From a virus (lineage: Duplodnaviria > Caudoviricetes), in the IMG/VR virus record IMGVR_UViG_2786546133_000001, positions 1 to 64,000 of that record: DNA of 64,000 nucleotides; one strand, written 5' to 3'. The first letter of the stretch is position 1. Each line of letters starts with the position of its first letter. The notes below the pieces were generated by a model, which saw only the letters and a program-made list of their open reading frames with translations, made no database searches and was not told the DNA's origin. A program made the position numbers and the translations under genes. Positions 1 to 64,000 of this stretch are shown here, piece after piece.

Positions 1-1647
1 CTACGCCGCTTCGCCTGCGCCGTCCTCCCCTTCGTCGGCGTCGCCCTCGACCGGCTCGACCGGCTCAGCCGGCTCGCTCGGCACGTCGCGCCGGGCGCGC
101 GGGACCAGCCCCGCGGCCTTCTCCGCGATCTCGCGGTCGGTCTCCTCCAGCAGCTCCGTGTACGTGTCCGACGTGAGCTGAATCGTCGAGTGCCGAAGCA
201 CCTTCTTGACGGCGTGGATGTCGCCGCCGCCGGCGTGCACGAGCGTCGCCGCGAGGTGGCGCAGGTCGCGGAGGTTGATCGGCGGCAGACCGGCCCGCTT
301 GTAGATCCGCCGGAACTCGTCGCTGACCTTCTCCGGGTGCAGCCACGTGCCGTCGACGTCGGTGAAGACCTTCCCCGTGTCGGTCCAGTCGGCGACGTCC
401 TTCCCCTTCGCGCGCTCGGCGGCGGCGTGCCGGTTCCAGTCGTCGCGCTCGGCGAGCTGCCGGGCGCGGTGCTCGCGCAGGACGGCGACGTTCAGGGAGT
501 CGAGCGCGATCGTCGTCGCCGACTCCTCGGTCTTCGGGTCGTCCTCGTACACCTCCCAGTTGTCGACGACGAGCGCCTTCGCCGGGGTGATGAGCCGGGC
601 GTCCAGGTCGACGTACCGCCAGGGCTGCCCGACGCCCTCGCCGCGGCGCAGACCGCGGAACGCGATCAGGTGGTAGAACGCGTACAGCCGGCTCGACTCG
701 GCCTCGTCGAGGAACACGCCGAGCTGCTCGGGCGTCCACACCATGACCGCGCTCGGCTTCTCGCCGGTCTGCCGCCAGTGCTCGACGTGCTGCGGCGTCC
801 ACAGCTTCGCCTTCGGCCGCTTGCCCGACTCCAGCTCGACCCACTCGGCCGGGTTGAAGGTGATGTACTGCTTTCGGATCGCGGCGTTCAGCGCGGCCCG
901 CAGCGTCGCCCGGATCCGCTGTTTCGTCGCCGGTCCGGTGACCTTGCGGTACGGCGGCATCGCTGCCAGCCGCTCGCGCTCGACGGCCAGGCGGGCCGAC
1001 ACCTCCGCCGACGGACGTCCGCCCTTGGTGCCCGGCCGCCACTTGCAGCGCGCTTCCTGCTCGTGCCGCTCGGCGTTCTGCGCGCGGATCACTTCGTTCT
1101 CGTCGTCGATCGCGTCGAAGAACGCCTGTGCGTGCGCGACGTTGAACCGGTCGAGCCGGTAGTGACCGACGCCCGGCCCGAGGTGCACGCGGATGTGTGA
1201 GGCGTACCCGCTCGTCGTGCGCCGCTTCGTCTTCTTCGCGGCGACCCACGCTTCGAGCCACTCCCCGACGGTCATGTCACTGCGCAGTGCGACGCCGCCG
1301 GCCAGGCGCCGCTTCACCTCGGCAGCGTCCGGGATCGGCGCGCGGTCGCTCTGGACCTGGAGCAGCAGGGCGCCGACCTGGTGCCCGTAATGCTCGTCGT
1401 CGCCGACGAGATCGAGGATCGCCCGGATCTTGTCGAGGTCCCCGTTAGCGTCGGTCACCGTCTTGTACCCGGCCCGGCGGAAGATCTGGCGTGTGCCGTC
1501 GGCCGCCGCCGGTAGTTCCTGCCGCAGCTGATACTTCCCGTGGCTGCGCTTGCTGAGCTGCGGGCAGTCGTTCCCGAGCCGGGCGCCGTCCTCTCCCCGG
1601 CATTCGCAGCGTCTCGTGATGCTTCCGGCGCGGCGTGCCCCCGCCAT
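1..1647 (-). CDS. int: Tyrosine recombinase / phage integrase
   Basis: 548 aa with catalytic motifs GLRRGE, LRDLRH and LRHSTIQLTSDTY; TAG stop at 1-3. Confidence 0.95.
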   Translation of the reverse strand: MAGARRAGSITRRCECRGEDGARLGNDCPQLSKRSHGKYQLRQELPAAADGTRQIFRRAGYKTVTDANGDLDKIRAILDLVGDDEHYGHQVGALLLQVQSDRAPIPDAAEVKRRLAGGVALRSDMTVGEWLEAWVAAKKTKRRTTSGYASHIRVHLGPGVGHYRLDRFNVAHAQAFFDAIDDENEVIRAQNAERHEQEARCKWRPGTKGGRPSAEVSARLAVERERLAAMPPYRKVTGPATKQRIRATLRAALNAAIRKQYITFNPAEWVELESGKRPKAKLWTPQHVEHWRQTGEKPSAVMVWTPEQLGVFLDEAESSRLYAFYHLIAFRGLRRGEGVGQPWRYVDLDARLITPAKALVVDNWEVYEDDPKTEESATTIALDSLNVAVLREHRARQLAERDDWNRHAAAERAKGKDVADWTDTGKVFTDVDGTWLHPEKVSDEFRRIYKRAGLPPINLRDLRHLAATLVHAGGGDIHAVKKVLRHSTIQLTSDTYTELLEETDREIAEKAAGLVPRARRDVPSEPAEPVEPVEGDADEGEDGAGEAA

Positions 1648-1764
1648 GGTCCCTCCCTGTCGGCTGCACGGTGCTCGCCCCTGAGCGGGCCGCGTCCACG
1701 CCCCGGCAGCCGTTCCAAGCTAGCGACTCATGTTGTGCAGTGACAACCCGTGTCGTACCCTGAC

Positions 1765-1794
1765 GCGCAGTGCTGCGCCGTGTTGCGCAGTGTA
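1765..1794 (+). promoter_or_regulatory. 10-bp-period direct repeats (GCGCAGTGCT/GCGCCGTGTT/GCGCAGTGTA) in int-xis intergenic region
   Basis: Same GCGC(A/C)GTG unit recurs at 4475-4494 and 38552-38571. Confidence 0.55.
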
Positions 1795-1824
1795 GTCCTA
1801 GATGCGCTGTACGGGAGTGACGCG

Positions 1825-2082
1825 ATGCCCCAGGAACCGAGCCCCGAGGCACGGCCAATGACCATCGGCGACCTGCTCGCCCTGCCGCCGACCGTCGACG
1901 TCGAGACCGCCGGGCGGGCGTTCGGCATCGGCCGCAGCGTGGCCTACCAGCTCGCCCGGACCGGCGAGTTCCCCTGCAAGGTCCTGCGCGCGGGCCGCTC
2001 GTACCGCGTCGTCACGGCGGATCTGCGCCGCGTCCTCCAGGTCGCCGCGCCCGCCGACGACACGCAGGCCCCGGCCGCCTGA
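1825..2082 (+). CDS. xis: Excisionase / HTH DNA-binding protein
   Basis: LPPTVDVETAGRAFGIGRSVAYQLARTGEFP is typical of actinobacterial Xis; divergent from int; GGGAG RBS. Confidence 0.85.
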   Translation: MPQEPSPEARPMTIGDLLALPPTVDVETAGRAFGIGRSVAYQLARTGEFPCKVLRAGRSYRVVTADLRRVLQVAAPADDTQAPAA

Positions 2083-2122
2083 CGCGCACCTCACCCACCC
2101 ATCCGACAGGAGCGGAACACTC

Positions 2123-2485
2123 ATGAGACGACTCACGGCCGCCGCGGCGGCGACCGCCGCCACGCTGGCACTGATCGCCGCCGGCTGCGCGTCGAGCAGC
2201 GACGACGATGACGACTGCGACGCGACCGGCGTCGTGCAGGTCGACCGGCGCGGCACGCTCGACGCCGAGCTGATCGGCGCCGTCACCAGCAAGGGCGGCG
2301 GCGGGAAGAAGTCGAGCGGCAAGAAGTCGAGCGGCACGAAGGCCCGGAAGAAGTCGAAGGCCGACCTGGGCAAGCCCGCCCGGAAGGCCAGCCCGAAGCC
2401 GACGGCGTCCGGCAAGGTGAGCGGCTCGCACCGCACGCACCGCTCGCACGTCGACCTCGACGACTTCGACTGCGACGACGACTGA
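2123..2485 (+). CDS. Putative lipoprotein with Lys-rich segment
   Basis: Signal peptide MRRLTAAAAATAATLALIAAG|C; AGGAG RBS. Confidence 0.7.
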   Translation: MRRLTAAAAATAATLALIAAGCASSSDDDDDCDATGVVQVDRRGTLDAELIGAVTSKGGGGKKSSGKKSSGTKARKKSKADLGKPARKASPKPTASGKVSGSHRTHRSHVDLDDFDCDDD

Positions 2486-2637
2486 TGCCCGTCCTTCTCC
2501 GCTTCCTGCTGGGGACCGGCGGCGGTGCCGTCGCTGGTGCCGTGGCCGCCGCCGTCCCGCACTGGCGCCCTTACTGGTGGCTCGCCGCGCTCGTCGTCGC
2601 CTGCCTGATCTGGTTCGGCGAATACATCCTCGACTGA
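2485..2637 (+). CDS. Small membrane protein (50 aa, not in ORF track)
   Basis: TGATG overlap with upstream stop; MPVLLRFLLGTGGGAVAGAVAAAVPHWRPYWWLAALVVACLIWFGEYILD. Confidence 0.7.
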   Translation: MPVLLRFLLGTGGGAVAGAVAAAVPHWRPYWWLAALVVACLIWFGEYILD

Positions 2638-2710
2638 TCCCCGCCTCTCCGCGCCGGGGCCGGCCTGCGCTGACCGGCCCCGGTTCGCTCATCCCTGAAA
2701 GGCACCGCTC

Positions 2711-3034
2711 GTGACGCGCAGCCCTGAAGACTTCGCCCGCCTGTACGACGGCGGGCTCTCGATACGCGGCGTCGCCGCCGAGACCGGCACCTCGTACAAC
2801 CGCGCCCGCCGTCTGCTGCAAGACGCCGACGTGACGTTCCGCCGACCGGCGCGCAGCCCCGAGACCCTCGCGCTCGCCGACGACTGCGCCCGCCTGTACG
2901 AGCGCCTGCGCAGCATTCGCGCCGTCGCTGCTCGCGTCGGCTACTCCTACCGGTACACCCGCGACCTGATCCTCGACGGCGGCGCCGAACTGCTCGACCA
3001 CGCCGGCCGCCCCCGGAAGGCGGCGGCATGCTGA
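2711..3034 (+). CDS. Tandem helix-turn-helix protein
   Basis: Two repeats, ARLYDGGLSIRGVAAETGTSY and ARLYERLRSIRAVAARVGYSY. Confidence 0.8.
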   Translation: MTRSPEDFARLYDGGLSIRGVAAETGTSYNRARRLLQDADVTFRRPARSPETLALADDCARLYERLRSIRAVAARVGYSYRYTRDLILDGGAELLDHAGRPRKAAAC

Positions 3035-3462
3035 GCGAAGCCGAGCTCGGCGAGCTGACCATGCAGGCGCTCGCCCTGGCCGTCGACGGCGACGGGGACG
3101 GCGCCGCCCGCCTGGTGTGCGAGATCGGCGAGAAGTCCGGCCGCGACCAGTTCGGCGTGTACGCCGCGTGCTGCGGGTTCGCCGAGGCCGCCCGGCAGAT
3201 GCTCGTGAAGATCTACGGCGACCGCGCGCCCGACCTATCCAAGGGCGAGCAGTGGGCCATGGCCCAGATCCCCGGCCTGCGCGCCGACGCCTCCGACCTG
3301 TTCGCGCTGCGGTTCATCGTCGCGTACGCCAACGACGACCGGCCGACGGCGCTCGCCCTGTGGCGGGCCGCCGTCCACGCGAGCAATGACGAGTACGTGT
3401 CGTCGGTCGCCTCCGTCCTCGCCGCGGCGGCGAGTCTCACCAGAACGGCGAACAACCTGTGA
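3028..3462 (+). CDS. Hypothetical protein
   Basis: Overlaps upstream stop; GC3-biased codons. Confidence 0.75.
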   Translation: MLSEAELGELTMQALALAVDGDGDGAARLVCEIGEKSGRDQFGVYAACCGFAEAARQMLVKIYGDRAPDLSKGEQWAMAQIPGLRADASDLFALRFIVAYANDDRPTALALWRAAVHASNDEYVSSVASVLAAAASLTRTANNL

Positions 3463-3659
3463 CCCGTCCCGAAGGACCGCCGGCTGAGCGCGGCGGCCGA
3501 GACCTCGTGATCGAGGCCGTCATCCAGGCCGGCGGCCTCGGGTGGCGAACGATCTCCCTGAGCCGGCTTCGGCGCCTGGCCGAGGGCGACGCGACGGCGC
3601 TCCCGCTCGGGAAGCCGACCCCGGCCACCGCGCCGACGACCGAGGAGGCGACCCGTTGA
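3459..3659 (+). CDS. Hypothetical protein
   Basis: GTGA coupling to upstream gene. Confidence 0.6.
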   Translation: MTRPEGPPAERGGRDLVIEAVIQAGGLGWRTISLSRLRRLAEGDATALPLGKPTPATAPTTEEATR

Positions 3660-4075
3660 CCCGCTACTTCCACGGCGGCGTGCCCGGCCTCAAGCCGGGT
3701 GACCGGCTGCTGCCGCCCGACGTGACCGGCACCGAGCGCACGATCACCCGGCACGCGCACGAGCTCGGCGCGAGCACGGACCACGCCCGGACCGACCGCG
3801 TGTACGTCACGACCGGCCGCGACGTCGCGAAGGTGTACGCCGCCTTCTACCCCGACGGCGCCCTGTACGAGGTGCTGCCGGTCGACGACATGACCGCGGA
3901 TCCGGACTGCAAGGTCGACGGCGTCTCGTGGGCGTGCCCGGCGGCCGTCGTCATCGGCGTCGTCGACCCCGTGGTCCTGCTGCGCGACCGCTCGTTCGAC
4001 GCGTGGCTCCGGCTCATGAACCGGGCGACCGAGCGCGCCGCGGTGCAGGCGGCCGGCGAGGTGACCGGCCCGTGA
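3656..4075 (+). CDS. Arr-like (rifampin ADP-ribosyltransferase fold) ADP-ribosyltransferase
   Basis: TTG start after GGAGG; YFHGG..LKPGDRLLP...VYVTT....A..YA...LYEVLP....ADPD resembles the Arr pattern. Confidence 0.6.
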   Translation: MTRYFHGGVPGLKPGDRLLPPDVTGTERTITRHAHELGASTDHARTDRVYVTTGRDVAKVYAAFYPDGALYEVLPVDDMTADPDCKVDGVSWACPAAVVIGVVDPVVLLRDRSFDAWLRLMNRATERAAVQAAGEVTGP

Positions 4076-4221
4076 ACGACCCGCTCGCGCTGCTCGTCAT
4101 GGCCGTCGTCTTCGCGGTCGCCGTGGCCGCGATGTTCGCCTTCTCGTACTGGTGGACGCGGGTCTGTATCCGCGCGTACCGGCACGGGTGGCGCAACGCG
4201 TTCCGGAAGCCCGGCCGGTGA
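4072..4221 (+). CDS. Small membrane protein
   Basis: GTGA coupling; hydrophobic LALLVMAVVFAVAVAAMFAF. Confidence 0.65.
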   Translation: MNDPLALLVMAVVFAVAVAAMFAFSYWWTRVCIRAYRHGWRNAFRKPGR

Positions 4222-4424
4222 TCCACCTCGGGCTGTACCTGTTCGTCGTGCTGACCTGGGCGGCAGGCCTGCTCGGGCACGCGCCGCTGACCGGCCGCGC
4301 GGTGCGCCGTGCGCGCGCCTGGCGAGCCCGCAGTGCCGCTCGCGGGCATCGACCCGCCGGACCGCCTGAACGCGCCCCACAGGCGCCCGTACGGCGCTCG
4401 CCGTCCTGGTCACGCGACTGCTGA
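4218..4424 (+). CDS. Small membrane-anchored protein
   Basis: GTGA coupling; hydrophobic N-terminus, Arg-rich tail. Confidence 0.55.
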   Translation: MIHLGLYLFVVLTWAAGLLGHAPLTGRAVRRARAWRARSAARGHRPAGPPERAPQAPVRRSPSWSRDC

Positions 4425-4427
4425 CAC

Positions 4428-4461
4428 GAAAACCCCTGGTCACACGACTGGGGGTTTTCTT
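4428..4461 (+). terminator. Intrinsic terminator (possibly bidirectional)
   Basis: GAAAACCCCTGGTC-acac-GACTGGGGGTTTTCTT. Confidence 0.8.
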
Positions 4462-4474
4462 GTGCGCCTGGCGT

Positions 4475-4512
4475 GCGCAGTGTTGCGCCGTGCGGCCTCC
4501 ACTGCGTACTGT
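4475..4512 (+). promoter_or_regulatory. Putative promoter of replication operon with GCGCAGTG repeats
   Basis: GCGCAGTGTT/GCGCCGTG repeats then -10-like TACTGT at 4507-4512. Confidence 0.45.
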
Positions 4513-4561
4513 CGGCGACGCAGCAACGACCAACAAGCAACAGGTATCGGGAGGAACTCAC

Positions 4562-4837
4562 ATGCCCAGGCCCGTGGTCATCGACCACTGCCGCGCCGAG
4601 CGGCACCAGGTGCGCGGACGTCTCGCCGCCCTCACCCGCGTTCGCGAGCCCGGGGACCCCGACGTCGAGCGCGAGCGCCGTCGTCTCGCCGCCGTGAAGG
4701 CGAAGGGCCTTGTCCTCGCCGCCATGGACGAGCTCAAGGCCGCCACGAACCCCGCCGCACCGGACATGGAACTGCCCATGCAGTTCTGCCAGACGGCGGC
4801 CGACGAGATCACGCGCCGCCTGAGCGCCGACGACTGA
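4562..4837 (+). CDS. Hypothetical protein
   Basis: GGAGGA RBS, ATG at 4562. Confidence 0.7.
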   Translation: MPRPVVIDHCRAERHQVRGRLAALTRVREPGDPDVERERRRLAAVKAKGLVLAAMDELKAATNPAAPDMELPMQFCQTAADEITRRLSADD

Positions 4838-4898
4838 CGAAAGCACTCAGGACGCGCATGGACACCGACATCCCCGACGGCTGGGCGGAGGCACACCC

Positions 4899-5903
4899 GT
4901 GAGCTACTCGGGACACATCAGGCGTGGCCCCATGGCCGCCGACATCATCGGCGAGCACTTCACGCAGATCTACAACGAAGCGGTGCGCGATAAGCGGCTC
5001 AGCCGCCGTGCGCGCGGTTTGCTCGTCGAGATCCTCAGTCACCGTGACGGGTTCGGCATTTCTGTTCAGTCGCTCGTCGCCAACGGGCCCGAAGGACGCG
5101 ACGCGATCCGGAAGACGCTCGCCGAACTGGAAACGCACCACTACCTGAAGCGGCGACAGCTCAAAGACCCCGTCACGAACAGGTTCCTGGAATACGAGTA
5201 CGAAGTGACGGACATGCCCGACGGCTTGTCGCTCGGCGCTTCGGCCCCGTGGTCCGGAGAGGACGACAGCACGTCGGACCCGGAGACGGATTTTCAGGCG
5301 CCGGACGACGACCCGGAGACGCCTTTTCAGTCGCCGGAAAATCAGTCGCCGGAATTCCAGTCGCCGGATTTCCAGACGACGGGAAACACGACACATAAGA
5401 AGATCACTTCCAAGAACACCACCACACACAACACCAGCGACCAGAACGCTCGCGCGCTGCCGCCGGATGAAGTCCTGTTCGACGTAGCCGAGGAGATCCC
5501 GCCCGCTGACGCGGTCGGCGGCGAGCAGGCCGAGACGGTGTCGGCTCAGACGATCGTCGGCGAGTGGCTGGAGCGCTGCGCGAAGCGTCCGCCGCAGCGA
5601 ATCACGGGCCAAGTCGCGAAGATCGTCAAAGAGATGCTCGACGAGCGGATCGACCCCGACGACGTCCGCCGCGGCATGGCTGCGTGGATGACGAGCGGCA
5701 AGACCGCGCCGTCGCTGATCCCGGGCTTCGTGCACCAGGTGATGAACGGCCCCGCGCCGTCGACCGCGCTCGCCGCGAGCGGGCAGGTCGTGCCGTTCGC
5801 CCGCCGCCCGTCGACGACGGACCAGCGCGTACAGGACGCCCTCGACATCGGCCGCCGTCTTCAGGCCGAGGCCGACTCGCGCTCGCAGGAGTGGCAGTCA
5901 TGA
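4899..5903 (+). CDS. Phage replication initiator (lambda O-like, N-terminal winged HTH)
   Basis: FTQIYNEAVRDKRLSRRARGLLVEILSH...EGRDAIRKTLAELE; internal iteron-like repeats. Confidence 0.8.
   Translation: MSYSGHIRRGPMAADIIGEHFTQIYNEAVRDKRLSRRARGLLVEILSHRDGFGISVQSLVANGPEGRDAIRKTLAELETHHYLKRRQLKDPVTNRFLEYEYEVTDMPDGLSLGASAPWSGEDDSTSDPETDFQAPDDDPETPFQSPENQSPEFQSPDFQTTGNTTHKKITSKNTTTHNTSDQNARALPPDEVLFDVAEEIPPADAVGGEQAETVSAQTIVGEWLERCAKRPPQRITGQVAKIVKEMLDERIDPDDVRRGMAAWMTSGKTAPSLIPGFVHQVMNGPAPSTALAASGQVVPFARRPSTTDQRVQDALDIGRRLQAEADSRSQEWQS
5291..5450 (+). repeat. Iteron-like 15-bp repeats plus A/C-rich tract: putative replication origin
   Basis: CAGTCGCCGGA(AAAT/ATTC/TTTC) x3 at 5328-5372, degenerate copies at 5295 and 5373, then A-rich run. 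Confidence 0.65.
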
Positions 5904-6622
5904 GGGAGCCGATCACGTACGAGCAGGCGGCGGAGATCCTCGCGCTCGCTGCTGCCCGCGACCAGCGCACCGTGGGCAAGGCCGACGTGATCGCCTGGCA
6001 CGACGACCTGAACGCCGCCGGGGTGACGTTCGACGGCGCCAAGGAAGCGTTGACCGCGTTCTATGTCGAGCAGGCCAACGTGCGACCGGAAAGCCGCTTC
6101 CGGGCCACGACGCCGGACGTGATCCGCCTCGCCCGGAAACTCCGCGCCGAGCGCGTCGCGAACTTCGTGTACGAGCCCGTCGACCCGGACGAGACGGTGC
6201 CGCAGTTCCAAGCCCGGATGCGCGCGCAGCTCGAAGCGGTCGCCAGTGGCCGCGCGCCGTCGCCGCCGAAGCGGCTCGCCCTCGAGGGCGGTCCCGCACC
6301 GGCGGTCGCCGCCGCGATCCGCGGAGTGCTGCGCGGCGTGCCCGAGGACGACGAGCAGGACGGCGCGAGCAGCAGGCCACAGGTCGGCGCGATGACCGTC
6401 GAGTGTCCGCGTGCGGACTGCAAGGCGCGCATCGGTCAGCACTGCAAGAGGCCGAACGGCAAACCGCGGTCGGCTCCGCACCCGGCCCGCGTCGACGTCG
6501 CCAACGGCAGGCCGTACGACCCGGACGCCGAGCGCGCCGAAATGGAACGCCGCCGCGCTGCGAGCGCTGCCCTGCTCGCCAACGACGAACGCCCGCCTGG
6601 GGCTAACAGGCGGGCGGTCTGA
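5900..6622 (+). CDS. Putative helicase loader/inhibitor-like protein with C-terminal zinc finger
   Basis: ATGA coupled to initiator; AAEILALAAARDQR...VIAWHDDL; CPRADCKARIGQHC...H. Confidence 0.6.
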   Translation: MREPITYEQAAEILALAAARDQRTVGKADVIAWHDDLNAAGVTFDGAKEALTAFYVEQANVRPESRFRATTPDVIRLARKLRAERVANFVYEPVDPDETVPQFQARMRAQLEAVASGRAPSPPKRLALEGGPAPAVAAAIRGVLRGVPEDDEQDGASSRPQVGAMTVECPRADCKARIGQHCKRPNGKPRSAPHPARVDVANGRPYDPDAERAEMERRRAASAALLANDERPPGANRRAV

Positions 6623-6673
6623 GCGCCCATCACACCACATGCGGCACCGACCGCCCAACCCGCAAGGAGAATC

Positions 6674-7492
6674 ATGCAGTTCGACACTCCGGACAAGCTC
6701 CGCGACTTCCTGAAGCTGTGTCTCGACCCCGGCCCCGGCCGCGACAAGCGGACCCCGGTCCGGTTGCTCGAAGTCCTGCCGCCGCAGATGCACGACCAGC
6801 TGATCCGGCACGCGCCGCACCTGCGGCCCCTGCGGCACCGCGTCGACGCTCTCGCCGAGCAGCAGCACGCCGCGCACGACGAGTATGCCGACGCGCTCGC
6901 CGCGTGGATCCGCGGCGACGAGCAGCCGCCGGCCCGCCGGTCGCTGCCGCTGCTCGAAGCCGTGGCCGTCGCCTATGAGGCCGCCGTCGAGCACATCGAC
7001 GGCTGCTCGACCTGCCGCCCGGACATGCGGCTCGCCGAGATGTGCCCCGACGGGCAGGCCGCCGCCGTCGCCGGTCTCGACGCCGTCCCGGCCGCCGTCA
7101 CGGAGTGCGCGCACGAACATCCCGAGGACATGCGGACCGTCGGCGGCCGGGTCCTGCTGACGCGCTGCGGCGACTGCGGCGAGCGCCTGCCGTTCACCGC
7201 CGCCGAGATGAACGCCGCGCGGGTCGACGTCGCCGCGCTCGACGCCGAGTTCCCCGACGGCGACTGCGCGCATGTCGCCTGGGAGGTCACCAGCCAGGTT
7301 CCGACCGGCGACGGCGGGTGGCGGAAGTGCCGCAAGTGCTCGGACTGCGACGAGCCCCTCCCCGCGCTCGTCGAGCGCGAGCCGCACCCGTTCGACGGCG
7401 CCCGCCACGACCGGGCCGCCGACGCCGAGCCGGTCCGCGCCCACATCCCCGGCGACGAGAGCGAGATCAGCACGCGCGGGTGGACCGCGTGA
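6674..7492 (+). CDS. Hypothetical protein with several CxxC motifs
   Basis: AAGGAG RBS; CSTC, CGDC, CSDC. Confidence 0.75.
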   Translation: MQFDTPDKLRDFLKLCLDPGPGRDKRTPVRLLEVLPPQMHDQLIRHAPHLRPLRHRVDALAEQQHAAHDEYADALAAWIRGDEQPPARRSLPLLEAVAVAYEAAVEHIDGCSTCRPDMRLAEMCPDGQAAAVAGLDAVPAAVTECAHEHPEDMRTVGGRVLLTRCGDCGERLPFTAAEMNAARVDVAALDAEFPDGDCAHVAWEVTSQVPTGDGGWRKCRKCSDCDEPLPALVEREPHPFDGARHDRAADAEPVRAHIPGDESEISTRGWTA

Positions 7493-7812
7493 CCGGCGGC
7501 CGGCTGCTCGGCGCCGCCGTCCCGGTCTTCCTCCTGGCTGCCGCGGCGGTTCTCGTCGGGGCCGCGGTCACCCGCGCCGTGCTCAACCGGCGCGACCGCC
7601 GGAACGACCGGCCGCCGGCGGCTGGCTTCCTGCCGCTCGCCGTCCGCCGCCGCGTGAAGCGATGGAGGCACGCGCGCGAGTGGCGCCGCATCGAGGTCTT
7701 CACGTTCCAGTGCGCGCCGGTCCCGACCTGGTGCCGCATCCGCGCGTGGAACGACGCCGCGCACATCTGGCGGCGCCGTCCCGAGCGGCCCCGGAAGGAG
7801 ACGCGCCGGTGA
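7489..7812 (+). CDS. Membrane-anchored hypothetical protein
   Basis: GTGA coupling; hydrophobic N-terminus. Confidence 0.6.
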   Translation: MTGGRLLGAAVPVFLLAAAAVLVGAAVTRAVLNRRDRRNDRPPAAGFLPLAVRRRVKRWRHAREWRRIEVFTFQCAPVPTWCRIRAWNDAAHIWRRRPERPRKETRR

Positions 7813-8012
7813 CCGTCCTCGCCTGCCCCGGCTGCCCGGCGACTCGTCGCGTCGGTCAGTACCTGTGCCCGTCCTGCTGGGGCGCGCTGCCCGCCGCCGC
7901 CCGGCGCGCGCTCAATGAGCGCCGCAGCAGCGTCGCCATTCCTCGGCTGCGGCAGCTCCTCGACCAGCTCGCCGACGGCGTCCCTCCGCACGGAATCGAG
8001 ATAAGCCTGTGA
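7809..8012 (+). CDS. Small zinc-binding protein
   Basis: AAGGAG RBS; CPGC...CPSCW. Confidence 0.7.
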   Translation: MTVLACPGCPATRRVGQYLCPSCWGALPAAARRALNERRSSVAIPRLRQLLDQLADGVPPHGIEISL

Positions 8013-8440
8013 ACACCCACCGCCGCTACGCCCGCGCCCTCGCGGCCGGCTCCGCGCTGCTCGCCTTCGCCTCGGTCGCCGTCGCCGTCTGGTCCATCGC
8101 GACCTTCGGCCTCGACGACGGCGGATACCTGCTGCCGGTCGTCGCCTTCCTGTACGGCGCCGTCCTGCTCGCCTGGTGCTCGTCGCGGGAACGGATCGCC
8201 GCCCGCCGCGCCGCCGAGCCGGTCTGCTGCCCGCTGTTCCGCACCTCGGGCACCGTCCACGGCGGCGGCTGCCTGCGGCACGCCGCGCCGGTCGCCGAGC
8301 AGACCGACGACCGCGATCCGGGCCCGGCGCACGGCGGCCTGCCCTGCTACGGCGAGTTCGGCGACGTGCTGTGCGTCCGCCCGGCCGGTGACGGACACAG
8401 CGACCACTTCCCCTACTGGGCCACGTTGGGCCGCTCGTGA
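8009..8440 (+). CDS. Membrane protein (2 TM) with Cys/His-rich tail
   Basis: GTGA coupling; two hydrophobic segments. Confidence 0.7.
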   Translation: MNTHRRYARALAAGSALLAFASVAVAVWSIATFGLDDGGYLLPVVAFLYGAVLLAWCSSRERIAARRAAEPVCCPLFRTSGTVHGGGCLRHAAPVAEQTDDRDPGPAHGGLPCYGEFGDVLCVRPAGDGHSDHFPYWATLGRS

Positions 8441-8784
8441 CCGGCCAGGACTGGGCACGGATCGCCGTCGCGCTCGCGTGCATGTGGGTCGGTGGCTACG
8501 CGACCGGCCGGGGGCGCCCCGTGCGCGCGCTCGTCGCCTGGGCCGACTGGCACGTCTCGTACGCCTCGCGCTGGTCGCCGCGGTTCTGGCTCGCCGTGCC
8601 GGTCGTCGCCGTCGCCGCCTGCTGCCTGCTCGTCGTCCGGCCGCGCCGGTCGCTGCGGAACTGGCGAGCAGCGCGCGAGCGCGACCGGCGACGAGCGCTC
8701 GCGGCACACACACCGCTCCGCCTGCACGATCGGCGTGACCAGTGCGGACACACACAACACAAGGAACATGAGGGGGCAACTTGA
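8437..8784 (+). CDS. Membrane protein
   Basis: GTGA coupling; two hydrophobic segments. Confidence 0.6.
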   Translation: MTGQDWARIAVALACMWVGGYATGRGRPVRALVAWADWHVSYASRWSPRFWLAVPVVAVAACCLLVVRPRRSLRNWRAARERDRRRALAAHTPLRLHDRRDQCGHTQHKEHEGAT

Positions 8785-8821
8785 CAGTGCAACGTGAGAG
8801 TGCAACATTGTGTGTGTCAGC
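8781..8821 (+). promoter_or_regulatory. Conserved promoter/operator, copy 1 of 5
   Basis: TTGACA-GTGCAACGTGAGAGTGC-AACATT...GTCAGC (17-bp spacer). Confidence 0.8.
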
Positions 8822-8849
8822 GCACCGCACGACCCACGGGAGACACCGA

Positions 8850-9476
8850 ATGACCGGCACCGAGATCGTCCTGAACCGGCCCGACGCCGAAGCCGTCCTC
8901 GCCCGCGACGTCCGCAAGGGCGACGTCGTCCTCGGCTGCACCGTCCTGTCCCAGTGGACCGGGAAGATCGAGGTCATCGAGCACTCGGACCCGTACGTCG
9001 CCGACCCGCGCCCTGACGTTCCGGGCTGCCAGTGCCCCGGACACGAGTCGCTCGAAGAGGCCGACCGCGCGAGGGAGTTGGTCATCCTCTACGACGGCGA
9101 GATCTGGGACTTCGCCTGTGACGTCGTCCCCGCCGACGAGTACGTGATCATCCGCAAGCGGCAGGCCGAGGCGGTCGCCGAGGTCGCCGCCGAGCAGGCG
9201 CCGCAAGACGAGCAGGCCGAGCAGGCCGCGCCCGTGCTGCGCCCCGTCAGCAAGGGCAGCAAGACCAGCGTCTTCACTCACAACGGCACGACCGTCTACG
9301 TCTACCCGACCGCCGGAAACCGCGAGCTGTTCTCGGCGCGCCCCGAGGGCCACAAGACGATCGTCTCCCACCGCAAGACCGCCGAAGAGGCCGCCCGCGC
9401 CGCCGTCGCCTACCTCGACGGCGACGACAGCCAGCGGACCGGGTTCGACCTGCTCTCGGAGCTGCTGACCCTGTGA
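8850..9476 (+). CDS. Hypothetical protein
   Basis: GGGAG RBS, ATG at 8850 just after promoter. Confidence 0.75.
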   Translation: MTGTEIVLNRPDAEAVLARDVRKGDVVLGCTVLSQWTGKIEVIEHSDPYVADPRPDVPGCQCPGHESLEEADRARELVILYDGEIWDFACDVVPADEYVIIRKRQAEAVAEVAAEQAPQDEQAEQAAPVLRPVSKGSKTSVFTHNGTTVYVYPTAGNRELFSARPEGHKTIVSHRKTAEEAARAAVAYLDGDDSQRTGFDLLSELLTL

Positions 9477-11302
9477 ACACGACACTGACGACCGACGTCC
9501 CCCAGCGCCTCACCGAAGGCGCTGGGGGCGCCCCCAGCGACCTTGTGTGGGCCAGCCCGCCGTGCCCGCCGGAGTTCTCCGCCGCAGGCGGCAGGCGCGC
9601 CCTGGAAGGCTTCCCCGACGGGTTCCGCTGGGGCAGCCTCTGCACCGGATACGGCGGCCTCGACGCCGCCGCCGTCGAGGTCTTCGGCGGCTCGATCGCC
9701 TGGCACTGCCAGTACGACCCCGACGACCGGTTCCAGTACGCCGCGCAGATCCTCGCGCATCACTGGCCCGACATCCCCAACCACGGCGACATCACGGCTA
9801 TCGACTGGTCGACCGTGGAACGCCCCAACGGCCTGACCATGGGCTTTCCCTGCCAGTCGCTCAGCCTCGCGGGCAAGCGCGAAGGGATCGCCGAGGGCAC
9901 GAAGTCCGGCCTGTGGCTGCACTGCGCCCGCGCCATCGAAGCACTCGAACCCGAATGGGTGGTGATCGAAAATGTCCGAGGGATCCTCTCGCAGAAAGCC
10001 GATCGCGGTCTGGGACCAGACGCTCCGGATATGGACCCAGCCACCGGAGCAAGATTCGTTCTTCGCGCTCTCGGCGCCGTTCTCGGCGACCTGGCCCGCC
10101 TCGGGTTCGATGCGGAATGGTGTGGCGTACGCGCTGAGGAGGTCGGCGCTCCCCACGAGCGATTCCGCGAGTTCATCCTCGCCCGCCGCCGCGCTGCTGC
10201 CGACGCCGACGACGAAGGAACACAACGGACCGGGCAGGCTCGACGGGCCGAGGAACGACACCCTGCGGGCCCGGATCGCGAACCTGCCGACGCCGCGCGC
10301 GAGGGACGGCAGGGGCAAGGGGTTCGACGACTCCCTTCCGGCGGTCGCGGTGAAGCTGCTGAAGACGCCGACGGCGCAGCTCGCGGTGAACGGCGGGTCG
10401 CAGCATCCGGACAAGAGGCGGGCGGGCAATCACGGGGCGACGCTCGCGGACGAGGTGGAGTGGCTGCTGCCGGACGGAGCGGGAGCCCGGCGGCTGCTGC
10501 CGACGCCGACGGCGACGCCGTACGGGTCGAATCAGTCGTCGAGCACGGGCGCGGCGGTCCGTCCGTCGCTGGACGCCCTCGCCCCGAAGCTGCTGCCGAC
10601 GCCGCTCGCGGGGGACGCGAACGGCACCCGGAACGCGACGGCGGGCCGCTCGAAGCACAACCCGAAGGTGAATCTGGGCTGGACGCTGACGGACGTCGTG
10701 CACGCGGGGAGGATCAAGAGCCTGCCTGCCCCACCTGCGGTTGCGCCGAGCACCTCCACGACGGCGGCGGGTTCTGCGCCGGATGCACCCACTGCACAGA
10801 CCCCGACCTCGGACGGCCCGACTGCTACGACGACGGCTGCCCCGTCTGCGCCGCCGGGGCCGAAGCCGCCGCGCTTGCTGCCGACGCCCAGGGCGACGGA
10901 CGGCAGGAAGGGCAGCCCGCAGCAGCACGGGGGACGTGGGGACCTGACGCTCGCGAGCGCGGCGTACCGGATTCTGCCGACGCCGACGGCGGCGGACGGG
11001 GACCGGACGAGCACGACGTACAGCAGGGGCAACCCGACGTTGAATGGGGCGATTACGAGCCCGCCATCCGCCGATGGGAAGCCGTCCTCGGACGACCTGC
11101 CCCCCGGCCAACTGACGATCGAGGTCGCCTGAGCCCCGCGTTCGTCGAATGGATGATGGGCCTCCCCCTCGGCCACGTGACCGGCGTTCCCGGCCTGCCG
11201 CGCAGTGCGCAGCTCAAGGCCCTCGGGAACGGCGTCGTGCCACGGCAGGCCGCCGCCGCGCTGCGGCTGCTGTACGCCCGATTCTTCGACCTCGCCGCCT
11301 GA
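9473..11302 (+). CDS. C5 DNA cytosine methyltransferase (catalytic frame)
   Basis: Motif I SLCTGYGG, IV GFPCQSLS, VI ENV, VIII PHERFR, IX-X RLSPAFVEWMMGLP...LGNGVVP. Confidence 0.9.
   Translation: MNTTLTTDVPQRLTEGAGGAPSDLVWASPPCPPEFSAAGGRRALEGFPDGFRWGSLCTGYGGLDAAAVEVFGGSIAWHCQYDPDDRFQYAAQILAHHWPDIPNHGDITAIDWSTVERPNGLTMGFPCQSLSLAGKREGIAEGTKSGLWLHCARAIEALEPEWVVIENVRGILSQKADRGLGPDAPDMDPATGARFVLRALGAVLGDLARLGFDAEWCGVRAEEVGAPHERFREFILARRRAAADADDEGTQRTGQARRAEERHPAGPDREPADAAREGRQGQGVRRLPSGGRGEAAEDADGAARGERRVAASGQEAGGQSRGDARGRGGVAAAGRSGSPAAAADADGDAVRVESVVEHGRGGPSVAGRPRPEAAADAARGGRERHPERDGGPLEAQPEGESGLDADGRRARGEDQEPACPTCGCAEHLHDGGGFCAGCTHCTDPDLGRPDCYDDGCPVCAAGAEAAALAADAQGDGRQEGQPAAARGTWGPDARERGVPDSADADGGGRGPDEHDVQQGQPDVEWGDYEPAIRRWEAVLGRPAPRPTDDRGRLSPAFVEWMMGLPLGHVTGVPGLPRSAQLKALGNGVVPRQAAAALRLLYARFFDLAA
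9972..11132 (+). CDS. Nested +1-frame ORF with about 7 LPTP...TL repeats (putative target-recognition partner of the MTase)
   Basis: 386 aa open frame; normal codon bias and repeat structure where the main frame reads as low-complexity. Confidence 0.7.
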   Translation: MSEGSSRRKPIAVWDQTLRIWTQPPEQDSFFALSAPFSATWPASGSMRNGVAYALRRSALPTSDSASSSSPAAALLPTPTTKEHNGPGRLDGPRNDTLRARIANLPTPRARDGRGKGFDDSLPAVAVKLLKTPTAQLAVNGGSQHPDKRRAGNHGATLADEVEWLLPDGAGARRLLPTPTATPYGSNQSSSTGAAVRPSLDALAPKLLPTPLAGDANGTRNATAGRSKHNPKVNLGWTLTDVVHAGRIKSLPAPPAVAPSTSTTAAGSAPDAPTAQTPTSDGPTATTTAAPSAPPGPKPPRLLPTPRATDGRKGSPQQHGGRGDLTLASAAYRILPTPTAADGDRTSTTYSRGNPTLNGAITSPPSADGKPSSDDLPPGQLTIEVA

Positions 11303-11382
11303 CCGGCGCGCACCTCCCCCACGCCACCCACACGCCCGGCCAGCCGCCCCACGGCGGCGGCCGGGCCCGAGCGAAGGACGCC

Positions 11383-11982
11383 ATGAACACCTTCACCTGT
11401 CTCTTCCCGACCGGCACGGATCGCGCCTGCGAGACGACCGCCACGCATCGCGCCTGGACGATCCACCCGGCGACCGGCGCACCGACCGTCACCGAGCTGT
11501 GCGGCGAGCACGCCGACACCGCGCCCCGGCCCGACCTCGACGACGTCAGCAAGGCCGCGCAGGCCGCATACGCCGACGACGTCACGCCCGAGCTCGTCTG
11601 CCACTGGATGGCCGACCTGATCGAGGCGTGGCCGGCCGCCGTCCCCATCGAAGACATGTGCCGGGCCCACGACGACGACCACGGCCTGACGCCCCAGGCG
11701 CACGCCGAGCAGCGCATGCGCGACGCGATCGCCGCCGACGGGTTCACCTTCCTCGTCATCCCGGCGCTTCCGTTCCAGCGCTGCCGCACCTGCCGCGGCC
11801 TGGCCGAGCGAACGTTCCTGACGTTCACCGAGGTCGACGCCGACCCGACTGGGATCACGAGCGCCTGCGAGACCCACCTGACCGGCGTCATGGAAACGCT
11901 CGCCGCCGAGCAGTTCGACGCCGCCGACGCCGCACGGTCCGCCGCGGCGGCCGGTCACGACACGAACGGAGCGAACGCCTGA
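11383..11982 (+). CDS. Hypothetical protein
   Basis: GAAGGA RBS; Cys motifs. Confidence 0.7.
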   Translation: MNTFTCLFPTGTDRACETTATHRAWTIHPATGAPTVTELCGEHADTAPRPDLDDVSKAAQAAYADDVTPELVCHWMADLIEAWPAAVPIEDMCRAHDDDHGLTPQAHAEQRMRDAIAADGFTFLVIPALPFQRCRTCRGLAERTFLTFTEVDADPTGITSACETHLTGVMETLAAEQFDAADAARSAAAAGHDTNGANA

Positions 11983-12509
11983 TGGGACGCGCGACAGACG
12001 CCCTGCTGATTTACGGCTACGACCTCGGCGGCAGCGACAGCGAGGGCGGGTGGAAGGTGCAGGAGGTCGACGAGTACGGCTATCTCCTGCCGACGTCCTG
12101 GTTCGACCCCGACCGCGACGACGACGAGGACGGCGACGACGACGAGGGGGACTTCGCGACGGCGGCCGAGGCGCACCTGCTGAAGACCGTCGGCGGGTTC
12201 ACCGAGAAGTGGATCGAGGGAGCCGGCGAGACGGGTTTCTGGGACCGGCGTAAGCAGGCAGAGGTCCGCGTCGGTGTCCGCGTCGCGACGTACTGCGCGG
12301 ACACTGCCCCGGCGTACGCGCTCGCCGCGCACGTCACCCGCGTCGCCCGCGGCGACGTCGAGCTGATCGATCCGCTCGACCTCGCCGCGCGACCGGCGGC
12401 AGAGGACTGGGACAGCCGGCTCGTGGCCGCCGTCGACGCGCTCGGCATCATGCCCGCGCAGGAGACACCCCGCTGGTTCCTCGTCTCCTACGGCGACGGC
12501 TTCCGCTGA
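11982..12509 (+). CDS. Hypothetical acidic protein
   Basis: TGATG coupling; MGRATDALLIYGYDLGG. Confidence 0.75.
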   Translation: MGRATDALLIYGYDLGGSDSEGGWKVQEVDEYGYLLPTSWFDPDRDDDEDGDDDEGDFATAAEAHLLKTVGGFTEKWIEGAGETGFWDRRKQAEVRVGVRVATYCADTAPAYALAAHVTRVARGDVELIDPLDLAARPAAEDWDSRLVAAVDALGIMPAQETPRWFLVSYGDGFR

Positions 12510-12583
12510 CCGGCCCTCGACCCGCTGACCGCCCGGCCGCACTCGCGGCCGGGCTTCCCTCGCACCACCCAGGAGCCCCACCC

Positions 12584-12862
12584 ATGCGACTGACCCGCCT
12601 CACTCCCGAGCAGGCCCGCGCGCTCGGCGAGCACGTCGCCCGCGCCGCCCGCCTGTGGCGGCAGCTCGTCGACGCCTTCCGCGAGATGGCCCGCGCGCTG
12701 ACCGCGGCGGTCCGCCCGCTCGTCGACTACCTGCGCCGCTGCGGCCTGGCCGACGACCGGCCCGCCCGCGAACGCCGTCGACGGCCGCACGCCGTCCGCC
12801 TGGTCGGCGACCGCCCCGCCTGGGCCAGCCCGTACGGACCGGCACCGAAGGGGCACCGATGA
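12584..12862 (+). CDS. Hypothetical protein
   Basis: AGGAG RBS; C-terminal RPAWASPYGP. Confidence 0.7.
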   Translation: MRLTRLTPEQARALGEHVARAARLWRQLVDAFREMARALTAAVRPLVDYLRRCGLADDRPARERRRRPHAVRLVGDRPAWASPYGPAPKGHR

Positions 12863-13488
12863 CCGGCCGGATCCACCTCGACGACCTCACCACGGCGGAC
12901 CTGAAAGACCTGTACGACCGGCTCGACGCCGCCGAGCAGGCGGCCGAGCTGCGCGGCCGGCGCATGAACGCGGCCGTACAGGACGCCGCCGAGCTGCGCG
13001 TACGTCTGGAGGACGCGGAAGCCGCCGTCGAGGCCGTCGAGCAACTCGCCTCCCGGTGGGCCGTCCTGCGCGCGTACGGCGGCGCCGCGACCGAGCTGCG
13101 CGCCGCGCTCGCCCCCAGCCGACGACCGGCCGAGCCGGGCGTGACCGGCCGCCGTATCCGCGCCGCGCTGCCCGTGCTGCGCGCCGCCGTCGACACCCTG
13201 CCGCGCCTGTGCCGCTACCACGGCGAGCGCCTCGACGACGATTACGGCCCGGCCCGCCGTCGGCGCGAGGCGTGCTGCGACACGGGCATCCCGGCCCGCC
13301 GCCGCCGCGAGGCCGAGACGGCGCTCGCCAACCTCGACCGGCTCGCCCGGCAGCCGGCCCGCCTCGACGTCGACCGCGCCGCGTTGCTGCCCCCGATCAC
13401 CGAAGCCATCCGCACATGGCGGTTCGTCGGCGACACCGCCGCGGCGGAAGCCGTCCTCGACGCGCTCGCCGGTCACCAGGAGGGATGA
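12859..13488 (+). CDS. Hypothetical coiled-coil protein
   Basis: ATGA coupling; RIHLDDLTTADLKDLYDRL. Confidence 0.7.
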   Translation: MTGRIHLDDLTTADLKDLYDRLDAAEQAAELRGRRMNAAVQDAAELRVRLEDAEAAVEAVEQLASRWAVLRAYGGAATELRAALAPSRRPAEPGVTGRRIRAALPVLRAAVDTLPRLCRYHGERLDDDYGPARRRREACCDTGIPARRRREAETALANLDRLARQPARLDVDRAALLPPITEAIRTWRFVGDTAAAEAVLDALAGHQEG

Positions 13489-13491
13489 CCC

Positions 13492-14580
13492 GTGCCCCAG
13501 ACACCCGCCGCCGAGTGCGGCCCCGCGTGCAGCGAGCAGCACACCTACCGGTCCGGCGAATGCGCGGCCGCCGCGCAGCCGGCCACCCGCTACCCGTACG
13601 ACGACGGCGGCGTGATCGTCCTCGGGCCCGAGATCTTCGCGAGCCGCGACGGGAAGGTCATCTCGTGGAAGGGGCAGCACTTCGTACCGCACACCGCGCC
13701 GCCGCCGGCAGCCGAGAACCTGCCCGCCGGCTCGCTCGCCTCCGCCGTCACCGGTGCCGCCATGCTCGACGCCGCCGCCCGCGACCCGCGCACACAGAAC
13801 CTGCTCGCGCACGCCCTGACCCAGCTCGCCCGCGACGGCTGGCTCCGCGAGACACCCGGCGACACCTTCGACCCGGCCGACGTCGACCGGCCGACGGCCG
13901 AGCCGCTCGACGCCGCGGCAGCGACCGAAGCGACCGGCGCCCCGCAGCTCTGCGAGATCCCGCACGCGACGACCGCCGAAGCAGAGGCGTGCGAGCGGCG
14001 TCGCCTGGCCGGCGGCGCCGAGCTGCCGCCGCACGGTGCGCCGGTCGCGCTCGCCGAGCCCGCCGCGCCCGGCACCCTGCGCGAGCGGCTGTTCGCGACC
14101 GTGCGGTTCCTGCTCGGCGACGGCCCGTGGGACGTCGCCGCCTGGCACATCGCGGACGCCTGCCTCGCCGAGGCGCTGCGGCCGGTCGCCGTCGACGACG
14201 AGCAGCAGACAGGCGGCTTCCGGTTCGTCGACCCGGACGGCGACCACCTGTACGTCACGCCGACGCGGCGGCACGGGCGACCGGCGGTGAACCTGCGCGC
14301 CATCCGTGCCGACGGCCAGGGCGCCGCCGCCGTCGACGTCCCCGCGGACCAGGTCGAGGACGTCATCGCGGGCATGCGCGACGTCCGCCGCCAGGCGAGC
14401 ACCGACGCCCTTCCCACGCGGCCGCGCGTGCCGGACGACGGCGAGCAGCAGCGCGACGGCGTGCGCGTCGAGTACCGCGCGAGCGTGCCCCGCCATCTGT
14501 TCGGCGCCGCCCTCGCGGAAGGGCTGAGCGCCGTCGCCGCCGAAGTGGCGGCGCAGGACGGAAGGCCGGCCATAGGGTGA
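13492..14580 (+). CDS. Hypothetical mosaic protein
   Basis: GGAGG RBS; GC3-biased frame. Confidence 0.7.
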   Translation: MPQTPAAECGPACSEQHTYRSGECAAAAQPATRYPYDDGGVIVLGPEIFASRDGKVISWKGQHFVPHTAPPPAAENLPAGSLASAVTGAAMLDAAARDPRTQNLLAHALTQLARDGWLRETPGDTFDPADVDRPTAEPLDAAAATEATGAPQLCEIPHATTAEAEACERRRLAGGAELPPHGAPVALAEPAAPGTLRERLFATVRFLLGDGPWDVAAWHIADACLAEALRPVAVDDEQQTGGFRFVDPDGDHLYVTPTRRHGRPAVNLRAIRADGQGAAAVDVPADQVEDVIAGMRDVRRQASTDALPTRPRVPDDGEQQRDGVRVEYRASVPRHLFGAALAEGLSAVAAEVAAQDGRPAIG

Positions 14581-14588
14581 ATGCGTAA

Positions 14589-14624
14589 CGAGGGGGCGTC
14601 GGCCACTGGCCGACGGCCCCTTCG
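14589..14624 (+). terminator. Stem-loop terminator
   Basis: CGAGGGGGCGTCGGCCA-c-TGGCCGACGGCCCCTTCG after the operon. Confidence 0.65.
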
Positions 14625-14656
14625 TGCTCGCTCGCGGAGTTCCCTCGGGACGCCGC

Positions 14657-14698
14657 TTGACGGTGCAACATGATGGTGCTAACTTTGAACCTGTCAGC
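14657..14698 (+). promoter_or_regulatory. Conserved promoter/operator, copy 2 of 5
   Basis: TTGACG-GTGCAACATGATGGTGC-TAACTT...GTCAGC. Confidence 0.8.
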
Positions 14699-14733
14699 GA
14701 GCAACACGACGGACACCGACCGAGGAGAACACC

Positions 14734-15150
14734 ATGAGCATCACCTTCGAGACCGCCCAGGTTGACACCCGCGCCGTCCTCACCGCCCACGGCCAGAAGT
14801 GCACCATCCTGGAGAAGCGCACCGACGGCGACGGTAACGGCTACCTCGTCGTCGACTTCGACGAGACGGGCATCGCCTTCCGCACCGCCGAGCAGTTCAC
14901 CGCGATCGACGAGCCGGCCCCCGCCCCCAAGATGCGCCGCTCCGCCTACAAGGGCGTCAGCGAGTTCTGGCTCGGCGGCGTCCACTACCGCGTAGACAAC
15001 GCCGTCGACAACGCGTACCCCGTCAGCGGCTTCTACCGCGTGTGGGCCGTCGACCAGCACAACGGGTCGAACCTCGTCAACCACGCGAAGACGAAGAAGG
15101 CCGCGTTCGAGCAGGCCCTCGCGATCCTCGCCGAGCGCGCCGCCGCCTGA
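14734..15150 (+). CDS. Hypothetical protein
   Basis: GAGGAG RBS immediately after promoter. Confidence 0.8.
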   Translation: MSITFETAQVDTRAVLTAHGQKCTILEKRTDGDGNGYLVVDFDETGIAFRTAEQFTAIDEPAPAPKMRRSAYKGVSEFWLGGVHYRVDNAVDNAYPVSGFYRVWAVDQHNGSNLVNHAKTKKAAFEQALAILAERAAA

Positions 15151-15185
15151 TCGCCACCCACGACGAGCAGCAAGGAACCCGCGCC

Positions 15186-15425
15186 GTGAGCGAGCACAGC
15201 TTCCCCGGAGGCGTCACCCTCCGCGTCACCGACGAAGGGTGGACCGTCGAGCACGACGGCGAGGCGAAGGAATACAAGACGTGGCGGCACGCACGCCGCC
15301 GGATCAACCGCCTCCAGGAGATCCACCGGATCCACTTCGGCGCCACCACCGCCGCCTACGCGAAGTTCGAGCAGACCCACGGCCCCGACGGCCGCCCCCG
15401 CACCGACAAGGACCAGCAGTCATGA
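15186..15425 (+). CDS. Hypothetical protein
   Basis: AAGGA RBS, GTG start. Confidence 0.65.
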   Translation: MSEHSFPGGVTLRVTDEGWTVEHDGEAKEYKTWRHARRRINRLQEIHRIHFGATTAAYAKFEQTHGPDGRPRTDKDQQS

Positions 15426-15613
15426 GCCAGACCGTCACCATCCCCGCGAAGGACCTCCGCGAGGGCGACATGATGAACCTCTTCGGCCAGCTGATCCGCG
15501 TCGTCGCCACGGCCGACACTCCGGGCCAGCCCGGAATCCTCACCGTCTACCGCTCGGGCGCCGAGTTCACGATCCCCGCCGCGCAGCGCGTCACCGTCCA
15601 CCGCACCGCCTGA
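15422..15613 (+). CDS. Small beta-barrel-like hypothetical protein
   Basis: ATGA coupling; IPAKDLREGD. Confidence 0.7.
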   Translation: MSQTVTIPAKDLREGDMMNLFGQLIRVVATADTPGQPGILTVYRSGAEFTIPAAQRVTVHRTA

Positions 15614-15626
15614 CGCCGACAAAGCA

Positions 15627-15662
15627 AAGCCCCCCGGACATCGGAAGTGTCCGGGGGGCTCT
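15627..15662. terminator. Bidirectional terminator between convergent genes
   Basis: AGCCCCCCGGACA-tcggaag-TGTCCGGGGGGCT. Confidence 0.75.
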
Positions 15663-15741
15663 GCTGCGTGGACGCGCGCCGCCAGAGTACCGGGCACGCG
15701 CGGCGTGACGCCCGTCGAGCGATGAACGATCGATAAACGGG

Positions 15742-16122
15742 TCAGGCACTCGGCGGCTGCTCGCCGTCCCGCGTCGCGTCGCTCGCTCCGTCGGCGGCTG
15801 CTCGCTTACGCCGCCCTGTACGCGGTCGGTCCTTGCCCGACCCGGAGTAGCCGCGCTCGATGTCCTGCACGGTACTGATCGAGCAGCCGAGCGTCTCGGC
15901 GATCACCCGATACGGGACCTTCTTAGCGCGCTGCTCGTCGACCCACGCCTTCCGCGTCGCCTTGAACTCTGGCCCTTTCTCCTTCTGCAATCGCAGAACC
16001 TCAGTGATCGCGCGCGCCTGCTGGGCGGGATCGTCCATCTGCTCGATGGCTCGCAGCGCGTCAGCCACTCGCCGCCCCTCCTCCGTGCCGTTTTGTTCCT
16101 CGGCCAATCCCGCTCCTTCCAC
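15742..16122 (-). CDS. HTH transcriptional regulator (Kor/TraR-like position)
   Basis: PYRVIAETLGCSISTVQDIERG HTH; divergent from membrane operon. Confidence 0.8.
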   Translation of the reverse strand: MEGAGLAEEQNGTEEGRRVADALRAIEQMDDPAQQARAITEVLRLQKEKGPEFKATRKAWVDEQRAKKVPYRVIAETLGCSISTVQDIERGYSGSGKDRPRTGRRKRAAADGASDATRDGEQPPSA

Positions 16123-16139
16123 GGGGAGCCGCTTGCGGT

Positions 16140-16163
16140 GACTTTATGGGATCCCATAAAGTC
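16140..16163. promoter_or_regulatory. Perfect 24-bp palindrome, putative operator
   Basis: GACTTTATGGGATCCCATAAAGTC, AT-rich, between divergent genes. Confidence 0.8.
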
Positions 16164-16273
16164 GGGGCAAGCGGCACCGCCTCGGTGCTGTGTCCATACA
16201 GAACGGCGCCGAGCGGAGTTGTGAGAGGCCCGCTCGGCGCCGGTCGCCCACCTGACCTACCAGGAGTGCGAAC

Positions 16274-16447
16274 GTGAGTAAGGCTAACCGGGCGCCCGGC
16301 GCCCGCGAAGACGGACGGGCCGACTCGGGCGGTACCGAAGGAAACCGAGCAGGAAACACGTACAGCGCCGTCCTGCTGCGCGGCGAGAAGGACACCAGCG
16401 CCCCTCAGACGCGCGGCATCCCGGCTCGCTCGGGTGGTCGCGGATGA
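16274..16447 (+). CDS. Small hypothetical protein (57 aa)
   Basis: AGGAG RBS, GTG start, ATGA-coupled to next gene. Confidence 0.45.
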   Translation: MSKANRAPGAREDGRADSGGTEGNRAGNTYSAVLLRGEKDTSAPQTRGIPARSGGRG

Positions 16448-16641
16448 GCCCCCGCCGGATCAGCACGAGCACGCCGAACCGGACCGTCGCCCAGCCGGCC
16501 ACGGTGAGCGCGTGCCGCACGGACCGCGGCACGCCGCAGGACCGGGCCGCTCGGGCCGAGGAGGCCCTCGGGCAGAACGAGTCGGCGAAGTTCCACGCGA
16601 AGGAGAGCGCCGAGTCCTGCGGTGGGAGGCGGACCACGTGA
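16444..16641 (+). CDS. Small hypothetical protein
   Basis: Translational coupling on both sides. Confidence 0.55.
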   Translation: MSPRRISTSTPNRTVAQPATVSACRTDRGTPQDRAARAEEALGQNESAKFHAKESAESCGGRRTT

Positions 16642-16877
16642 GCGCCTTCGACCGCCTTCGCGAGGCGCTGACGGGCGGCCCGCGCTACACGCCCGCCGTC
16701 GGCCCGTACGCCTCGACGCGCGAGCAGGAGAAGAACGCCCGCCAGCGCGGGCGGGAAGCCGACCTCGCGGCCGGTCGCCGACAGCGGCACCGCGAGAGCG
16801 TCTTCCGCAACGGCGACGCCGGCGACGGAACGCGGTTCGCCTTCGAGCGCAAGAGCCGTTGGCGGCGCGGCTCCTGA
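16638..16877 (+). CDS. Small basic hypothetical protein
   Basis: GGAGG RBS, GTGA coupling. Confidence 0.6.
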   Translation: MSAFDRLREALTGGPRYTPAVGPYASTREQEKNARQRGREADLAAGRRQRHRESVFRNGDAGDGTRFAFERKSRWRRGS

Positions 16878-16970
16878 CCGCCACCTGACCGGCCGGGTCC
16901 TGCTCCCCCTCCCCCTGGCAGGGCCCGGCCTTCCTGCGACACGTCCCGACCACATGTGAAGGGCAGAACC

Positions 16971-18212
16971 ATGACCGAGACGCGCAAGCTCACCAAGGGG
17001 CAGCGCGCCGTACTGATCTCCGCGACGGTCCCGATGATCGGCTTCGGCGGCCTCGGCGGCTGGGGCACGTTCACCAACGTCGTCAGCGAGTTCGGTCCGG
17101 ACCGGCAGGCGACGGCGCTCGGCGTCGTCGCGGCCGGTGAGGGCGCGACGCTCGTCCTCGCTCTGGTCATGGTGCTGCTGACCATGTTCGGGCAGGCCGC
17201 ACCCTGGCCTGTCCGGGCCGGTCTGTGGTCGGCACCGGCCGCCGCGGCGGCGACCGGCGTCGCCGTCGCCGACACGCTGACCGAGTCGGTCGTCTACGGG
17301 ATCACTCCCATGGCGATGTGCGTCGCGGCCGAGGGCCTCGGCCTGGTCGCCCGTCGGCTCGTCGTCTACCGGACGAGCGTCGACGTCGAGGCGCAGCGCC
17401 GCAACGCGCAGATCATGCGCAGGATCGCGTACCACCGTGCGCGCGCCGACCGGCACCCGTGGAAGTGGGTGCAGAACTGGTCGGAGCTCGCCGCGTGGCG
17501 ACTGCTGCGGCGGGCGGGGGAGGGCGACGTCGAACTCGGCGTCGACCTGATCCGCGTGCAGCGCGTCACGCTCACCGAAGGCGCGGGCCTGGCGCTCGGC
17601 GACATGCTCGCCACCGGCCCGGCCGTCCCCGCGCTGCTGCCCGCGGCTGAGCCCGCGCCCGTCATCCGTGAGCCCGAGCCTGAGCCCGAGCCCGAGCCTG
17701 CGCCGCGCGAGCCTGAGCCTGAGCCCGTGCCTGAGCCTGAGCCGGAACACGAGCGTGAGCCCGAGCCCGAGCAGCAGCGCGGCGAGACGGCGGTCCCGCC
17801 CGTCCCGCGCGTCGGCGAGCAGCAGACCGGCGGCACGGGCACTGACCAGGCTCGACCCGGCGGTGAGCCCGCCCGCGAGCCTGAGCCTGAGCCCGAGCCC
17901 GAGCCGCAGCGTGAGCCTGAGCCCGCCGAGGGCGAGCAGCTCCAAATCCTCAAGCTCGCCGACCGGCTGCGCGGCGGCGAGCAGATCACGAAGAGGACCG
18001 CGGCGCCGCTGCTCGGCGTGAGCCCGGCCACGGCGCAGCGCAGGCTCACACAGGCCCGCCGCGTCGTGACGCTCGCCGAGCGGCTCAAGGCCGGTGACCG
18101 GCTCACACCCGCGACGGCGGCCCCGCTGCTCGGCGTCGACGAGCGCACCGCCGGCGCCCGCCTGAACGAAGCGCGACAGCTCAACGGAGAAGGAGAGGGG
18201 TTCTACGCATGA
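16971..18212 (+). CDS. SpdB-like / conjugal-transfer-type membrane protein with EP repeats and two C-terminal HTHs
   Basis: 4 TM segments; AAEGLGLVARRLVVYRTSVDVEAQRRNA...AYHRARA recalls Streptomyces plasmid spread proteins. Confidence 0.65.
   Translation: MTETRKLTKGQRAVLISATVPMIGFGGLGGWGTFTNVVSEFGPDRQATALGVVAAGEGATLVLALVMVLLTMFGQAAPWPVRAGLWSAPAAAAATGVAVADTLTESVVYGITPMAMCVAAEGLGLVARRLVVYRTSVDVEAQRRNAQIMRRIAYHRARADRHPWKWVQNWSELAAWRLLRRAGEGDVELGVDLIRVQRVTLTEGAGLALGDMLATGPAVPALLPAAEPAPVIREPEPEPEPEPAPREPEPEPVPEPEPEHEREPEPEQQRGETAVPPVPRVGEQQTGGTGTDQARPGGEPAREPEPEPEPEPQREPEPAEGEQLQILKLADRLRGGEQITKRTAAPLLGVSPATAQRRLTQARRVVTLAERLKAGDRLTPATAAPLLGVDERTAGARLNEARQLNGEGEGFYA
17647..17925 (+). repeat. (C)GTGAGCC/TGAGCC hexamer array encoding Glu-Pro
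   Basis: Many GAGCCT/GAGCCC units using the rare CCT codon. Confidence 0.8.
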
Positions 18213-19084
18213 ACGACCGCATCGAGCCCGACGACGACGAGACCGCGGTCCGTACGATGCTTCGCCGTCTCGGCGTCCGCCCCCCTGGATACGACGCCGA
18301 CGAGGACGCCGAGCAGCGGCCCGCGCCCGCCGCCGTGGTGGTCCCGCCCAAGCCCGACTATGACCCGGACGTCCCGGCGCCCGCGCCGCGCCGGTCGAGC
18401 GTGCCGCGCCTGCCGGACCGGTGGAAATCCCGTAAGCCCGACCTCGAGGACGCCGCGGCGTCCGAGGACGGCGAAGGCGACGAGCCGGAAGAGCCGGCCC
18501 TCGACGAGCAGCACGACGACGACGGCGACGAGCAGCCCGCCCGGCGCCGCCGTCCGCGCCTGCGGAAGGTCTCGAAGGACCCTGACGCCGTCGACGACGA
18601 CGAGCCCGACGACCTGGGCGAAGAGGATGACGAGGACGCCGCAGAGGACGACGAAGACGCGGGGGAGGGGCAACGGCGCAAGCGCGGCGGCAGGTGGCGG
18701 CGCTCGCGCGGCGAGACGACCAGGCCGCCCTTCGCGACCGCCGTCCCGCTGTACCGCGAGACCGAGAAACGGTCACTCGCCGAGCTGTTCCGCAGCATCC
18801 CGGCACACAAGAAGTGGCTGCTGTACGTCGGCAGCGGCTTCGGGGCCGGCTGGTACTTCGGCATCCCGCAGTACGCCCGCGACGCGACGGCCGCCGTCGC
18901 GCAGCACGGGGGCCGGCTCCAGGACAACCCCGACGTCTACTTCTGGGGCGTCGTCGCGCTCGTCGTCGTCTCCCTCGACCGCAAGACCCGCCGGTCGTGG
19001 TTCCTGATCGCCTGGGCCACGCGCGGCCTGACCGTCTGCCTGATCGTCGGCGCGCTGTTGTACGGCAACCCGCTCCCGAACTGA
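18209..19084 (+). CDS. Membrane protein with acidic N-terminus (spread-module-like)
   Basis: ATGA coupling; 3 C-terminal TM segments. Confidence 0.75.
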   Translation: MNDRIEPDDDETAVRTMLRRLGVRPPGYDADEDAEQRPAPAAVVVPPKPDYDPDVPAPAPRRSSVPRLPDRWKSRKPDLEDAAASEDGEGDEPEEPALDEQHDDDGDEQPARRRRPRLRKVSKDPDAVDDDEPDDLGEEDDEDAAEDDEDAGEGQRRKRGGRWRRSRGETTRPPFATAVPLYRETEKRSLAELFRSIPAHKKWLLYVGSGFGAGWYFGIPQYARDATAAVAQHGGRLQDNPDVYFWGVVALVVVSLDRKTRRSWFLIAWATRGLTVCLIVGALLYGNPLPN

Positions 19085-19114
19085 TCCAGCCCCACACGCA
19101 AAGGAAGCTGACCC

Positions 19115-19531
19115 GTGAAATCCCTGATCCCTTCGCTCGGGGTCGTCTCGTTCGCCGTCGTGCTCACTGTCGTGCTGATCCTCGGCACGAAGGAACAGAA
19201 GGTCGGCAAGGCGAAGCCGCTCGGCTGGTGGTGGGTGCTGATCCTGAGCATGATCGCCGGGGCCTCGTACACCGCCGCCGGGTGGCCGTTCAACATCGTC
19301 TCTCAGTTGATCATGGGGGACGGCGTCAACCTGATCACTGCCGCCCTTCCGGGGATCTCGCTGCCCGGCCTCGTGCTCGTGCTGCTCGCATTCCTGGCGT
19401 GGGTGGGGCTCAGCCGGCGGCAGGTCGCCGTGACCGGGATCATCCTGGTTCACATCATGGCGGGCGCCGGCGGTGGGTTCGGCACCCTCGCGCAGCGGAT
19501 CCACACGATCGCGATGCACTTCGCGTCATGA
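19115..19531 (+). CDS. 4-TM membrane protein (spread-module-like)
   Basis: Almost entirely hydrophobic helices. Confidence 0.8.
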   Translation: MKSLIPSLGVVSFAVVLTVVLILGTKEQKVGKAKPLGWWWVLILSMIAGASYTAAGWPFNIVSQLIMGDGVNLITAALPGISLPGLVLVLLAFLAWVGLSRRQVAVTGIILVHIMAGAGGGFGTLAQRIHTIAMHFAS

Positions 19532-20778
19532 CCACCGTCACGGCGCAGACGCCCGGCCCGGACGGCGAGACGACTCAGCTCGCCGCCGGGCTCACGGACG
19601 AGCAGGCTCAGGCTCACGTCTCCCGTGAGCCTGAGCCTGAGCCGATCTGTGAGCCTGAGCCCGACACCGAGCGTGAGCCTGAGCCTGAGCCCGACGCCGA
19701 GCCTGAGCCGGGGGAGAGGCCCGAGAAGATCCGCGCGCTCGCGATCCCCGACCTGCGCCCGTACGCCGACGCGAAGGCCGCCGTCGGCCTCGCTCGCCGC
19801 GGCATGGCCGCGAGCCGCAAGCCGGCTGCCAGCATCGGCCGCCGCGTCCTGACGGCGCTCGCCGCCGGGCTCAGGCTCATCTGGTCGGGGAGCGTGACCC
19901 TGCTCGGCCTGCTCCTCGGCTGGCTCGCCGGCACGTACGGCACGAAGCCCTCGATCCCCGCCCGGCTCGCGATCGGACTCGGCGCGCTGCTCGCCGTCGT
20001 TCACACCGTCGGCGAGTTCCCCACGCAGGGCGCGACCGGCGTCGTCTGCCTGTGGTGCGTGGCCGCGATCGCCGCCGGTCGCGGCGCCTTCGACAAGCTG
20101 CTGGGCAAGGGCAAGAAGAAGGCGCAGAAGGCCCCCGCGAAGGACGGCGAGAAGGCACCCGCGCAGGACGTCGCGAAGGACGACGGCGACGCCCCGGCGC
20201 TCCGCCGGAAGGGCCTCGCCCGGTGGGGGCGCAGGACCGCCGAGCAGGCCCCCGCCGAGGACGCCGACGGCACCCCCGGCGAGGACGTCGACGAGGACCT
20301 CGACGAGCCCCCGCTGACGGCCCTTATCCGGGAGCTGACCGGCGACGACAACGGGGTCCACCTGAGCACCCTCCGCCCCGCCATGCGGCAGCGCCTGCCG
20401 GGCCTGTCGGGGGCCACCGATAAGCAGCTCAGGCAGGTGCTCGTCGACGCGGGTTACGACCCCTCCCGTACGTTCCGCGCGAGGGGTGTCGCCGGGCGGG
20501 CCGGTGTGCACCGCGACGAGCTGCCGCCGCTGCCCTCCCCCGGCGACGGCCAGGAAGCGGAGAGCGACGGCTCTTCACCCCCGGAGAGTGGCCCTGACCT
20601 GCGTAAATCTCCGCACTCTCCGCCCCCGGAGAGTCGCCCGGAGAGAGGCCGGAAGGCCCGCTCGCAGGCCCCGGAAGGGTGGACCGAAGAGGACGTCGCC
20701 CGCGGCTACCGGTGGGTGAACGACGCCTCGCGCGGCCCGTCGGCATGGGTGATCGAGCACAGGCAGGACGCCGGCTGA
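19528..20778 (+). CDS. Membrane protein with EP repeats and C-terminal putative DNA-binding domain
   Basis: ATGA coupling; 3 TM; GVHLSTL...RQVLVDAG...RAGVHRDELP. Confidence 0.7.
   Translation: MTTVTAQTPGPDGETTQLAAGLTDEQAQAHVSREPEPEPICEPEPDTEREPEPEPDAEPEPGERPEKIRALAIPDLRPYADAKAAVGLARRGMAASRKPAASIGRRVLTALAAGLRLIWSGSVTLLGLLLGWLAGTYGTKPSIPARLAIGLGALLAVVHTVGEFPTQGATGVVCLWCVAAIAAGRGAFDKLLGKGKKKAQKAPAKDGEKAPAQDVAKDDGDAPALRRKGLARWGRRTAEQAPAEDADGTPGEDVDEDLDEPPLTALIRELTGDDNGVHLSTLRPAMRQRLPGLSGATDKQLRQVLVDAGYDPSRTFRARGVAGRAGVHRDELPPLPSPGDGQEAESDGSSPPESGPDLRKSPHSPPPESRPERGRKARSQAPEGWTEEDVARGYRWVNDASRGPSAWVIEHRQDAG
19604..19638. repeat. Perfect 15-bp inverted repeat of the TGAGCC unit
   Basis: AGGCTCAGGCTCACG-tctcc-CGTGAGCCTGAGCCT. 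Confidence 0.8.
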
Positions 20779-20898
20779 CAGACCGGCGCAGGGAATCGAA
20801 CGGTCCGTACGAATAGTGAAAGAGGGGCAATCATGGGCCGGTCACGCGGCGCGTCCTCCATCATGAGCGGTAACGACGCGCGAGTGAGGAGAACGATC

Positions 20899-21153
20899 GT
20901 GAGCGGCCCGTACGCGTACCGCTGTCCGTTGTGCCGGACGACGTCGCCGGCCGTCGACACCAAGCCCGAAGCGCGAGCGGCCGGTGCGCGGCACCGCGAC
21001 CAGTTCCACGGCGGCGACCACCCGGACGGCGAGGAGATCATCCCGGTCGAGGCCGAGCCGGTGCGGTGGGCCGACGTCCCGCGCGGGCAGAAGATCGCGA
21101 CGGTCGTCCTCGTCGTCGCCGTGCTGCTCGGCGTCTGGATCAAGAACTTCTGA
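20899..21153 (+). CDS. Small zinc-finger protein with C-terminal TM
   Basis: GAGGAG RBS; CPLC...HRDQFH; hydrophobic tail. Confidence 0.75.
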   Translation: MSGPYAYRCPLCRTTSPAVDTKPEARAAGARHRDQFHGGDHPDGEEIIPVEAEPVRWADVPRGQKIATVVLVVAVLLGVWIKNF

Positions 21154-21167
21154 CCTCCGCCGCTCGC

Positions 21168-21208
21168 ACGAAAGCCCCCCGCCGTCTCGTACGGCGAGGG
21201 GCTTCGTC
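21168..21208 (+). terminator. Stem-loop terminator
   Basis: AAGCCCCCGCCGT-ctcgt-ACGGCGAGGGGCTT. Confidence 0.6.
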
Positions 21209-21258
21209 GTGTCGGCCGCCACTCCCCCACTCGGCGCGTGATCCTCAGGCCGGTCGCC

Positions 21259-21335
21259 GGGCTCAGGCTCACGGGCTCGTGCCGCTACTCGGGCCCACGG
21301 GCTCACGTCGCGCGGCTCAGGCTCACGGGCTCACG
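21259..21335 (-). repeat. Non-coding GGCTCA(G/C) repeat cluster (reverse complement of the EP repeats)
   Basis: GGCTCAGGCTCACGGGCTC x2 plus partial copies. Confidence 0.7.
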
Positions 21336-21343
21336 TCGGCCGG

Positions 21344-21844
21344 CTAGTTCGCCGCCGTCTCGCGGATGCGCGGGACGCCCGCCTCGTCGGCGAGCTGATA
21401 GATCCGGTTGCGCTTGTACGGCACGTGCTGAGCGATCTCGCTCGGCCCGATGTGCCGCTCGGCGTAGTGCTTCACGATCCCCTTGTGCAGCGCCTCGCGC
21501 GCCTTGTCGACCGCACCCTCGGCGGCCTTGAACGCCTTCGTCAGATCGTCGAGCTCGCCGGTCGCGGCGTCGACGGTCGCGGCGTCGTACTTCGGCTGTG
21601 GCCCCTTGGGCAGCGGCTCGACGCCGCCGGCCTTGCCGATCCTGCCGACGTGCACCCGGTCGTAAGGCGTGTGCTCGGCGATGACGCTCGGCGGCGCGTT
21701 GCGCGCCTTGAGGTGCCGGACGATCGCGGCTTGCAGCTTGTCGCGCGCCTGGTCCTGTTTCTCCTCGGCGCCGGTGAACCGGGTGGTGAGCCGGGTCAGG
21801 TCGCGGATCGCGGCCGTTTTGTTCGGGTCGGGTGTCGGTGACAT
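21344..21844 (-). CDS. Putative repressor with duplicated coiled-coil-HTH domain
   Basis: ATG at 21844; PPSVIAEHTPYDRVHVGRI and GPSEIAQHVPYKRNRIYQL; divergent from promoter copy 3. Confidence 0.75.
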   Translation of the reverse strand: MSPTPDPNKTAAIRDLTRLTTRFTGAEEKQDQARDKLQAAIVRHLKARNAPPSVIAEHTPYDRVHVGRIGKAGGVEPLPKGPQPKYDAATVDAATGELDDLTKAFKAAEGAVDKAREALHKGIVKHYAERHIGPSEIAQHVPYKRNRIYQLADEAGVPRIRETAAN

Positions 21845-21865
21845 GCGGCCACTATGACACACGAT

Positions 21866-21959
21866 GGTGCAACGACAAAGTGCGTCGGATAACTTCCCCC
21901 GTAATCCTGTGGTGCAACTTGACAGTGCAACGTGAGCGTGCAACATTATGTGTGTCAGC
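21866..21959 (+). promoter_or_regulatory. Conserved promoter/operator, copy 3 of 5, with extra GTGCAAC boxes
   Basis: GTGCAAC at 21912, 21925 and 21938 (13-bp period) and at 21866; TTGACA at 21919, AACATT at 21942. Confidence 0.8.
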
Positions 21960-21997
21960 ACGAACGACGGCGCAGGCCACCGAGGGGGACACGCGAA

Positions 21998-22354
21998 ATG
22001 AGCACCGGCAAGAACGCGAAGCCGATCACCGGCCACTGCCTCAAGTGCCGCCGCGCTCTCCGCAACCCCAGCCCCGACGGTTACGGCCCGAAGTGCCGCG
22101 TCATGGTCCGCAAGGCCCGCAAGGCCGCCGTCGTCGCGCAGTACAAGGCGCACCTGGTCGAGAAGGCCGAGGAGCTGATCGAGCAGGGCGCCCTCGTCCC
22201 GCTGCGTGGGAACCGCGTGTTCCTCGCCGTCTCCTCCGACGGCTCGACCGCGTACCGCACCCACCGCGCCGCCTGCACCTGCCCCGCCGGAATCAAGGGC
22301 GTGCACGTCTGCAAGCACCGCATTGCGGCCCACATCGTCAGCCTCGCCGCCTGA
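21998..22354 (+). CDS. SWIM zinc-finger protein with N-terminal CxxC...GYGPKC finger
   Basis: CTCPAG....CKH. Confidence 0.8.
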   Translation: MSTGKNAKPITGHCLKCRRALRNPSPDGYGPKCRVMVRKARKAAVVAQYKAHLVEKAEELIEQGALVPLRGNRVFLAVSSDGSTAYRTHRAACTCPAGIKGVHVCKHRIAAHIVSLAA

Positions 22355-22420
22355 CCCGACCGCCCCGTCCGGGGCGCCGCGCTCGGCGCCCCGGACCGAC
22401 CCCAGAACGGAGCGACACCC

Positions 22421-22987
22421 GTGACGCTCAGCACCGGACGGCAGCCCGCGCACACGCTCGGCGTCGGCGACCGCTACCTGATCGCCGGCCCCGACGGGAA
22501 GCCCCTCGAAGCGACCGTCGCCAGGATCCGGCGGAACAGCATCACCGACGCGACGACCGTCTACCACGTAGGCAGCCCCGACCGCGCGAAGACCTACCAC
22601 CCCGACGCGCTCGCCGCGATCACCTTCCGCGCGCCCCGCAAGCCCGCCGCCGAGGTGCTCGGCCTCGGCAGGCAGCCGGCCTCGACGCTCGGCATCGGGG
22701 ACCGCTACGTCGCGCTCGGCCACTTCGACAAGCGGTACCGCCGCGAGGTGACCGTCTCGTACGTCTGGGACAACGTCGACGGCTCGTTCACCGTGCACCA
22801 CCAGTCGGCCGACCCGATCACCTCCGCGCACTACACGAGCGCCTCGCCCGTGCACGTCCTGCACCGCGCCGAGCGCTGCGACCACGGCGGCCCGTGGGAA
22901 GAGTGCGTGTTCTGCGCCGACATCGAGTGGCCCGCCGAGGTCTACACCGCCTATCTGGGCGCCGCCGAACCGCGCGCCGCCGCCTGA
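22421..22987 (+). CDS. Hypothetical protein with internal duplication
   Basis: GRQPAHTLGVGDRY / GRQPASTLGIGDRY. Confidence 0.75.
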   Translation: MTLSTGRQPAHTLGVGDRYLIAGPDGKPLEATVARIRRNSITDATTVYHVGSPDRAKTYHPDALAAITFRAPRKPAAEVLGLGRQPASTLGIGDRYVALGHFDKRYRREVTVSYVWDNVDGSFTVHHQSADPITSAHYTSASPVHVLHRAERCDHGGPWEECVFCADIEWPAEVYTAYLGAAEPRAAA

Positions 22988-23057
22988 ACCGCTCACACCC
23001 TGTCCGGGCATCGGCGTACGGTGCCCGGTCCCCGTCGACCGAACGGAGATCAAACCC

Positions 23058-23486
23058 ATGTCGGCACTGCCTCGCACCATCCCCGCCGCCGCACTCCAGC
23101 AGCTCCGTGACGCGCTCGCCGTGGCCGACGTCGTCCTGAGCGCGGACGTGAAGCCCGGTACCCGCGTGACGTACCTCGCGACGTACCGCGGGACGGTCTG
23201 GGAACTGACCTATCTCAGTCACGGCATGGCCTGGCGTGCGATCGGACCCGGGCACGAGCACGGGACCGGCGTCTTCACGAACGAGGCCGCCGACCTGATC
23301 ACCTCCGCGACGGACGCCGCGCTCGACGCGAACGCCCTCGACGCCGCCGCCGAGACGCTGCCCGTGCCCGCCACGCCGCGCACGTACGCGGGTGTCTCCG
23401 TCCCCCAGCTCGTCGTCGAGCACTGGGACGACGAGCGCGGCGAGTTCTGGCGGTTCGGCGTCCGTACCGCGCTCGCCGCCTGCTGA
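23058..23486 (+). CDS. Hypothetical protein
   Basis: GGAG RBS. Confidence 0.75.
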   Translation: MSALPRTIPAAALQQLRDALAVADVVLSADVKPGTRVTYLATYRGTVWELTYLSHGMAWRAIGPGHEHGTGVFTNEAADLITSATDAALDANALDAAAETLPVPATPRTYAGVSVPQLVVEHWDDERGEFWRFGVRTALAAC

Positions 23487-23557
23487 CCCTCCCCCACCGA
23501 CCCGGGCGCCGCCTGCCGCGGCGGCGCCCGCTCATCCACCGATCGGAGACACACCTG

Positions 23558-24523
23558 ATGAACCTCGCCAAGGGCGACCGCGTCCGCACGCTCGTCGACG
23601 CCCCCGCCGCCTGGGAAGGCGTGCTCGCCGTCCCCGCCGGATCGCTCGGCGTCGTCGACGGCCTGCCCGTCGGGTACGGCGGGTACGGGATCGTCGTCGA
23701 CGCCGACCCGACCGGCCAGACCCTCGACTACGCCGCGAACGAGATCGAGCTCGTCGTGTTCAAGAAGGGCGACAAGATCGTCTGCCCGAACATGACGCTC
23801 CGCGCCGTCGACCACATGGCCGATCGCGTCGACGGCGAGCCGCTGCACGTCGTCGCAAGCGACGGCGGCTGCTGGCCGGTCGCCGCCTGCCTGCGCGCCA
23901 ACTGGGAAGACCTGCTCGCCGCGCACCGCCGCACTCACGCGGCAGGCGCCCGCGTCCGCACCGACCCGGACCCCGCCGACCCGGAGTGGCAGGCCGCCCT
24001 CGACGAACTGGGCCGGTCGCTGGACTTCCTGCGGATCGCCGACCCGTCGTACCGCGTCGCGCTCGCCGAGGACGACGCCCGCGACGCCGTCCGCGCGAAG
24101 TACGAGAACGCGACCGGCTTCGCCCCCGTCGGGCAGCGCGACCGCGACGAGCCCCTCGGCTGGTCCTTCCGCGTCGGCTTCGGCGCGACCACTGAGTACG
24201 GCGTGGTCCCGTACGACGGCGACGTGAACCAGTTCGGCCTCTACACCTACCGGGCCAAGGCCGAGCGCGCCCTGATGTACGAAGAGCCGCCTTACGTCGC
24301 CGCCCGGCGCGTCGTCCGCAGCGCCTGCCCCAACGCCCGCGACTTCCAGCCCGTTCACTCGCCCGGCGGCGAGCTGCTGCGCGGCTGGACGTTCGCGACC
24401 GGCCGCGACCGGTGGGAGCGCTTCGGCGCCGTCACCGCCGGCGGCCGCGTCTCGAAGGCCCCGCTCGACACCGATCGCGCCACGGCCCGCCGCCGCCTGC
24501 TCGACGACGACGCGCAGGCCTGA
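23558..24523 (+). CDS. Hypothetical mosaic protein
   Basis: GGAG RBS; repeated KGD.V and F.PV...G.L.GW.F modules. Confidence 0.75.
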   Translation: MNLAKGDRVRTLVDAPAAWEGVLAVPAGSLGVVDGLPVGYGGYGIVVDADPTGQTLDYAANEIELVVFKKGDKIVCPNMTLRAVDHMADRVDGEPLHVVASDGGCWPVAACLRANWEDLLAAHRRTHAAGARVRTDPDPADPEWQAALDELGRSLDFLRIADPSYRVALAEDDARDAVRAKYENATGFAPVGQRDRDEPLGWSFRVGFGATTEYGVVPYDGDVNQFGLYTYRAKAERALMYEEPPYVAARRVVRSACPNARDFQPVHSPGGELLRGWTFATGRDRWERFGAVTAGGRVSKAPLDTDRATARRRLLDDDAQA

Positions 24524-24583
24524 CCGCTCGACCGGCCGGGCGCCCGCGCGGCGCCCGGCCCCGACCCGGAACGGAGACACGTC

Positions 24584-24829
24584 ATGCCCGGACACAGTCA
24601 CCGGCGCTGCCCGAAGTGCGCCGCGACCAGGCCGCACCGCACGCACCTCGTCACGCTCGACGGCCGCCAGGTGTACCGCACGCGCTGTATCGGCTGCGGC
24701 ACCGAGTCGGACCGGCCGGTCGCCGCGGAGCCGGCCGCGCTGCCGCTCGACGAGCCGGTCTACGGCCGGGCCGCCGCCGACCTCGGCGCCGCCCTGCGCG
24801 CGCTCGTCGCCGACGGGGGGCGGGCATGA
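24584..24829 (+). CDS. Small zinc-ribbon protein
   Basis: CPKC...CIGC. Confidence 0.7.
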   Translation: MPGHSHRRCPKCAATRPHRTHLVTLDGRQVYRTRCIGCGTESDRPVAAEPAALPLDEPVYGRAAADLGAALRALVADGGRA

Positions 24830-25479
24830 GCGAGCAGCACGCCGACGCCGCGCCGGTCACCGGCCGGGCGACCGGCCTGACGCCGTCGGCGATCGAGACG
24901 CTCAGGGCGCGTGCCCGCCGCGAAGCCGGCTCGCTCGTCGACCCGCGCGTCCTGGTCTCGCCGGTCCACAACGGCGAGTGGTGCTCGGAGGTCCTCGGCC
25001 GCCCGTTCCCCGGCGAGCGTTACGTCACGTGGCCCGAGCGGTACCTGTTGCACATCGCGACCGAGGCGGAGCCGTGCCCGCCCCCGCCGCCGGTCGCGAC
25101 GGCCGCCGCCGCGGCGGTGCGCGAGCAGCTCGAAGCCGCGCAGCGTGCCCGCGTCGAGCGGCACGCGCGGCAGGTCGAGGTGTGGGAGCGGCTGCGCGAG
25201 GCGCTGCCCGTGCCCGCCGAGGTGCGGCACAACTACACGTCGCACCGCCACCTCGGGCACTACTCGCAGGGCGGCGATCACATCTATCTGCCCGAGGGGA
25301 TCGCCGTCGGCCGACTCGTGCGACCGGCGCACCGCGTCCTGTGCTGGACGCCGTCGCGGGCTCGTGACCTGCGGGAATTCCCGGAACCGGCGACGGACGG
25401 GCGCGTGCCGTCGTGCCGGGCGTGCCTGCGGTCGGCCGGTCGCCTGACCGGCGTCGACGTCTCTCCGCTCACTCCCTGA
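24826..25479 (+). CDS. Hypothetical protein
   Basis: ATGA coupling; H...C...CRAC. Confidence 0.7.
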   Translation: MSEQHADAAPVTGRATGLTPSAIETLRARARREAGSLVDPRVLVSPVHNGEWCSEVLGRPFPGERYVTWPERYLLHIATEAEPCPPPPPVATAAAAAVREQLEAAQRARVERHARQVEVWERLREALPVPAEVRHNYTSHRHLGHYSQGGDHIYLPEGIAVGRLVRPAHRVLCWTPSRARDLREFPEPATDGRVPSCRACLRSAGRLTGVDVSPLTP

Positions 25480-25488
25480 GCGTGAGAC

Positions 25489-25530
25489 TTGACGGTGCAA
25501 CATGATGGTGCCATTATTAATCACGTGAGC
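25489..25530 (+). promoter_or_regulatory. Conserved promoter/operator, copy 4 of 5
   Basis: TTGACG-GTGCAACATGATGGTGC-CATTAT...GTGAGC. Confidence 0.8.
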
Positions 25531-25565
25531 GGGGCAAACGGCCCGGCCAGACGGAGGGACGCACC

Positions 25566-26282
25566 ATGAAGCACGCCGACGGAATCAAGATCCTGGCTCA
25601 GCAGTACATCGACACCGAGGTCCGTCGGCGCAAGACGGCCGCCGCCGAGCTGCTCGACGAGAAGCTCATCGGACGGCGCATCGAGACCTACTCGATCGGC
25701 AAGGTCCTCGAAGCCGCGTTCGAGGCCGCTCCGTGGCGCGAGCTGCTCGTACTCGCCGAGGAAAAGGGCATGGCCGACGCGCTCGATTCCGTCCGCAACC
25801 GTGCGACGAAGGCACTCCTCGAAGGCGCCGAGAGCACGAGCACGAACCAGCTCACGAACGAGGCGGGCCGACTGGAGCGCGAGGGCCTGCGGATGTTCCT
25901 CTCCCGCACCTACGGCTGGGCCGAGACGATCCGCGAGCAGGAGGCCGAGCAGGCGGCCGAGGCCGAGCAGGAAGCCGCCGCCGAGCAGCAGGCGGCGGAC
26001 GTCGTCGACGACGAGCCGAAGAAGACGCCGACCGACAAGCCGAAGAAGCCGACCCCCGCACAGCTCGCGATGCTGCGGAAGATCGAGACCGGTCAGGTAA
26101 CGATCAAGGAACTCGGTTACGCCAGGCGCGCCGCCTTCGGCCCCCACGGCCGCGAGAACCTCGGCGTCGTCGAGAACTGCATCTCGGGCCGCTTCGCCGA
26201 GCTCGACACGTCGACGACCCGCTACCAGGGCCAGGCCGTCCGCCTCACCGACGCGGGCCGCGCCGCCCTCGCCGCCGCCTGA
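25566..26282 (+). CDS. Hypothetical protein with C-terminal winged-helix-like motif
   Basis: GGAGG RBS; TPAQLAML...VRLTDAGRAAL. Confidence 0.8.
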   Translation: MKHADGIKILAQQYIDTEVRRRKTAAAELLDEKLIGRRIETYSIGKVLEAAFEAAPWRELLVLAEEKGMADALDSVRNRATKALLEGAESTSTNQLTNEAGRLEREGLRMFLSRTYGWAETIREQEAEQAAEAEQEAAAEQQAADVVDDEPKKTPTDKPKKPTPAQLAMLRKIETGQVTIKELGYARRAAFGPHGRENLGVVENCISGRFAELDTSTTRYQGQAVRLTDAGRAALAAA

Positions 26283-26387
26283 CGGCACCCCACGCTCACC
26301 GACGGGGCGCGTCCGCACCCAACCAGCGGACGCGCCCCGCGGGCGCCCCAGACCGCCGCACTCGCCCTCTCGCCGAAGGAACACCCG

Positions 26388-26837
26388 ATGCCCGCCACCT
26401 CCGCTCGCGCCCTCACCGTCGACGACGTCACCGTGACCACCGACGACATGGGCCGCGTGTACGCCGTCATCCCCGACGAGATCGCCCGCCCGCTCGCGCT
26501 CGCCGCGCTCGAAGGGATCGACCCGCAGGCGCGCGGGATCCACTTCGAGTCGGTCGCGCACCCCGCCGACTCGTGGGCGGCGGCCACGGTCCGGACCATC
26601 TTTGAAGCGCTGCTCGCCTCCCCCGACGTCGCCGACGACCCGCACGAATGGGGCCTCGGCCAGTACCGCAAGCACGACGGCGGCACCTTCTACGGGTTCA
26701 TTGTCGGCGCGAGCGGCTGGGACACGGCCCGCCGCTGGTGGCGCGACTACGACAACACCCGCGACCTGCGCGTGAGGGGTAACGCGAGCATCGCGTACCG
26801 CTCGCGCGGCGCCCTCGCCGGAACCTGCACCTTCTGA
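26388..26837 (+). CDS. Hypothetical protein
   Basis: AAGGA RBS. Confidence 0.75.
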   Translation: MPATSARALTVDDVTVTTDDMGRVYAVIPDEIARPLALAALEGIDPQARGIHFESVAHPADSWAAATVRTIFEALLASPDVADDPHEWGLGQYRKHDGGTFYGFIVGASGWDTARRWWRDYDNTRDLRVRGNASIAYRSRGALAGTCTF

Positions 26838-26953
26838 CCGCCCCCGCCGCCCCCACGACCGCCGTCGCGGCGTGCTCGCCCTCCGCTCGCGGACACGCCC
26901 CGACGGCCCCCCCAGACCGCCCCGCAGACCCGGGCAGCGAAGGACCCGCACCC

Positions 26954-27175
26954 ATGACGATCAGCACGACGACGACCGCCCCCGAGCCGCTCGACGGCTG
27001 CCCCGGACCCGAGCGCGCGCACTGCGCCTACTGCGGGTCGACGAGCGTCAGCCGACCGGGCGCGCTGCTCGGCAACGGCGACACCTACTGCTGCGGCGCC
27101 CCCGTCTGCCGAGGCGACCGCGGGGACTGCGTCGCCGACCTGGAGGCGCACGAGAAGGCGCTGACGCCGCCCTGA
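26954..27175 (+). CDS. Small Cys-rich protein
   Basis: AAGGA RBS; 7 Cys. Confidence 0.65.
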   Translation: MTISTTTTAPEPLDGCPGPERAHCAYCGSTSVSRPGALLGNGDTYCCGAPVCRGDRGDCVADLEAHEKALTPP

Positions 27176-27262
27176 GACGCCGAACCCGACGGGGGCCGAC
27201 GAACCGCGCGGCCCCCGCCCCCGACCGCCCCAGACGAGACCACAGGACGAAGGAGCAACGCC

Positions 27263-27940
27263 GTGACCGCGCAGGCCATCCGCACCACGTACAAGGGGCG
27301 CACGATCGAGGTCATCCCGCCGAGCAACCGCTACGCGGCGCCCGCCTTCACGGTGAACGACGCGTCGCCCAGGCCGGGCGAGCGCATGACCGGCGACCTC
27401 GGCCAGTCGGCCGCCGACTGCCTCGCGATGATCCGGCGGCTCATCGACGAGCGCGACGAGCAGGGCGCCGAGGGCATCCGCGGAGTCCGCGAGTACGCCT
27501 TTTGGTACGCGCCCGGGACGTGGGAGGAGTGCCCCAACGGCTCGGGCGCCGCGTACGGGCAGCACATCAAGCCCGTCGACGCCCCGTGCAACGAAGCGTC
27601 GTGCAAGGCGCAGGCGGCGCGCGTCGCCGCCCGCAAGGCCCGGCGGGCGCAGGGCAACCCGACGACGTCCGCCCTGTCGGCGCAGCTCGCGCGGGCCGGC
27701 TTCGAGCGGACCGGCGACGACGGCCGCCTGTCGGCCGGCTTCCGCGTGCTGAAGAACGAGGGCGGACCGGCGACCGGCGTGCGCGTCGTCTGGTACGGCG
27801 AGGGCGCTCGGATGCCGATGGACCGCACGCCCGGCCGCCTGCCCGAGGTCGCCGCCTTCGTGCGCGCGAAGGGCAAGTACGCCGTCCGGTACGAGGGCGG
27901 CGCGACGGTCTACGTCACCGCGAAGGGCGCCGCCGACTGA
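27263..27940 (+). CDS. Hypothetical protein
   Basis: AAGGAG RBS. Confidence 0.75.
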   Translation: MTAQAIRTTYKGRTIEVIPPSNRYAAPAFTVNDASPRPGERMTGDLGQSAADCLAMIRRLIDERDEQGAEGIRGVREYAFWYAPGTWEECPNGSGAAYGQHIKPVDAPCNEASCKAQAARVAARKARRAQGNPTTSALSAQLARAGFERTGDDGRLSAGFRVLKNEGGPATGVRVVWYGEGARMPMDRTPGRLPEVAAFVRAKGKYAVRYEGGATVYVTAKGAAD

Positions 27941-27991
27941 TCGCCGGTCGCGCCGCCGGGGATGGGCCGGCGATTCTCCTCGTGGGGCAAC

Positions 27992-28033
27992 TTGACGGTG
28001 CAACGTGATGGTGCTTTACTTATGTCTGTCAGC
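27992..28033 (+). promoter_or_regulatory. Conserved promoter/operator, copy 5 of 5
   Basis: TTGACG-GTGCAACGTGATGGTGC-TTTACT...GTCAGC. Confidence 0.8.
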
Positions 28034-28066
28034 GCGGCACGGGGCCGCGCAGGGAGGGAGCAGGCC

Positions 28067-28339
28067 ATGAGCACCACGATCCGGATCCGCAACACCGAGG
28101 ACGCCGTCGCCGTAGTCGCCGCCATGGCCACGAAGGTGATCGCGGCGGCCGGCCACGGCCACCACACCACGGACTACGTCGGCCAGGTCATGACCTCGGA
28201 CGCGGTGCTCGACAAGATCCGCACCGCCTACGAGCGGCACACCGCGAACGGCAAGACGCCGAAGGACGCGGTGATCGCCGTCGGTCAGACCGTCGTCGCC
28301 TCGTACTGCGACCGCGCCGGAATCCCCACCAGCAAGTAA
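28067..28339 (+). CDS. Hypothetical protein
   Basis: GGAGGGAG RBS, ATG at 28067. Confidence 0.75.
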   Translation: MSTTIRIRNTEDAVAVVAAMATKVIAAAGHGHHTTDYVGQVMTSDAVLDKIRTAYERHTANGKTPKDAVIAVGQTVVASYCDRAGIPTSK

Positions 28340-28399
28340 CCCCCTCCCTGGCGGGCGCCGACCAGGCGCCCGCCCCCACCCCGCGAAAGGACGCGCACC

Positions 28400-28912
28400 A
28401 TGACCGCCACCACCACCGCCGCCGCCCCCACCTACGCCGCAGGCGACGTCGTCACGGGCCGCCCGCTGAAGAACGGCGAGCCGCAGGCCGTACGCAAGGG
28501 CATCGTCCTGGGCCCCTTCGGCACCGACCCGAAGGAAGGCGTGATCGTGTGGTGGTACGGCATGGGCCCCGCGTCCATGCAGACGACGTCGCTCATGTTC
28601 CCCCGCGAGCTCAAGGCGGCAGGCACCGTCGACGAGTTCTCCGAGGCCGTATGCCGACGCGTCGAGCGCGGCGCCGTCGCCTTCGACAAGGCGCACGCCG
28701 TCGGCCTCAAGGTCGCGGGCCGCCGCCTGCGCCTGCGCAACGCACGCCGCGAGGCCGCGCAGGTCCGGAACCGCTTCAAGGTCACGAAGCTGCGGGGCGG
28801 CTGGGCCGTAGAGGACACCGTCGAAGGCGGCTGCTGGACCGGACTCGTCTACGTCGGCGCCTGCCAGCTCCGCGACCGCAAGGAACGCGAGGCCCTCGCG
28901 GGCAAGCGCTGA
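28400..28912 (+). CDS. Hypothetical protein
   Basis: AAAGGA RBS. Confidence 0.75.
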   Translation: MTATTTAAAPTYAAGDVVTGRPLKNGEPQAVRKGIVLGPFGTDPKEGVIVWWYGMGPASMQTTSLMFPRELKAAGTVDEFSEAVCRRVERGAVAFDKAHAVGLKVAGRRLRLRNARREAAQVRNRFKVTKLRGGWAVEDTVEGGCWTGLVYVGACQLRDRKEREALAGKR

Positions 28913-28992
28913 CCCTCCCTCCCCGCGGGGCGCCCGCTCGGCGCCCCGCCCCCGCTCCCCGCCCCGCCTGCTCGACGACGAGGACACCACCC

Positions 28993-29541
28993 ATGGACTT
29001 CCGCGAGACGACCGTCACCGTCTACGGCGTAACCCGCACCATCCGCACCGACTACGGCGACCGCGTGCGCACCGTCCGCCAGTTGGAGACGGCGCACACC
29101 AAGGCCGTACGCGCCACGCTCGCCGAGCTGCACGAGGCGGGCAAGGCCGACGCGCTCGCCGCCGCCGAGAAGGCCGCCAGGAAGGCCGAGCACGCCGCGC
29201 GTAACCACGCGAGCGGCCCCCTGCTGAACGAGGCGCGGCGGCTGCGTGAGCGCGTCAACGGCATCGCGAAGAGGAAGTTCGAGGCGCCGTCGTTCCCCGA
29301 CCTCAAGGCCCGCATGCGGCCCGAACCCGTGAAGTTCGACCTCACCCCCGACGACCCGATGTTCGCCGACGTACACGAGTTCTTCGACCCCGAGGCCGAG
29401 GCCGCCGAGCGCGCCGCCGCCGAGCAGGCCGCCGCCGAAGAGCTGCCGAAGGACGCCCGCGAGTTCCTCGACTGGCTTCTGTCCGGCTCGCCGACGATGC
29501 CCGCCCACCTGATCACCACCACCGACCAGCCCGCCGCCTGA
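28993..29541 (+). CDS. Hypothetical protein
   Basis: GAGGA RBS, ATG at 28993. Confidence 0.75.
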   Translation: MDFRETTVTVYGVTRTIRTDYGDRVRTVRQLETAHTKAVRATLAELHEAGKADALAAAEKAARKAEHAARNHASGPLLNEARRLRERVNGIAKRKFEAPSFPDLKARMRPEPVKFDLTPDDPMFADVHEFFDPEAEAAERAAAEQAAAEELPKDAREFLDWLLSGSPTMPAHLITTTDQPAA

Positions 29542-29604
29542 CCGCTGCTCGACGACCGGGCGCCCGCCGCGGCGCCCGGCCCTTCCCGCCCGAGGAGAAC
29601 CAGC

Positions 29605-30189
29605 ATGCCCACCCCGACCACCGAGACCCGCGACGGCGACGAGCCGGCCGCGCCCCGCCCGGACACGCCCGAGCAGCGCGAAGCCGACCGCCTCGCGAAG
29701 ATCGCCGACGGCCTGGAGGCCGAGGCCGCGCGCATGTCGCGCCACGCGTCCGGCATGTACGGCCGCTTCGAGGGCGGTCAGCCGCTGCTCGTCGGCCACA
29801 GTTCCTACCGCTCCGCCGTCCGCGACCGCGACCGCGCCGACAACGCCACCCGCCGCGCCGTCGAGAAGGCCGAAGAGGCGAAGCGCGCGCGCTCCCGCGC
29901 CAACCAGGCCCAGGCCGTCGCCGACCTCGCCGCCGTCGAGGCGAGCCGCTCCCGCGACTGGCAGCCCGCCGACTTCCGCAAGGGCGACGTCGTCACCGTC
30001 CGCGACTTCCGCCGCGACATGGCCGTCACGAGCACCTACGCCGTCAAGCGGGTCAACGCGAAGACGCTCACGCTCGACGGCGGCGGGGGCGGCTGGGACG
30101 ACCCGAAGCGCACGTACGACCGCGTCCTGTCCCGCACCCGCGACGGCGTCACCGTCACCGACCCCGGTCAGCTCGACGCCGACAGCTGA
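29605..30189 (+). CDS. DUF3560-like protein
   Basis: GQPLLVGHSS...RDRDRADNATRRAVE matches the GQPILVGHHS family signature. Confidence 0.75.
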   Translation: MPTPTTETRDGDEPAAPRPDTPEQREADRLAKIADGLEAEAARMSRHASGMYGRFEGGQPLLVGHSSYRSAVRDRDRADNATRRAVEKAEEAKRARSRANQAQAVADLAAVEASRSRDWQPADFRKGDVVTVRDFRRDMAVTSTYAVKRVNAKTLTLDGGGGGWDDPKRTYDRVLSRTRDGVTVTDPGQLDADS

Positions 30190-30200
30190 GGAGCTACGAC

Positions 30201-30404
30201 GTGTCGAACCGGCAGAAGGAAGTGAAGGAGCTCTTCCGCAAGATCCGTAAACAGACGTCGAGCATCGAGCCGACCGGCGGCGGGCACTGGGCCGCCACCC
30301 ACAAGACGACCGGCGAGACCGTTTACATCCCGTCGACGCCGAGCGACGTCCGCGCCCTGAAGAACAAGCGCAGCGACCTGCGCGCCGCAGGCTTCCGCAT
30401 ATGA
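30201..30404 (+). CDS. HicA-like small RNase/toxin-fold protein
   Basis: 67 aa; GGGHW...TVYIPSTPSD.RA.KN.RSDLR..G. Confidence 0.6.
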   Translation: MSNRQKEVKELFRKIRKQTSSIEPTGGGHWAATHKTTGETVYIPSTPSDVRALKNKRSDLRAAGFRI

Positions 30405-30427
30405 CCACGAGCAGGAGACACCCCACC

Positions 30428-30874
30428 ATGAGCAGCGAGCAGCAAGACGCCCCGGAGTTCACCGAGCACCAGGCCCGCCAGATGTTGCAGTACGGCGATT
30501 ACCCGAACGCGGAAGCCTTTCAGCCGTTCCGCGGCGAGGGCGGGACGTTCCTCGGGTACACGTTCCAGGTCGGCCAGCTCCACGCCGCCCGATACGGCTG
30601 GATCGCCCCCGACGGCACGTACGGCAAGAGCCTGGAGGCGTACCGCTCGACCGCCTCGGACATGCTCGTGCAGGTCGCTCGGGACGCCCAGAACCGTACC
30701 GCGGTCCTCCGTGTCGGCGAGGTCGCCACCATGGGCACGGACGACCTGCTCGCGTACCTCCGCGGCAGGATCGAGCGCTTCCACGCCGACCCGGCCGACC
30801 GCACCCGCCAGGCGTGGGACGAGCTCGACCGGCGCCTGTCCGGCGGTCACCGCCCGCCGTCGGACTGGCGTTGA
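30428..30874 (+). CDS. Hypothetical protein
   Basis: AGGAG RBS; W.ELD..LS.G...P..W tail. Confidence 0.7.
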   Translation: MSSEQQDAPEFTEHQARQMLQYGDYPNAEAFQPFRGEGGTFLGYTFQVGQLHAARYGWIAPDGTYGKSLEAYRSTASDMLVQVARDAQNRTAVLRVGEVATMGTDDLLAYLRGRIERFHADPADRTRQAWDELDRRLSGGHRPPSDWR

Positions 30875-30888
30875 CGGAGGCCCGGACC

Positions 30889-31137
30889 ATGAGCACACAG
30901 ACCGGCCCGAGCATGACGCCGAAGCAGATCGACGACCTGCGCGCGCTGCGCGAGGGAGGCCGCATCACCGACGCCTTCCTGACCAGCCTCGCCCGGCACC
31001 ACCGCCGGGCGGAGGCCGACGGCGTCCGCAACCCGGCCCGCCACTTCGCCGCGTACTTCGACGTCCTGCCGCAGACCGTAGAGACATGGCTGCGGATGGC
31101 CCGCCGCCGCGGCCTCACCGGAAAGGACACCGGCTGA
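30889..31137 (+). CDS. Small HTH-like DNA-binding protein
   Basis: PARHFAAYFDVLPQTVETWLRMARRRGL. Confidence 0.7.
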   Translation: MSTQTGPSMTPKQIDDLRALREGGRITDAFLTSLARHHRRAEADGVRNPARHFAAYFDVLPQTVETWLRMARRRGLTGKDTG

Positions 31138-31424
31138 TGGCCCTCGTACTGACGACCGTCTGCGACACGACGGAGTGCCTCGCCCTGCACGTCGGTCTGC
31201 CCGGCGCCGACGCCGAGCACGAGCGCGCCGCCGCCGAGCGAGCCGGCTGGGACGTCAGCAACCCCGACGGCCCGCACCACTGCCCGAGCTGCCACACCGG
31301 CGGCGACCCCGTGACCGAACTCGGCGAGTGCCCGAAGTGCCAGGGCCGACAGGTCGCCCTCGCCCGCGGCGAGCGCTGCCTGTACTGCCGCCACCTCACC
31401 CCGTACCCGCCCGGCGACGACTGA
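31137..31424 (+). CDS. Zinc-ribbon protein
   Basis: TGATG coupling; multiple CxxC. Confidence 0.7.
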   Translation: MALVLTTVCDTTECLALHVGLPGADAEHERAAAERAGWDVSNPDGPHHCPSCHTGGDPVTELGECPKCQGRQVALARGERCLYCRHLTPYPPGDD

Positions 31425-31468
31425 CCAGCCGCTACCCTCAGCCCAGGACGCGCGAAGGAGTACCGACC

Positions 31469-31762
31469 ATGAGCGGACCATCAGCAGCAGACCTCGCCCG
31501 GCGCCTCTCCGGAGGCTACGGCCGGGGCGAAGGACACTTCGGCCTCGTCGACGCCACCGACGCCGGGGCCGCCCAGTGCAAGACCTGCGGCGGTCACGCC
31601 GTCCTGTACTTCGTCGAGACGGCCGAGGAGACGATGACGTATGCGTGCCTCGACCACGCCGCGGCGATCGCCTATGACGCCGCCGTAGCCTCGACCGCCT
31701 CGCCCGACGTCCCCGCCTCCGAGCGCGGCGCCGACGACCGGCGGTGGCGCACGCAGGACTGA
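31469..31762 (+). CDS. Hypothetical protein (CxxC...CxxH)
   Basis: AAGGAG RBS. Confidence 0.65.
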   Translation: MSGPSAADLARRLSGGYGRGEGHFGLVDATDAGAAQCKTCGGHAVLYFVETAEETMTYACLDHAAAIAYDAAVASTASPDVPASERGADDRRWRTQD

Positions 31763-31892
31763 GCCGCTCACCTTTCGCCCGAGCCCGCCTGGCACCAGCG
31801 CCGCGGCGGGCTCTCGCGCGTCCCGAGCATGTCCACCCCGCCGCTTATCCTTCTCGGCCGACTCACCGGCCCGGCGACCAGGGGAAACGGCC

Positions 31893-32816
31893 ATGGACGA
31901 CAAGGCGACGTACGCACGCACCGAGACACTCCCGCTCGGCCGGCTCCGGCCGTTCCCCGGCAACGCGAAGATCGGCAACGTCCCGAAGATCCTGGAGAGC
32001 CTTTGCAGGAACGGGCAGTACAGGTCGCTCGTCGTCCGCGAGCACGACGGCGGCACGCTGACCGTCCTCGCCGGTAACCACACCCTTCAGGCGCTCGCCG
32101 CCCACGGGCCCGGCGACTGCGGCATGACCACCCGCAACGGCGACACCGAGCGGCCCTGCGCCGTCTGCGGAAACAAGCCCTGGGATCCGGCCGCGCGCTG
32201 CGAGATCGTCACCTGCGACGACGACACCGCGACCCGGATCAACCTCGTCGACAACGCCTCGAACGACGGCGAGTACGACGCGCTCGCCCTCGCCGCGCTC
32301 GTCGAGGGCCTCGACGGCGACCTGACCGGCACGGGCTACACCGACGCCGACCTTGAGACGCTCGTGACCGCGCTGGACGTCGCGATGGACGACGCCGACC
32401 TGTACGACGACGAGGACGAGGACGAGGACGACAAGCAGGACCAGGCGCCCGAGCAGCCGGCGGCCGCCGCGGCGCCGACACCGACGACCGCGGTCGCGAC
32501 CGGCGAGCAGCAGCCGGCGCCGGGCATCGTCACCGCGCCGACGCCGTCCGGGCTGGCCGCCGTCGACTCGTCGGCCGGGCTCGTGCCCGCCTTCTCGCAC
32601 GAGCGCGTCCCGATGGTGCTGCACTTCTCGCAGGCCGACCGCGACGAGGCTGCCCGGCTCGTGTCCGCCGCCCGCGACATGTTCCCCGCCGACGAGTCCC
32701 CGGCGATCGTGCTGCGCTCCCTGCGCACGCTCGTCGCCGTCCTGGACTCGCGCCACTCCCCGGACGGCGTCGTGACCGTCGCCGCCCTGCTGCGCGCCGC
32801 AGGGGCCGACCGGTGA
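31893..32816 (+). CDS. ParB/Srx N-terminal-domain protein
   Basis: LRPFPGNAK...SL.RNGQYRSLVV...VLAGNHT...INLVDN. Confidence 0.8.
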   Translation: MDDKATYARTETLPLGRLRPFPGNAKIGNVPKILESLCRNGQYRSLVVREHDGGTLTVLAGNHTLQALAAHGPGDCGMTTRNGDTERPCAVCGNKPWDPAARCEIVTCDDDTATRINLVDNASNDGEYDALALAALVEGLDGDLTGTGYTDADLETLVTALDVAMDDADLYDDEDEDEDDKQDQAPEQPAAAAAPTPTTAVATGEQQPAPGIVTAPTPSGLAAVDSSAGLVPAFSHERVPMVLHFSQADRDEAARLVSAARDMFPADESPAIVLRSLRTLVAVLDSRHSPDGVVTVAALLRAAGADR

Positions 32817-33586
32817 CCGCCGTCGACGTCGCCCCGCCCCGCCGCCGTCGACGCCGCCGCCGGTCGCTGCGCCCCGAGCGGCTCCTGACGCAGAACTCAG
32901 AGCTGCGCGAAGAGGGCATATGGAACTGGACGATCCCGGCGCTCGCGACCCGCCTGCGTGACGGCCGCACCGTCAAGACGTGCCCGGCGGCCGGCGTCTG
33001 TGCCCTGGCCTGCTACGCGAGGAACGGGACGTACAACTTCCCCGGCGTCGTCGAGCGTCATCAGCAAAACCTCGCGTACGTCCTCGACGACCCTGGCGGC
33101 TGGCAACGGCAGATGGTCGCCGAACTCGGCCACCCTCGGCACGCCGGCGGCTGGGTCCGCGTGCACGACGCCGGCGACTTCTTCAGTGACGCCTACCTCG
33201 CCGCCTGGCTGCGCGTCATGGCCTGGCGGCCCGAGGTCAACTTCTACGCGTACACGAAGGAAGTCGAGCGGTTCCGCAGGCTCGTCGAACCCGCCCCGCC
33301 CCGTAACTTCCGGTGGGTCTACTCCTACGGCGGCACCGAGGACCACCTCCTCGACCCCGCCCGCGATCGCGTCGCCGACGTCTTCCCCGACGAGCAGGCG
33401 ATCAGCGCGGCCGGCTGGCACAACCAGGACGCCTCAGACCTGCTCGCCGTCCTCGGGCCCGCGCCGGTCGGCATCCCCTCGAACCGCATCCCGCAATTCC
33501 GGCGCCGCATGGCGGGCCGCACCTTCCGCGAGTGGCAGGCCGAGCAGGACGCCCGCCGCGCCGCCCGGCGTTCGCCGAGCACCTGA
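32813..33586 (+). CDS. Gp88-like protein (radical-SAM-like Cys cluster)
   Basis: TCPAAGVCALACYA...VRVHDAGDFFS...FYAYTK. Confidence 0.75.
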   Translation: MTAVDVAPPRRRRRRRRSLRPERLLTQNSELREEGIWNWTIPALATRLRDGRTVKTCPAAGVCALACYARNGTYNFPGVVERHQQNLAYVLDDPGGWQRQMVAELGHPRHAGGWVRVHDAGDFFSDAYLAAWLRVMAWRPEVNFYAYTKEVERFRRLVEPAPPRNFRWVYSYGGTEDHLLDPARDRVADVFPDEQAISAAGWHNQDASDLLAVLGPAPVGIPSNRIPQFRRRMAGRTFREWQAEQDARRAARRSPST

Positions 33587-33603
33587 CCTGCCGGGCCGTC
33601 TCC

Positions 33604-33676
33604 TACCCTGTGTGTCGACTGCTGGTTGTGGGCCGAGTCAAGCGCTACCAGGGGATTCACGCTCATGACTCAGGCC
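33604..33676 (+). promoter_or_regulatory. Late leader element copy 1: -10, motif and start-sequestering hairpin
   Basis: TACCCT at 33604; CTGGTTGTGGGCCGAG at 33622-33637; GGCC-GAGTCA pairs with TGACTC-A-GGCC over ATG 33665. Confidence 0.75.
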
Positions 33677-34294
33677 ACGCACGTCCGGACCGCCGTCCTC
33701 GCCCTCGACGAGCTCACCCCGTATCCCGGTAACCCTCGCGTCGGGAACGTGCCGTCGATCCTCCAGAGCCTCCGCCGGAACGGGCAGTACCGCGGGCTCG
33801 TCGTCCGCGACGAAGGCAACGGCCGGCTCGTCATCCTCGCCGGCAACCACACCGCGAAGGCGCTCGCCGCGCACGGCCCGGAAGCCTGCGACTACACAGT
33901 CAAGGTCAACGGCACCGAGCGGCCCTGCGGCGTCTGCCAGAACCAGCCATGGGAGCCGAGCGCCCGCGTCGACGTCATCACCTGCGACGACGACACCGCC
34001 CGCCGCATCGTCCTCGCCGACAACAAGACCAGCGACGACGGCACGTACGACAACGACGCCTTGGCCGAACTGCTCAGCTACCTCGACGAGGACGGCTACG
34101 AAGGCACCGGCTACAGCGACGACGAGGTCACGCGGCTGATCCACGTCGACCTCCCCGAGGGCTTCGAGTCGTACGCCGAAGACGTCGCCGACCAGCCCGG
34201 CACGTCGAGCAGCGAACCGGCGACCGCGTTCATTCACACCTGCCCTAACTGCGGCCACGAGTTCCAGACCGGCGCGACCGGCACCGACAGCTGA
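33665..34294 (+). CDS. ParB/Srx N-terminal-domain protein (paralog of 31893) with C-terminal CPNC
   Basis: LTPYPGNPR...GQYRGLVV...ILAGNHT...LADNK. Confidence 0.8.
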   Translation: MTQATHVRTAVLALDELTPYPGNPRVGNVPSILQSLRRNGQYRGLVVRDEGNGRLVILAGNHTAKALAAHGPEACDYTVKVNGTERPCGVCQNQPWEPSARVDVITCDDDTARRIVLADNKTSDDGTYDNDALAELLSYLDEDGYEGTGYSDDEVTRLIHVDLPEGFESYAEDVADQPGTSSSEPATAFIHTCPNCGHEFQTGATGTDS

Positions 34295-35343
34295 TGGGCG
34301 CCTACAAGGACCGACTCGACGCGCTGTGGGCGGCACACGTCGCCCCGCGCGCCGACGACGCACCCACAGTCGTCAGCACGTTCGCGGGGGGCGGAGGATC
34401 GAGCCTGGGCTACGGCGCGGCCGGTTTCCGCGAGCTCCTCGCCGTCGAGTGGGACAAGCACGCCGCGATGTGCCTGCGTCGCAACTTCCCCGAGGTCGAG
34501 GTCTTCCACGGGGACATAGCCAAGGTCGACCCCTCGATCCTCGACCTCGCGCCCGGCGAGCTCGACGTCTTCGACGGCTCCCCGCCCTGCCAGGGCTTCA
34601 GCACCGCCGGGAAGCGGCAGATCGACGACCCCCGCAACGGCCTGTTCCGCGAGTACGTCCGCCTGCTCGACGCCTGGCAGCCGAAGGTGTTCGTGATGGA
34701 GAACGTGTCGGGCATGGTCAAGGGCCGCATGCGCTCCCTGTTCGCGGAGATCCTCGGCGCCCTCAAGACGGCCGGTCCGGGGTACCGCGTCGTCGCCCGG
34801 CTCGTCGACTGCGGGTACTTCGGCGTCGCCACCATGCGACAGCGCATGATCTTCGTCGGCGTCCGCGAGGACCTCGCCCTCGACCCCGTCCACCCCGCCC
34901 CGCAGATGCGGCCGCCCGTCCTGCGCGACGCCCTCGAAGACCTCGGCGACCCCGGCCTCATCCTCCACCCCAAGGGCGGGATCACCACGCTCGCGCCGCT
35001 CGTACCGCCAGGCCGCGACGGCGCCGACGTCCTGCACTCACGCGGTGCTCGACGAGCGTTCTTCAACCTCCAGCGCGCCCACTGGGACCGGCAATGCTGG
35101 ACGATCACCAAGAGCATGGCCCCCGGACGTCACGGGATCATGCACCCCGACGAGAACCGCTTCCTGTCCTCGCGCGAGATCTGCCGCATCCAGGGCTTCC
35201 CCGACGCCTACGACTGGGGCGAGAGCCGGCTGCAAGACATCTGGGCCCGCGTCGGCAACAGCGTCCCGCCGCCCCTCATGCTCGCCGTCGCCTCCACCAT
35301 CCGCGACCGCATCCTCACCCCCGCCCGCACCCGGCGCGAGTAG
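34294..35343 (+). CDS. C5 DNA cytosine methyltransferase
   Basis: FAGGGG, GSPPCQGFS, ENV, RQRMIF, R.QGFP, VGNSVPP. Confidence 0.93.
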   Translation: MGAYKDRLDALWAAHVAPRADDAPTVVSTFAGGGGSSLGYGAAGFRELLAVEWDKHAAMCLRRNFPEVEVFHGDIAKVDPSILDLAPGELDVFDGSPPCQGFSTAGKRQIDDPRNGLFREYVRLLDAWQPKVFVMENVSGMVKGRMRSLFAEILGALKTAGPGYRVVARLVDCGYFGVATMRQRMIFVGVREDLALDPVHPAPQMRPPVLRDALEDLGDPGLILHPKGGITTLAPLVPPGRDGADVLHSRGARRAFFNLQRAHWDRQCWTITKSMAPGRHGIMHPDENRFLSSREICRIQGFPDAYDWGESRLQDIWARVGNSVPPPLMLAVASTIRDRILTPARTRRE

Positions 35344-35392
35344 TTGAAAACCAGAACTAGGACAAAGAACCGGACACGAGCGAGGGGGGCCC

Positions 35393-35818
35393 ATGCAGGG
35401 CAAGTCACCAAAGCAGCGGCTCACCGCCGCCGAGCGCCGTAAGCAGGCGTTCGGCCTGTACCTCGCCGGCGTCGACCTCGGCACCATCGCGCAGCAGGTC
35501 GGCTACGCCAACGCGAGCAACGCCCACCGCGCGATCAAACAGGCCATCGAGGAGAGCACCGTCCGCGAGCAGCTCGAACAGACACAGGCGTCCATGGACG
35601 ACGCTCGGCGCCTGGCCATGCTGCGGTACGACCGGCTACAGGCGGCGTTCTGGGGAGCGGCGGTCAAGGACAAGGACCGGCACGCGGCGAACATCGTGCT
35701 TAAGTGCATGGCGGGCCGGGACAAGCTGACCGGCGTCGAGGCGCCCCGCAAGGTCGAGCACTCGGGCGAGGTCACCACGTACGAGATCATCGGCGTCGAC
35801 CCGGACGACCTCGTATGA
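35393..35818 (+). CDS. Terminase small subunit
   Basis: N-terminal HTH (IAQQVGYA); KVEHSG tail; ATGA-coupled to TerL. Confidence 0.8.
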   Translation: MQGKSPKQRLTAAERRKQAFGLYLAGVDLGTIAQQVGYANASNAHRAIKQAIEESTVREQLEQTQASMDDARRLAMLRYDRLQAAFWGAAVKDKDRHAANIVLKCMAGRDKLTGVEAPRKVEHSGEVTTYEIIGVDPDDLV

Positions 35819-37299
35819 CCACGGTCGCCGAGCGGACGGCGCCGGTCGTCACCTTCGAGGCGCGCGGCGCGCACCGCAAGCTGCTGCTGTGCCGGGACAC
35901 CGAGGTCGCCGCCGTAGGCCGGGCCGGCTCGGGGAAGACGCTCGCGGCGTGCTGGAAGCTGCACCTGACGGCACTCAAGGTGCCGAACCTGCGGGCCCTC
36001 ATGCTGCGCGCGACGCACACGAGCCTGACGGCGACGACGCTCGTGTCCTTTCAGCGGTACGTCGCCGCGGCGGCGCTCGCCGACGGCTCGGTCCGCTGGT
36101 TCGGCGGATCGGGCAAGGATCCGGCGGCGTTCCGGTACGCCAACGGCAGTCAGATCCTCGTCGCCGGCGGCGACCGGCCCGAGAAGTTCCTGAGCGCCGA
36201 ACTCGACCGGATCTTCTGTGACGAGGGCGTCGAGATCAGCCTCGACCTGTACGAGACGCTGATCTCCCGTCTGCGCGGCGCGGCGCCGACGTACAAACAG
36301 ATCATGCTCGCGACTAACCCGAGCCACCCGCAGCACTGGATCAAACAGCGCGCCGACGGCGCTCAGCTCACGATGATCACCTCGGGGCACCAGGACAACC
36401 CCGCCTATGTGCGGCCCGACGGCACGTACACCGAGGCCGGCCGCGAGTACATGGAGAAGCTCGACGCGCTGACCGGCGTGCGCCGGGCGCGGCTGAAGGA
36501 CGGGCGTTGGACGAGCGCCGACGGCGCCATCTACGAGGAGTGGGACGACACGGTGCACGTCGTCGACCGCTTCCCCGTGCCCGACGAGTGGCCGCGGATC
36601 TGGGGTGTCGACTTCGGCTTCACGAACCCTTTCACGGTGCAGTGGTACGCGATCGATCCGGACGGCCGGCTGTGGATGTACCGCGAGCTGTATATGACCC
36701 GGCGCACCACGGACGAGCACGCGAGGACGATCCTCGACGCCGTCACCGTCGTCGACGAGGAGACCGGCGAACGCGAGTGGACGGAGCCGAGGCCCGTCGC
36801 GATCGTCTGCGACCACGACGCCGAGGACCGCGCGATCCTGGAGCGCGAGCTGGGGCTCGTCACGACGGCGGCGCACAAGGCGGTGAAGACCGGCATCCAG
36901 GCCGTCAAGGCGCGGCTGCGACCGGCCGGTGACGGACGCCCGCGGTTCTACGTCATGCGGGACACGCTGATCGAGCGGGACGAGCAGCTCGCCGAGGCGA
37001 AGAAACCGATGTGCTTCACGGACGAGGTGCCGGGCTACGTGTGGGCGAAGCCGGCCGCGGCGAAGGTCGGCAGCAAGGCCGAGCCCGAAGAGCCCTTGAA
37101 GGTCGACGACCACGGGATGGACACGGCGCGGTACGTCGTCGCCGAGCTGGATCTCGTCGGCGAGGCGCGTATCCAGTCGCCGACCAGGCGCGGCCCGCAG
37201 CAAGGGCCGGGCGGGCGGGGACGTCCGACGGCGGCCTCACGGTACGGGCGGGTCGTCGGCGGCCCGAACGGCACGGGCGGCGGCGGAGGCCGCCGGTGA
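35815..37299 (+). CDS. Terminase large subunit
   Basis: Walker A GRAGSGKT, Walker B IFCDEG, ATNP, GVDFGFTNP, DHGMDTARY. Confidence 0.93.
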   Translation: MTTVAERTAPVVTFEARGAHRKLLLCRDTEVAAVGRAGSGKTLAACWKLHLTALKVPNLRALMLRATHTSLTATTLVSFQRYVAAAALADGSVRWFGGSGKDPAAFRYANGSQILVAGGDRPEKFLSAELDRIFCDEGVEISLDLYETLISRLRGAAPTYKQIMLATNPSHPQHWIKQRADGAQLTMITSGHQDNPAYVRPDGTYTEAGREYMEKLDALTGVRRARLKDGRWTSADGAIYEEWDDTVHVVDRFPVPDEWPRIWGVDFGFTNPFTVQWYAIDPDGRLWMYRELYMTRRTTDEHARTILDAVTVVDEETGEREWTEPRPVAIVCDHDAEDRAILERELGLVTTAAHKAVKTGIQAVKARLRPAGDGRPRFYVMRDTLIERDEQLAEAKKPMCFTDEVPGYVWAKPAAAKVGSKAEPEEPLKVDDHGMDTARYVVAELDLVGEARIQSPTRRGPQQGPGGRGRPTAASRYGRVVGGPNGTGGGGGRR

Positions 37300-37340
37300 G
37301 CGCGCTCGGCACTCCGCACGCCCGGCGTACCGTCGACGCC

Positions 37341-37616
37341 ATGGATCAGGACGCGCTCGCAGAGAAGTACCTTCACGGCCCGCTCGGCGCCGAGATCCGG
37401 GCCTCGATCGACTGGGCCCGGACCATCAGCTCGTCGGGCGACGTGCACACGCTCGAACTGTTCTTCAACCCCGCCGACGTCGAGGACGTGCCCACGGGCG
37501 CGACCCTGTTCGGGTACCGCGTGTGCCGCTCGATCGGCGTCCCCGTCGGGAAGGTGCTCGTCTTCGACCGCCCGTGGGGCAAGTACATCCGCCGCGGCGT
37601 CTACCCGCAGGCCTGA
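37341..37616 (+). CDS. Hypothetical protein (alternative start GTG 37296)
   Basis: GC3-biased frame after TerL. Confidence 0.65.
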   Translation: MDQDALAEKYLHGPLGAEIRASIDWARTISSSGDVHTLELFFNPADVEDVPTGATLFGYRVCRSIGVPVGKVLVFDRPWGKYIRRGVYPQA

Positions 37617-37623
37617 CGCCGTC

Positions 37624-37833
37624 GTGAGCGAGCGAGAGCTGAGCGACGCCGAGCAGCGCATCCGGGCGTCCATGAGACGCGCGCTCAGGGCGGAGCTGCG
37701 CCGCATGGGGGGCGGCGTGCTCAGGATGCCGCGCCGGTTCCTGGCCGACGACGTGCCGCGGGGTGAGGGGGGTCAGGCGCCGCCGGCCACGGGGTGTGTT
37801 GACCCGCGCCGTCCGGACACTGCATCGGCATGA
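37624..37833 (+). CDS. Hypothetical protein
   Basis: Short ORF continuing the operon; weak support. Confidence 0.35.
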   Translation: MSERELSDAEQRIRASMRRALRAELRRMGGGVLRMPRRFLADDVPRGEGGQAPPATGCVDPRRPDTASA

Positions 37834-37952
37834 CCGGCGGTGCCTGCGCCGTCCCGCCCAGGCCCGAAGCCATCGGCGCGGGGACGACCCGCCGTCGAGC
37901 GGCGGCGCGGTCACGATAGCCCGGCCGTCTCGCCGGGCGCCGCTCCGACGTC

Positions 37953-38240
37953 TCACCGTGAGGCGACCGGCCGCCGACTGCGGGACGCGTACGCCCTCGC
38001 CGTCCAGAGAGATCGCGTCACCGCTGCTCGCCGCAGCCTCGCCCGCCGGTCCGTGCGCCGCTGCTCGGCCTCGGCCGCCTCACGCTCGGCGAACGCGCGC
38101 CCGATGTCCCGCAGCACCTCGCCGGCCAGGTCACGCCGGTCGGGCCCGAACGGTACGCCCGTGAACGCCAGGGAGGGACTCGCGATCCACCCCCGGCGGT
38201 GCAGCCACCGCTTCACCGCGCCCCGTATGCGTGCCCTCAC
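37953..38240 (-). CDS. Hypothetical basic protein (antisense)
   Basis: GGAGGG RBS, GTG at 38240 coupled to upstream stop. Confidence 0.5.
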   Translation of the reverse strand: MRARIRGAVKRWLHRRGWIASPSLAFTGVPFGPDRRDLAGEVLRDIGRAFAEREAAEAEQRRTDRRARLRRAAVTRSLWTARAYASRSRRPVASR

Positions 38241-38467
38241 GTGCGTTCCCTCCGTCGGCGTCGGGGGAGCGTAGCCCGGCCCCGCTGCTCGTCGTGCTCG
38301 TCGGGAATGAACGCCGTCTCGGCCGGCTCGCTGCTGCCGGGCTCGTAGATGAGCAGCTCGACGCCGCCCTCGACCGGCACCTCGACAGCCGACAGCGGCG
38401 GCCCCTCGGGCCCGTACGGCGCCGTCCCCCGCCCGTCCCCGGTGCGACGCCCGCAACAGGTGTTCAT
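38237..38467 (-). CDS. Hypothetical protein (antisense)
   Basis: ATG at 38467; MNTCCGRR...ELLIYEP. Confidence 0.5.
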   Translation of the reverse strand: MNTCCGRRTGDGRGTAPYGPEGPPLSAVEVPVEGGVELLIYEPGSSEPAETAFIPDEHDEQRGRATLPRRRRRERT

Positions 38468-38544
38468 GACACGACGGTAGGGGCGAGCGCTGACACACGC
38501 CCCCGAAATAGGACAACGCACCAGACCGCGCGCACCCTGCGTGC

Positions 38545-38573
38545 ACACTGTGCGCAGTGGCGCGCAGTATCCT
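38545..38573 (+). promoter_or_regulatory. Putative head-operon promoter with GCGCAGT repeats
   Basis: GCGCAGTGGC/GCGCAGTATC overlapping -10 TATCCT. Confidence 0.5.
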
Positions 38574-38615
38574 GACCGCCGTCCGTGACCTGGGGATCTT
38601 GACGGAGGCGGCCCT

Positions 38616-38948
38616 GTGATCTCTCTGCCCGTGCTCGCACTGCTCGGCTTCGCCGCCTACAGGGCGACTCAGCTCGTCGTGCATGACACGATCCTCGACC
38701 CCGCCCGGCAGGCGCTCGCCGCCTGGCACGTGAAGAAGCTCGACAGCCGCCCGCGCGCCTTCGTGATGAAGCTGATCAGCTGCGTCTACTGCGCCGGTTA
38801 CTGGCTGTCGGGCGTGACGCTGCTCGTCTACCTGCTCGCCGCCGACGCATGGGGCGACGCCCCGTGGATCGTCCACGGGATCGAGTGGTTCGCCGTCGCC
38901 GGGGTGCAGGCCCTCCTCAACCGGCGCGACGACTCGTGGGACGTGTGA
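38616..38948 (+). CDS. DUF1360-like membrane protein
   Basis: AAYRATQLVVHDTILDPAR...LISCVYCAGYW; GGAGG RBS. Confidence 0.75.
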   Translation: MISLPVLALLGFAAYRATQLVVHDTILDPARQALAAWHVKKLDSRPRAFVMKLISCVYCAGYWLSGVTLLVYLLAADAWGDAPWIVHGIEWFAVAGVQALLNRRDDSWDV

Positions 38949-38951
38949 CCC

Positions 38952-40688
38952 GTGGTGCGCCGCGAACTCACCGCCGCCGCCTCCCGCTACACGAAGAAGA
39001 TCGCCAGTAGCCGCGTCCGGAAGCCCGACTCGTCGTGGCAGGCCGAGGGCTGGTCGTTCTACGACGTCGTGCCCGAGGTGCGGTTCGCCGCGACCTGGGT
39101 CGGCGGCGCCATGTCCGGCGCGACGCTGTTCGCCGGGCGCCGCGGCGACGACGGCACGATCGAGCGTGCGCCCGACGACCACCCGGCGACCGAGATCGTC
39201 CGGCAGATCGCCGGCGGCCCCGACGGGCAGTCGGGCATGCTCGGCGACTTCGGCCCTCACCTCGTCGTCGCCGGCGAGGGCTGGATCGTCATTCGGCCCA
39301 CCACCGACAAGGCGACCGGCGCCGTCACCGGCTACGAGTGGCGCGTCCTGTCCACGTCCGAGGTGCAGCAGCAGAACGGCAAGCTGACCGTCGAACTCGA
39401 CGGCGAGCCGGTCGACCTGCCCGCGTACGACGAGGACAACCCCGACGAGTCCGCGCCGATAGCGATCCGCGTGTGGAAGCCGCACCCGCGCCGCCACATC
39501 GAGGCCGACAGCCCCGTCCGCTCCAGCCTCGTCCTGCTCGAAGAGCTCCAGCTGTTGAACGCCGCCGTCGCGGCGATCGCCCGGAGCCGGCTGACCGGCC
39601 GGGGCGTGCTGCTCGTGCCGAAGGGGACGCGCTTCCCGACGCCGCCCGGCGCGCGCAACGACGCCGAGGACGACGTGATCGACGTGTTCATGGAGGTCGC
39701 CGCGACGGCGATCCGTGAACCGGAGTCCGCCGCGGCGACCGTCCCGATCGTGCTGGAGGTCCCGGCCGAAGCGATCGGCTCTATCAAGTGGCTGACGTTC
39801 GAGTCCGACTTCGACGAACTCGCCCTCAGGTTGCGCGACGAGGCGATCCGCCGGTTCGCGACCGGCCTCGAAGTCCCGGCAGAGATCTTGTTGGGCCTGT
39901 CCGATTCGAACCACTGGAACAGCTGGCTGATCGCGGGTGAGGCGATCCGACTCGGCGTCGAACCGCGGCTCGCCGTCATCGCGTACGCCCTCACCACGCA
40001 GTGGCTGCGCCCGCTGCTCGAAGCCCAAGGCGTCGACGACGCCGAGGACTGGCTCGTCTGGTACGACACGAGCGCTCTGAGGGCCTCCAGCAACCGCGCA
40101 CAGACCGCGCTCGAAGCGTTCCAGCTCGGGCTGATCTCCGGTGAGGCCGCCCGCCGCGAAACCGGGTTCACCGAGGACGACCGGCCTGGCGCCACCGACC
40201 CCAACGGCGCGCAGCAGCCCGCCGACACGACGCAGACGGAGGAACCCAGCAACGTGACGACCCTGCCCGTGGCCGAGTCCCCCAGCATTCCCGACACCCT
40301 GCCCGCCTCCGCCGTGCCCGACCTGCCGGCCGAGATCCTCGCCGCCGTCGACGGGCTGATCTGGAACGCCCTCTACGCGGCGGGGACCCGGCTGCGGAAC
40401 CGGCCCGCTTGCCCCCGCTCCGAGCGTGCGCACGCCCGCAGCATCGTCCCCACCGACCTGCACACCACGTACGCCGTCGACGCCGAGCAGATCGACGAGT
40501 GGCGCCTCCTCGAAGGCGCGTGGGTCCGCGTGCCCGAGATCGCCGCCCGCTACGGCCTCGACCCCGACTGCCTCACGTCCGCGCTCGACGAGTACGCCCG
40601 CGCGCTGATCGCCGCCCGTACCCCGTTCACGTTCGACGACGTGCCCCGGCTGCTGCGCATGTCCGCCTGCAAGGCAGACGCGGCATGA
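38952..40688 (+). CDS. Portal protein
   Basis: 578 aa between TerL and MuF; WQAEGW..YD.VPE.RF, P.EILLG....NHW. Confidence 0.8.
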   Translation: MVRRELTAAASRYTKKIASSRVRKPDSSWQAEGWSFYDVVPEVRFAATWVGGAMSGATLFAGRRGDDGTIERAPDDHPATEIVRQIAGGPDGQSGMLGDFGPHLVVAGEGWIVIRPTTDKATGAVTGYEWRVLSTSEVQQQNGKLTVELDGEPVDLPAYDEDNPDESAPIAIRVWKPHPRRHIEADSPVRSSLVLLEELQLLNAAVAAIARSRLTGRGVLLVPKGTRFPTPPGARNDAEDDVIDVFMEVAATAIREPESAAATVPIVLEVPAEAIGSIKWLTFESDFDELALRLRDEAIRRFATGLEVPAEILLGLSDSNHWNSWLIAGEAIRLGVEPRLAVIAYALTTQWLRPLLEAQGVDDAEDWLVWYDTSALRASSNRAQTALEAFQLGLISGEAARRETGFTEDDRPGATDPNGAQQPADTTQTEEPSNVTTLPVAESPSIPDTLPASAVPDLPAEILAAVDGLIWNALYAAGTRLRNRPACPRSERAHARSIVPTDLHTTYAVDAEQIDEWRLLEGAWVRVPEIAARYGLDPDCLTSALDEYARALIAARTPFTFDDVPRLLRMSACKADAA

Positions 40689-40915
40689 CCGGCCCGCAGA
40701 CGCCCGGCACGCCGCCCCAGCGCCCGCGTGCCGTCCTCGCACGCCTCGACGTCGGCAACCTCCGCGAAGACCTGTGGTGTGCCGACTGCAAGGCGCTGAG
40801 CGGCTTCGCCGTCGATGTGCTCGCCATGCACGACGGCGGCGTGACCGTCGTCGGCACCGTGACCGGCTGCTCGATCTGCATGGACGCCGACCCTCCGGGG
40901 GTGGGCCGTGGCTGA
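40685..40915 (+). CDS. Small zinc-ribbon protein
   Basis: ATGA coupling; CADC...CSIC. Confidence 0.65.
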   Translation: MTGPQTPGTPPQRPRAVLARLDVGNLREDLWCADCKALSGFAVDVLAMHDGGVTVVGTVTGCSICMDADPPGVGRG

Positions 40916-43900
40916 CACCGTGGACCAGGCGCTCGCCGACGCCGAGCGCGACGTCGCCGACGAGGTGCGCGCCGTCCTCGACGAACTCGCCGACGACATC
41001 GCCGCCGGCCTGGCGGACGCGACCGAGATCGTCGCCGCCCGCTGGTCGCTGTCTCGCATCGCCGGCATGTGGAGCGCGAAGGTGCCCCGCATCATGCGCC
41101 GGCTGTTCCGCGTCGCCGAGACGGCCGGCGAGCAGGCCGCGAACGACGTCGACGCCACGTTGCCCGACACGTGGGACGGCCTGCCCGGCCGGTACGACCG
41201 CGGCGACCTCCCGGCGTCGCTCGGCGACTACGCCACCAGCACAGAGCACCTGTTGCGCGCCGTCGGCGACCGGCTCACCGAAGCCGCGGTCGCCGCGCTC
41301 GCCGAGGGCCTCGACGCAGGCGAGGACACCGCCCAGCTCCGCGCCCGGCTGCGTGCCCTGTTCGCCGCCGACGGCGCCCAGCTCGGCGAGTCCCGCGAGG
41401 AGCTGATCGCCCGGACCGAAGCCGTGCGCGCGTGGAATGGGGCGACGCTCGCCGCCGCGCAGGACCTGACGGGCGCGGACCGGCCGCTCGTCAAGCAGTG
41501 GCGCACCCGCGGCGACACCCGCGTCCGCGACAGCCACCGCAAGGTGGACGGCTTCGTGCGGCTGCTCGACGACCCGTTCACCGTCGGCGGCGTCGACATG
41601 CAGTACCCCGGCGACCCGGCCGCGCCCGCCGACCAGGTCTGCAACTGCCGCTGTGTCCTGCGATTGCAGCGCGCCGAAGCGTCGGCGTCCGCAGGAAGTC
41701 AGGCGGGCCTCGGAGACGAATCTTCGAATCAAGGGCAGGCGACTGCCGCGGCTGACGGGAGCCACCTCATGGGCGGCATGATCGCGCTCATCCCCACCCG
41801 CGAGGACGCCGAGCGTCTCGCCCTCGACGGCGGCGAGGCCGCCGACGAACTGCACTGCACGCTGATGTTCCTCGGCGACCAGGGCGGCGACTGGACCACC
41901 GACCAGCGAAACGAACTGATCGCTGGTATCCGCGCGCGCTTCGCCGCGCTGCCCGGCCCCATCGACGCCCGCCTGTTCGGCGTCAACCACTGGAACCCCG
42001 GCGAGAACGGCGTATGGGTGTGGGCGACCGGCGACGACAGCCCCGCCTACCCGGCGCTGCCCGACGCCCGCGCGCTCGCCGTCGAGGCGCTGGAAGACAC
42101 CCACGAGCGCCCCGAGGTGCCCGAGCAGCATTCGCCCTGGGTCGCCCACGTCACGGGCGCGTACGACGCCGGTACGTGGCCTCTCGACCCGATGTGCGAG
42201 CGCCTCGGCCCGGTCCGGTTCGACCGCGTCCGCGTCGCGTTCGGCGGCGAGCACACGGACATCCCGCTCGGCCCCGAGGAGGAGCCCATGCCCGATACCA
42301 GCGCCGCGGCGTACGAGCCGCCCGTCCGCACCTGGTCCACGCCCGACGGCACCGCCCTTGCCTACGAGAACCAGGAGACCGGCGACGGCCGCGTGTTCGC
42401 CGCCGGCTCCCTGTACTGGGACGGCGCCGGCCCGTGGCCGCTCCAGTACGCCGACGAGATGGGCATGGGCCACGACGGCGCCGAACTCGCGGGCGCGATC
42501 CAGGCCATGAACCGCAACGGCGACCGGCTGACCGGTAACGGCGTGCTGTACCTGACGCAGCAAGCCGGCTGGGAGGCGTCGACGCTGCTCGACCAGAAGG
42601 CGCCGCTCGGCGTGTCCGTCGACCTCGATGACGTCAGTGTCGAGCTCGTCGACAACACCGCCCCGGCCGACGGGCAGCCGGCCGACGGCGGCGACGGGGG
42701 CGACGGCGCGCCGGTCCTCGCGTCCGCGACATACGCCCGCGCCTCCGTGCTGCGGCTCGGCGACGACGGATGGGTGATCACCGCGAGCAGCGCGATCGAG
42801 ACGACCGCCTCGGCCGCCGCCCTCACCCGCGCCGTGCAGACCGTGCAGGTCATCTCTGGGCCAGGCGGCCGCATCCCCGCCGACACGGCGCGCGCCCTGT
42901 TCCCCGGCGCGCTGACGGCCGCCGCCGGCGACGCCGACAACCCGGACGGCGGGGTCGTCGTCCACGCCGAGAACGCAGGCGACTACCTGGTCCGCATCAC
43001 CCGCGCCCGTGTCCGCGGCGCGACGCTCGTCGCGATGCCCGCCTACGACAAGGCGCGCATCGTCATCGACCCCGAGCAGGTCCCCGAGGGCGAGCCGACG
43101 CAGGCGCCCGCCGAGGACGTCGCTGCGGCGGCCGGCTCCGACCTCACGCGGGTCGTCGCGCACGTCTGCGGCGCCCCGACGCCGGTCAGCGCCCGCGACG
43201 TCGCCGCCGCGCTCGGCCTCACCCTGTCGACGACGAAGCGGCACCTGCGCGCCGCCGTCCGTGACGAGCGGATCGTCCGCCTCGGGCGCGGCCTGTACGC
43301 CGCCCCGTCGACGATCCCCGAAGGCGACGTGTCGGCCGCCGCGACCGACGACCAGGCGACCGGCGAGCAGCCCACCGGCCACAACAGCGACGACGGCGAC
43401 CACGGCCACGGCCACGGCATGACCGAACTGGAGGCGTCCGCCTGGACCGCCATGCGCGCCGCGCCGCCGATGCCCGCCGCCTGGTTCCGCGAGCCCACCG
43501 AGGAGGAACTGCCGCCCGGCAGCGGCGGCGTGCACTTCGCGGACGGCCGGATCTGGGGATGGGTCGCACAGGCCGGTGTCCCGCACGCCACGCACGGCCG
43601 GAAGGTCACGATCGAGAAGCTCGCCGCGAACGACGGGCTGGACCTGTCGCACTTCCTGCGCGCCCGGTTCACCCTCGACGACGGCAGCGAGGTCCGCGCC
43701 GGCGCCTTCACGATGAACGTCGGCCACCACCGCGACGGCTACGAATGCGAGACGGCAGCCTGCCAGTTCGACGACTCGCGGACCGTCGCCGGGATCGTCA
43801 CGGTCGGCATGAGCGAGGGCGGCCTGTGGTTCAGCGGCGCGGCGTCGCCGTGGCTCGGCGAGTGGGATCTGAACGTCTTCCGCTCGTGTCAGCCGAGCTA

Positions 43901-44297
43901 CCACATGACGCAGGGGCCCGACGGCCGTTGGCAGCTCCGCGCGGTCCTGTCCGTGCCCGTGCCCGGCCACTCGTCGCCGCTGCTCGCGTCCGCCGTCGTC
44001 GAGCGGTCGAACCTCGCGCTGACGGCCGCCGCCGCCCTGGCCGACGTCGCCGAGCCGGCCGCGCCGGTCGACGAGCCTGAGCCCGAGCACGCGCGCGCCG
44101 ACGACGCCTCGCCGGTCGTCGAGCAGCTCACGGCGGCATTCCTCACCCCGACGTTCCTCGACACCTTCGCCGCTGCACTGGAGGAGCGGCAGCAGCAGCG
44201 CGCCGAGGTGCGCGCAGAGGTCGAGGCACTCGCGGCCCTGGTCGAACCGGGCGCCGCGATCACCGCAAGCGCTGCACCGCAGCAGGAAGGACGCTGA
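40908..44297 (+). CDS. MuF-like minor head protein fused to 2H phosphoesterase, protease-like domains and an HTH
   Basis: IARTE...KQW....D.RVRDSH...YPGDP...NCRC; HCTL...HVT; GH...GVSVD...GATLVAMPA. Confidence 0.8.
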   Translation: MADTVDQALADAERDVADEVRAVLDELADDIAAGLADATEIVAARWSLSRIAGMWSAKVPRIMRRLFRVAETAGEQAANDVDATLPDTWDGLPGRYDRGDLPASLGDYATSTEHLLRAVGDRLTEAAVAALAEGLDAGEDTAQLRARLRALFAADGAQLGESREELIARTEAVRAWNGATLAAAQDLTGADRPLVKQWRTRGDTRVRDSHRKVDGFVRLLDDPFTVGGVDMQYPGDPAAPADQVCNCRCVLRLQRAEASASAGSQAGLGDESSNQGQATAAADGSHLMGGMIALIPTREDAERLALDGGEAADELHCTLMFLGDQGGDWTTDQRNELIAGIRARFAALPGPIDARLFGVNHWNPGENGVWVWATGDDSPAYPALPDARALAVEALEDTHERPEVPEQHSPWVAHVTGAYDAGTWPLDPMCERLGPVRFDRVRVAFGGEHTDIPLGPEEEPMPDTSAAAYEPPVRTWSTPDGTALAYENQETGDGRVFAAGSLYWDGAGPWPLQYADEMGMGHDGAELAGAIQAMNRNGDRLTGNGVLYLTQQAGWEASTLLDQKAPLGVSVDLDDVSVELVDNTAPADGQPADGGDGGDGAPVLASATYARASVLRLGDDGWVITASSAIETTASAAALTRAVQTVQVISGPGGRIPADTARALFPGALTAAAGDADNPDGGVVVHAENAGDYLVRITRARVRGATLVAMPAYDKARIVIDPEQVPEGEPTQAPAEDVAAAAGSDLTRVVAHVCGAPTPVSARDVAAALGLTLSTTKRHLRAAVRDERIVRLGRGLYAAPSTIPEGDVSAAATDDQATGEQPTGHNSDDGDHGHGHGMTELEASAWTAMRAAPPMPAAWFREPTEEELPPGSGGVHFADGRIWGWVAQAGVPHATHGRKVTIEKLAANDGLDLSHFLRARFTLDDGSEVRAGAFTMNVGHHRDGYECETAACQFDDSRTVAGIVTVGMSEGGLWFSGAASPWLGEWDLNVFRSCQPSYHMTQGPDGRWQLRAVLSVPVPGHSSPLLASAVVERSNLALTAAAALADVAEPAAPVDEPEPEHARADDASPVVEQLTAAFLTPTFLDTFAAALEERQQQRAEVRAEVEALAALVEPGAAITASAAPQQEGR

Positions 44298-44300
44298 ACT

Positions 44301-44453
44301 GTGGGATGCAACTGCAAGAACAAGACTCAGTACGAGGTCGTCAACAGCGAAGGGACGGTCGTGTTCGGGCCGACGCCGTACAAGACGACCGCCGACGCCA
44401 TGGCGACCCGGCACCAGGGCACCGTGCGCGAGGTCGCGAAGGACGGCGGCTGA
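44301..44453 (+). CDS. Small protein MGCNCK... (50 aa, not in ORF track)
   Basis: GTG start, TGATG coupling to next gene. Confidence 0.7.
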   Translation: MGCNCKNKTQYEVVNSEGTVVFGPTPYKTTADAMATRHQGTVREVAKDGG

Positions 44454-44755
44454 TGGCGTGCGGATCGTGCGGCAGCCGCACCGTGGCCCGCAGCACGGGC
44501 ACCGGCAGCGCTCCCGTGCGCACCCTGTATCAGGTCGTCCTCGACGGCGGTAAGGGCCGTACGGCGTTCCAGACGCACGACGTCAACCTTGCCCGGACCG
44601 TCCGGGGCAACTACCCGGGCAGCGTGCTCGTCCCGGACCCCGACGCCGACACCGGCGCCCCGACGATGACGGCGGACGAGCCGGTCGACGAGCAGACCGC
44701 CGCCGACGACGCCCAGACGCCCGCTGACGAGCCCGAAGGCACCGCCGGGCCCTGA
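44453..44755 (+). CDS. Small protein MACGSCG...
   Basis: TGATG coupling; YQVV motif resembles preceding gene. Confidence 0.7.
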   Translation: MACGSCGSRTVARSTGTGSAPVRTLYQVVLDGGKGRTAFQTHDVNLARTVRGNYPGSVLVPDPDADTGAPTMTADEPVDEQTAADDAQTPADEPEGTAGP

Positions 44756-44823
44756 GCGACGGACTACCCTTTTCCAACGCCGTACGGGCGGACGTGAGAC
44801 CTTTCACCCCCCGCCCGTACAGC

Positions 44824-44887
44824 TAAGATTCCTTTCGACCGCTGGTTATGGGCCGGGTCTCCTTGAGTCACAGGAGACGCGGTCATG
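44824..44887 (+). promoter_or_regulatory. Late leader element copy 2
   Basis: TAAGAT at 44824; CTGGTTATGGGCCGGG at 44842-44857; GTCTCCT/AGGAGAC and GGCCG/CGGTC stems hide RBS up to ATG 44885. Confidence 0.8.
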
Positions 44888-46558
44888 GCCGAGCCTTACG
44901 AGCTCCCCGAAGACATCACCAGCCTGAGCGCCGAGGACCTCGACGCCGAGATCACGCGAGCGACCGAGGTGTTCCAGGCCCGGCGCTCCGACCCGAGCCT
45001 GACCACCGCCGACCTTCCCGCCCTGCGCGAACTCGCGGCGGGCATTGAGGCCATGCGCGGCGAGCAGGCCGAGCGCGTCGAGCAGGCGCAGCAGGCACAG
45101 GCCGAACTCGACCAGCTCGCCGCGCAGGTGCTCGGCGAGGAGACGGCCGCCGAGGACGAGGGCGGCGAGGAGACGGCCGCCGAGGGCAGCGAGAACGCCG
45201 ACGGCGGCGAGGGTGACGGCGGCGAGGGCGGGGAGGGCGGCGAAGTCGCCGCGGCAGCCACGCCGCGCCGTCCCGTGATCGCGCTGACCCAGGTCCGCGC
45301 CCGTCAGCCGCAGCAGGCGGTGCCGGTCGTGAAGGCCCCGTCGGTCGAGATCAAGGCGTCCGTCGACATGCCGGGGCTCGCGCCCGGCGAGGGCATCTCG
45401 ATGGAGACCCTCACCGAGGGCATCATCCGCCGGGCCGGCGCGCTCGCGACGTCGGGCGGCGGCACTGGCATCGTCGCCTCGTACCGGCTGCCGTTCGACG
45501 ACAAGAGCGGGCTCGTCGTCAACGACCCCGGCAACGCCAACGAAGGACTGAACGCCGTCATCAAGGCGGCCGATCAGCGGCGCCTGCCGAAGGGTGACCT
45601 CGTCGCGAGCGGCGGATGGTGCGCGCCGTCCGAGACCGTCTACGACATCACCGACATCGCGTGCCCCGACGGCCTGTGGGACCTGCCCGAGATCCAGCTC
45701 AGCCGCGGCGGCATCCGGTTCTTCCAGACCCCGACGCTCGACGTCAACGCCATGACGTGGGTGTGGACCGAGGCGAACGACATCGCGGCCGGCTCGCCCG
45801 GCGGGCCGACGAAGCCCTGTTTCCGCATCCCCTGCCCGGACCCGATCGAGGTCCGCTGCGACGCGATCGGCGTCTGCCTTGAGGCGGGCATCCTGACGTC
45901 GCGCCACTTCCCGGAGCTGGTCAACTGGTACCAGCGGAACATCATGATCGCGCACGAGATGCGCATCCGCCGCGAGCTGTACGCCCGCGCCCGGACCGCG
46001 TCGACCGCCGTCACCGTGCCGGTCTCGTTCGCGTCGTTCTCCGCCGTCTACGGCGCCGTCGCCCTCCAGGCAACGGACATCATCGAGAAGCACAGCCTGT
46101 GTGAGCGCATCGGCCTCGAAGTCGTCTTCCCGTACTGGGCCCGCGCGATGTTCCTCGCTGACATCGCCCGCCGCTCGGACACCGACGTCTGCGACCTCCC
46201 CGCGAACTGCATCGAGGACGCGTTCGCGACGCTCGGCGTCCGCGTGCAGTGGGCGAAGGGCCTGATCCCCGACGTCCCGACCAACATCGGCGGCACCAAC
46301 CCGGCGACCACCTGGCCCGCCGACGTCGAGTTCCTGATCTACCCGACGGGCAACTTCCAGCTCGGGCGCGGCGCCGAGATCAACCTCGGCGTGATCCACG
46401 ACTCGACCCGCCTCGCGACGAACGATTTCACGGCGCTCTTCGCCGAGGAATGCGTCGCGCTCGTCGACCGCGGTATCGAGTCGCGCGTCGTCACCGTGCC
46501 GGTCTGCGCCGACGGCTCGGTGGGCCCGCGGGCCACGCCCGCATGCCCGATCGCCTGA
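44885..46558 (+). CDS. Major capsid protein with N-terminal scaffold-like domain
   Basis: Acidic coiled-coil N-terminus; LVASGGWCAPSETVYD, LPEIQLSRGGIRF, LGVIHDS. Confidence 0.85.
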   Translation: MAEPYELPEDITSLSAEDLDAEITRATEVFQARRSDPSLTTADLPALRELAAGIEAMRGEQAERVEQAQQAQAELDQLAAQVLGEETAAEDEGGEETAAEGSENADGGEGDGGEGGEGGEVAAAATPRRPVIALTQVRARQPQQAVPVVKAPSVEIKASVDMPGLAPGEGISMETLTEGIIRRAGALATSGGGTGIVASYRLPFDDKSGLVVNDPGNANEGLNAVIKAADQRRLPKGDLVASGGWCAPSETVYDITDIACPDGLWDLPEIQLSRGGIRFFQTPTLDVNAMTWVWTEANDIAAGSPGGPTKPCFRIPCPDPIEVRCDAIGVCLEAGILTSRHFPELVNWYQRNIMIAHEMRIRRELYARARTASTAVTVPVSFASFSAVYGAVALQATDIIEKHSLCERIGLEVVFPYWARAMFLADIARRSDTDVCDLPANCIEDAFATLGVRVQWAKGLIPDVPTNIGGTNPATTWPADVEFLIYPTGNFQLGRGAEINLGVIHDSTRLATNDFTALFAEECVALVDRGIESRVVTVPVCADGSVGPRATPACPIA

Positions 46559-46569
46559 CCCTTACGCCA

Positions 46570-46603
46570 CGCTGCCCCGGACCCTCTGCCGGCCGGGGCA
46601 GCG
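46570..46603 (+). terminator. Stem-loop after capsid gene
   Basis: CGCTGCCCCGG...CCGGGGCAGCG; no U tract. Confidence 0.5.
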
Positions 46604-46624
46604 CGCGGATAGGAGGTGTGGCAG

Positions 46625-47458
46625 ATGCCTTCGGCGGGACTCCGGAAGTACGTTGACCCGATCCCCGGCGCGCCGTCGCCTCACGGGATCCTCGGCGGCT
46701 GCGTGGACGTCGTCGACGTCACCGACGAACACGAGCTGCTCGGAACCGAGTTCACTCCCCTGTCGTGCGCAACGGCGCATGACTGGTCGTGGTGCCCAGA
46801 CGGCACGACCACGCCAGGCCCGGCCGAGAAGACGTTCGACCGGCCCGGCTCGTGCTCGTTCGAGCCGATCACGATCTACGCCGGTTCGACCTGCTCGACC
46901 CTCGGCCAGTCCTACGACGAGGCCGTGACGCACGCCCGCGAGTCGCTCCGCATGGGCGAACAGCGAGCGATTGAAGAGTGGTTCATGCGCGAGGTCCTGT
47001 GCGGCACGGCCGAGGACCTCACCCCGGCGGCGGGCGCCGTCAACATCACGCAAGGCGTCGCCACGCTCGAAGGCTGGCTCGCCGAGACGTACGGCGGGCA
47101 GGGCGTCCTTCACGCCCCGGCCGGTATCGCGGCGCTGCTCGGCTGCTGCAACGCCGTACAGCTCGACAACGGCAACCCGCGCACGCTCATGGGGAACTGC
47201 GCCGTCCTCGGCGCCGGCTACTCCCTGAACGTTGGGCCGACGACGTGCACGCAGGCCCCGGCCGGTGAGGCATGGCTGTACATCACGCCGCCGATCCGGA
47301 TCCGCCGCGAGGCGGTCTTCGTCGTGCCGGAAGACGAGGCCGAGAGCGTGCGGATCACCACGAACGACCGGTTCGTCCTCGCCGAGCGGACGTTCGTCGT
47401 CGAGATCGCCTGCTGCCAGGCGGCGGCTATCAGGGTGGGGATGTGCGCATGCAGCTAG
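46625..47458 (+). CDS. Putative minor capsid/decoration protein, Cys-rich
   Basis: AGGAGG RBS; directly follows capsid; GVLH...T.MGN..V.GAGY. Confidence 0.65.
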   Translation: MPSAGLRKYVDPIPGAPSPHGILGGCVDVVDVTDEHELLGTEFTPLSCATAHDWSWCPDGTTTPGPAEKTFDRPGSCSFEPITIYAGSTCSTLGQSYDEAVTHARESLRMGEQRAIEEWFMREVLCGTAEDLTPAAGAVNITQGVATLEGWLAETYGGQGVLHAPAGIAALLGCCNAVQLDNGNPRTLMGNCAVLGAGYSLNVGPTTCTQAPAGEAWLYITPPIRIRREAVFVVPEDEAESVRITTNDRFVLAERTFVVEIACCQAAAIRVGMCACS

Positions 47459-48018
47459 ACACGATCCGCGTGCAGCCGGCCCCCAGGGTGCGCGTCGACT
47501 TCGCCCGGTGGGCGATCGCGCAGACCCCGCCGGTCCGTACGTGCTCACACGACGCGTTCGCTGTCCCGGCGGACCTGTTCACACACATGCCGGAAGACCT
47601 GCTCGTCGGCTCGCTCGTCGACGGCCACCGTTACCGCTCCCCACTCGAGGACGCGCTCGCCGCGTCCGTCGAGCGCGAGAGCGTGCCGGGCGAGCCGCTG
47701 CCACCCGTGCCCGACTCGGCGTACCCGCCCGGTGCGACGCCGCTCGCCGAACCGACCGGCGACGGCGACGGCCAGGCGCCGACGCCCGAAGAGGTCGCCG
47801 TCGCGGGCGGCGACGAGCAGACGGCGGCCGCGCCCGACGGCGGCGACGAGCAGGCGACCGCCGCTGCTGCTGACGGAGGGGACAGCAGCGCGACGGCAGA
47901 CGGCGACGAGCCGTTCGGCGCCGGTCCCTGGTCCTGCGACGTCTGCCCGCGCGAGTTCGACACCCGTCGCGGCAGGGACACCCACCGTCGGCAGGCGCAC
48001 ACGGAGGAGGCCCGCTGA
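47449..48018 (+). CDS. Hypothetical protein with C-terminal C2H2 zinc finger
   Basis: CDVCPREFDTRRGRDTHRRQAH. Confidence 0.7.
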   Translation: MQLDTIRVQPAPRVRVDFARWAIAQTPPVRTCSHDAFAVPADLFTHMPEDLLVGSLVDGHRYRSPLEDALAASVERESVPGEPLPPVPDSAYPPGATPLAEPTGDGDGQAPTPEEVAVAGGDEQTAAAPDGGDEQATAAAADGGDSSATADGDEPFGAGPWSCDVCPREFDTRRGRDTHRRQAHTEEAR

Positions 48019-50375
48019 TGGCACTCGTCCCTACTCCCTGTTCCTGCGGCGGCGGAGGCGGCGGCACCGTCGAGACGTGCTGCTCGCCGTCCATCACCGC
48101 TCAGCCCCTGTGCTGCGACGACGGCCGCACGATCCTGGTCGTGCTGCGCTCGCCGTGCGCCGACTGCGGCGGTACGGCGTTCCCGCCCGAGACGGCCGGC
48201 TGGGTCGACCCGACCACCGGCGTCTTCACGCCCGGCCCGGCCCCCGCCGGCTGCGGCTCCTGCTCGACGGCGTGCGCCGACACGGTGTGCGTCCAGCGCT
48301 GCGACGACACGAACGGCGACGGCCTCGCCGACACCACGTACAGCGAGCTGTGGTGCGTCCGCGACGACGGCACTACCGCGCTGCTGCTCACCTACCAGGA
48401 CGACCCGTCAACGCCGTACACGCCGGTCGCGCCCGTCGACTGCGAACTCGGCAGCATGACGTGTCACACACAACTGCTGTGCGACGACTCGGGCGCGTTC
48501 CTGCGCCGGTTCACGTTCATCTCGGACGGGACCGCGGCCTTCGTCGACGTCGCGCTCGACGGCGAGACACCACACGTCGTGATCGGCACCGTCCGCGACT
48601 GCGCGCAGACTTCCGACTGCGACCAGCCGCGCGAGCCGGCCGCCACGGTCGGGCTGTGCCTCGCCGACGGGACGCCGATCGCCGTCGTCGTCACCCGCGA
48701 CTGCCAGGGCGTCACTCGCGAAGAGGGCTGGATCAACCTCACGACCGGCGCCTACTCGACCGGGCAGCCCCCGGCCGGGGTCATGGCGTGCGGCGAGTCC
48801 CGCAGCGTCTCGACGACCGGCACGTTCTGCGACGTCGACGCGAACGGGAACGTCGTCGGCCTGGTCCTGATCGAGTACACCTACGCGGCAGACGGCAGCG
48901 TGTCGAGCGTCCGCCTCGTCGACGCCACCACCGGCCAGACCTACACCGCACAGGGCACCATCACCACCTGCCCCGCCGGCGTCGACCAGCCGGAACAAGA
49001 CCTCGTCGTCCTCTGCGACATCGCAGCCGACGGCAGCGTGACCCGGTTCGTCCGCGACTACCGGCGCGACGAGAACGGGCAGATCGTCGGCCACACGGAC
49101 TACACGCTCGCCGGGGCCAACTACCAGCCGACCGGCACCGTCGACGTCTGCGAAGGCGAGCCCACTCAGCCGTGCCGCAACACGAGCACGCTCCTCGTCT
49201 GCGACGTGCCGACCGACGGCGCACCGACCCCGACCGTCACCGACACCAACCCGACGCCGTACTACCCGTACCCCACAGGCTCCCCCGTCGCCGGCGCGCA
49301 AGCCCTGTGGGACGGCGGCACGCTCAACCTGCCGGCCGGTACGAGTCCGCAACCGGGCACCGTCGGCCGCGTCAACAGCATCGCCGCCACCATCCAAGCA
49401 CCGCGCCCGGCCTGCGACACCGGCACCGCGCACGTCACCGTCTCCGTCAACGTCCTCCAGCAGGGCCCCGACAACGGATGCGCCCAGACCGGACACCTGC
49501 GCCTGTTCAACGGGACGACACAGGCCGCCCTCACCCTGCTCCCGGTCAACACCCCGGCCGGCTGGTTCGGCACGCTCACCGTCGAGGCCGACATCCCGGC
49601 CGCCGACCTCGCCGCGGGCAACGTCGCCGTCGCGCTCGCCCTGGACGCCTACGACGACAACCCCGTTGCATGCTCGCCGAGCCCGCGCCGTACCGGCTGG
49701 CAACTGTCCGCCTTCACCGCGACGACGGCATACGACCAGACCGGTTGCGACCCGCAGTTCCTGCGCACGGTCACCGTCGACTGTGAAACCGGCGCCGTCG
49801 TCGCGGTCACGGACACCACCCTCGACGGGCAGCCGTACACGGTCACCGGCGAACCCGGCCAGTGCCAGGCCGGCGGCGGGGAGTGCTGCCCCGAACCGCC
49901 GTGTCCGGCACGGAACATCGTGCAGGCGGAGAAGTGCGACGACACGGACGGCGACGGCATCGCCGACGCCTGGTACGTCGAACTCCTCGGCGTCGACTGC
50001 ACGGGCACGCCTACCTCGCTCGGCACGTACACCTGCGACCTGTCGGCGCCGTACACGCCGGTCGCGCCGGTCGACTGCGACGCGCCGGACCCGGTCGTCG
50101 AGCGCCCCGCAGGCGTTCAGGCGCACCGCGTCCAGCTCACCGCGGGCGGGACGTGGAACGCCGCCCAGTACGGCACGCTGCGCGCCGTCCAGGCGACCGC
50201 CCACGGCGGCACCGGCACCGTCAAGACCGCTGACGGCACGAGCACGCTCTTCGACGGCGAGACCGCCCAGTGGTCCATCACCAGGGACATGGACGTGCGG
50301 CTCATCGGGCCACTGACGATCACCGCGACGACGGGTGCTGTCGTCGTCAACTGGACTGAGGGAGTAGACCTGTGA
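48018..50375 (+). CDS. Cys-rich beta-repeat protein (putative virion fibre/appendage)
   Basis: Repeats LCD...DG...F.R...LDG..Y.P.G.V..C; DDTNGDG and DDTDGDG motifs. Confidence 0.75.
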   Translation: MALVPTPCSCGGGGGGTVETCCSPSITAQPLCCDDGRTILVVLRSPCADCGGTAFPPETAGWVDPTTGVFTPGPAPAGCGSCSTACADTVCVQRCDDTNGDGLADTTYSELWCVRDDGTTALLLTYQDDPSTPYTPVAPVDCELGSMTCHTQLLCDDSGAFLRRFTFISDGTAAFVDVALDGETPHVVIGTVRDCAQTSDCDQPREPAATVGLCLADGTPIAVVVTRDCQGVTREEGWINLTTGAYSTGQPPAGVMACGESRSVSTTGTFCDVDANGNVVGLVLIEYTYAADGSVSSVRLVDATTGQTYTAQGTITTCPAGVDQPEQDLVVLCDIAADGSVTRFVRDYRRDENGQIVGHTDYTLAGANYQPTGTVDVCEGEPTQPCRNTSTLLVCDVPTDGAPTPTVTDTNPTPYYPYPTGSPVAGAQALWDGGTLNLPAGTSPQPGTVGRVNSIAATIQAPRPACDTGTAHVTVSVNVLQQGPDNGCAQTGHLRLFNGTTQAALTLLPVNTPAGWFGTLTVEADIPAADLAAGNVAVALALDAYDDNPVACSPSPRRTGWQLSAFTATTAYDQTGCDPQFLRTVTVDCETGAVVAVTDTTLDGQPYTVTGEPGQCQAGGGECCPEPPCPARNIVQAEKCDDTDGDGIADAWYVELLGVDCTGTPTSLGTYTCDLSAPYTPVAPVDCDAPDPVVERPAGVQAHRVQLTAGGTWNAAQYGTLRAVQATAHGGTGTVKTADGTSTLFDGETAQWSITRDMDVRLIGPLTITATTGAVVVNWTEGVDL
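48642..49154 (+). repeat. ~510-bp duplicated segment, copy A (copy B at 51188-51700)
   Basis: Collinear with constant offset 2546; ATVGLCLADGTPIAV...PTGTV. Confidence 0.85.
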
Positions 50376-53300
50376 GCGGTTGCGGCTGCGGCCAGACCCC
50401 CATCATCATGAGCGCCACCCCGGCCGCCGCACGGGTCGACGTGGAAACGCTGCTGCTGTGCGATGTCCTCCCGGACGGCACCGTTGCCGGCCTCGCCCTC
50501 GTCGAGCCCGTCTACGACACGAGCAGCGGCGCCCGGGTCGGGACACGGATCGTCGACCCGACGACCGGCACCGCGTACACGCCGACCGGCACGCTCGGCG
50601 TCTGCGGTCCTCAGAGCGACCAGTGCGCCCGGCAGATCAGCACCCGCACCCGATGCGACGACACCGACGCGGACGGCACCGGTGACGTCACCTATGTCGA
50701 GGTGTGGGCGCTCGACCCCTGCGACGGCGGCACCCCGCAGCTCCTCGGTACGTACCGAGACGGGGACTTCGCGCAGCCGTACACGCCGACGGCCCCCGTC
50801 GACTGCCCGGACGCGACCGCGGACACCCCGGTCGTCCTCGGCACCGTCTGCTACGACGTCGGCGGCGGAGCGACGCGCACTGCGGCAGTCCTGAAGTGCG
50901 CGGCCTGCGGCGACCCGGCGGTGACGTACCTCGACGTCGAGACCGGCGCGACGCTCACCGCGCCCGCCATCGTCCCGTGCCCCGCCGCGGCGGACCGCTC
51001 GACGCAACTCCTGTGCGACGTCCAGGCGGACGGCAGCAGCGTGCCGTTCCTGCGGACGTTCACCAGCGACGGCACGACCACCACCACGGCGGACACCCTC
51101 CTCGACGGCGTCACCGCCTACGCGCCGACCGGCACCGTCGGCGCGTGCCTGCCCGTCAACGACTGCGCGTCGCCGACCACGCCGACGGCCACGGTCGGCC
51201 TGTGCCTCGCGGACGGGACACCGATCGCCGTCACCGTCGTACGGGACTGCACCGGCACCGTCACCTCCGAGGGATGGATCAACCTCACGACCGGCGCGTT
51301 CTCTGTGGGCGCCCCGCCGGCCGGGACGGTCGCATGCGGCGAGAGCCGCAGCGTCCAGGTATCGGGGACCTTCTGCGACGTCGACGCGAACGGCGACGTC
51401 CTCGGCCTGGTCCTGATCGAGTACAGCTACGCCGACGACGGCACGATCGCCTCCGTGCGCCTGGTCGACGCGACGACCGGCACCACCTACACCCCCACCG
51501 GCACCATCACCGTCTGCCCGACCGGGACCGAGCAGCCCGAACAGGACGTCGTGCAGCTGTGCGACACCGCGACCGACGGCACCGTGACTCCCTTCGTCCG
51601 CGACTACCGGCGCGACGAGACCGGCGCCATCGTCGGGCACAGCGACTACACCCTTGACGGGGCCGCCTACACGCCGACGGGCACCGTGGGCGTGTGCGAG
51701 CCGAAGACGTGCAGCGACTGCGAGACCCTCGTCCTGTGCGACGACGGCGCCGACATCCCGGCCACCATCACCGGGGCCGCGGCCTCCGGAAGCCTGTCGA
51801 ACGGCGTGACCTGGACGGCGACGAACACCGCCGGGACTCAGGCGATGCCGCCCGCCTACAACAACAGCGACGGCTCATGGTGGGGCCTGCACGTCTTCCC
51901 CAACCCCACCGTGGCGCCCACGAAGTGGACGTTCAACAAGCCGTCTGTCGTCGAGTTCTCCGTCTACCTCCACCACAACGCCAATCCGGCGCTCAACACC
52001 GCGCAGCTCCCCGCCGGGCTGGAAGTCGTCGAGCTGCCCATCGGGTACTCCTACGACGCGGCAACCGGTGTGCTCACGCGCACGTCGGACACCACCCCGC
52101 CCGAGCCCTGCTCGTACGTGAGCAACCCGCAGGTGGAGACGAGCGCCCGGTTCCGTACCGCGGGCGCGGTCACCACGTTCACGACCGCGCCGCCGCCCAA
52201 CAGCCGCATTGCCCTGTGCGGGACGTTCTTCGACTACTGGGCGGGCGCCATCACGGTGACCCCCAGCGGGCAGTTCCTTCGCACGATCTGCCGCGACTGC
52301 GGCGGCGCGGTCACCAGCACCAAGGACACCGCGCTGGACGGCACCACGCCGTACACGCCGCTGGGCGCGGTCACCCAGTGCTCGCCCCCGGTCCAGGAGC
52401 CCGAGCAGCGCTACGACGTGGAGCCGCTCGTCCTGTGCGACACCGCGGCGGACGGCACCGTGCATCAATTCCTGCGGCACTACGTGTACGACGACCTGAC
52501 CGGCGCGCAGAGCACCTACCGAGACACCGCCCTGGACGGCGTCACCCCGTACACGGTGAGCAGCGGCGGGACGGTCGGCACGTGCGGTGACTGCTGCCAG
52601 CCGGCCCAGGTGTGCATCCAGCAGAACCCGCAGCAGCGCATCGAGTTCATCAGCAACGACGGACAGGTCTACAACGGCACCGTTGACCCGGTGTGGAAGT
52701 GGACTCCGAACACCAACGGGCTGCCCCTGAACGACCCGAACTTCGGCCCCGCGGCCAATGCGAGTTGGTACGACATGTACCGGCCGACCGCGTACCCGTC
52801 GACCCGGTGGACCATCACCGACACCGACACGAACCGGCCTGCCGGATGGATCACGCCTCACCCGGACTCGGGTGTCGCCCAGTCGTCCCCGCCGCTCCCC
52901 GGTGAGGGCCCGGCCGTCGCGACCAACACCGACTGGATCGGCCGGGCACAGTTCGCCCTGCCGGCGGGCGCTGATCCGGCTTCCATTCAGGTTCAGGTCA
53001 CGGTCCTCAACGCCGACCAATACACCACCGGGTTCCGGCTGAACAACGGCCCGTGGCAGGCGATCCCCGATGGCGGATTCAACCCGACGGACCCGCCGAA
53101 CAACGGCCACGGCGTCGCGTACACCTTCGGACCGGGCCAGATCCCCGGCGCGCAGCCAGGCGTGAACACGCTCTACATGCGGGTGCACGAGACAGTAGGC
53201 GGCGCGGCCGGTGTCATCGCGCACATGATCGTGACGTACACCATCCTCCGTCCCGAGACGCGTTCCTGGACGCGGATGGTCTGCTGCGACGACTCGGTGT

Positions 53301-53866
53301 ACTACCTGGACGAGGACGGGGTGCGGCAGGACGCCGTCCCGGACGGCTGGAACGTGGCGCCCTGCACCGGCGAGGCCGGCAGCAGCTCGACCGCTTGCGC
53401 CAAGCAGGTGGTAGAGCGGTGCGGCTGCGACGACACCGACGGCGACGGCATCGGCGACGTCCAGTACACCGAATTCTGGGCCGTCGACCCGTGCGACGGC
53501 GCCGCCCCGACCCTGCTGGGTACCTACCTCGACGGGGACCTCACCCAGCCGTACACGCCGGTCGCGCCCGTGGAGTGCACCGCCGCGGAGGCGCTTCCGG
53601 GACCTGTGCTGACCGGTGTCCGCAACGTCACGGGGAACGCCAACCAGCAACTGGCCGCCGAGTTCCCCGGCTTGCAGAGCGTCACCCTGACGGTTCTGGC
53701 GGGATTCGTCGCCGTGACGATGTCCAGCGGCGCGAACGTGACGATCCCGGCCGGCGTGACGATGACGTGGTCCGTCGCCAAGGACGACGACACCACGCTT
53801 GATCACGCGACGTTCGTCGGCACGACGGCCGCCGCGAACTACCTGCTGCACTGGACTTACCGCTAA
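50372..53866 (+). CDS. Cys-rich beta-repeat protein, paralog with two inserted globular domains
   Basis: GTGA coupling; same repeats; DxDxDG motifs. Confidence 0.75.
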   Translation: MSGCGCGQTPIIMSATPAAARVDVETLLLCDVLPDGTVAGLALVEPVYDTSSGARVGTRIVDPTTGTAYTPTGTLGVCGPQSDQCARQISTRTRCDDTDADGTGDVTYVEVWALDPCDGGTPQLLGTYRDGDFAQPYTPTAPVDCPDATADTPVVLGTVCYDVGGGATRTAAVLKCAACGDPAVTYLDVETGATLTAPAIVPCPAAADRSTQLLCDVQADGSSVPFLRTFTSDGTTTTTADTLLDGVTAYAPTGTVGACLPVNDCASPTTPTATVGLCLADGTPIAVTVVRDCTGTVTSEGWINLTTGAFSVGAPPAGTVACGESRSVQVSGTFCDVDANGDVLGLVLIEYSYADDGTIASVRLVDATTGTTYTPTGTITVCPTGTEQPEQDVVQLCDTATDGTVTPFVRDYRRDETGAIVGHSDYTLDGAAYTPTGTVGVCEPKTCSDCETLVLCDDGADIPATITGAAASGSLSNGVTWTATNTAGTQAMPPAYNNSDGSWWGLHVFPNPTVAPTKWTFNKPSVVEFSVYLHHNANPALNTAQLPAGLEVVELPIGYSYDAATGVLTRTSDTTPPEPCSYVSNPQVETSARFRTAGAVTTFTTAPPPNSRIALCGTFFDYWAGAITVTPSGQFLRTICRDCGGAVTSTKDTALDGTTPYTPLGAVTQCSPPVQEPEQRYDVEPLVLCDTAADGTVHQFLRHYVYDDLTGAQSTYRDTALDGVTPYTVSSGGTVGTCGDCCQPAQVCIQQNPQQRIEFISNDGQVYNGTVDPVWKWTPNTNGLPLNDPNFGPAANASWYDMYRPTAYPSTRWTITDTDTNRPAGWITPHPDSGVAQSSPPLPGEGPAVATNTDWIGRAQFALPAGADPASIQVQVTVLNADQYTTGFRLNNGPWQAIPDGGFNPTDPPNNGHGVAYTFGPGQIPGAQPGVNTLYMRVHETVGGAAGVIAHMIVTYTILRPETRSWTRMVCCDDSVYYLDEDGVRQDAVPDGWNVAPCTGEAGSSSTACAKQVVERCGCDDTDGDGIGDVQYTEFWAVDPCDGAAPTLLGTYLDGDLTQPYTPVAPVECTAAEALPGPVLTGVRNVTGNANQQLAAEFPGLQSVTLTVLAGFVAVTMSSGANVTIPAGVTMTWSVAKDDDTTLDHATFVGTTAAANYLLHWTYR
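51188..51700 (+). repeat. ~510-bp duplicated segment, copy B
   Basis: Matches 48642-49154. Confidence 0.85.
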
Positions 53867-53879
53867 GGAGACGCGCGCC

Positions 53880-54086
53880 ATGAGCGACGAGACCAACCAG
53901 GGCGCGGAGCCGGTCCGGAACCCGCGCTACTTCTCGAAGGACGGCGGGGTGCAGGTCGTCTACAACCTGCGCGACGCGTCCCCGTACGCCGAGCTTGGCT
54001 ATCAGGAGGTCGACGAGGCCGCCTACCTGGCGAGCCTGCCCGACCCCACCGCCGAGCCGCTCCCGGACCCTGCGGGCGGTGAGTGA
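53880..54086 (+). CDS. Small acidic protein (possible fibre chaperone)
   Basis: AAGGAG RBS; GYQEVDEAAY. Confidence 0.65.
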   Translation: MSDETNQGAEPVRNPRYFSKDGGVQVVYNLRDASPYAELGYQEVDEAAYLASLPDPTAEPLPDPAGGE

Positions 54087-54730
54087 TGGCAGGGAGCTGC
54101 TGCGGTAGCGTCCGCGTCCTGCCGCGCCTGGACCCGGCCGCCTGCAACGCGTTGGAGCAGTCGGCGGCCGGCCTGCTCGTGCCCCGCACCGAAGTGGCGG
54201 GCATCGCCCCTGGAACTGCCGTGAGCACGCTGCGGTCCGTTGACGTTGACGTGGCTGCTCCCGCCGCAGGGGCCTGCCCGGAGACGTGGACGGTCGGTGC
54301 CCGCCTCACGCCAGTGTCCGGGCAGACATCCGGATCTGTCGGCCTCGGTACTGCCGCCTTCGATACGTGGATCCCTGTCACCGGGGCTCAGTTGACCCTG
54401 CCGGAGGCAGGCGTCTACGAGGTGATCGCTGACGTCCAGGGCGGCGTGGTCATGAACGGCAGCGTCACCAACGCGTGGCTCCAAGCCCGGCTGTTCGACG
54501 TCACCGCGGGCGCCGTAGTCCCGCTCACCACGCGGACCATCACGCTCTTCGCCGATACGCCCTCCGCGTCAGTGCACACCATCCACGGCAACGCCTCAGC
54601 AGCGGCGCTGTACCAGGTGGCTGGGCCGAGAACGATTCGAGTCGAGGCCCTGAAGCACGTCGACGCGGGCACCACGAGCGGACAAGCCGTCTGGGCGCTG
54701 AACTTCCGGTACAAGAAGGTGAGCGACTGA
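54086..54730 (+). CDS. BclA-CTD/C1q-like beta-sandwich protein, paralog 1
   Basis: MAGSCC; LDPAACNAL; LTLPEAGVYEV; ends KVSD. Confidence 0.65.
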   Translation: MAGSCCGSVRVLPRLDPAACNALEQSAAGLLVPRTEVAGIAPGTAVSTLRSVDVDVAAPAAGACPETWTVGARLTPVSGQTSGSVGLGTAAFDTWIPVTGAQLTLPEAGVYEVIADVQGGVVMNGSVTNAWLQARLFDVTAGAVVPLTTRTITLFADTPSASVHTIHGNASAAALYQVAGPRTIRVEALKHVDAGTTSGQAVWALNFRYKKVSD

Positions 54731-55419
54731 TGGCGGGATCTTGCGGCCGTACGTACCGCATCGACCCGAAGCTGGACCCGGCGGCGTGCAACGCCTTGAC
54801 GCAGACGGCGAGCGGCCTGCTCGTGCCGGGTACGGAGGTGGTGGGCATCGCCCCCGGAACGGCGGTCGGCACCGCGCGGTCCGTGGACGTGGACGTGACG
54901 CCACCGGCCGCCGGGGCGTGCCCGGAGACGTGGACGGTTGGGGCACGACTCACCCCGCTATTCGGGACCCTCAACGCGGGCACGGCGGACCTGCGGACGT
55001 CGGCTCTGGGGCAGCAAGTGCCCCTGCCGAACAGCCAGGTGGTGTTGCCCGAGCCGGGCGTCTACCGGCTCACGGCCCACGTGTTCGGGCTGGCCACGTG
55101 GAACTTCAACGGCAGGCACATCGCCGCCATCAATGCCCTGTGGGTCAACACCGCCACGAACCAGTTCGTGCCTGGCAGCCCGAGGGCGGTGCTTCTCCAC
55201 GACGAGCCCGGCACGGTCAACCCGGCGACAGGCCTCAAGTCCATCGGCGGGAACGCCGTATGTGAGGGCATCGTCACGATCACGGCTCCCACGACGTACG
55301 AGATCCGGGGACTGCGGGCCACCGGCGACGGTGGGACGCAGGCCAACGCCAACCTCCAGCACTACCTGAGCAGCGGCACCAACCAGCAGGGCATCCTCTG
55401 GCAGAAGGTGAGCGACTGA
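54730..55419 (+). CDS. BclA-CTD/C1q-like protein, paralog 2
   Basis: Same ~75-aa N-terminus as paralog 1; LPEPGVYRL; ends KVSD. Confidence 0.65.
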   Translation: MAGSCGRTYRIDPKLDPAACNALTQTASGLLVPGTEVVGIAPGTAVGTARSVDVDVTPPAAGACPETWTVGARLTPLFGTLNAGTADLRTSALGQQVPLPNSQVVLPEPGVYRLTAHVFGLATWNFNGRHIAAINALWVNTATNQFVPGSPRAVLLHDEPGTVNPATGLKSIGGNAVCEGIVTITAPTTYEIRGLRATGDGGTQANANLQHYLSSGTNQQGILWQKVSD

Positions 55420-55910
55420 TGACGGGGACGGCCGCGAGTCTCAACCTCGTCGACGGGGCGTGGGCGCAGACGGGCACGCTCAACTTCCTGCACACGCTCA
55501 CCGGGGCACTCCGGGCCTGGGAGACCGTGCCCGAGGTGCCTTTGCTGACCATCCCGCGCGCCGGCGTGTGGGAGGTCAACTATCAGGTGCGCGGAGTCGC
55601 GCTGCTCCCGGCGCCGGGAGCAGCGGCCATCGACACGGGTGTCGTCGCCGGTATGTACAAGAACGGGGCCCTCGTTCCCGGCACGGAAGCCATGGTCATC
55701 TACCACAGCGAAGCTGCGGGCGACCAGGGAAAGCAGATCCAGGCGACGGCCTCACGACAGTTCATGCACACGTTCGCCGCCGGGGACACGGTGGGCCTCG
55801 GCGCCTACCGCCTCGGTACGTCCGGCAGCGCCTCAGTGGTCAGCAACGGCGACGGCCGTACGTACATCTCGGCCCACTGGGTCGCCCCGGAAGGGGACAG
55901 CCCCTCATGA
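55419..55910 (+). CDS. BclA-CTD/C1q-like protein, paralog 3
   Basis: MTGTAASL; IPRAGVWEVNYQV; F.AGD.V.L. Confidence 0.65.
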   Translation: MTGTAASLNLVDGAWAQTGTLNFLHTLTGALRAWETVPEVPLLTIPRAGVWEVNYQVRGVALLPAPGAAAIDTGVVAGMYKNGALVPGTEAMVIYHSEAAGDQGKQIQATASRQFMHTFAAGDTVGLGAYRLGTSGSASVVSNGDGRTYISAHWVAPEGDSPS

Positions 55911-56377
55911 CCGGTACCGCCGCCAGTCTTCGCATCGCCGGTAGTGGCTTCGCTGTCCTGCCGGGAGGCGTCGACCTCATGCCGGCCGCCTCCGGGGCGT
56001 GGGTCGATATCGGGTTGTCGCTCGCGCTCCCCGCGGCCGGCACGTACCACCTGGACGCGGTTGTCCGGGGCAACATCGGCCGCATGACCACGGGTGAGAA
56101 CGCGTACATCGCCGCCCGGCTGTGGGACGTCACCGCGGGCGCCGTCGTGCCCTTCACTGAGGCCATCGTCGTGCAGATCGCCGAGTTCGCCGGGGGTGCC
56201 GCGACGGCGTTGCAGTGGAACGACTCCGCCGCGATCAGCGTCGAGTACGCGGTCACGTCGCCGAGAACGATCCGCCTCGAAGCCGCCCGGACCGATATCT
56301 CGGGTACCACCGACGTCGCCGGTATCGGTTCCGGCGGAATCCAGCAAACCACCCTGCGCTACGCGCGCATCGCGTGA
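55907..56377 (+). CDS. BclA-CTD/C1q-like protein, paralog 4
   Basis: MTGTAASL; LPAAGTYHL; ARLWDVTAGAVVP shared with paralog 1. Confidence 0.65.
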   Translation: MTGTAASLRIAGSGFAVLPGGVDLMPAASGAWVDIGLSLALPAAGTYHLDAVVRGNIGRMTTGENAYIAARLWDVTAGAVVPFTEAIVVQIAEFAGGAATALQWNDSAAISVEYAVTSPRTIRLEAARTDISGTTDVAGIGSGGIQQTTLRYARIA

Positions 56378-56399
56378 CCCTTCACCTGGAGGAATCCTC

Positions 56400-56867
56400 A
56401 TGGCAGGAACCAGCGGTAGCGTCGCGGGACGGCCAGATCTTGAGTACGAGATCCTGTGTGACACGGCGGGGGCGTTCCTGCGCCGGTACGTCTTGGACGA
56501 CACGGGCGCCCTCACGCACGTCGACACAACCCTGGACGGTGCGGCGTACGTCCCGGTGGGGGCCGTGCAGCGCTGCTCGACGCCCGCCGCCCCCGCGAAC
56601 CCGGTTATCGACGGCACGATCCAGCGGCAGCCCGGCGTAGGAACCATCACGATCCCGGCGGGAGCCCGCTCGATCACCCTCGTCGTCTACACGGGAAACC
56701 CGACCGTCGCCATCGGAGGCGGTCCGGCCGTAACGGTCGCGGCCGGGACCTCGCTCACGTGGGGCGTCGACCGAGGCGGCGACGCCGGCGAGAGCCTGCA
56801 AGACGCCTACGTTTTCACCGGCGTCGCGGGCAGTGACTTCCTCGTCTCGTCGACCCGCGAGATCTGA
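56400..56867 (+). CDS. Short paralog of the Cys-rich repeat proteins
   Basis: One LCD..GAFLRR...TLDGAAY.P.G.V..C repeat plus the shared C-terminal domain. Confidence 0.7.
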   Translation: MAGTSGSVAGRPDLEYEILCDTAGAFLRRYVLDDTGALTHVDTTLDGAAYVPVGAVQRCSTPAAPANPVIDGTIQRQPGVGTITIPAGARSITLVVYTGNPTVAIGGGPAVTVAAGTSLTWGVDRGGDAGESLQDAYVFTGVAGSDFLVSSTREI

Positions 56868-57172
56868 TGACCACGGCCGGGGACTACGAAGCGCCGCAGC
56901 GTCGGCAGGAACGCGCCACCGCTGTCACGGACGCCAACGGCTCGGCCGTCTTCAACTGGCCCGCCGGGGCGTTCCCAGGCCCGCCGGTCGTCGCGCTCGC
57001 CGTCGAGGCGGGGGCCGGATTCCGCTCCGCGCGGATCTCGGCGAACACCGCGACGTCGACGACGGTCAACGTGCTTCAGGCGGCCGGCGTGACCATCCTC
57101 GGTATCGGCGTCCTCGCCACGGGTACGCCCGCGGCGGGGGTCACCGTTCACGCGACGGCGACGGCCCCTTAG
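56867..57172 (+). CDS. Small putative fibre-associated protein
   Basis: Coupled start; TDANG...WPAGAF..PPVV. Confidence 0.6.
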   Translation: MTTAGDYEAPQRRQERATAVTDANGSAVFNWPAGAFPGPPVVALAVEAGAGFRSARISANTATSTTVNVLQAAGVTILGIGVLATGTPAAGVTVHATATAP

Positions 57173-57189
57173 CGCTGATCGCCGACCGA

Positions 57190-57256
57190 TAAACTCAACT
57201 CTTGAGCCGCTGGTTTTGGGCCGGGCCCTCTGATCCTTCAGGAGGGTGCGGCCGTG
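57190..57256 (+). promoter_or_regulatory. Late leader element copy 3
   Basis: TAAACT at 57190; CTGGTTTTGGGCCGGG at 57210-57225; GGCCG/CGGCC and CCCTC/GAGGG stems hide RBS before GTG 57254. Confidence 0.8.
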
Positions 57257-57928
57257 TCCTGTCCGCTCATTGCCAACGCCGACGTCATGCGCGTCACACG
57301 CCTCGACCAGTGCGGCAACCCCATCACCGGCGCCGACAACGGGTTCGTCTTCGAGTGCTTCAGCTCGCTCGCGATGAACAACAACTCCGACGACGGCGAC
57401 GACATCGAGTACAAGGCCGCCAACGGCAAGATCTGTGGTTTCAAGAAGGGCTGCCCCACCTTCAAGGGTTTCGACCTGGAGCTGAACGTGTTCAGCGTCT
57501 CCCCGGAGCTGATCGAGATCCTCACGGGGAACCCGGTCTACCTGGGGTTCGACGGCGCACCGATCGGCTTCGACACGTGCTCGATCAAATGCGACACGGG
57601 CTTCGCGCTGGAGCTGTGGGCCGAGGTCCTCGGCGACCAGTGCGCGGCGGGCGCACAGGGGCAGTGGATCTACTTCCTGCTGCCGTGGGTCACGAACGGT
57701 CTGCTCGGCGACCTGGAGATCGGCAGCGAGGCCGTGACGCTCCAGATCACCGGCTCGACGCGCGCGGGTGGCGCGTGGGGTGTCGGCCCGTACAACGTTC
57801 AGCCGGCCGACGCCGCGGGCACGCCCGGCCCGATGCTCACCCCGCTCGATGCGTCCTGCCACCGCCGGACGTTCATCACGACCACGCCGCCGCCGGTCCC
57901 GTCCTGTGACTACGTCGCGGTGCCGTGA
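57254..57928 (+). CDS. Major tail (tube) protein
   Basis: MRVTRLDQCG...FALELW...YFLLPW...G.GPYNV; position. Confidence 0.75.
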   Translation: MSCPLIANADVMRVTRLDQCGNPITGADNGFVFECFSSLAMNNNSDDGDDIEYKAANGKICGFKKGCPTFKGFDLELNVFSVSPELIEILTGNPVYLGFDGAPIGFDTCSIKCDTGFALELWAEVLGDQCAAGAQGQWIYFLLPWVTNGLLGDLEIGSEAVTLQITGSTRAGGAWGVGPYNVQPADAAGTPGPMLTPLDASCHRRTFITTTPPPVPSCDYVAVP

Positions 57929-57958
57929 CCGTAGACGGCCTACCGAGCGGCCGTGAGG

Positions 57959-57988
57959 CAGCCGTACGGCCTGAGCGCCGTACGGCTG
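57959..57988 (+). terminator. Stem-loop after tail tube gene
   Basis: CAGCCGTACGGC-ctgagc-GCCGTACGGCTG. Confidence 0.55.
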
Positions 57989-58024
57989 CACCATTCCCAA
58001 CCACCAGCGGCGAGAGGTCCGCAG

Positions 58025-58831
58025 ATGGCGCTACAGCAGCCCTTGTGTGAGCCGTGGCCGTTCGATCCGTCGTGCTGCTCGGCGGCCGAGGGCGTCGACG
58101 AGGCGGTCATCGACCGTTGGCGGTCCGTGGCGACGACGATCCTGTTCAACCTGTCCGGCCGGCGGTGGGGGCCGTCGTGCCCGTACACGGTGCGCCCGTG
58201 CCGTCGGCGCTGCCTCGACGCGCTGCCGCTCGCCGCGTCCTGGTCGTACGGCTCGCCGTGGATCCCGTACATCGGCAGCGACGGCGAGTGGCGCAACGCG
58301 AGCGTGTGCGGCTGCCGGTCCGACTGCTCGTGCGACGAGCTGTGCGAAGTCCGCCTCGAAGGGCCGGTGTACGACGTGCTCGGCGTCGAGGTCGACGGCG
58401 TGACGCTGCCGGCGTCGGCGTACCGCGTCGACGACGCCGGGATGCTGGTCCGCACCGACGGGCAGTGCTGGCCCGACTGCCAGAGCATGGCGGCGCCGCT
58501 CGGCCAGCCGGGCACGTTCGGCGTTCACTACCGGATCGGGCTGCCGCTCGACGATGCGGCGATCGCCGCATACAGCGAACTCGTCTGCCACTTCCTCAAG
58601 GGGTGCGGCGGCGGGGCGTGCGGCTGCAAGATCCCGGCGAACGTCACGCGGCTGAGCCGGCAGGGCGTCGAGCAGGAGTTCAGCGACCCGACGCTCATCT
58701 ACTCCGAGATGCGCACCGGCCTGCCGCTCGTCGACCTGTGGCTGACGACCGTCAACCCCTACCGGCAGACCTCGCCGTCGCGGGTCTACTCCCCCGACTT
58801 CCGGCGCCCCAGGGCGCAGACCTGGCCGTAA
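58025..58831 (+). CDS. Head-to-tail adaptor, Cys-rich
   Basis: LSGRRWG..C..TVRPC...VTRLSRQGV...TGLP.VD.WL..VNP. Confidence 0.75.
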   Translation: MALQQPLCEPWPFDPSCCSAAEGVDEAVIDRWRSVATTILFNLSGRRWGPSCPYTVRPCRRRCLDALPLAASWSYGSPWIPYIGSDGEWRNASVCGCRSDCSCDELCEVRLEGPVYDVLGVEVDGVTLPASAYRVDDAGMLVRTDGQCWPDCQSMAAPLGQPGTFGVHYRIGLPLDDAAIAAYSELVCHFLKGCGGGACGCKIPANVTRLSRQGVEQEFSDPTLIYSEMRTGLPLVDLWLTTVNPYRQTSPSRVYSPDFRRPRAQTWP

Positions 58832-58843
58832 GGAGGCCCCGCC

Positions 58844-59428
58844 GTGGCGTTGCGCCCTACGGCCATTCACGACCTCGCGCAGGCCGTCCTCGCGTGCGTG
58901 TGCGCGGCGTTGGAGGAGACGGCCGCAGAGGTCCCCGGACAGCCCGGCTGTCCGTGCCGCGCGTGCGTCGTGCCGGGCACGCCGGCCTGGGACTCGTGCG
59001 CCGACCCGTGCACAGGCGATACCGGCGGGCAGCTCACGGTCAACGTCGCCCGCGTGTACCCGTCGAGCGACTTCCCGACGCAGTCCAACGACGTGCAGGG
59101 CGTCCGCGGCTGTATGCCCGCGCCGGTCACCGCCGTCGAGCTCGTTATCACGTTGCTTCGCTGCGCGCCGGGCCCGAACGAGAACGGCTGCCCGCCGTCG
59201 TGCGACGACCTCGCCGCCGCGGCGCAGGTGCTGCACGTCGACGCCGTGACCGTCATGAACGCCCTGTACTGCTGCCTGCCCGGCCTCGGCGAGGCCCGCC
59301 GGGGCCTGAAGTTCGTCGTCGGCGCGCAGCGCACCATCGGGCCCGAGGGCCTCTGCGTCGGCGTCGAGCAGCGCGTCACCGTGGCACTGGGCGGCTGCTC
59401 GTGCCCCGAGGAAGGAGTCAACCCGTGA
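58844..59428 (+). CDS. Tail terminator/completion-like protein, Cys-rich
   Basis: AAGGAGG RBS; GPEG.C.G; position. Confidence 0.6.
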   Translation: MALRPTAIHDLAQAVLACVCAALEETAAEVPGQPGCPCRACVVPGTPAWDSCADPCTGDTGGQLTVNVARVYPSSDFPTQSNDVQGVRGCMPAPVTAVELVITLLRCAPGPNENGCPPSCDDLAAAAQVLHVDAVTVMNALYCCLPGLGEARRGLKFVVGAQRTIGPEGLCVGVEQRVTVALGGCSCPEEGVNP

Positions 59429-59829
59429 GTGTCGAGGTCACGGTCAACCCGGACGTGATCGCTCGTCTGCTGCGGCGCCGCGGCGGGACGGTCGAGCGGA
59501 AGCTGCGGCAGCGGACCGAGCGCGTCGCGAACATCGCGGAGAACGAGGCGCCGGGCAGCATGGGCGACTACGTCTCGTGGGACGTCACAGAGGGGGCGCG
59601 CGGACTTCAGGGCGTCATCGTCTGCGACCATCCGGCCGTCCTGTTCGTGCTCAAGGGGACGCGGCCACACATCATCCGGCCCCGCCGTCAGCGGTCGGCG
59701 AGGAACCCCCGGCGACGGGCGATGCTGCGCTTCGAGACCGGCGGCCGCGTCGTCTTCGCGAGGCAAGTCCACCACCCCGGCACCCGCGCGAACAACTTCC
59801 TGGCGCGCGCCCTGCGCATGGGCCGTTGA
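59425..59829 (+). CDS. HK97 gp10-like neck/tail completion protein
   Basis: GTRPHIIRP...LRF...VVFARQVHHPGTRANNFL. Confidence 0.75.
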   Translation: MSVEVTVNPDVIARLLRRRGGTVERKLRQRTERVANIAENEAPGSMGDYVSWDVTEGARGLQGVIVCDHPAVLFVLKGTRPHIIRPRRQRSARNPRRRAMLRFETGGRVVFARQVHHPGTRANNFLARALRMGR

Positions 59830-59866
59830 CCCGAGCCGTCGAGCGCTCGGCGCCGCGACCAGCGGC

Positions 59867-59947
59867 TACCCTCGGGGGTGCGCTGCTGGTTGTGGGCCGG
59901 GCGAGGAGCGGGAGACAGGGATACACCTGTGCGTAAGTCCTTTGCCC
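59867..59947 (+). promoter_or_regulatory. Late leader element copy 4
   Basis: TACCCT at 59867; CTGGTTGTGGGCCGGG at 59886-59901; GGGCGAGGA/TCCTTTGCCC and ACAGG/CCTGT stems enclose GTG 59929. Confidence 0.75.
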
Positions 59948-60468
59948 TGAACACACAGCCACACGTCGCCGAGATCGGCGAGACCGAGCTCGAATTCCAG
60001 CCCGAAGTCATGGGCGACGAGTTCATGGACGCGTACGCCGAGATGCGCGACGCGCAGCAGGCGCAGGGCGTCGACCTCGACGACCTCGCCGAGGCGGACC
60101 CGAAGGTCGTCCGCGGTACGGTTCGCGCGCTGCGGGTGTTCCTCGCCCGGCAGATGCTGCCCGCGTCGGCGGCGCTGTTCCTCCGCCTGAACGTCGTCGA
60201 CTCGACCGGCGACGTCCTCGCGTCGTACGACGACCTGGGCGAGGCCGAGGCCGCCGCGGCAGAGAAGCCGGGCCGGCGCGTCGTCGACGAGCTGCGGCTT
60301 CCGACGCGCGTGATCGTCGAACTCCTCGAATGGGTCGTCGAGCTGTACGGGGGTGGCGACCGCCCTACTACGTCGTCTTCCGCATCTGCGACAGCATCGA
60401 GGCCGAGTGGAACGCGTGGGACGGGAGCCTCGCCCTCCAAGGCGTCGACCCGCACGCGTGGCCGCTAA
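59929..60468 (+). CDS. Tail assembly chaperone (gpG-like)
   Basis: Precedes tape measure; LLEWVVELYG...RPT then low-complexity tail. Confidence 0.75.
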   Translation: MRKSFALNTQPHVAEIGETELEFQPEVMGDEFMDAYAEMRDAQQAQGVDLDDLAEADPKVVRGTVRALRVFLARQMLPASAALFLRLNVVDSTGDVLASYDDLGEAEAAAAEKPGRRVVDELRLPTRVIVELLEWVVELYGGGDRPTTSSSASATASRPSGTRGTGASPSKASTRTRGR

Positions 60469-60704
60469 GGCGCATGCTGAACGCCGCCGAGGCCGCCATG
60501 AGCGCGGCGGCGGAAGACGACGCCGCGAGGCAGCGCAACCGGGCGAAGCTGTACGCGCCGCCGCCGCGTGCCGCTCGTAGGCAGACGGCGGGCACGAGCC
60601 GGCCGCGACCGGCGAGCGGAGGCCTGAGCCTGGACGCCGCTCGGGCGCTCATGTCCCAGGTCGCGAGCGAGGACGCGCGGCTCACGGGCCGGCGCAGCGG
60701 ATAA
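60330..60704 (+). CDS. Tail assembly chaperone frameshift extension (gpT-like, -1 frame)
   Basis: Overlapping -1 frame, PYYVVFRI...W..WDG.L...GVDP..WPL.R.LN. Confidence 0.7.
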   Translation: MGRRAVRGWRPPYYVVFRICDSIEAEWNAWDGSLALQGVDPHAWPLRRMLNAAEAAMSAAAEDDAARQRNRAKLYAPPPRAARRQTAGTSRPRPASGGLSLDAARALMSQVASEDARLTGRRSG

Positions 60705-60793
60705 TCTGGAGATCACGGCAGCGCCCCGGCGCTGCTGCTCGCCGACTGGTTATGGGCCGGGCACCGTTCACGACTTCGTGAGGGTGCCCGGTG
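60702..60793 (+). promoter_or_regulatory. Late leader element copy 5
   Basis: TAATCT at 60702; CTGGTTATGGGCCGGG at 60746-60761; CCGGGCACC/GGTGCCCGG and TCACGA/TCGTGA stems reach GTG 60791. Confidence 0.8.
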
Positions 60794-63700
60794 ACCACCC
60801 CAGCCGGCGACAGCGAGGATTTCGGGTCCGCTCGGATCACGATCACGCTCGACGACAGCGGCGCCCTCCGCGACGCGCGCGACCTCGGGCAACGCATTCA
60901 GCAGGCCCTCGACAGGGCGACGCGCAACACCGGCGACCAGATCCGCCGGAACATCGAGCGCGGCCTGCGGGCGGCGGCCGTTTCCGTTCGCGTCGAACCG
61001 GACACCTCCCGGTTCCGTACGCAGCTCGCCGCCGACCTGCGCGGCCTGGACACTTCGATCAGGGTCACGGCGGATCCGCAGTTTTTCCGGACCCGGCTTC
61101 AGGCCGCACTTCGCAGCACGGGCGGCCTGACCGTCGACATCGGCGTCAACGAGGCACGGCTGCGGGCCCGGCTGAACCGGGTCACGCGGCGGATGACGGC
61201 GAACGTCACCCTGGCCCCGGACACGACCCGCTTTCAGGCGCGGGTCAACCGGGCACTGCGCGGGATCACGGCTCAAGTCCGCGTCGAACCGGACGTCGCT
61301 CGTTTCGCTGCTCGGCTGCGGTCGCAGTTGCGGGGGCTCGGGGCCGTCACCGTCCAGGCGCGGGCGGACGCCGCTCGTTTCCGGCGGCAGTTGGAGCGCG
61401 ACCTGCGCGGGCTGCCGCCGATCAGCATCCGGGTAGACCCGGATCTGTCTCGGCTGAACGACGCGCTTCGCCGTCACAACGCGCCGACTGTGCGTGTGCC
61501 GGTCGACGTCGACCGCAACCGGCTGACCAGGGCTCTCGGCAGCCTGACGAGCAGTCTCGGCAGCATCGGCAAGCGGGCCGGGACCGCGCTCGGCGGGCTG
61601 CTCAAATTCGGGGCTATCGGCATCGCGGCGGCGAGCGCCGCGCAGAGCGTCGCCGGTCTCGTCGCCGCGCTCGCCCCGGCCGCCGGGATCATCGCCGCCT
61701 TCCCCGCAGCGGTCGCCGGCGTACAGATCTCGCTCCAGACCCTCAAGCTCGCCGTCCTGGGCGTCGGGGACGCCCTGAGCGCCGCGTTCTCCGGGGACGC
61801 GAAGGCGTTTCAGGAGGCGCTCGACAAGCTCGCTCCGGCGGCACAGAAGGCCGTCCTCGCCGTCAAGGCGCTCCAGCCCGAGCTGTCGAAGGTCCAGCAG
61901 TCCGTACAACAGGCGTTCTTCCGGCAGTTCTCGGGCGACGTCGGCGCGGCGATCAAGAACCTGCTGCCGTTGCGGACGCAGCTCGCCGGGCTGGCCGGGG
62001 AGTTCGGCAAGGCCGCCGACGAGGGTCTGAAGTTCGCCGCGTCTCAGCAGGCCGTCGCGCCGTTGCGGCAGATCATCCAGGGCACGACGCAGGCGGCGTC
62101 GGGGCTTCAAGCGGTCGTCGCGCCGCTCGCGAAGGGCTTCCTCGACGTCGCCGCGGCGGTGTCGAAGGCGTTCGGCTCGCAGGTCGGCGGCGCGATCGCT
62201 CAGGCCGGCGCGCAGTTCGGGACGTTCCTGTCGGAGTTCGCCGCGTCGGGCCGGGCGGTCGACGCCGTCCGGGGCGCGGTCGGTGTCTTTCAGCAGCTCG
62301 GCGCGATCGCGTCGAACGTCGGCGCGATCATCTCGGGCGTCTTCTCCGCCGCGTCCGGGGCGGGCGGCGGGCTGCTGAACAACCTCCAGACGATCACCGG
62401 CGCGTTCCGCGAGTTCGTCCAGTCCGCGCAGGGACAGGAGGCGATCGGGAAGATCTTCGGCACGATCGGGACGATCGCCGCGCAGCTCGGGCCGATCCTG
62501 TCCGCGCTCGTCGGCCAGCTCGGGCAGATCGCGCCCGCGCTCGGCCCCGTCTTCTCGACCCTCGGCCCGGCGATCACGGGCCTGATCAACGCGCTCGGGC
62601 CCGCCCTGGCGGCGATCGCGCCGAGTCTCCAGACCGTCGCCGCCGCCCTCTCCGATGCCTTCGAGTCCATCGGCCCCAGCCTGGGCCCGCTCGGGCAGGC
62701 GATCGCCCAGGTCGTCACCGCACTGGCCCCGCTGCTGCCGCTCGCCGGGCAGCTCGTGTCGGTCCTGGCGACCGCCCTCGCGCCCGTTCTCTCGACACTC
62801 GCACAGGCGTTCCAGCCGATCATCCAGGCTGTCGTTGGCGCGCTCATGCCGATTCTGCCGCCGCTCGCCGACGCGTTCGTTCAGCTCGTCACCGCCCTGA
62901 CGCCCCTCGCGACCGGCATCGGCCAGGCGATCGCACAGGTCTTCCAGATCCTCGGCCCGGTCCTGACGCAGGTCGCGAACGTCATCGCTCAAGTCGCGGT
63001 CGCGCTGGTGCCACTGATCACCGCCCTCACGAACGCCCTGCTGCCGATCCTGCCGCCCATCGTCCAAGCCTTCTCGGCGATCTTGCAGGCGATCGTTCCG
63101 ATCCTGCCGCCGGTCGCGCAGCTCGTCGCCGCCCTGGCCCCGCTGCTGGTGACGATCACGAACCTGCTCGCCCCCGTGCTCCAGATCGCTGCGGCGTTCG
63201 TGTCGTGGACGGCGATCAACATCGTCGTGCCGGTCATTCAGGCCGTCGTCGGCATCCTGACCGGCCTGTTGACCGCTTTGTCATCTGTCGTCACGTTCAT
63301 CACGAATCTGCCGTCGCTGATCGTGGCGGGCCTGTCGGCCCTCGGCTCCCTGATCTCGACCGCTTTCACCGCAGTCGTCACGTTCTTCCAGGGTCTTCCG
63401 GGGATGATCCTGGCCGCGTTGCAGGCGCTGCCGGGGCTGCTGAGCAACCTCTTCCATCTGGCGCTTCAGGCCGTGGGCACGGTCATCGGTACCGGTATCG
63501 GCCTGGTGATCCTGCTGTTCACCCGCGTGCCGGGGCTGATCGGCAACGCGCTCGTCTCGCTCGGCTCGCTGCTGGTCAGCCTGTTCACGTCGGCGTTGAA
63601 CGCGGGCAAGTCGGCGGTGTCCGCCGGGATCTCGGCGACCGTCTCGTTCTTCTCGCAGCTGCCGGGCCGCGCGGTGTCGGTCCTCTCGTCCCTGCCGGGC

Positions 63701-64000
63701 CGGGCGGCGTCGGTGCTGCGCTCGGCGGGTTCGGCCATGCTCGGCGCCGCCAGGTCGGCCGGCTCGCAGCTCACCTCGTTCTTCTCGGGCCTGCCGGGGA
63801 AGATCAAGGGCGCGCTGTCGGGGGCCGGGTCGGCGCTCGTGTCCGTGGGCCGCGACCTGATCCGAGGCCTGATCGCCGGTGTCAAGGCGATGGCGGGGTC
63901 CATCGCGTCGGCCGCGAAGGAAGTCGTCGGCTCGGCGATCAAGGCCGCGAAGAACGTCCTGAAGATCGGCTCGCCGTCGAAGGTGTTCATCGCGATCGGT
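60791..64000 (+). CDS. Tape measure protein (3' truncated by window; absent from ORF track)
   Basis: GTG ACC ACC CCA...; long Ala/Leu/Gly-rich amphipathic repeats; follows the chaperones. Confidence 0.9.
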   Translation, partial: MTTPAGDSEDFGSARITITLDDSGALRDARDLGQRIQQALDRATRNTGDQIRRNIERGLRAAAVSVRVEPDTSRFRTQLAADLRGLDTSIRVTADPQFFRTRLQAALRSTGGLTVDIGVNEARLRARLNRVTRRMTANVTLAPDTTRFQARVNRALRGITAQVRVEPDVARFAARLRSQLRGLGAVTVQARADAARFRRQLERDLRGLPPISIRVDPDLSRLNDALRRHNAPTVRVPVDVDRNRLTRALGSLTSSLGSIGKRAGTALGGLLKFGAIGIAAASAAQSVAGLVAALAPAAGIIAAFPAAVAGVQISLQTLKLAVLGVGDALSAAFSGDAKAFQEALDKLAPAAQKAVLAVKALQPELSKVQQSVQQAFFRQFSGDVGAAIKNLLPLRTQLAGLAGEFGKAADEGLKFAASQQAVAPLRQIIQGTTQAASGLQAVVAPLAKGFLDVAAAVSKAFGSQVGGAIAQAGAQFGTFLSEFAASGRAVDAVRGAVGVFQQLGAIASNVGAIISGVFSAASGAGGGLLNNLQTITGAFREFVQSAQGQEAIGKIFGTIGTIAAQLGPILSALVGQLGQIAPALGPVFSTLGPAITGLINALGPALAAIAPSLQTVAAALSDAFESIGPSLGPLGQAIAQVVTALAPLLPLAGQLVSVLATALAPVLSTLAQAFQPIIQAVVGALMPILPPLADAFVQLVTALTPLATGIGQAIAQVFQILGPVLTQVANVIAQVAVALVPLITALTNALLPILPPIVQAFSAILQAIVPILPPVAQLVAALAPLLVTITNLLAPVLQIAAAFVSWTAINIVVPVIQAVVGILTGLLTALSSVVTFITNLPSLIVAGLSALGSLISTAFTAVVTFFQGLPGMILAALQALPGLLSNLFHLALQAVGTVIGTGIGLVILLFTRVPGLIGNALVSLGSLLVSLFTSALNAGKSAVSAGISATVSFFSQLPGRAVSVLSSLPGRAASVLRSAGSAMLGAARSAGSQLTSFFSGLPGKIKGALSGAGSALVSVGRDLIRGLIAGVKAMAGSIASAAKEVVGSAIKAAKNVLKIGSPSKVFIAIG

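Follow-up and report, generated by a model that had tools for sequence, protein, structure and literature searches.

A prophage C5-methyltransferase gene with a second, modular gene nested in another frame: a probable two-polypeptide enzyme

Introduction

When the DNA between motifs VIII and IX of a C5-methyltransferase gene is open in two frames, which of them is read, and what takes the place of the variable region of the enzyme? The question is raised by a locus at 9473–11302 of a 64,000-nucleotide stretch of viral DNA (the window), whose source record is that of a complete provirus and encodes an integrase, a terminase, a portal protein and a major head protein. An earlier note, made from the letters of this DNA, had described a main frame with motifs I–VIII, a long shadow-like stretch and motifs IX–X, together with a nested +1 frame holding a series of short modules, and had proposed that the locus encodes a two-polypeptide or frameshift-assembled methyltransferase with an expandable specificity array. 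The main-frame protein is referred to as alpha and the nested one as beta; all the features discussed below are on the plus strand.

The catalytic chain

The alpha ORF (9473–11302, 609 aa) starts at a GTG codon that shares bases with the stop of the preceding gene (GTGA), and it codes for the catalytic chain of a C5-methyltransferase. Motifs I, IV, VI, VIII, IX and X are present in the expected order and in the single main frame: motif I (SLCTGYGGLD) at 9635–9664, motif IV (GFPCQSLS) at 9842–9865, motif VI (ENVRG) at 9968–9982, motif VIII (GAPHERFREFILA) at 10145–10183 and, in the C-terminal part of the chain (11045–11299), the segment WGDYEPAIRRWE (11045–11080), motif IX (11126–11182) and motif X (11210–11251). 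All the elements of the main frame described in the earlier note can thus be located in the gene, with about 285 codons between the two blocks of motifs. The catalytic cysteine of motif IV is invariant in the family alignments A2 and A5. Motif VIII has a histidine where glutamine is canonical; this histidine and the two arginines of the motif are invariant in the family alignments.

The Pfam match of alpha (PF00145, 93.8 bits for a cut-off of 22) covers residues 52–241 only. In the AF2 model, 215 residues have a pLDDT of at least 90, a level that is reached over most of residues 41–245 and 520–609. A Foldseek search with this model returns M.HhaI as the best match (E 1.8e-13, 190 columns), which indicates that the catalytic-domain fold is present. 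On the other side of motif VIII, the model has no folded variable region (target-recognition domain, TRD) between motifs VIII and IX: the pLDDT is below 50 over most of residues 249–509.

The corresponding linker (10184–11044) is the main-frame reading of the DNA that codes for beta. It is rich in R, A, G, D and E and free of stop codons, and it is predicted to be disordered except around a cysteine-rich island. There are 0 stops in 272 codons of the linker of the window, for a permutation mean of 3.96 (P 0.011), and frame 0 is open in all of the 123 distinct related loci tested, compared to 34.2 expected, which suggests that alpha and beta are probably both made. The cysteine-rich island (CPTCGC..H.H..CAGC..C...C....CPVC, 10727–10849) sits inside the region that the earlier note called shadow-like, and its GC3 is 0.90 in the main frame versus 0.72 in the nested frame. 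The island is probably zinc-binding; the pLDDT of alpha at this place is 56–64. The same island is encoded in frame 0 of 12 of 124 loci, where its position varies; in the window, its DNA read in the frame of beta gives a P/A/T/S-rich linker.

The nested gene

The beta ORF (9972–11132, 386 aa) lies in the +1 frame, wholly inside the alpha ORF; it is the open frame that the earlier note had pointed out, and the same ORF stands in the ORF list. The +1 frame becomes open two codons ahead of the ATG start (9972–9974), which arises from the use of a rare codon, AAT, for the asparagine of motif VI. This codon is used for the asparagine of ENV in 72 of 116 loci, versus 36 of 390 Asn codons upstream. 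A Shine-Dalgarno-like sequence, GGTGATC (9961–9967), is located 4 nt 5' of the ATG and includes the last stop of the +1 frame (TGA, 9963–9965). The energy of the duplex that it can form with the 3' tail of the 16S RNA is −18.1 kcal/mol, compared to a control median of −4.2. It is important to note that this site follows from the preferred codons of the conserved VVIEN, so that selection on the site itself need not be invoked.

The frame-wise GC3 check and the comparison with relatives that the earlier note had suggested both favor the nested frame. The GC3 signal is on the main frame up to about 9960, moves to the nested frame over 9960–10700 and 10860–11100, and is back on the main frame at 10740–10860 and from 11100 onward. 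In six disjoint pairs of relatives, main position 3 holds 149 of 234 differences in the N-terminal part of alpha and 90 of 143 in the C-terminal part, and nested position 3 holds 223 of 376 in the part that codes for beta only.

The beginning of beta is dual-coded. The DNA at 9972–10190 encodes motifs VI–VIII of alpha (the beta ORF begins within motif VI) and, in the +1 frame, the N-domain of beta, which has about 70 residues (PIAVW..IW..FSATWPASGSMRNG..SSSSP) and is predicted with a pLDDT of 71–87 over residues 11–60. The substitution rate in this overlap is half that in the flanks (0.040 versus 0.084 and 0.101 in the six pairs). The nested Trp columns are conserved at 88–89% where the main frame reaches 69% at most, and in relatives of 43–52% GC, the +1 frame is open across 67–79 codons of the overlap (P 0.001–0.036). 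The nested frame is thus conserved, as the proposal of the earlier note supposed.

It could be argued that no protein is made from the nested ORF, which would be a shadow frame in a gene of high GC, conserved as a by-product of the main frame and of codon bias. At 72% GC, shadow frames often stay open over long distances, and the conservation of beta is indeed a by-product in part: the DNA of LGAVLGDLA gives SAPFSATWP when read in the +1 frame, and the tail and stop of beta (11043–11132) are an out-of-frame reading of the conserved WGDY..RWE..GRPAP segment of alpha, so that the conservation of this tail is probably a by-product of that of the alpha segment. The commonest distance from the W codon to the stop of beta is 87 nt, found in 42 type-B loci. 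However, a shadow frame does not account for the fact that GC3 and substitution periodicity track the nested frame for some 850 nt, where the main frame looks unconstrained, nor for nested Trp residues that are conserved over variable main codons, nor for an overlap that is open in the 43–52% GC phages too, nor for module types that recur in hundreds of proteins. We give this explanation hardly any credit. Beta is a genuine gene, whose frame is conserved, selected and coding, and both frames are under selection.

Layout in related loci

The profile of the beta N-domain matches 9,890 cluster representatives. The N-domain starts within the first 25 residues in 145 of the best 150 of these 9,890 matches; the five of the best 150 in which it is internal are two proteins with LAGLIDADG-like N-terminal parts, two motif-less frame fusions and one out-of-frame read (P0080 is another frame fusion). 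No convincing case of a cis form, in which the N-domain would follow motif VIII in the same frame, is found among the best 150 matches. In all 165 loci that have the three needed HSPs, the N-domain is encoded +1 relative to motifs VI–VIII, and 141 of 144 loci have this frame open, but both counts are biased by ascertainment, because the loci were retrieved with the nested protein as the query.

The layout of the window, with motifs IX–X in frame 0, is that of the majority (140 of the 165 loci, 124 of them distinct). A two-gene form is found in 19 of the 165: alpha ends after motif VIII, and beta consists of the N-domain, the modules and motifs IX–X. It differs from the form seen in the window by a frame change ahead of WGxY. 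Since the modules stand upstream of IX–X in one chain in these 19 loci, the array occupies the canonical position of the variable region. In 6 of the 165 loci, the C-terminal part is in the +2 frame, and in compact relatives beta is about 150–165 aa long and has one module. The same arrangement is apparent from phrog_1008 ("DNA methyltransferase"), a single profile that is covered by two frames: residues 9–116 of beta match its positions 71–173 (E 5.5e-24), and residues 489–605 of alpha match its positions 193–322 (E 6e-38).

The existence of the two-gene form, which a frame change before WGxY is enough to distinguish from the gene of the window, may suggest that the latter is a decaying, inactive copy, in which a frameshift has cut IX–X from beta. 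We find this scarcely credible, since the frame-0 form is the one found in most loci and stays open in every locus tested, the C-terminal part of alpha shows the periodicity of purifying selection in the main frame, and the record is that of a complete provirus.

Another way to read the locus is as a single recoded polypeptide, in which translation shifts to +1 after motif VIII, enters the modules, and returns ahead of WGDY, through a frameshift or a hop, to give one chain with motifs I–VIII, a TRD and motifs IX–X. The joined pieces would indeed have the canonical motif order, a TGGGG run is present at every WG junction, and the paper on phage Corndog, in the part available, leaves a frameshift or a hop possible (PMC4351075). 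On the contrary, a slippery X_XXY_YYZ heptamer occurs at only 6 of 108 type-B junctions and no slippery site is conserved, lineages do not share one point of return to the main frame (ahead of WGxY, in mid-array, or no return at all), and the alpha tails past motif VIII vary in length and sequence among relatives. Recoding would also leave unexplained the N-domain of beta, which is encoded upstream of any shift site, the ATG and the Shine-Dalgarno-like site, the cysteine island in frame 0, and the openness of that frame in all the loci tested. We consider recoding to be improbable. The earlier note had left the choice between two polypeptides and frameshift assembly; the former fits the data far better, because beta has its own ATG and Shine-Dalgarno-like site and an N-domain conserved over motifs VI–VIII, frame 0 remains open, and the heptamer is rare.

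The module array

Past the N-domain, the nested frame contains seven modules of the form L(P/K)TP...(T/S)L, in agreement with the count of about seven in the earlier note. Their LPTP/LKTP anchors are at 10197, 10284, 10359, 10497, 10593, 10878 and 10974, and their (T/S)L elements are, as had been listed, NDTL, DSL, ATL, PSL, WTL, LTL and PTL. Module 1 (LLPTPTTKEHNGPGRLDGPRNDTLRARIAN) spans 10194–10283 and is followed by module 2 (LPTPRARDGRGKGFDDSLPAVAVK, 10284–10355), module 3 (LLKTPTAQLAVNGGSQHPDKRRAGNHGATLADEVEW..., 10356–10493), module 4 (LLPTPTATPYGSNQSSSTGAAVRPSLDALAPK, 10494–10589), module 5 (LLPTPLAGDANGTRNATAGRSKHNPKVNLGWTLTDVVHAGR..., 10590–10715), module 6 (LLPTPRATDGRKGSPQQHGGRGDLTLASAAYR, 10875–10970) and module 7 (ILPTPTAADGDRTSTTYSRGNPTL, 10971–11042). 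Module 3 is of one of the most widespread kinds (types 1, 6 and 17), and module 7 is the commonest last module (type 0, which is last in 70 proteins). The 11-nt DNA of the anchor, CTGCCGACGCC, has six copies in the 64-kb window, all within 10197–10984 and all in the nested phase; the mean in shuffled sequences is 0.43, and none of 100 shuffles reaches six, so that the anchor is beyond chance.

Greedy typing of 1,084 modules at 50% identity gives 172 types. Single-linkage clustering was tried and dropped, because the shared anchor fused 1,031 of 1,119 modules into one cluster. No protein of the 257 contains the same type twice, compared to an expectation of 50.7 ± 5.7; these 257 proteins have 216 different architectures, and 41 of 201 type pairs are seen in both orders. 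The module types, which recur over hundreds of proteins, recombine freely, and the array, which the earlier note called expandable, behaves as an expandable combinatorial set. As far as module sequences can tell, the no-repeat pattern fits a specificity array, but it could also reflect the recombinational loss of direct repeats.

Searches with beta itself give little. It has no match in Pfam or NCBIfam, its profile has 0 matches among PDB sequences at E up to 10, and its only matches in the ESM Atlas are clusters of "hypothetical protein". The AF2 model of residues 1–175 has a mean pLDDT of 60.9 (50–64 in the modules), with the modules predicted as weakly ordered loop-helix units, and a Foldseek search of the PDB with this model returns chance-level rows only (best E 4.4). 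Since beta matches no Pfam, NCBIfam or PDB sequence, the grounds for regarding the modules as TRDs are their position and the behavior of the array.

It may be, then, that beta is real but is not the target-recognition part: it could be a regulator, a scaffold or a separate counter-defence factor, or only one of its modules could matter, with alpha acting without beta or with low specificity. Such a role would be in keeping with the complete catalytic core of alpha, with the lack of a match to a known TRD by sequence or fold, and with the weak order predicted for the modules. Against it, the model of alpha shows nothing folded between motifs VIII and IX, and the N-domain and modules are fused upstream of IX–X, at the variable-region position, in the two-gene loci. 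Moreover, the beta of compact relatives has the size of a small domain, and wherever beta occurs, in loci that were found via the nested protein, a methylase of this family is encoded with it. We regard a role of this kind as unlikely.

Proposed assembly of the enzyme

The explanation that we favor, and hold to be reasonably probable, is that of a prophage C5-methyltransferase made of two polypeptides encoded by one stretch of DNA, in which beta fills the place of the variable region of alpha. Alpha would be translated straight through 9473–11302, and would consist of the core with motifs I–VIII, a mostly disordered linker of about 285 residues, and motifs IX–X. Selection keeps stops out of the linker, which is the main-frame reading of the coding DNA of beta and contains one small cysteine island. 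Beta would be produced by internal initiation at the ATG that lies within the codons of motif VI, and would consist of the N-domain followed by seven different modules. Most likely, beta binds alpha and stands in for the missing variable region; we see the binding as rather likely.

In this mechanism, each type of module would probably be a separate recognition unit, by which the phage would methylate several sites, and modules would be gained, lost and reordered via recombination at the conserved anchor. That the modules are TRDs that confer multispecificity is a more tentative claim, which we draw from the position of the modules and the behavior of the array, and the enzyme may have an anti-restriction role. 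We are a little more doubtful about the most developed version of the hypothesis, according to which the modules would be autonomous target-recognition units, and beta an array of plug-in specificity cassettes that acts in trans on a TRD-less catalytic chain and is rebuilt by recombination at the 11-nt anchor. Combinatorial multi-site cytosine methylation would then arise from more than 100 module types, and the genes would be interleaved in such a way that the folded parts of each chain are encoded in the disordered linkers of the other.

Phage annotation shows a single "DNA methylase" ORF at this locus (gene 38 of Darolandstone and of Raleigh), and the nested product is elsewhere a "hypothetical protein"; the nested family amounts to about 10,000 clusters that have no Pfam or NCBIfam model. 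The locus is also an unusually long and testable case of gene overlap, with about 70 codons that are doubly constrained and about 285 more in which one frame is coding and the other is simply maintained without stops. Should the modules prove to be recognition units, the array would amount to a natural kit, with more than 100 short DNA-recognition cassettes that serve one catalytic core, and it would account for the adaptation of actinobacteriophages to restriction systems that change.

Comparison with known systems

The multispecific C5-methyltransferases of Bacillus phages (SPR, phi3T, rho11s and H2) have a variable region that contains a tandem series of several short recognition units, each of its own kind. 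These TRDs are part of the catalytic chain, with specificities established experimentally. The system described here is likewise phage-encoded. Its seven different tandem modules are carried by a separate nested chain and are putative recognition units.

Split C5-methyltransferases can assemble from fragments, according to the available part of the literature (PMC3404938). M.EcoHK31I from E. coli, which recognizes YGGCCR, is described there as a two-polypeptide C5-methyltransferase whose beta is encoded inside the alpha gene, in another frame, and is produced by internal initiation; its alpha has motifs I–VIII plus X, as well as the TRD, and its beta provides motif IX only (PMC2836561, PMC3404938). 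The earlier note had drawn this comparison, which holds for the layout of the genes, since the beta ORF of the window is also nested whole in the alpha gene in a different frame. It does not extend to motif IX, which comes from beta in M.EcoHK31I and is in alpha here: as far as the available descriptions go, the alpha of the window differs in having both IX and X and no folded variable region, and its beta (386 aa) in consisting of the N-domain and seven variable modules.

M.AquI (CYCGRG) is split in the variable region: in the part of the account at hand, the larger subunit has motifs I–VIII and the smaller one has the remainder of the region and motifs IX–X (PMC3404938). This order, so described, is that of the type-A relatives (DrYang 77/78, L030, L075 and others). 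Going by the same description, these relatives differ from a mere split in that some 70 codons, those of motifs VI–VIII, are shared by two coding frames, and the gene of the window differs from M.AquI in that its beta stops before IX–X, which are back in the frame of alpha.

A further precedent is in phage Corndog, which is matched by the nested-ORF query from Philonius (E 4e-6). A full-text literature search for the two-frame architecture returned only the account of its genes 6/7, where, in the part available, an N-terminal methylase gene is accompanied by another gene, which has its best start and its coding potential within the former (PMC4351075). The authors left undecided whether the locus yields two products or involves a frameshift, a hop or an intron, and did not detect the products of genes 6/7 by mass spectrometry (PMC4351075). 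The layout is apparently the same as here, except that Corndog has the two-gene form and the window the fully nested one; the available part of that account has neither this nested form nor the linker in frame 0, nor a typing of modules or tests between models (PMC4351075). The present analysis bears on the question that Corndog genes 6/7 had raised, namely that of two products, a frameshift or a hop.

Reading frames of the methylase gene

The main ORF, which encodes the C5 methyltransferase chain (alpha), covers positions 9473–11302 on the plus strand (609 aa), and the nested +1 ORF, which encodes beta, covers 9972–11132 on the same strand (386 aa). Motifs I, IV, VI and VIII all lie in the main frame (frame 0), which then runs, between motif VIII and WGDYEPAIRRWE, through about 285 codons rich in R, A, G, D and E, before motifs IX and X. 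The Pfam match of alpha to PF00145 is limited to residues 52–241. The nested frame holds seven LPTP or LKTP anchors, and after each come a loop, (T/S)L and a short helix. Six copies of the anchor DNA CTGCCGACGCC are present in the window (0.43 expected), all of them within the beta array and in the nested phase. The ORF listing, the motif positions and the anchor count bear out the earlier note's description of the main-frame motifs and of about seven nested modules; that note did not mention that the nested ORF starts inside motif VI, nor that the main-frame "shadow" contains a cysteine-rich island (10727–10849).

In this temperate phage, the methylase gene is placed in the early/replication module. 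The provirus record is complete (89,635 bases; the window has 72% G+C), with the integrase at its left end (1–1647, minus strand), then the replication initiator (4899–5903), the large terminase (35704–37299), the portal (38952–40688) and the major head protein (44885–46558). The GTG start of alpha shares GTGA (9473–9476) with the TGA stop of the preceding gene (8781–9476), which suggests translational coupling; the product of this gene has no PHROG match.

Selection on the two frames

As far as about 9960, GC3 tracks the main frame; it tracks the nested frame over 9960–10700 and 10860–11100, and the main frame again at 10740–10860 (0.90 vs 0.72) and from 11100. Substitutions were compared in six disjoint pairs of relatives, the module architecture being common to each pair. 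In the N-terminal part coding for alpha only, 149 of the 234 differences are at main position 3 (rate 0.084), as are 90 of 143 in the C part of alpha (0.097), while 223 of the 376 differences in the beta-only part are at nested position 3 (0.101). The overlap shows 45 differences, no single position being dominant, and its rate (0.040) is half that of the flanks. This frame-wise GC3 and dN/dS-type analysis, which the earlier note had proposed, indicates that the main frame is under selection at both ends, the nested frame in the middle, and both in 9972–10190. The nested ORF is very probably a selected gene.

A frame-0 island of the type CPTCGC..HD.GGFCAGC..C recurs in 12 of 124 loci, without a fixed position; the window copy has T at the nested third position of its Cys codons. 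The alphas of the Streptomyces phages Darolandstone and Raleigh (gene 38; 2956–4650 and 2959–4518 of loci L001 and L002) carry, a short way past motif IV, an additional Cys/His-rich segment (LLCGNCRWGDHDHATCE...) some 70 residues long, which the window alpha lacks, its own island being in the linker. In the low-GC relatives L064 and L079, a Cys-motif module (..GLCRDHGGDLLHE.ICGC..) lies inside the beta frame, so that cysteine-rich elements can be on either chain in this family.

Two polypeptides or recoding

The +1 frame opens two codons ahead of the ATG at 9972, which is formed where AAT encodes the Asn of ENV. The Asn codon of ENV is AAT in 72 of 116 loci; among the Asn codons upstream, 36 of 390 are AAT. 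The sequence GGTGATC, 4 nt upstream of the ATG, pairs with the 3' tail of 16S rRNA at -18.1 kcal/mol, the control median being -4.2; this site follows from the preferred VVIEN codons and need not be selected. Compact relatives use a different internal start, behind AAGGAG. Two nested Trp columns are 88–89% conserved, the overlapping main-frame codons at most 69%. In phage contigs of 43–52% G+C, the +1 frame is open over 67–79 overlap codons (P 0.001–0.036, synonymous resampling).

In all 123 distinct loci examined, frame 0 runs through the beta-only region without a stop (34.2 such loci predicted by permuting beta codons); in the window alone, there are no stops against a mean of 3.96 (P 0.011). 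As for recoding, a -1 slippery heptamer is near only 6 of 108 junctions. We found no conservation in the alpha tails of the two-gene form. Taken together, the beta start, the conservation of the N-domain, the open frame 0 and the scarcity of slippery sites are more readily explained by two polypeptides, alpha being translated through its own linker, and a two-polypeptide enzyme is the best model.

Distribution and connectivity

The nested ORF is also present in Darolandstone and Raleigh, with the same start position and the same PGQLTIE(A/V)A end, and their records annotate a single "DNA methylase" CDS at this locus. A search with the nested protein gave 1,747 proteins at E <= 1e-3 (among 8,000 scored); the 120 matches listed are nearly all "hypothetical", and a Pfam domain is present in one of them, a frame-fused form, and in no other. 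An N-domain-only profile matched 9,890 cluster representatives (1.84 billion proteins searched), and for 145 of the 150 matches listed its start falls within residues 1–25. In the phage collection, the window protein matched 29 records and that of Philonius 381 (Mycobacterium 292, Arthrobacter 44, Gordonia 32).

We assembled 166 sequences (160 loci fetched with the nested protein, five annotated phage loci and the window), 165 of which gave all three required tblastn matches; L047 has no N-domain match. The N-domain is in the +1 frame of motifs VI–VIII in 165 of 165 loci, a count biased by the use of the nested protein as query. The C part (WGxY, IX, X) is in frame 0 in 140 loci (124 distinct), as in the window. 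In 19 loci it is in the +1 frame: alpha ends soon after motif VIII, and beta comprises the N-domain, the modules, IX and X. In six (L128, L135, L150, L153, L156, L165) it is in the +2 frame relative to motifs I–VIII; these may reflect gene breakage, errors in sequencing or a third kind of connectivity. About 20 loci (Philonius, for example) return to frame 0 in mid-array, which puts modules on both chains. The covalent connection of the pieces varies between lineages. phrog_1008 is covered jointly by beta residues 9–116 and alpha residues 489–605; this and the C-part layouts across the 165 loci indicate that the array occupies the position of the C5-MTase variable region.

In three predicted proteins (P0080, P0227, P0257), the N part of alpha is joined straight to the beta N-domain, the junction being at ENV or past motif IV or VII, with loss of motifs; frame-fused remnants or errors of assembly are the probable explanation. 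Some beta homologs (P0127, P0174, P0220) have a LAGLIDADG-like segment (e.g. AGLVDGEGW, AGLFEGEGY) before the N-domain or between it and the modules, suggestive of insertions of homing-endonuclease or intein type in this gene family.

Structure and module array

The AF2 model of alpha has a confident core (blocks covering residues 41–245 and 520–609, mostly pLDDT >=90), which Foldseek aligns with M.HhaI and M.HaeIII across about 190 columns; most of residues 249–509 are below 50, the cysteine island being at 56–64. In a model of beta residues 1–175 on their own, the N-domain is predicted as a modest, small beta-structure (pLDDT 71–87) and the modules as weak loop-helix units, and no PDB fold match was found for this model. 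We infer that beta binds alpha, and it probably acts as its recognition part.

The 264 beta proteins analysed contain 1,119 modules, of which 1,084 could be typed, into 172 types at 50% identity (43 with at least five members). The window array reads 10, 17, 3, 15, 8, 0, type 10 covering modules 1 and 2, and this string is shared by L008 (87% identical). We counted 216 different architectures. Of the 201 type pairs that co-occur, 41 are seen in both orders, and some types are solitary in one protein and within arrays in others. No type is repeated within one protein (0 of 257; random draws would give 50.7 +/- 5.7). Such behaviour would be expected of a collection of distinct specificity units, and the absence of duplicates could also result from recombinational loss of direct repeats. 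A multispecific array is plausible, if still a tentative reading.

Comparison with known systems

M.AquI and M.EcoHK31I are named as the two-polypeptide exceptions among C5-MTases in PMC3404938, where fragment complementation is also reported. The beta subunit of M.EcoHK31I is encoded within alpha in another frame and contributes motif IX (PMC2836561). In Corndog, gene 6 has its best start and coding potential inside gene 7; in the account of these genes in PMC4351075, splicing was not seen, mass spectrometry detected no product, the authors did not decide between two products, a frameshift and a hop, and similar arrangements were noted in other phages. Among the full-text papers searched, none was found that describes the fully nested form or the module array. 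The order of the pieces in the 19 loci with a +1-frame C part is that of M.AquI.

Follow-up and report, generated by a model that had tools for sequence, protein, structure and literature searches.

Streptomyces grows as multigenomic hyphae divided by cross-walls, which plasmids cross by means of TraB together with Spd proteins, and Kor proteins hold kil and spd genes off. One locus of this kind is that of plasmid pSVH1 from Streptomyces venezuelae, where spdB3-spd79-spdB2-orf108-traB lie under the control of TraR (Thoma et al. 2015, PMC4447253). As described in that paper, the stop and start codons of spd operons overlap, SpdB2 makes pores and helps T7 lysozyme to produce spheroplasts, and expression of spdB3 is toxic. 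SpdB2 homologues on actinophages, and the idea that they aid the spread of phage DNA, are also already in print there, and phiC31 is said to carry one such homologue, with the phiC31 genome paper cited (Thoma et al. 2015, PMC4447253).

Here we analysed a 64,000-nt stretch of viral DNA (the window), which belongs to a complete siphovirus-type provirus of Streptomyces with a record of 89,635 bp (89.6 kb). The record encodes a tyrosine integrase, terminase, portal, major head protein, and tape measure, in line with the virion-forming phage that an earlier, sequence-only reading had supposed. The major capsid protein in the window is 57-60% identical to those of Woodruffvirus phages. Kinship with the plasmids pZL12 and pSLE1 was considered and rejected because these were not among the capsid search matches. 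A cassette running from hairpin to hairpin (15614-21204) lies early in the phage genome, 14 kb ahead of the terminase. It holds an HTH gene in divergent orientation, a perfect palindrome of 24 bp, two or three small ORFs, and five membrane-protein genes with translational coupling. Its features are listed below in window coordinates.

15614..15674, no strand: left boundary hairpin with 27-nt arms and a 7-nt loop (folding against shuffles)
15742..16122, minus strand: reg126, a 126-aa HTH protein (HTH_23, E 2.2e-4; phrog_664 'DNA binding protein', E 4.4e-5)
16125..16178, no strand: 54-bp inverted repeat, putative operator (85% complementary; 24-bp perfect core at 16140-16163)
16274..16447, plus strand: s57, a doubtful small ORF or leader (GC3 0.67-0.80; relatives in 3 loci)
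16444..16641, plus strand: s65, a small basic protein (GC3 0.9-1.0; relatives in 10 loci)
16638..16877, plus strand: s79, a small Arg-rich protein (GC3 0.9-1.0; relatives in 7 loci)
16956..18212, plus strand: p418, the head gene (AlphaFold2, hydropathy); the true start is probably the ATG at 16971
18209..19084, plus strand: p291, with an acidic N-terminal half and C-terminal TM segments (hydropathy; in synteny in 15 of 15 genome loci)
19115..19531, plus strand: p138, small, about four TM helices, phrog_38677 (hydropathy)
19528..20778, plus strand: p416, a membrane protein with a winged helix (AlphaFold2; ATGA overlap with p138 at 19528)
20833..21153, plus strand: p106, small, one CxxC, a C-terminal TM helix, phrog_32136 (hydropathy; present in 9 of 15 genome loci)
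21172..21204, no strand: right boundary hairpin, 19 nt past the p106 stop (folding; conserved in the close relative L010)

The left hairpin lies between an upstream plus-strand operon and the regulator gene's 3' end. Its folding energy is -44.5 kcal/mol for the plus strand (z -6.2) and -49.5 kcal/mol for the minus strand (z -6.3), and it looks like a bidirectional terminator. The right hairpin is part of a 56-nt stretch with a folding energy of -33.8 kcal/mol (z -5.1), and for each of the two hairpins none of 200 shuffles folded as well. A consensus terminator scan, which demands a T-run, flagged the left hairpin on the minus strand and no other boundary strand. With stable hairpins at both ends, the description of the cassette as terminator-bounded in the sequence-only reading holds, as do its divergent HTH regulator and its 24-bp palindrome.

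The HTH_23 match of reg126 falls under Pfam's cut-off. Homologues of reg126 precede the operon, in divergent orientation, in 9 of 66 viral loci (obtained from viral contigs by an alignment-based scan, where a single-protein scan gave no matches) and in 12 of 15 genome loci, and reg126 is likely the repressor of the operon. The palindrome, 18 nt upstream of the reg126 start, is likely its operator. Its half-site has no second copy anywhere in the window, where 0.04 would be expected by chance. The palindrome is conserved in L010 with 1 mismatch, a related palindrome occurs in L030, and the putative operator co-varies with the regulator. The proposal of Kor/TraR-type repression did not fare as well: profile searches with reg126 returned generic HTH matches and no GntR match, so that the protein is Kor-like by position only. 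Of the three small ORFs claimed earlier, s65 and s79 are well supported by GC3 and by relatives, while s57 is doubtful. The s57 stop overlaps the s65 start (ATGA), s65 and s79 are joined by a GTGA overlap, and p418 and p291 share an ATGA at 18209. This style of operon fits the spd operons because the stop and start codons overlap as Thoma et al. (2015, PMC4447253) describe.

Hydropathy and AlphaFold2 models agree with the count of five membrane proteins. In the p418 model, helices 14-46, 48-77, 84-104, and 108-140 form four TM helices, followed by three cytoplasmic helices to residue 218, a disordered Pro-Glu linker, and two HTH units at 323-409 (pLDDT 93-95). This tail is a double HTH with matches to Xre-like-HTH (E 0.0018) and Sigma70_r4_2 (E 0.0042). 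The p416 model has an acidic Pro-Glu N-terminus, TM helices at 97-184, a Lys-rich linker, a winged helix at 262-328 (pLDDT 93-97), and a small C-terminal domain at 387-415. The two putative cytoplasmic DNA-binding tails of the earlier reading thus correspond to domains that are predicted with confidence.

A search with the N-domain of p418 (residues 1-225) finds 602 relatives at E <= 0.001; among the 120 listed, at least 10 are named 'conjugal transfer protein' by NCBI. The family occurs in 35 Streptomyces or Kitasatospora plasmid records, seven of them plasmids of 15-18 kb, and in 15 Streptomyces phage records. One of the small plasmids (L001), which also has GntR and kilB, has the p418 relative immediately upstream of a divergent gene that is probably TraB (FtsK_SpoIIIE, E 0.0096, with a deviant P-loop). 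A TraB-like gene lies downstream of the p418-family gene in 32 of the 66 IMG/VR loci, at a median of 2.2 kb, and the order head gene, ~108-aa gene, TraB recurs among the relatives.

In the ESM Atlas, DUF2637 clusters rank top for p418 (0.94, 22 of 30 matches), with SpdB_N and HTH_SpdB_C clusters at 0.84-0.87, and Foldseek places DUF2637 phage proteins at a probability of 0.96 and E 0.5-1.5. DUF2637 (PF10935) is matched by 3 of 45 family members (best E 7.8e-5); p418 itself gives no match to it at E <= 1, nor does anything in the whole record at E <= 10. Among the 120 listed relatives, only P0100 joins a p418-type N-domain to the SpdB C-terminal HTH (PF27079), which the p418 tail is not, and SpdB_N (PF27080) is found in none of the 120 according to a precomputed Pfam column. 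Against pIJ101 SpdB, p418 gives a BLASTP E of 0.054 over 22 aa only, the p418 family gives an hhalign probability of 0.4% with 120 SpdB sequences, and an SpdB HMM finds nothing in the provirus record. We place p418 in the DUF2637/SpdB superfamily on weak evidence, as a protein that is not detectably pIJ101 SpdB. The Spd likeness proposed in the sequence-only reading stands in that the p418 family is tied to Streptomyces conjugation, and fails in that neither sequence nor profile matches pIJ101 SpdB. Of the 15 genome loci, 8 have a head gene from another family and 2 have none. Where p418 is missing, the slot is filled by other polytopic proteins; the best Atlas cluster of one such family is 46% SpdB_N (0.96), and another replacement head protein matches DUF2637 (E 1.1e-4).

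The conserved core of the cassette is instead p291-p138-p416, which is present in all 15 Streptomyces genomes that hold a p416 relative. Its distribution covers the genomes of 15 Streptomyces species, 15 of the 66 viral loci, and one phage-plasmid; the p416 scan was run with a narrow alignment. For p291, p138, p416, and p106 there are no kin on ordinary conjugative plasmids. Relatives occur in 0 plasmid records for p291, 2 for p138, and 1 for p416, the shared one being a capsid-bearing phage-plasmid. For these four of the five membrane proteins, the label of a plasmid Spd-type operon is not supported.

The p416 winged helix offers a possible link of this core to TraB. Residues 267-333 align weakly to residues 626-687 of a 700-aa phage TraB (hhalign, E 3.9e-4, probability 35%), with no match to 3 pIJ101-type Tra proteins. 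Foldseek with p416 returned nothing significant from PDB (best E 0.72, a linker-histone winged helix) or BFVD (best E 0.11), and the p416 family profile had 0 matches among PDB sequences. Of 317 winged-helix relatives, the best 150 are all shorter than TraB, and 10 representatives of the winged-helix family are all named 'hypothetical protein' or nameless.

TraB itself is absent, both within the operon, where the earlier reading had seen no FtsK/TraB Walker motifs, and elsewhere in the whole 89,635-bp record, where it had suggested looking. A search with PF01580 found nothing in the record, which is a weak test because gp72 of phage Asis escapes PF01580 too. The best tblastn match of 4 Tra proteins to the record has an E of 0.22, and the best match of a TraB profile has an E of 0.074; the same profile recognises pIJ101 Tra (3e-17), Asis gp72 (1e-11), and Mischief19 gp79 (4e-8). 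The motif GxxGxGK[ST] occurs, among proteins with an assigned function, in the terminase only, with a second copy in a Gly/Asn-repeat ORF at the record end.

Among the 57 viral loci that could be evaluated, TraB occurs without p291/p138/p416 in 29 and p291/p138/p416 without TraB in 13, while 15 have neither and none has both (Fisher p 1.5e-5). A winged-helix profile is positive in 15 of the 66 viral loci, with TraB in none of those, and TraB is likewise found in 0 of the 15 genome loci with the core module. On the well-supported branches of a quick N-domain tree, the TraB label changes at least 7 times and the membrane-module label at least 6 times, so that on this tree the TraB/winged-helix state switched several times.

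Taken together, the cassette is probably a self-contained operon with a putative repressor and operator, and corresponds to the Tra-Spd module found in Streptomyces plasmids and phages, but without the motor. The polytopic membrane protein encoded by the head gene is of the DUF2637/SpdB kind and ends in a predicted HTH tail; it is followed by p291, p138, p416, and p106 where the TraB pump stands in other elements. How such an operon would work can be proposed only tentatively, as a dock in the hyphal membrane that is served by a pump from outside. The five proteins would assemble in the hyphal membrane, perhaps at cross-walls, and double-stranded phage DNA would be held by two predicted domains, the p418 HTH tail and the p416 winged helix, the latter resembling the DNA-recognition end of TraB. 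With no ATPase in the complex, any movement of DNA would depend on a pump in trans; we suppose that this could be an FtsK-family translocase of the host, or TraB from a plasmid or AICE resident in the cell. In this way the prophage, or the form in which it replicates, might pass between hyphal compartments without virions, with the repressor keeping the operon off until needed.

Several observations were counted against this mechanism. The operon has no motor, its head gene is replaceable, and the tie of the core to spread is inferential. The lack of ordinary-plasmid kin for p291, p138, and p416, the failure of p418 to match pIJ101 SpdB, and the weakness of the likeness between the p416 winged helix and TraB count on the same side. 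A prophage moron for exclusion or defence could likewise have hairpins at its ends and a repressor of its own. A more specific version of the docking idea, which we consider doubtful, is that p416 is a TraB stripped of its motor, left with membrane helices and the winged helix for DNA recognition, that was swapped with TraB at least six times and forms with p418 a passive DNA dock that borrows or jams pumps. A borrowed pump, from the host or a resident plasmid, would move phage DNA across cross-walls without virions, and jammed pumps would exclude rival elements.

Exclusion or immunity could also be the role of the operon, although we regard this as rather unlikely. A membrane decoy, presumably expressed from the prophage, would then bind incoming DNA or poison the TraB-Spd systems of plasmids, AICEs, and TraB-phages, or the complex could block DNA entry of superinfecting phages. 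The hairpin-bounded cassette with its own regulator is as in prophage morons, a TraB-like DNA-recognition domain without a motor is how a dominant-negative competitor is expected to look, and the toxicity of spdB3 expression and the pores of SpdB2 (Thoma et al. 2015, PMC4447253) are in line with this role. However, no named defence or exclusion family was matched in searches that left out PADLOC, and the fact that the module never co-occurs with TraB, which exclusion would account for, is explained equally well by substitution.

A role in membrane tethering or partition seems less probable still. The complex would anchor the replicating or extrachromosomal phage genome and distribute copies to compartments and spores, with no transfer across cross-walls. 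Two membrane proteins with predicted DNA-binding tails, a ParB-like protein in the window (31893-32816), and the presence of the same cassette on the circular, capsid-encoding plasmid pSITFR-21c are consistent with this. Against it, the kinship of the head gene indicates transfer modules rather than par systems, and there is no conserved centromere-like repeat beside the module, as the array at 21253-21345 occurs in the window and L010 only. The same array was set aside as a clt-like site because it is kept only in this close relative and is absent within 900 nt downstream in the 15 genome loci. Least probable is that the proteins permeabilise the membrane during lytic growth like a holin or kil, with the repressor as the kor partner. 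The divergent-repressor logic is like that of kil-kor systems, and pore formation and spheroplasting with T7 lysozyme are described for SpdB2 (Thoma et al. 2015, PMC4447253), but holins are not expected to have DNA-binding tails, and the early position of the cassette, well upstream of the terminase, does not suit lysis timing.

Under the motor-less Tra-Spd reading, the operon bears on how a phage genome may pass from compartment to compartment. A widespread prophage lineage would retain an Spd-like part while a membrane-anchored winged-helix protein takes the place of the pump. The operon is also a defined five-gene target, with a putative operator in hand, for work on virion-independent spread and the exclusion of conjugative elements.

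Compared with known systems, the cassette resembles the pSVH1 spd locus as published in being repressor-controlled, with small membrane proteins and overlapping stop and start codons, and p418 as modelled agrees with the published account of SpdB2 as a DNA-binding protein that has four TM helices (Thoma et al. 2015, PMC4447253). In pSVH1, however, spdB2 lies just upstream of orf108-traB, whereas the cassette is without TraB and its regulator is a small HTH protein rather than a GntR. SpdB of pIJ101 (SpdB_N PF27080 plus HTH_SpdB_C PF27079) shares with p418 a polytopic N-domain and a C-terminal HTH, and SpdB_N Atlas clusters lie near p418 at 0.87. The two have no BLASTP or profile match. Like the provirus, phiC31 is a TraB-less temperate phage, and its gp25 is very weakly similar to p418 (Foldseek E 0.02, probability 0.99; phmmer E 0.0034); gp25 is presumably the SpdB2 homologue to which Thoma et al. 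(2015, PMC4447253) refer. Unlike the cassette, phiC31 has no relatives of p291, p138, p416, or the winged-helix domain.

The Woodruffvirus phages Asis, TP1604, YDN12, and Mischief19 have a module gp70-gp71-gp72 in which gp70 is a homologue of the p418 N-domain (41-44% identity). In Asis, where the order is gp70, gp71, gp72, the last of these shares 39.6% identity with pIJ101 Tra across 656 aa (E 4e-141). These phages keep a pIJ101-type Tra and have no p416 match, and p291 and p138 have no match in the Asis and Mischief19 loci. The same cassette is also found on the circular 103.5-kb capsid-encoding plasmid pSITFR-21c (NZ_CP134608.1). Although its head gene comes from another polytopic family and a NERD-domain gene is inserted, it carries homologues of reg126, p291, p138, p416, and, weakly, m172, with their order kept.

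Genes were called with a third-position-GC script. The cassette is a probable repressor-operator pair facing a translationally coupled membrane operon. Its bounding and regulatory elements are as follows.

Boundaries and regulatory end of the cassette
15614-15674: left boundary hairpin, z -6.2, 0 of 200 shuffles equally stable
15742-16122, minus strand: reg126, the divergent regulator, with sub-threshold HTH matches only (HTH_23, E 2.2e-4; phrog_664, E 4.4e-5)
16140-16163: perfect 24-bp palindrome, 18 bases upstream of the reg126 start, within a 54-bp inverted repeat
16444-16641 and 16638-16877, plus strand: two well-supported small ORFs joined by a GTGA overlap
21172-21204: right boundary hairpin, z -5.1, 0 of 200 shuffles equally stable

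The small ORFs are followed by p418, p291, p138, p416, and p106, with ATGA overlaps coupling p418 to p291 and p138 to p416, and all five of these proteins contain hydrophobic segments. The divergent HTH regulator, palindrome, small ORFs, and five membrane proteins between hairpins that had been described from the sequence alone are thus present, with one small ORF of the three, the first of the plus-strand operon at 57 codons, being doubtful. The palindrome half-site has no second copy in the window (0.04 matches expected by chance). Beside a reg126 homologue, the palindrome is conserved with one mismatch in the locus L010, and a related palindrome stands beside the homologue in L030. In a third locus, L013, a reg126 homologue lies upstream of a TraB-type module. 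By position, reg126 takes the role of the plasmid repressors Kor/TraR, but it is not a GntR-family protein.

p106 and the neighboring gene m172 converge on a repeat array (21253-21345; 28-nt period, 3.4 copies, GGCTCACGGGCTCA units). It is conserved in L010, but in 15 genome loci the 900 nt that follow the module lack it. The m172 protein (21344-21862, minus strand; 172 aa) has two similar halves and matches phrog_34713 and, weakly, HTH phrogs. It is divergent from the next plus-strand operon, and the common upstream region (21865-21944) holds four GTGCAAC repeats, so that the two probably form a second regulator-operator pair. L010, L083, and L087 likewise have an m172 homologue after the module.

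We generated AlphaFold2 models of p418 and p416 from family alignments. The p418 model (mean pLDDT 77.6) has four long helices at residues 14-140 and three more to residue 218, which a disordered Pro-Glu linker connects to a pair of HTH units (323-409; pLDDT 93-95). The p416 model (mean pLDDT 70.0) comprises membrane helices at 97-184, a winged helix (262-328; order H-S-H-H-S-S, pLDDT 93-97), and a small domain at the C-terminus. The DNA-binding tails suggested earlier for two of the membrane proteins are therefore predicted in both models, as the double HTH of p418 and the winged helix of p416 (pLDDT at least 93 in each). The coding sequence of the Pro-Glu repeat linkers in both proteins consists of tandem hexamers of the GAGCCC type, in arrays of 8-17 copies (17670-17772, 17864-17927, and 19624-19709) that could expand or contract.

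The provirus record that carries the cassette is 89,635 bp and 100% complete by CheckV, the window being its first 64 kb, with a GC content of 69-76%. Gene annotation of the window gave the following landmarks.

Phage genes annotated in the window
1-1647, minus strand: tyrosine integrase
35704-37299: large terminase
38952-40688: portal
44885-46558: major head protein
from 60791: tape measure

The major head protein of the window shares 57-60% identity with its counterparts in Woodruffvirus phages of Streptomyces, such as TP1604, YDN12, Asis, and Mischief19, and 57-61% with its counterparts on three Streptomyces plasmids (99-104 kb) that carry capsid genes. The provirus is a real tailed prophage. 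In a further head protein of 1129 aa (40908-44297), portal-like and MuF-like head-morphogenesis matches occur together with other PHROG matches. Two large neighboring paralogues (48018-50375 and 50372-53866; 785 and 1164 aa; phrog_18824, function unknown) are located after the head genes and before the tail genes, and a ParB-like protein (31893-32816) and a DNA methyltransferase (34294-35343) are encoded directly upstream of the terminase.

The cassette had been described as lacking an FtsK/TraB pump, and searching the whole prophage record for traB also returned none. PF01580 had no match in the record, a weak test because the Asis "FtsK-like DNA translocase" also falls below this model. We therefore ran tblastn with pIJ101 Tra, Asis gp72, Mischief19 gp79, and an 815-aa plasmid protein, for which the best E value was 0.22. 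A profile built from 30 phage TraB-like proteins, which recognizes pIJ101 Tra (3e-17), Asis gp72 (1e-11), and Mischief19 gp79 (4e-8), gave a top match of only E 0.074, on a 93-codon frame.

Elsewhere, relatives of p418 do accompany the pump. Among the candidates scored, 602 are related to the p418 N-domain at E <= 0.001; within the 120 listed, every named relative belongs to Streptomyces or Kitasatospora, and NCBI labels at least 10 of the 120 "conjugal transfer protein". By tblastn the domain occurs on 35 plasmid records, seven of them 15-18 kb plasmids. In the one such plasmid examined (L001), which carries kilB and a regulator of the GntR type, the p418-family gene lies directly upstream of the 815-aa protein, which matches FtsK weakly (E 0.0096) and whose P-loop is deviant. 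The domain is also found in 15 Streptomyces phage records. In Asis the order is gp70, a 115-aa gene, and gp72, and gp72 shares 39.6% identity with pIJ101 Tra across 656 residues. The Tra-like proteins of the lytic-looking Woodruffvirus phages Asis (6799-8847) and Mischief19 (7024-8919) are encoded at the genome end, adjoining the p418-family gene.

An alignment-based scan of IMG/VR yielded 66 viral loci, of which 32 match the TraB profile (E <= 1e-5). The median distance downstream to TraB is 2.2 kb, with a gene of about 108 aa in between and portal, protease, and terminase genes beyond. The intervening gene is present in 25 loci (L013, 3152-3472, and 24 others), has a weak DUF6249 match (E 2.7e-4), and recalls orf108 of pSVH1 in size and place. 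p418 is thus kin to a family that partners TraB. The C-terminal tails of this family vary: some carry a single HTH unit and some two, others a GIY-YIG nuclease, and that of P0100 the SpdB C-terminal HTH PF27079. Some members (P0010, P0017, P0022, and P0023) have a GIY-YIG/T5orf172 nuclease domain in the tail, which in P0010 follows the membrane domain and precedes the HTH units; such proteins are membrane-anchored nucleases by architecture.

p416 has 61 relatives, all without a name or Pfam family. Sampling one genome per species gave 15 Streptomyces loci with a p416 relative, and p291-p138-p416 are syntenic in all 15, with p106 in nine, a divergent reg126 homologue in 12, and TraB in none. 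The head slot is occupied by the p418 family in five, a second polytopic family in seven (best Atlas cluster 46% SpdB_N, score 0.96), and a DUF2637 protein in one (E 1.1e-4; 22.5 bits vs a cut-off of 22.8), and is empty in two. This synteny and the varied head slot indicate that p291-p138-p416 is a conserved core and the head a swappable SpdB-type protein.

Comparing the two arrangements, we found that TraB is replaced by a membrane-anchored winged-helix protein. An anchor gene call was available for 62 of the 66 viral loci, and in 57 of these the sequence extends 4 kb or more downstream. Of these 57, TraB alone is present in 29, at least one of p291, p138, and p416 alone in 13, both in none, and neither in 15 (Fisher p 1.5e-5). 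The winged-helix-domain profile matches 15 of the 66 loci, none with TraB, and does not match pIJ101, L001, L002, Asis, Mischief19, or phiC31. On a tree of 62 N-domains (quick IQ-TREE search; rows under 250 aa or lacking the GEG motif were excluded), the well-supported branches require the TraB label to change at least seven times and the membrane-module label at least six times, so the exclusion is not a single inherited event. In the p416 family profile, the winged helix (267-333) aligns to positions 626-687 of 700 of the phage TraB family, within its last 75 residues (E 3.9e-4, probability 35%); three pIJ101-type Tra proteins gave no match. The winged-helix family comprises 317 representative clusters at E <= 0.001, and the best 150 of these span 81-516 aa, with no TraB-length protein among them. 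The proposal that SpdB2 homologues aid the spread of phage DNA was already made by Thoma et al. 2015. No account of the p291-p138-p416 module, or of the way it and TraB exclude each other, turned up in a literature search, though one may exist.

The cassette proteins would form a membrane complex that holds DNA. We tentatively favor a complex that relies on a borrowed pump to move phage DNA. The exclusion of rival DNA, close to the alternative named in the sequence-only reading, is doubtful as its function, and tethering of the genome is improbable. A kil or pore function has only a slim chance of being correct. Transfer by a borrowed pump remains our preferred, provisional reading.

As to known spread proteins, p418 does not appear related to pIJ101 SpdB at the level of sequence: BLASTP gave E 0.054 over 22 residues only, profile-profile comparison a probability of 0.4%, and PF27080 is on none of the 120 listed relatives. 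Weaker lines all point toward the DUF2637/SpdB superfamily. Language-model features place p418 with DUF2637 clusters (0.94; 22 of 30 matches) and with SpdB_N and HTH_SpdB_C clusters (0.84-0.87); DUF2637 is matched by three of 45 family members (best E 7.8e-5); and Foldseek retrieved phiC31 gp25 (E 0.02) as well as phage proteins of the DUF2637 kind (probability 0.96, but E 0.5-1.5). The proposed Spd likeness probably holds for the superfamily and not for pIJ101 SpdB; p418 is classed as working like SpdB-type proteins and as probable distant kin of them, without being counted as a member. Overall, the earlier observation is confirmed and its interpretation partly supported: p418 is kin to a TraB-partnered family, but p291, p138, and p416 matched only zero, two, and one plasmid records, respectively. 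The record common to the latter two is the capsid-bearing pSITFR-21c, which has homologues of reg126, p291, p138, and p416 in the same order as the window, with a different head gene.

Follow-up and report, generated by a model that had tools for sequence, protein, structure and literature searches.

What does a short sequence that recurs in front of the late genes of a provirus do there, and does it act as DNA or as RNA? The window analyzed here, the whole stretch of 64,000 nucleotides of viral DNA, contains five exact copies of CTGGTT[AGT]TGGGCCG[AG]G, at 33622, 44842, 57210, 59886, and 60746 (units 1 to 5 in Table 1), all on the + strand, and none was found in 100 dinucleotide shuffles of the window. 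These are the positions listed in an earlier note on this DNA, whose distances from motif start to start codon (43, 43, 44, 43, and 45 nt) were reproduced, as were its TAnnnT hexamers 12, 12, 14, and 13 nt upstream of four copies and 38 nt upstream of the fifth, where a hairpin intervenes. The downstream genes named there were also confirmed. They are ParB-like, C5-MTase, and TerL genes after the first copy, followed in order by the major capsid gene (phrog_777), the major tail gene (phrog_792), a putative tail assembly chaperone gene (phrog_12617, with a TurkishDelight homolog annotated as such), and the tape measure gene. With up to three mismatches allowed, nine matches are found in the window versus 3.36±1.87 expected, and the four non-exact ones are at noise level.

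The five-copy regulon proposed earlier holds within the window but not for the 89.6-kb provirus, which has eight exact copies, all on the late-gene strand; the three beyond the window lie at 68489, 69291, and 70548. Each provirus copy is preceded by a -10-like hexamer gcTAnnCT and followed by a start codon at 42-45 nt. The motif is not private to the Streptomyces prophage under study and is widespread in related actinobacterial phages: it was found in at least 118 IMG/VR stretches and in the isolated phage TurkishDelight, and four complete relatives have nine copies apiece on the late-gene strand. Its sequence is near-invariant, as 1.15 Mb of fetched loci yielded 200 exact copies, whereas a single mismatch is present in just 13 and two mismatches in 25; the corresponding counts for the reversed pattern are 0, 3, and 23. 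Tandem copies occur in some loci. A scan of five Streptomyces genomes placed all exact copies and strong model matches on one strand of one prophage region, and one of the five has no strong match. Variants of the motif are present in Woodruffvirus, Gordonia phage Tardus, and Microbacterium phage Kozie. The genes downstream of the motif are almost all virion genes.

The upstream context is promoter-like. A TAnnnT hexamer ends 8-18 nt upstream of the motif in 145 of the 200 exact copies, with a peak at 10-14 nt; in its logo, gcTAnnCT, T1, A2, and T6 are invariant and position 5 is C in 128 of 148 cases, and no -35 signal is seen in the upstream logo of the motif copies. At position -4, a purine (G or A) is present in 164 of 184 copies, and at -5 a pyrimidine (C or T) in 124 of 184, giving a Y-R dinucleotide at the predicted start site. 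The gap between the end of the hexamer and the base of the hairpin described below is about 6-10 nt. Were transcription to start past this hexamer, no more than some 0-4 nt would precede the hairpin, which is probably a mark of where each late mRNA begins. The hairpin need not be flush with the 5' end, since it lies 30-47 nt from the hexamer in tape-measure leaders and second tandem copies. In tape-measure-type leaders of other phages, an equivalent spacing between hexamer and hairpin, with a variable hairpin, is seen by eye. Promoters with a -10 element alone do not by themselves explain late timing or prophage silence.

The repeated sequence is real, and the element is larger than first reported. 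In its extended form, GCYG-CUGGUUNUGGGCCGG-GC, the motif pairs with itself to give a bulged RNA hairpin of 21 nt (HP1) with a three-pair covarying lower stem, a G-C 5' bulge, a G-rich loop, and an upper stem of pairs U-G, G:C, G:C, and Y:G formed by U1 G2 G3 U4 (U5). In the lower stem, pair -4:16 is GC in 125 copies, AU in 10, GU in 4, UG in 1, and other in 4; pair -3:15 is CG in 134, UA in 5, UG in 4, and other in 1; and pair -2:14 is CG in 100, UG in 31, UA in 9, and other in 4. Double-change cells number 25 versus 4.0±1.7 in shuffles, none of 500 of which reaches 25; slid pairing registers have 2-8 such cells, and the alternative register 0:14 shows no covariation and 9 broken cells. The lower stem also has 40 G-U cells, a feature expected of + strand RNA rather than of a DNA dyad. 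Only the three lower pairs are proven, because the upper stem never varies except for U4 to C (5/144).

Thus covariation backs a pairing that the earlier note did not propose. Since HP1 includes CUGGUU, the claim that this 5' half stays unpaired is not supported. Further examples come from Tardus, where the HP1 scaffold has a fully recompensated lower stem (A:U, U:A, C:G), and from Kozie, with lower stems A:U, C:G, U:A, C:G and A:U, C:G, C:G, G:C; these hairpins precede capsid, tail, and tape-measure genes. In Woodruffvirus, the only leaders with HP1 are those of the capsid, major tail, and tape-measure genes and, in phiSAJS1, of one additional gene; many other genes have hairpin-less TAGACTGG sites. 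Whole-leader thermodynamic folding seldom yields HP1: the local pairing probability of positions 13-16 is at most 0.06, forcing HP1 in the provirus copies costs 2-19 kcal/mol, and in the minimum-energy fold of copy 44842 the 5' half of the motif pairs downstream instead. Searches of Rfam gave no match at gathering score for the window and none at E<=10 for the three copies within 57100-60900.

The earlier note knew of no description of the element, which requires a caveat. Relevant here are the hairpin variant of Kozie and the cluster EI Microbacterium phages, in which a 30-bp repeat with no assigned function occurs five times in short intergenic regions (Jacobs-Sera et al. 2020, PMC7302621). 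The same source mentions an 18-bp intergenic repeat in cluster EC phages, the motif of which begins TAGaCT, and SAS/ESAS elements in cluster K mycobacteriophages and cluster EF Microbacterium phages; SAS is a conserved motif of 13 bp located at the RBS, 3-8 bp ahead of the start codon. Like HP1 units, all these repeats of actinobacteriophages are oriented and occupy short gaps between genes, at a fixed distance 5' of start codons. Moreover, the start of the EC motif resembles the -10-like hexamer, and cluster EI phages (PMC7302621) and the window alike have two adjacent ParB-like genes. In contrast to SAS, which overlaps the RBS, the HP1 motif stops about 27 nt short of the start codon and excludes the Shine-Dalgarno (SD) sequence, and the passages of PMC7302621 on the SAS, EC, and EI repeats describe no RNA structure, covariation, or cross-genus family. 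Kozie, which has two hairpin copies within 18 kb of fetched sequence, is a member of Mementomorivirus, a genus named like the cluster EI phage MementoMori (PMC7302621).

Downstream of HP1, the spacing is conserved and the structure is variable. Of 148 distinct copies, 131 are followed by a start codon at a distance of 38-51 nt, counted from the first base of the motif (mode 44), and the SD falls in the variable part. Natural leaders are more stable than their shuffles (-23.5 versus -20.8 kcal/mol, p 2e-11). Downstream pairing exceeds that of shuffles at motif positions 11-16 (0.68 versus 0.50) and is below it at positions 0-8 (0.33 versus 0.45); the SD region is paired above shuffles (0.66 versus 0.60, p 5e-4), and start-codon pairing does not differ significantly (p 0.08). 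The earlier note had placed the 3' end of every motif copy in a hairpin covering the RBS or start codon. In the window this is true of units 2, 3, and 5 but not of units 1 and 4, judging by the z-scores of the leader folds (Table 1), and generally an RBS-covering hairpin is restricted to some gene groups (capsid, tail tube, tape measure) and is not seen in the chaperone group, whose 21 leaders are purine-rich with no hairpin evident by eye. A Watson-Crick complement of at least 5 nt to motif positions 8-16 is found beside the start codon in 27 of 131 leaders versus 15% of shuffles. In capsid and tape-measure leaders, the second hairpin (HP2) is a long helix of about 18-20 bp with bulges, and HP1 and the extended HP2 are mutually exclusive because both use positions 9-16: in the window, the outer pairs of the capsid HP2 use positions 9-13, and the tape-measure HP2 uses positions 13-16. 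In tail-tube leaders, the SD is inside HP2 whether or not HP1 forms.

Table 1. Hexamers, hairpins, and leaders of the five motif-bearing units in the window
Feature	Position	Strand	Sequence or pairing	Remarks
Unit 1 -10-like hexamer	33604..33609	+	TACCCT	8 nt before first HP1 base
HP1 copy 1	33618..33638	+	ACUG-CUGGUUGUGGGCCG-AGU	compensated lower stem A:U, C:G, U:A; E 4.8e-7
Unit 1 variable leader	33639..33667	+	SD GGGGA	ATG 33665 of ParB-like gene; no significant fold, z +0.32
Unit 2 -10-like hexamer	44824..44829	+	TAAGAT	
HP1 copy 2	44838..44858	+	ACCG...GGGU	A:U closing pair; E 3.3e-7
Unit 2 HP2	44859..44887	+	GUCUCCU/AGGAGAC	buries SD; then major capsid ATG 44885; z -3.79
Unit 3 -10-like hexamer	57190..57195	+	TAAACT	
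HP1 copy 3	57206..57226	+	GCCG...GGGC	consensus; E 5.5e-9
Unit 3 HP2	57227..57256	+	CCCUCUGA/UCAGGAGGG	anti-SD:SD; then major tail protein GTG 57254; z -2.73
Unit 4 -10-like hexamer	59867..59872	+	TACCCT	
HP1 copy 4	59882..59902	+	GCUG...GGGC	lower-stem U-G wobble; E 1.1e-8
Unit 4 purine-rich leader	59903..59931	+	GAGGAGCGGGAGACAGGGA	then putative tail assembly chaperone GTG 59929; no significant fold, z +0.19
Unit 5 -10-like hexamer	60702..60707	+	TAATCT	
Unit 5 extra 5' hairpin	60719..60734	+	CAGCGC-cccg-GCGCUG	between hexamer and HP1
HP1 copy 5	60741..60762	+	GCC-GAC-UGG...CCG-GGC	3-nt bulge; E 3.2e-4
Unit 5 HP2	60763..60793	+	GGGCACC.../...GGUGCCC	ends at tape measure GTG 60791; z -3.33

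These leaders bear directly on the possibility of a translational lock, in which the default fold would bury the SD and start codon through the 3' half of the motif, and a late protein binding HP1 would free the RBS, as in the Mu Com/mom system. The mutual exclusion of HP1 and extended HP2, the excess pairing of the SD region and of positions 11-16, and the fixed spacing to the start codon all speak for it, and in Mu, too, an upstream hairpin adjoins the SD- and start-burying helix. However, the motif 3' half lies in such a helix in some leaders only: the low count of complements near the start is not that of a universal lock, no lock is seen in the 21 chaperone leaders or in copies 33622 and 59886 of the window, the tail-tube SD is in HP2 with or without HP1, and start-codon pairing is at the level of shuffles. 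Com has a single target, whereas the HP1 phages have 8-9 units per genome. The small zinc-finger protein Com has no homolog in the provirus (PF10122, no match at E<=1 across the whole provirus), but a Com-like opening that depends on some protein may still occur. Nor was a regulator gene common to all motif carriers found: all hairpin-bearing phages have only the structural module in common, their early and immunity regions are mutually unrelated, and no structural protein separates them from Microbacterium relatives with no match to the strict scaffold pattern. We consider such a lock unlikely, though not far-fetched.

A nascent hairpin could instead modify RNA polymerase, directly or via a protein, for read-through of the late region. 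HP1 is oriented, has an invariant loop, and lies just 3' of -10-like sites; like the hairpins of lambda nut boxB/N, HK022 put, and HIV TAR/Tat, which are read in the nascent transcript, it is promoter-proximal and bulged and has a specific loop. Tandem copies exist, and the lack of a phage partner common to all carriers would fit an element that acts on RNA polymerase itself, as put does. A partner resembling N or Tat was not identified for HP1. An antitermination or elongation signal would not be expected to keep a tight spacing of 38-51 nt to start codons, and eight or nine units, one every few kilobases, lessen the need for read-through. A terminator scan gave 3 sites versus 4.2±2.2 in shuffles, and none stood out. 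HP1 is also unlike its counterparts in size and sequence: put consists of two stem-loops of about 70 nt, and boxB is a 5-bp stem with a GNRA-like pentaloop. This role therefore seems rather improbable.

The units might also be processing sites at which a long polycistronic late RNA is cleaved, in the manner of T7 RNase III processing, into hairpin-protected monocistronic mRNAs, with TAnnnT not being a promoter. The copies do lie in short intergenic gaps before single genes, with an A/U-containing hexamer 5' of a stable structure, and the long HP2 helices of capsid and tape-measure leaders are possible RNase III substrates. But HP1 by itself is too short for this enzyme, the hexamer is the exact actinobacterial -10 T-A-n-n-n-T logo at a narrow distance, a Y-R dinucleotide occupies the predicted start, and the first provirus copy heads the late operon; we assign processing a low probability.

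It is quite improbable that the motif is a DNA operator, that is, an asymmetric site of 16-21 bp just past each -10, read by a repressor or activator. Prophage late promoters need silencing, and the many oriented, asymmetric intergenic copies over predicted start sites recall the stoperators of mycobacteriophage L5, which are duplex-DNA sites for the phage repressor. On duplex DNA, however, the compensatory changes and G-U cells observed would have no relation to one another, whereas RNA pairing predicts them; moreover, the carriers, with their unrelated early and immunity regions, have no common repressor, and lytic phages carry the element too, for instance Woodruffvirus Geonosis, described as virulent (PMC11536984).

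The toehold riboregulator of the earlier note, opened by a trans sRNA reading CCGGCCCANAACCAG, is already largely refuted and very improbable. In its favor, all copies have one invariant sequence in common, downstream pairing at positions 0-8 is below that of shuffles, and some leaders resemble synthetic toehold switches in having an RBS- and start-burying hairpin past a conserved 5' segment, but such switches have a single-stranded toehold of about 12 nt or more and a trigger RNA, while here the supposed toehold CUGGUU is inside the covariation-supported HP1, RBS burial is non-universal, no complement above control level was found in six phage or provirus genomes (G000, G001, G002, G003, G005, and YDN12; the best matches in G000 have 3/14 mismatches, 11 versus 20 for the control) or outside the prophage regions of five Streptomyces genomes, and complementarity to 16S rRNA is ordinary (-31.5 versus -29.9±2.0 kcal/mol). 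On the whole, the observation of the earlier note is partly confirmed and its interpretation partly supported: a shared, oriented, leader-borne, RNA-level signal on late (virion) genes stands in outline.

The best reading, to which we give a probability of about one half, is that HP1 is part of a promoter-proximal leader RNA module boosting the coordinated expression of virion genes. Each unit would consist of a -35-less gcTAnnCT promoter-like site, HP1 about 6-10 nt further on, and a variable segment, in many genes with an SD-containing HP2, leading to the start codon some 44 nt past the beginning of the motif. Stem-loops within a few nucleotides of the 5' end stabilize mRNAs, as in E. coli ompA, the T7 gene 10 leader, and B. 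subtilis 5' stabilizers. HP1 resembles such elements (ompA, T7 gene 10/phi10, and the B. subtilis phage SP82 and aprE stabilizers) in being a short hairpin at or near the predicted 5' end of presumably highly expressed mRNAs, followed by a short leader and SD, and the T7 phi10 leader hairpin, about 21 nt, is of similar size. The known stabilizers act largely independently of sequence, whereas the bulge, upper stem, and loop of HP1 are invariant across hundreds of copies and several host genera; for HP1, both the 5' end and the stabilization are predictions. A pure stabilizer should have no need for such constancy of bulge and loop, which implies a specific partner. The PeSL cassettes of T4-type phages are likewise repeated promoter and stem-loop units between genes of one expression class, but they contain early promoters and have a proposed role in recombination, while HP1 units precede virion genes and place the hairpin in the transcript leader.

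For this leader module, we infer a mechanism in which HP1 serves as a stabilizer or as a protein-binding site coupled to translation. Host RNA polymerase would initiate at HP1 or a few bases 5' of it, so that every late mRNA would have HP1 at its very 5' end, where it could shield the message against 5'-end-dependent RNases. A conserved factor, from the host or from the virion module, may dock at the invariant bulge and loop. HP1 itself lies just 5' of the ribosome-binding region, some 27 nt ahead of the start codon, and its 3' strand could instead be taken up by the RBS-burying helix of capsid and tape-measure leaders, so that formation or binding of HP1 would favor translation. The net effect of the module would be that capsid and tail genes are co-expressed at a boosted level from many separate promoters.

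The motif CTGGTT(A/G/T)TGGGCCG(A/G)G occurs in the window at the five plus-strand positions reported in the earlier note, and in none of 100 dinucleotide shuffles (see the table of features). With three mismatches allowed, just four more matches appear, which is the noise level. The distances from the motif to the start codon (43, 43, 44, 43, and 45 nt) and to the upstream TAnnnT hexamer (12, 12, 14, 13, and 38 nt) were reproduced as well. The window is the first 64 kb of a Streptomyces provirus (89,635 bp), and the rest of it has three further exact copies; all eight share the same strand. Close to the left end of the provirus record lies a tRNA-Arg gene (anticodon CCG), possibly the attachment region.

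Motif copies and other features of the provirus (G000) and of related phages. Coordinates refer to the window unless another sequence is named; L-numbers are fetched loci.
Feature	Coordinates	Strand	Remarks
Motif copy	33622	+	Precedes ParB-like gene, first of a block with C5-methyltransferase and large terminase
Motif copy	44842	+	Precedes major capsid protein (phrog_777)
Motif copy	57210	+	Precedes major tail protein (phrog_792)
Motif copy	59886	+	Precedes phrog_12617 protein; TurkishDelight homologue annotated as tail assembly chaperone
Motif copy	60746	+	Precedes tape measure protein
Motif copies	G000 68489, 69291, 70548	+	Upstream of genes for a tail-fibre-like protein and for two Cys-rich proteins that lack a family
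Extra variable hairpin	60719-60734		Between -10-like hexamer and HP1; equivalents in tape-measure-type leaders, e.g., L057, L086, L089, L097
Protein g16956 (phrog_16651)	16956-18212		418 aa; sub-threshold sigma-70 region 4 and Xre-HTH hints; 40% identity over 205 aa to YDN12 gp70
WhiB-like protein	G000 about 81.0-81.35 kb, outside window	-	Cys motif and GVWGG
ParB-like genes	31893-32816; 33665-34294		Flank the PF17338 gene
GP88-family gene (PF17338)	32813-33586		
C5 cytosine methyltransferase gene	34294-35343		After second ParB-like gene
MuF-like fusion protein	40908-44297		1129 aa
MxCxC proteins	44301-44453; G000 68531-71285 (outside window); L127 13406-13591; L275 10877-11026; L276 7017-7268; L277 12700-12864		
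tRNA-Arg	2970-3046	-	
TurkishDelight gp33 start region	L273 30550-30600		Annotated GTG start at 30557

The exact pattern is present in at least 118 IMG/VR stretches, many with two to five copies. Matches in 185,579 scanned species genomes are mostly single and are taken to be chance matches; among the matches listed, more than one copy was seen only in Streptomyces records. In five Streptomyces genomes, the exact copies and strong covariance-model matches are grouped in a single prophage region, on just one of its strands. In the fetched loci (1.15 Mb), 200 copies are exact, a single mismatch is seen in only 13, and two mismatches in 25; the reversed pattern gives 0, 3, and 23, respectively. 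Each of the complete relatives G001, G002, G003, and G005 carries nine copies, all on the structural-gene strand. An isolated phage of S. scabiei, TurkishDelight (NC_073473), carries the motif unchanged ahead of the genes for its capsid, major tail, chaperone, tape measure, minor tail, and tailspike. The annotated GTG start of the last of these, gp33, falls within the motif; an ATG about 45 nt past the motif start, opening MARCGCA... and matching the spacing in the family, is the likelier start.

Alignment of 184 distinct copies on the motif reveals the anatomy of a unit. The conserved block GCYG-CTGGTTNTGGGCCGGG-C spans positions -4 to +16, numbered from the motif. In 145 of the 200 exact copies, a TAnnnT hexamer ends 8-18 nt upstream of the motif, most often at 10-14 nt. 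Its logo is gcTAnnCT, with 128 of 148 having C as the fifth base, and no conservation is seen where a -35 element would be expected. In 131 of the 148 distinct copies, a start codon with a Shine-Dalgarno (SD) sequence before it is found 38-51 nt past the start of the motif, most commonly at 44 nt. No hexamer lies close to 52 distinct copies; nine of these are second members of tandem pairs, and 17 have TAnnCT farther upstream, mostly 31-47 nt away. The latter are chiefly tape-measure-type leaders, where, as judged by eye, a variable hairpin fills the gap. The remaining copies have no TAnnCT upstream, and some of them are on contigs of lower G+C. The genes following 135 leaders are almost all virion genes, encoding capsid, major tail, chaperone, tape measure, and several minor-tail or fibre families. 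An upstream ORF beginning at the NUG of the loop was rejected, as N is C in 54 of the 184 copies and no SD sequence is visible upstream by eye.

The motif belongs to a 21-nt bulged hairpin, HP1, whose lower stem is marked by compensatory changes. Positions -4, -3, and -2 covary with 16, 15, and 14, respectively: -4:16 is GC in 125 cases, AU in 10, GU in 4, UG in 1, and other in 4; -3:15 is CG in 134, UA in 5, UG in 4, and other in 1; -2:14 is CG in 100, UG in 31, UA in 9, and other in 4 (147 sequences, 144 distinct). The lower stem has 25 double-change cells vs 4.0±1.7 in shuffles, a value reached by none of 500, and sliding the partner by 1-3 columns leaves just 2-8. At least one of the "other" cells belongs to the tape-measure copy at 60746, which has a 3-nt bulge, longer by one base (GCC-GAC-UGG), and pairs when shifted by one. 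Three more alignment rows ending in GACTGG may have the same form. The thermodynamically preferred register C0:G14 was rejected, since it has no covariation and is broken in nine copies with A14. The comparison supports a fold in which three pairs make up the lower stem, G(-1) and C0 bulge out on the 5' side, U1-G13, G2:C12, G3:C11, Y4:G10, and perhaps U5-G9 form the upper stem, and the loop is small and G-rich. Compensation proves the lower stem only; the upper stem is invariant except for U4 to C in five of 144. A covariance model of this fold finds in the window just the five known copies (E from 5.5e-9 to 3.2e-4; next best 0.04), and also retrieves copies from the Gordonia phage Tardus, outside the training set, at E about 0.01.

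Variants of HP1 were identified in phages of other genera. In the Woodruffvirus phages YDN12, Xkcd426, Mischief19, and phiSAJS1, GCYG-CUGG-CGKUAGG-CCGG-GY precedes the capsid gene; it is also found before the major tail gene in YDN12 and Xkcd426, and a related form lies upstream of the tape measure gene. In Tardus, the capsid gene is preceded by AUC-GC-UGG-CUAGGGG-CCG-GAU and the major tail gene by the consensus stem. In the Microbacterium phage Kozie, ACCG-GC-UGG-CAGUAGGG-CCG-CGGU lies upstream of the capsid gene and ACUC-GC-UGG-CAGUAGGG-CCG-GAGU upstream of the tape measure gene. The lower stem is fully re-compensated in these phages; what is kept is the GC bulge, an upper stem of UGG/CCG, and a loop with UAGG(G) or UGGG at its end. 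The capsid proteins of these carriers are just 32-34% identical to that of the window within the aligned part. The Microbacterium phages BirdInFrench and Metamorphoo, of the same capsid lineage, gave no match to the strict scaffold pattern. In four Woodruffvirus phages (L127, L128, L272, and L274), many genes have hairpin-less, promoter-like TA(A/G)(A/G)CTGG(T) sites 30-40 nt before the start codon, and the hairpin is found mainly on capsid, major tail, and tape-measure genes.

The earlier note described a hairpin burying the ribosome-binding site (RBS) and/or start codon in every copy, and suggested a toehold-switch-like translational lock. Such a hairpin was found in three window leaders (z = -3.79, -2.73, and -3.33 vs shuffles) and not in the other two (+0.32 and +0.19). 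When 131 leaders were compared with shuffles of their variable part, the natural ones had a lower folding energy (-23.5 vs -20.8 kcal/mol, p = 2e-11). Downstream pairing was raised at positions 11-16 (0.68 vs 0.50, p = 1e-9) and lowered at positions 0-8 (0.33 vs 0.45, p = 1e-5); the paired fraction was 0.66 vs 0.60 for the SD region (p = 5e-4) and 0.64 vs 0.58 for the start codon (p = 0.08). A Watson-Crick complement of at least five bases to motif positions 8-16 lies beside the start codon in 27 of the 131 leaders vs 15% of shuffles. In tape-measure leaders, a long helix extends from position 9 past the start codon. Tail-tube leaders combine HP1 with a separate anti-SD:SD hairpin having double changes at four pairs. 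In capsid leaders, GGAGA is buried in the stem of a second hairpin, HP2, whose base pairs with motif positions 9-14; it was described by eye and from single-sequence folds, and RNAalifold recovered no more than the upper stem of HP1, as the variable arms were misaligned by MAFFT. The chaperone leaders, 21 in number, are rich in purines, and by eye no hairpin is evident in them. Thus HP1 is universal, RBS burial is gene-specific, and HP1 and the long helix exclude each other in part of the family. A translational lock opened by a protein appears unlikely, and no homologue of Com, the protein offered as its analogue, was found in the provirus.

These data establish a repeated, oriented, transcript-level hairpin at a fixed distance from both a -10-like hexamer and a virion-gene start codon. 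We read the unit as a 5'-leader module, with a probability of about 0.5. The hexamer would be a -10 element of the host sigma-A type; promoters without a -35 element occur in actinobacteria. Transcription would start at G(-4) or 0-4 nt before it, and the aligned copies have a Y-R dinucleotide at this predicted start. HP1 would then be 5'-terminal, and 5'-terminal stem-loops shield mRNAs from 5'-end-dependent RNases, as in ompA and the T7 gene 10 leader. The invariant bulge and loop imply specific recognition. HP1 ends about 27 nt ahead of the start codon, a position that suggests coupling to ribosome binding, and in some leaders it competes with an RBS-burying helix, which points in this direction as well.

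Other readings fit less well. An antitermination signal and a site of RNA processing are each improbable. Scanning for consensus promoters and terminators was uninformative at such G+C. A DNA operator is still harder to uphold, as the many G-U pairs in HP1 fit a plus-strand RNA and not a DNA dyad. The sRNA toehold proposed in the earlier note is very improbable, with no complement of the motif above control in six phage genomes.

The search for a partner was extended to proteins and to the host. Strong matches to the covariance model R1 in five Streptomyces genomes are confined to prophage regions, with no host copy elsewhere, which speaks against both a host counterpart and host mimicry; nor was there special complementarity to 16S rRNA. 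No Rfam family reached its gathering score in the window, and none was found at E<=10 with three copies. Common to all carriers is only the structural module, comprising a small membrane protein and portal through minor tail proteins, and their early regions are unrelated to one another. A phage sigma factor was rejected: Sigma70_r2 is absent from five relatives, and the provirus has only a sub-threshold match. The protein g16956 is the sole non-structural protein in common with YDN12; it is missing from five complete or near-complete carriers and so is no universal partner. A WhiB-like gene, possibly encoding an activator of -35-less promoters, occurs in the provirus, G001, G002, G005, G013, TurkishDelight, YDN12 (gp38), and phiSAJS1 (gp46); none was detected in G003, and the gene shows no tie to the hairpin. 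The six-frame tblastn among these searches covered ORFs of at least 55 aa from non-structural regions. No structural protein separating carriers from non-carriers was found. From these searches, the partner, if any, would be a conserved host component or a protein of the common virion module.

Many late proteins have M-x-C-x-C N-termini, for instance, MARACACDTYF, ARCQCGGGGCNC, and MASCKCGGGQCSC. A small basic protein of this type (50-140 aa) lies between the MuF/protease and capsid genes in every related phage examined (Streptomyces, Gordonia, and Microbacterium). It was rejected as the hairpin partner, as it is also present in BirdInFrench and Metamorphoo, which the strict scaffold pattern did not match, and so does not track the hairpin. 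The MuF-like fusion protein of the window has sub-threshold matches to an AbiEi-type HTH (aa 760-799) and to "RNA ligase" PHROGs; a partly homologous Tardus gene in the equivalent pre-capsid position is annotated as RNA ligase.

Literature searches with the motif strings returned unrelated primers only, searches on actinobacteriophage late promoters, Microbacterium and Gordonia phages, and TurkishDelight returned nothing relevant, and blastn of the tail leader against phages gave no match. Motifs, promoters, and stem-loops go unmentioned in the cluster BG papers (PMC5511901, PMC11536984) and in a Gordonia paper (PMC5559632). The available portion of Jacobs-Sera et al. 2020 (PMC7302621) catalogues intergenic repeats of Microbacterium phages without a mechanism, among them an 18-bp cluster EC repeat beginning TAGaCT and a 30-bp cluster EI repeat in five copies; its figure S10E may show the Kozie form of the hairpin. 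The same portion describes two adjacent ParB-like genes in the EI phages, and the window likewise has two. Start-associated intergenic repeats and leader hairpins of phage late genes are thus a known kind of element, and the structural definition is new; we found no description of the RNA fold, its cross-genus spread, or the module architecture.

One intergenic repeat is now a defined RNA structure, with compensatory changes and the architecture -10, hairpin, SD, start. It would merit a new Rfam family, could mark the true start codons of virion genes in annotation, and provides Streptomyces synthetic biology with a compact, portable part for expression. Hundreds of natural variants exist, including those of the cultivable TurkishDelight (grown on S. 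scabiei) and of well-studied SEA-PHAGES clusters, so that function is directly testable. To our knowledge, control of late genes in actinobacteriophages is largely unknown. We tentatively suggest, as a narrower and less secure proposal than the leader-module reading, that HP1 may be an unnamed family of cis-acting leader RNAs that moved with one capsid/tail module across at least three genera (Streptomyces, Gordonia, and Microbacterium) and recruits to the 5' end of every virion-gene mRNA either a highly conserved host factor (e.g., RNA polymerase, ribosome, or RNase) or a protein of the virion module. If this is true, the hairpin would provide a factor-dependent ON switch or a feedback loop on particle production, and would explain how late modules are swapped between phages with unrelated early regions and yet are correctly expressed.
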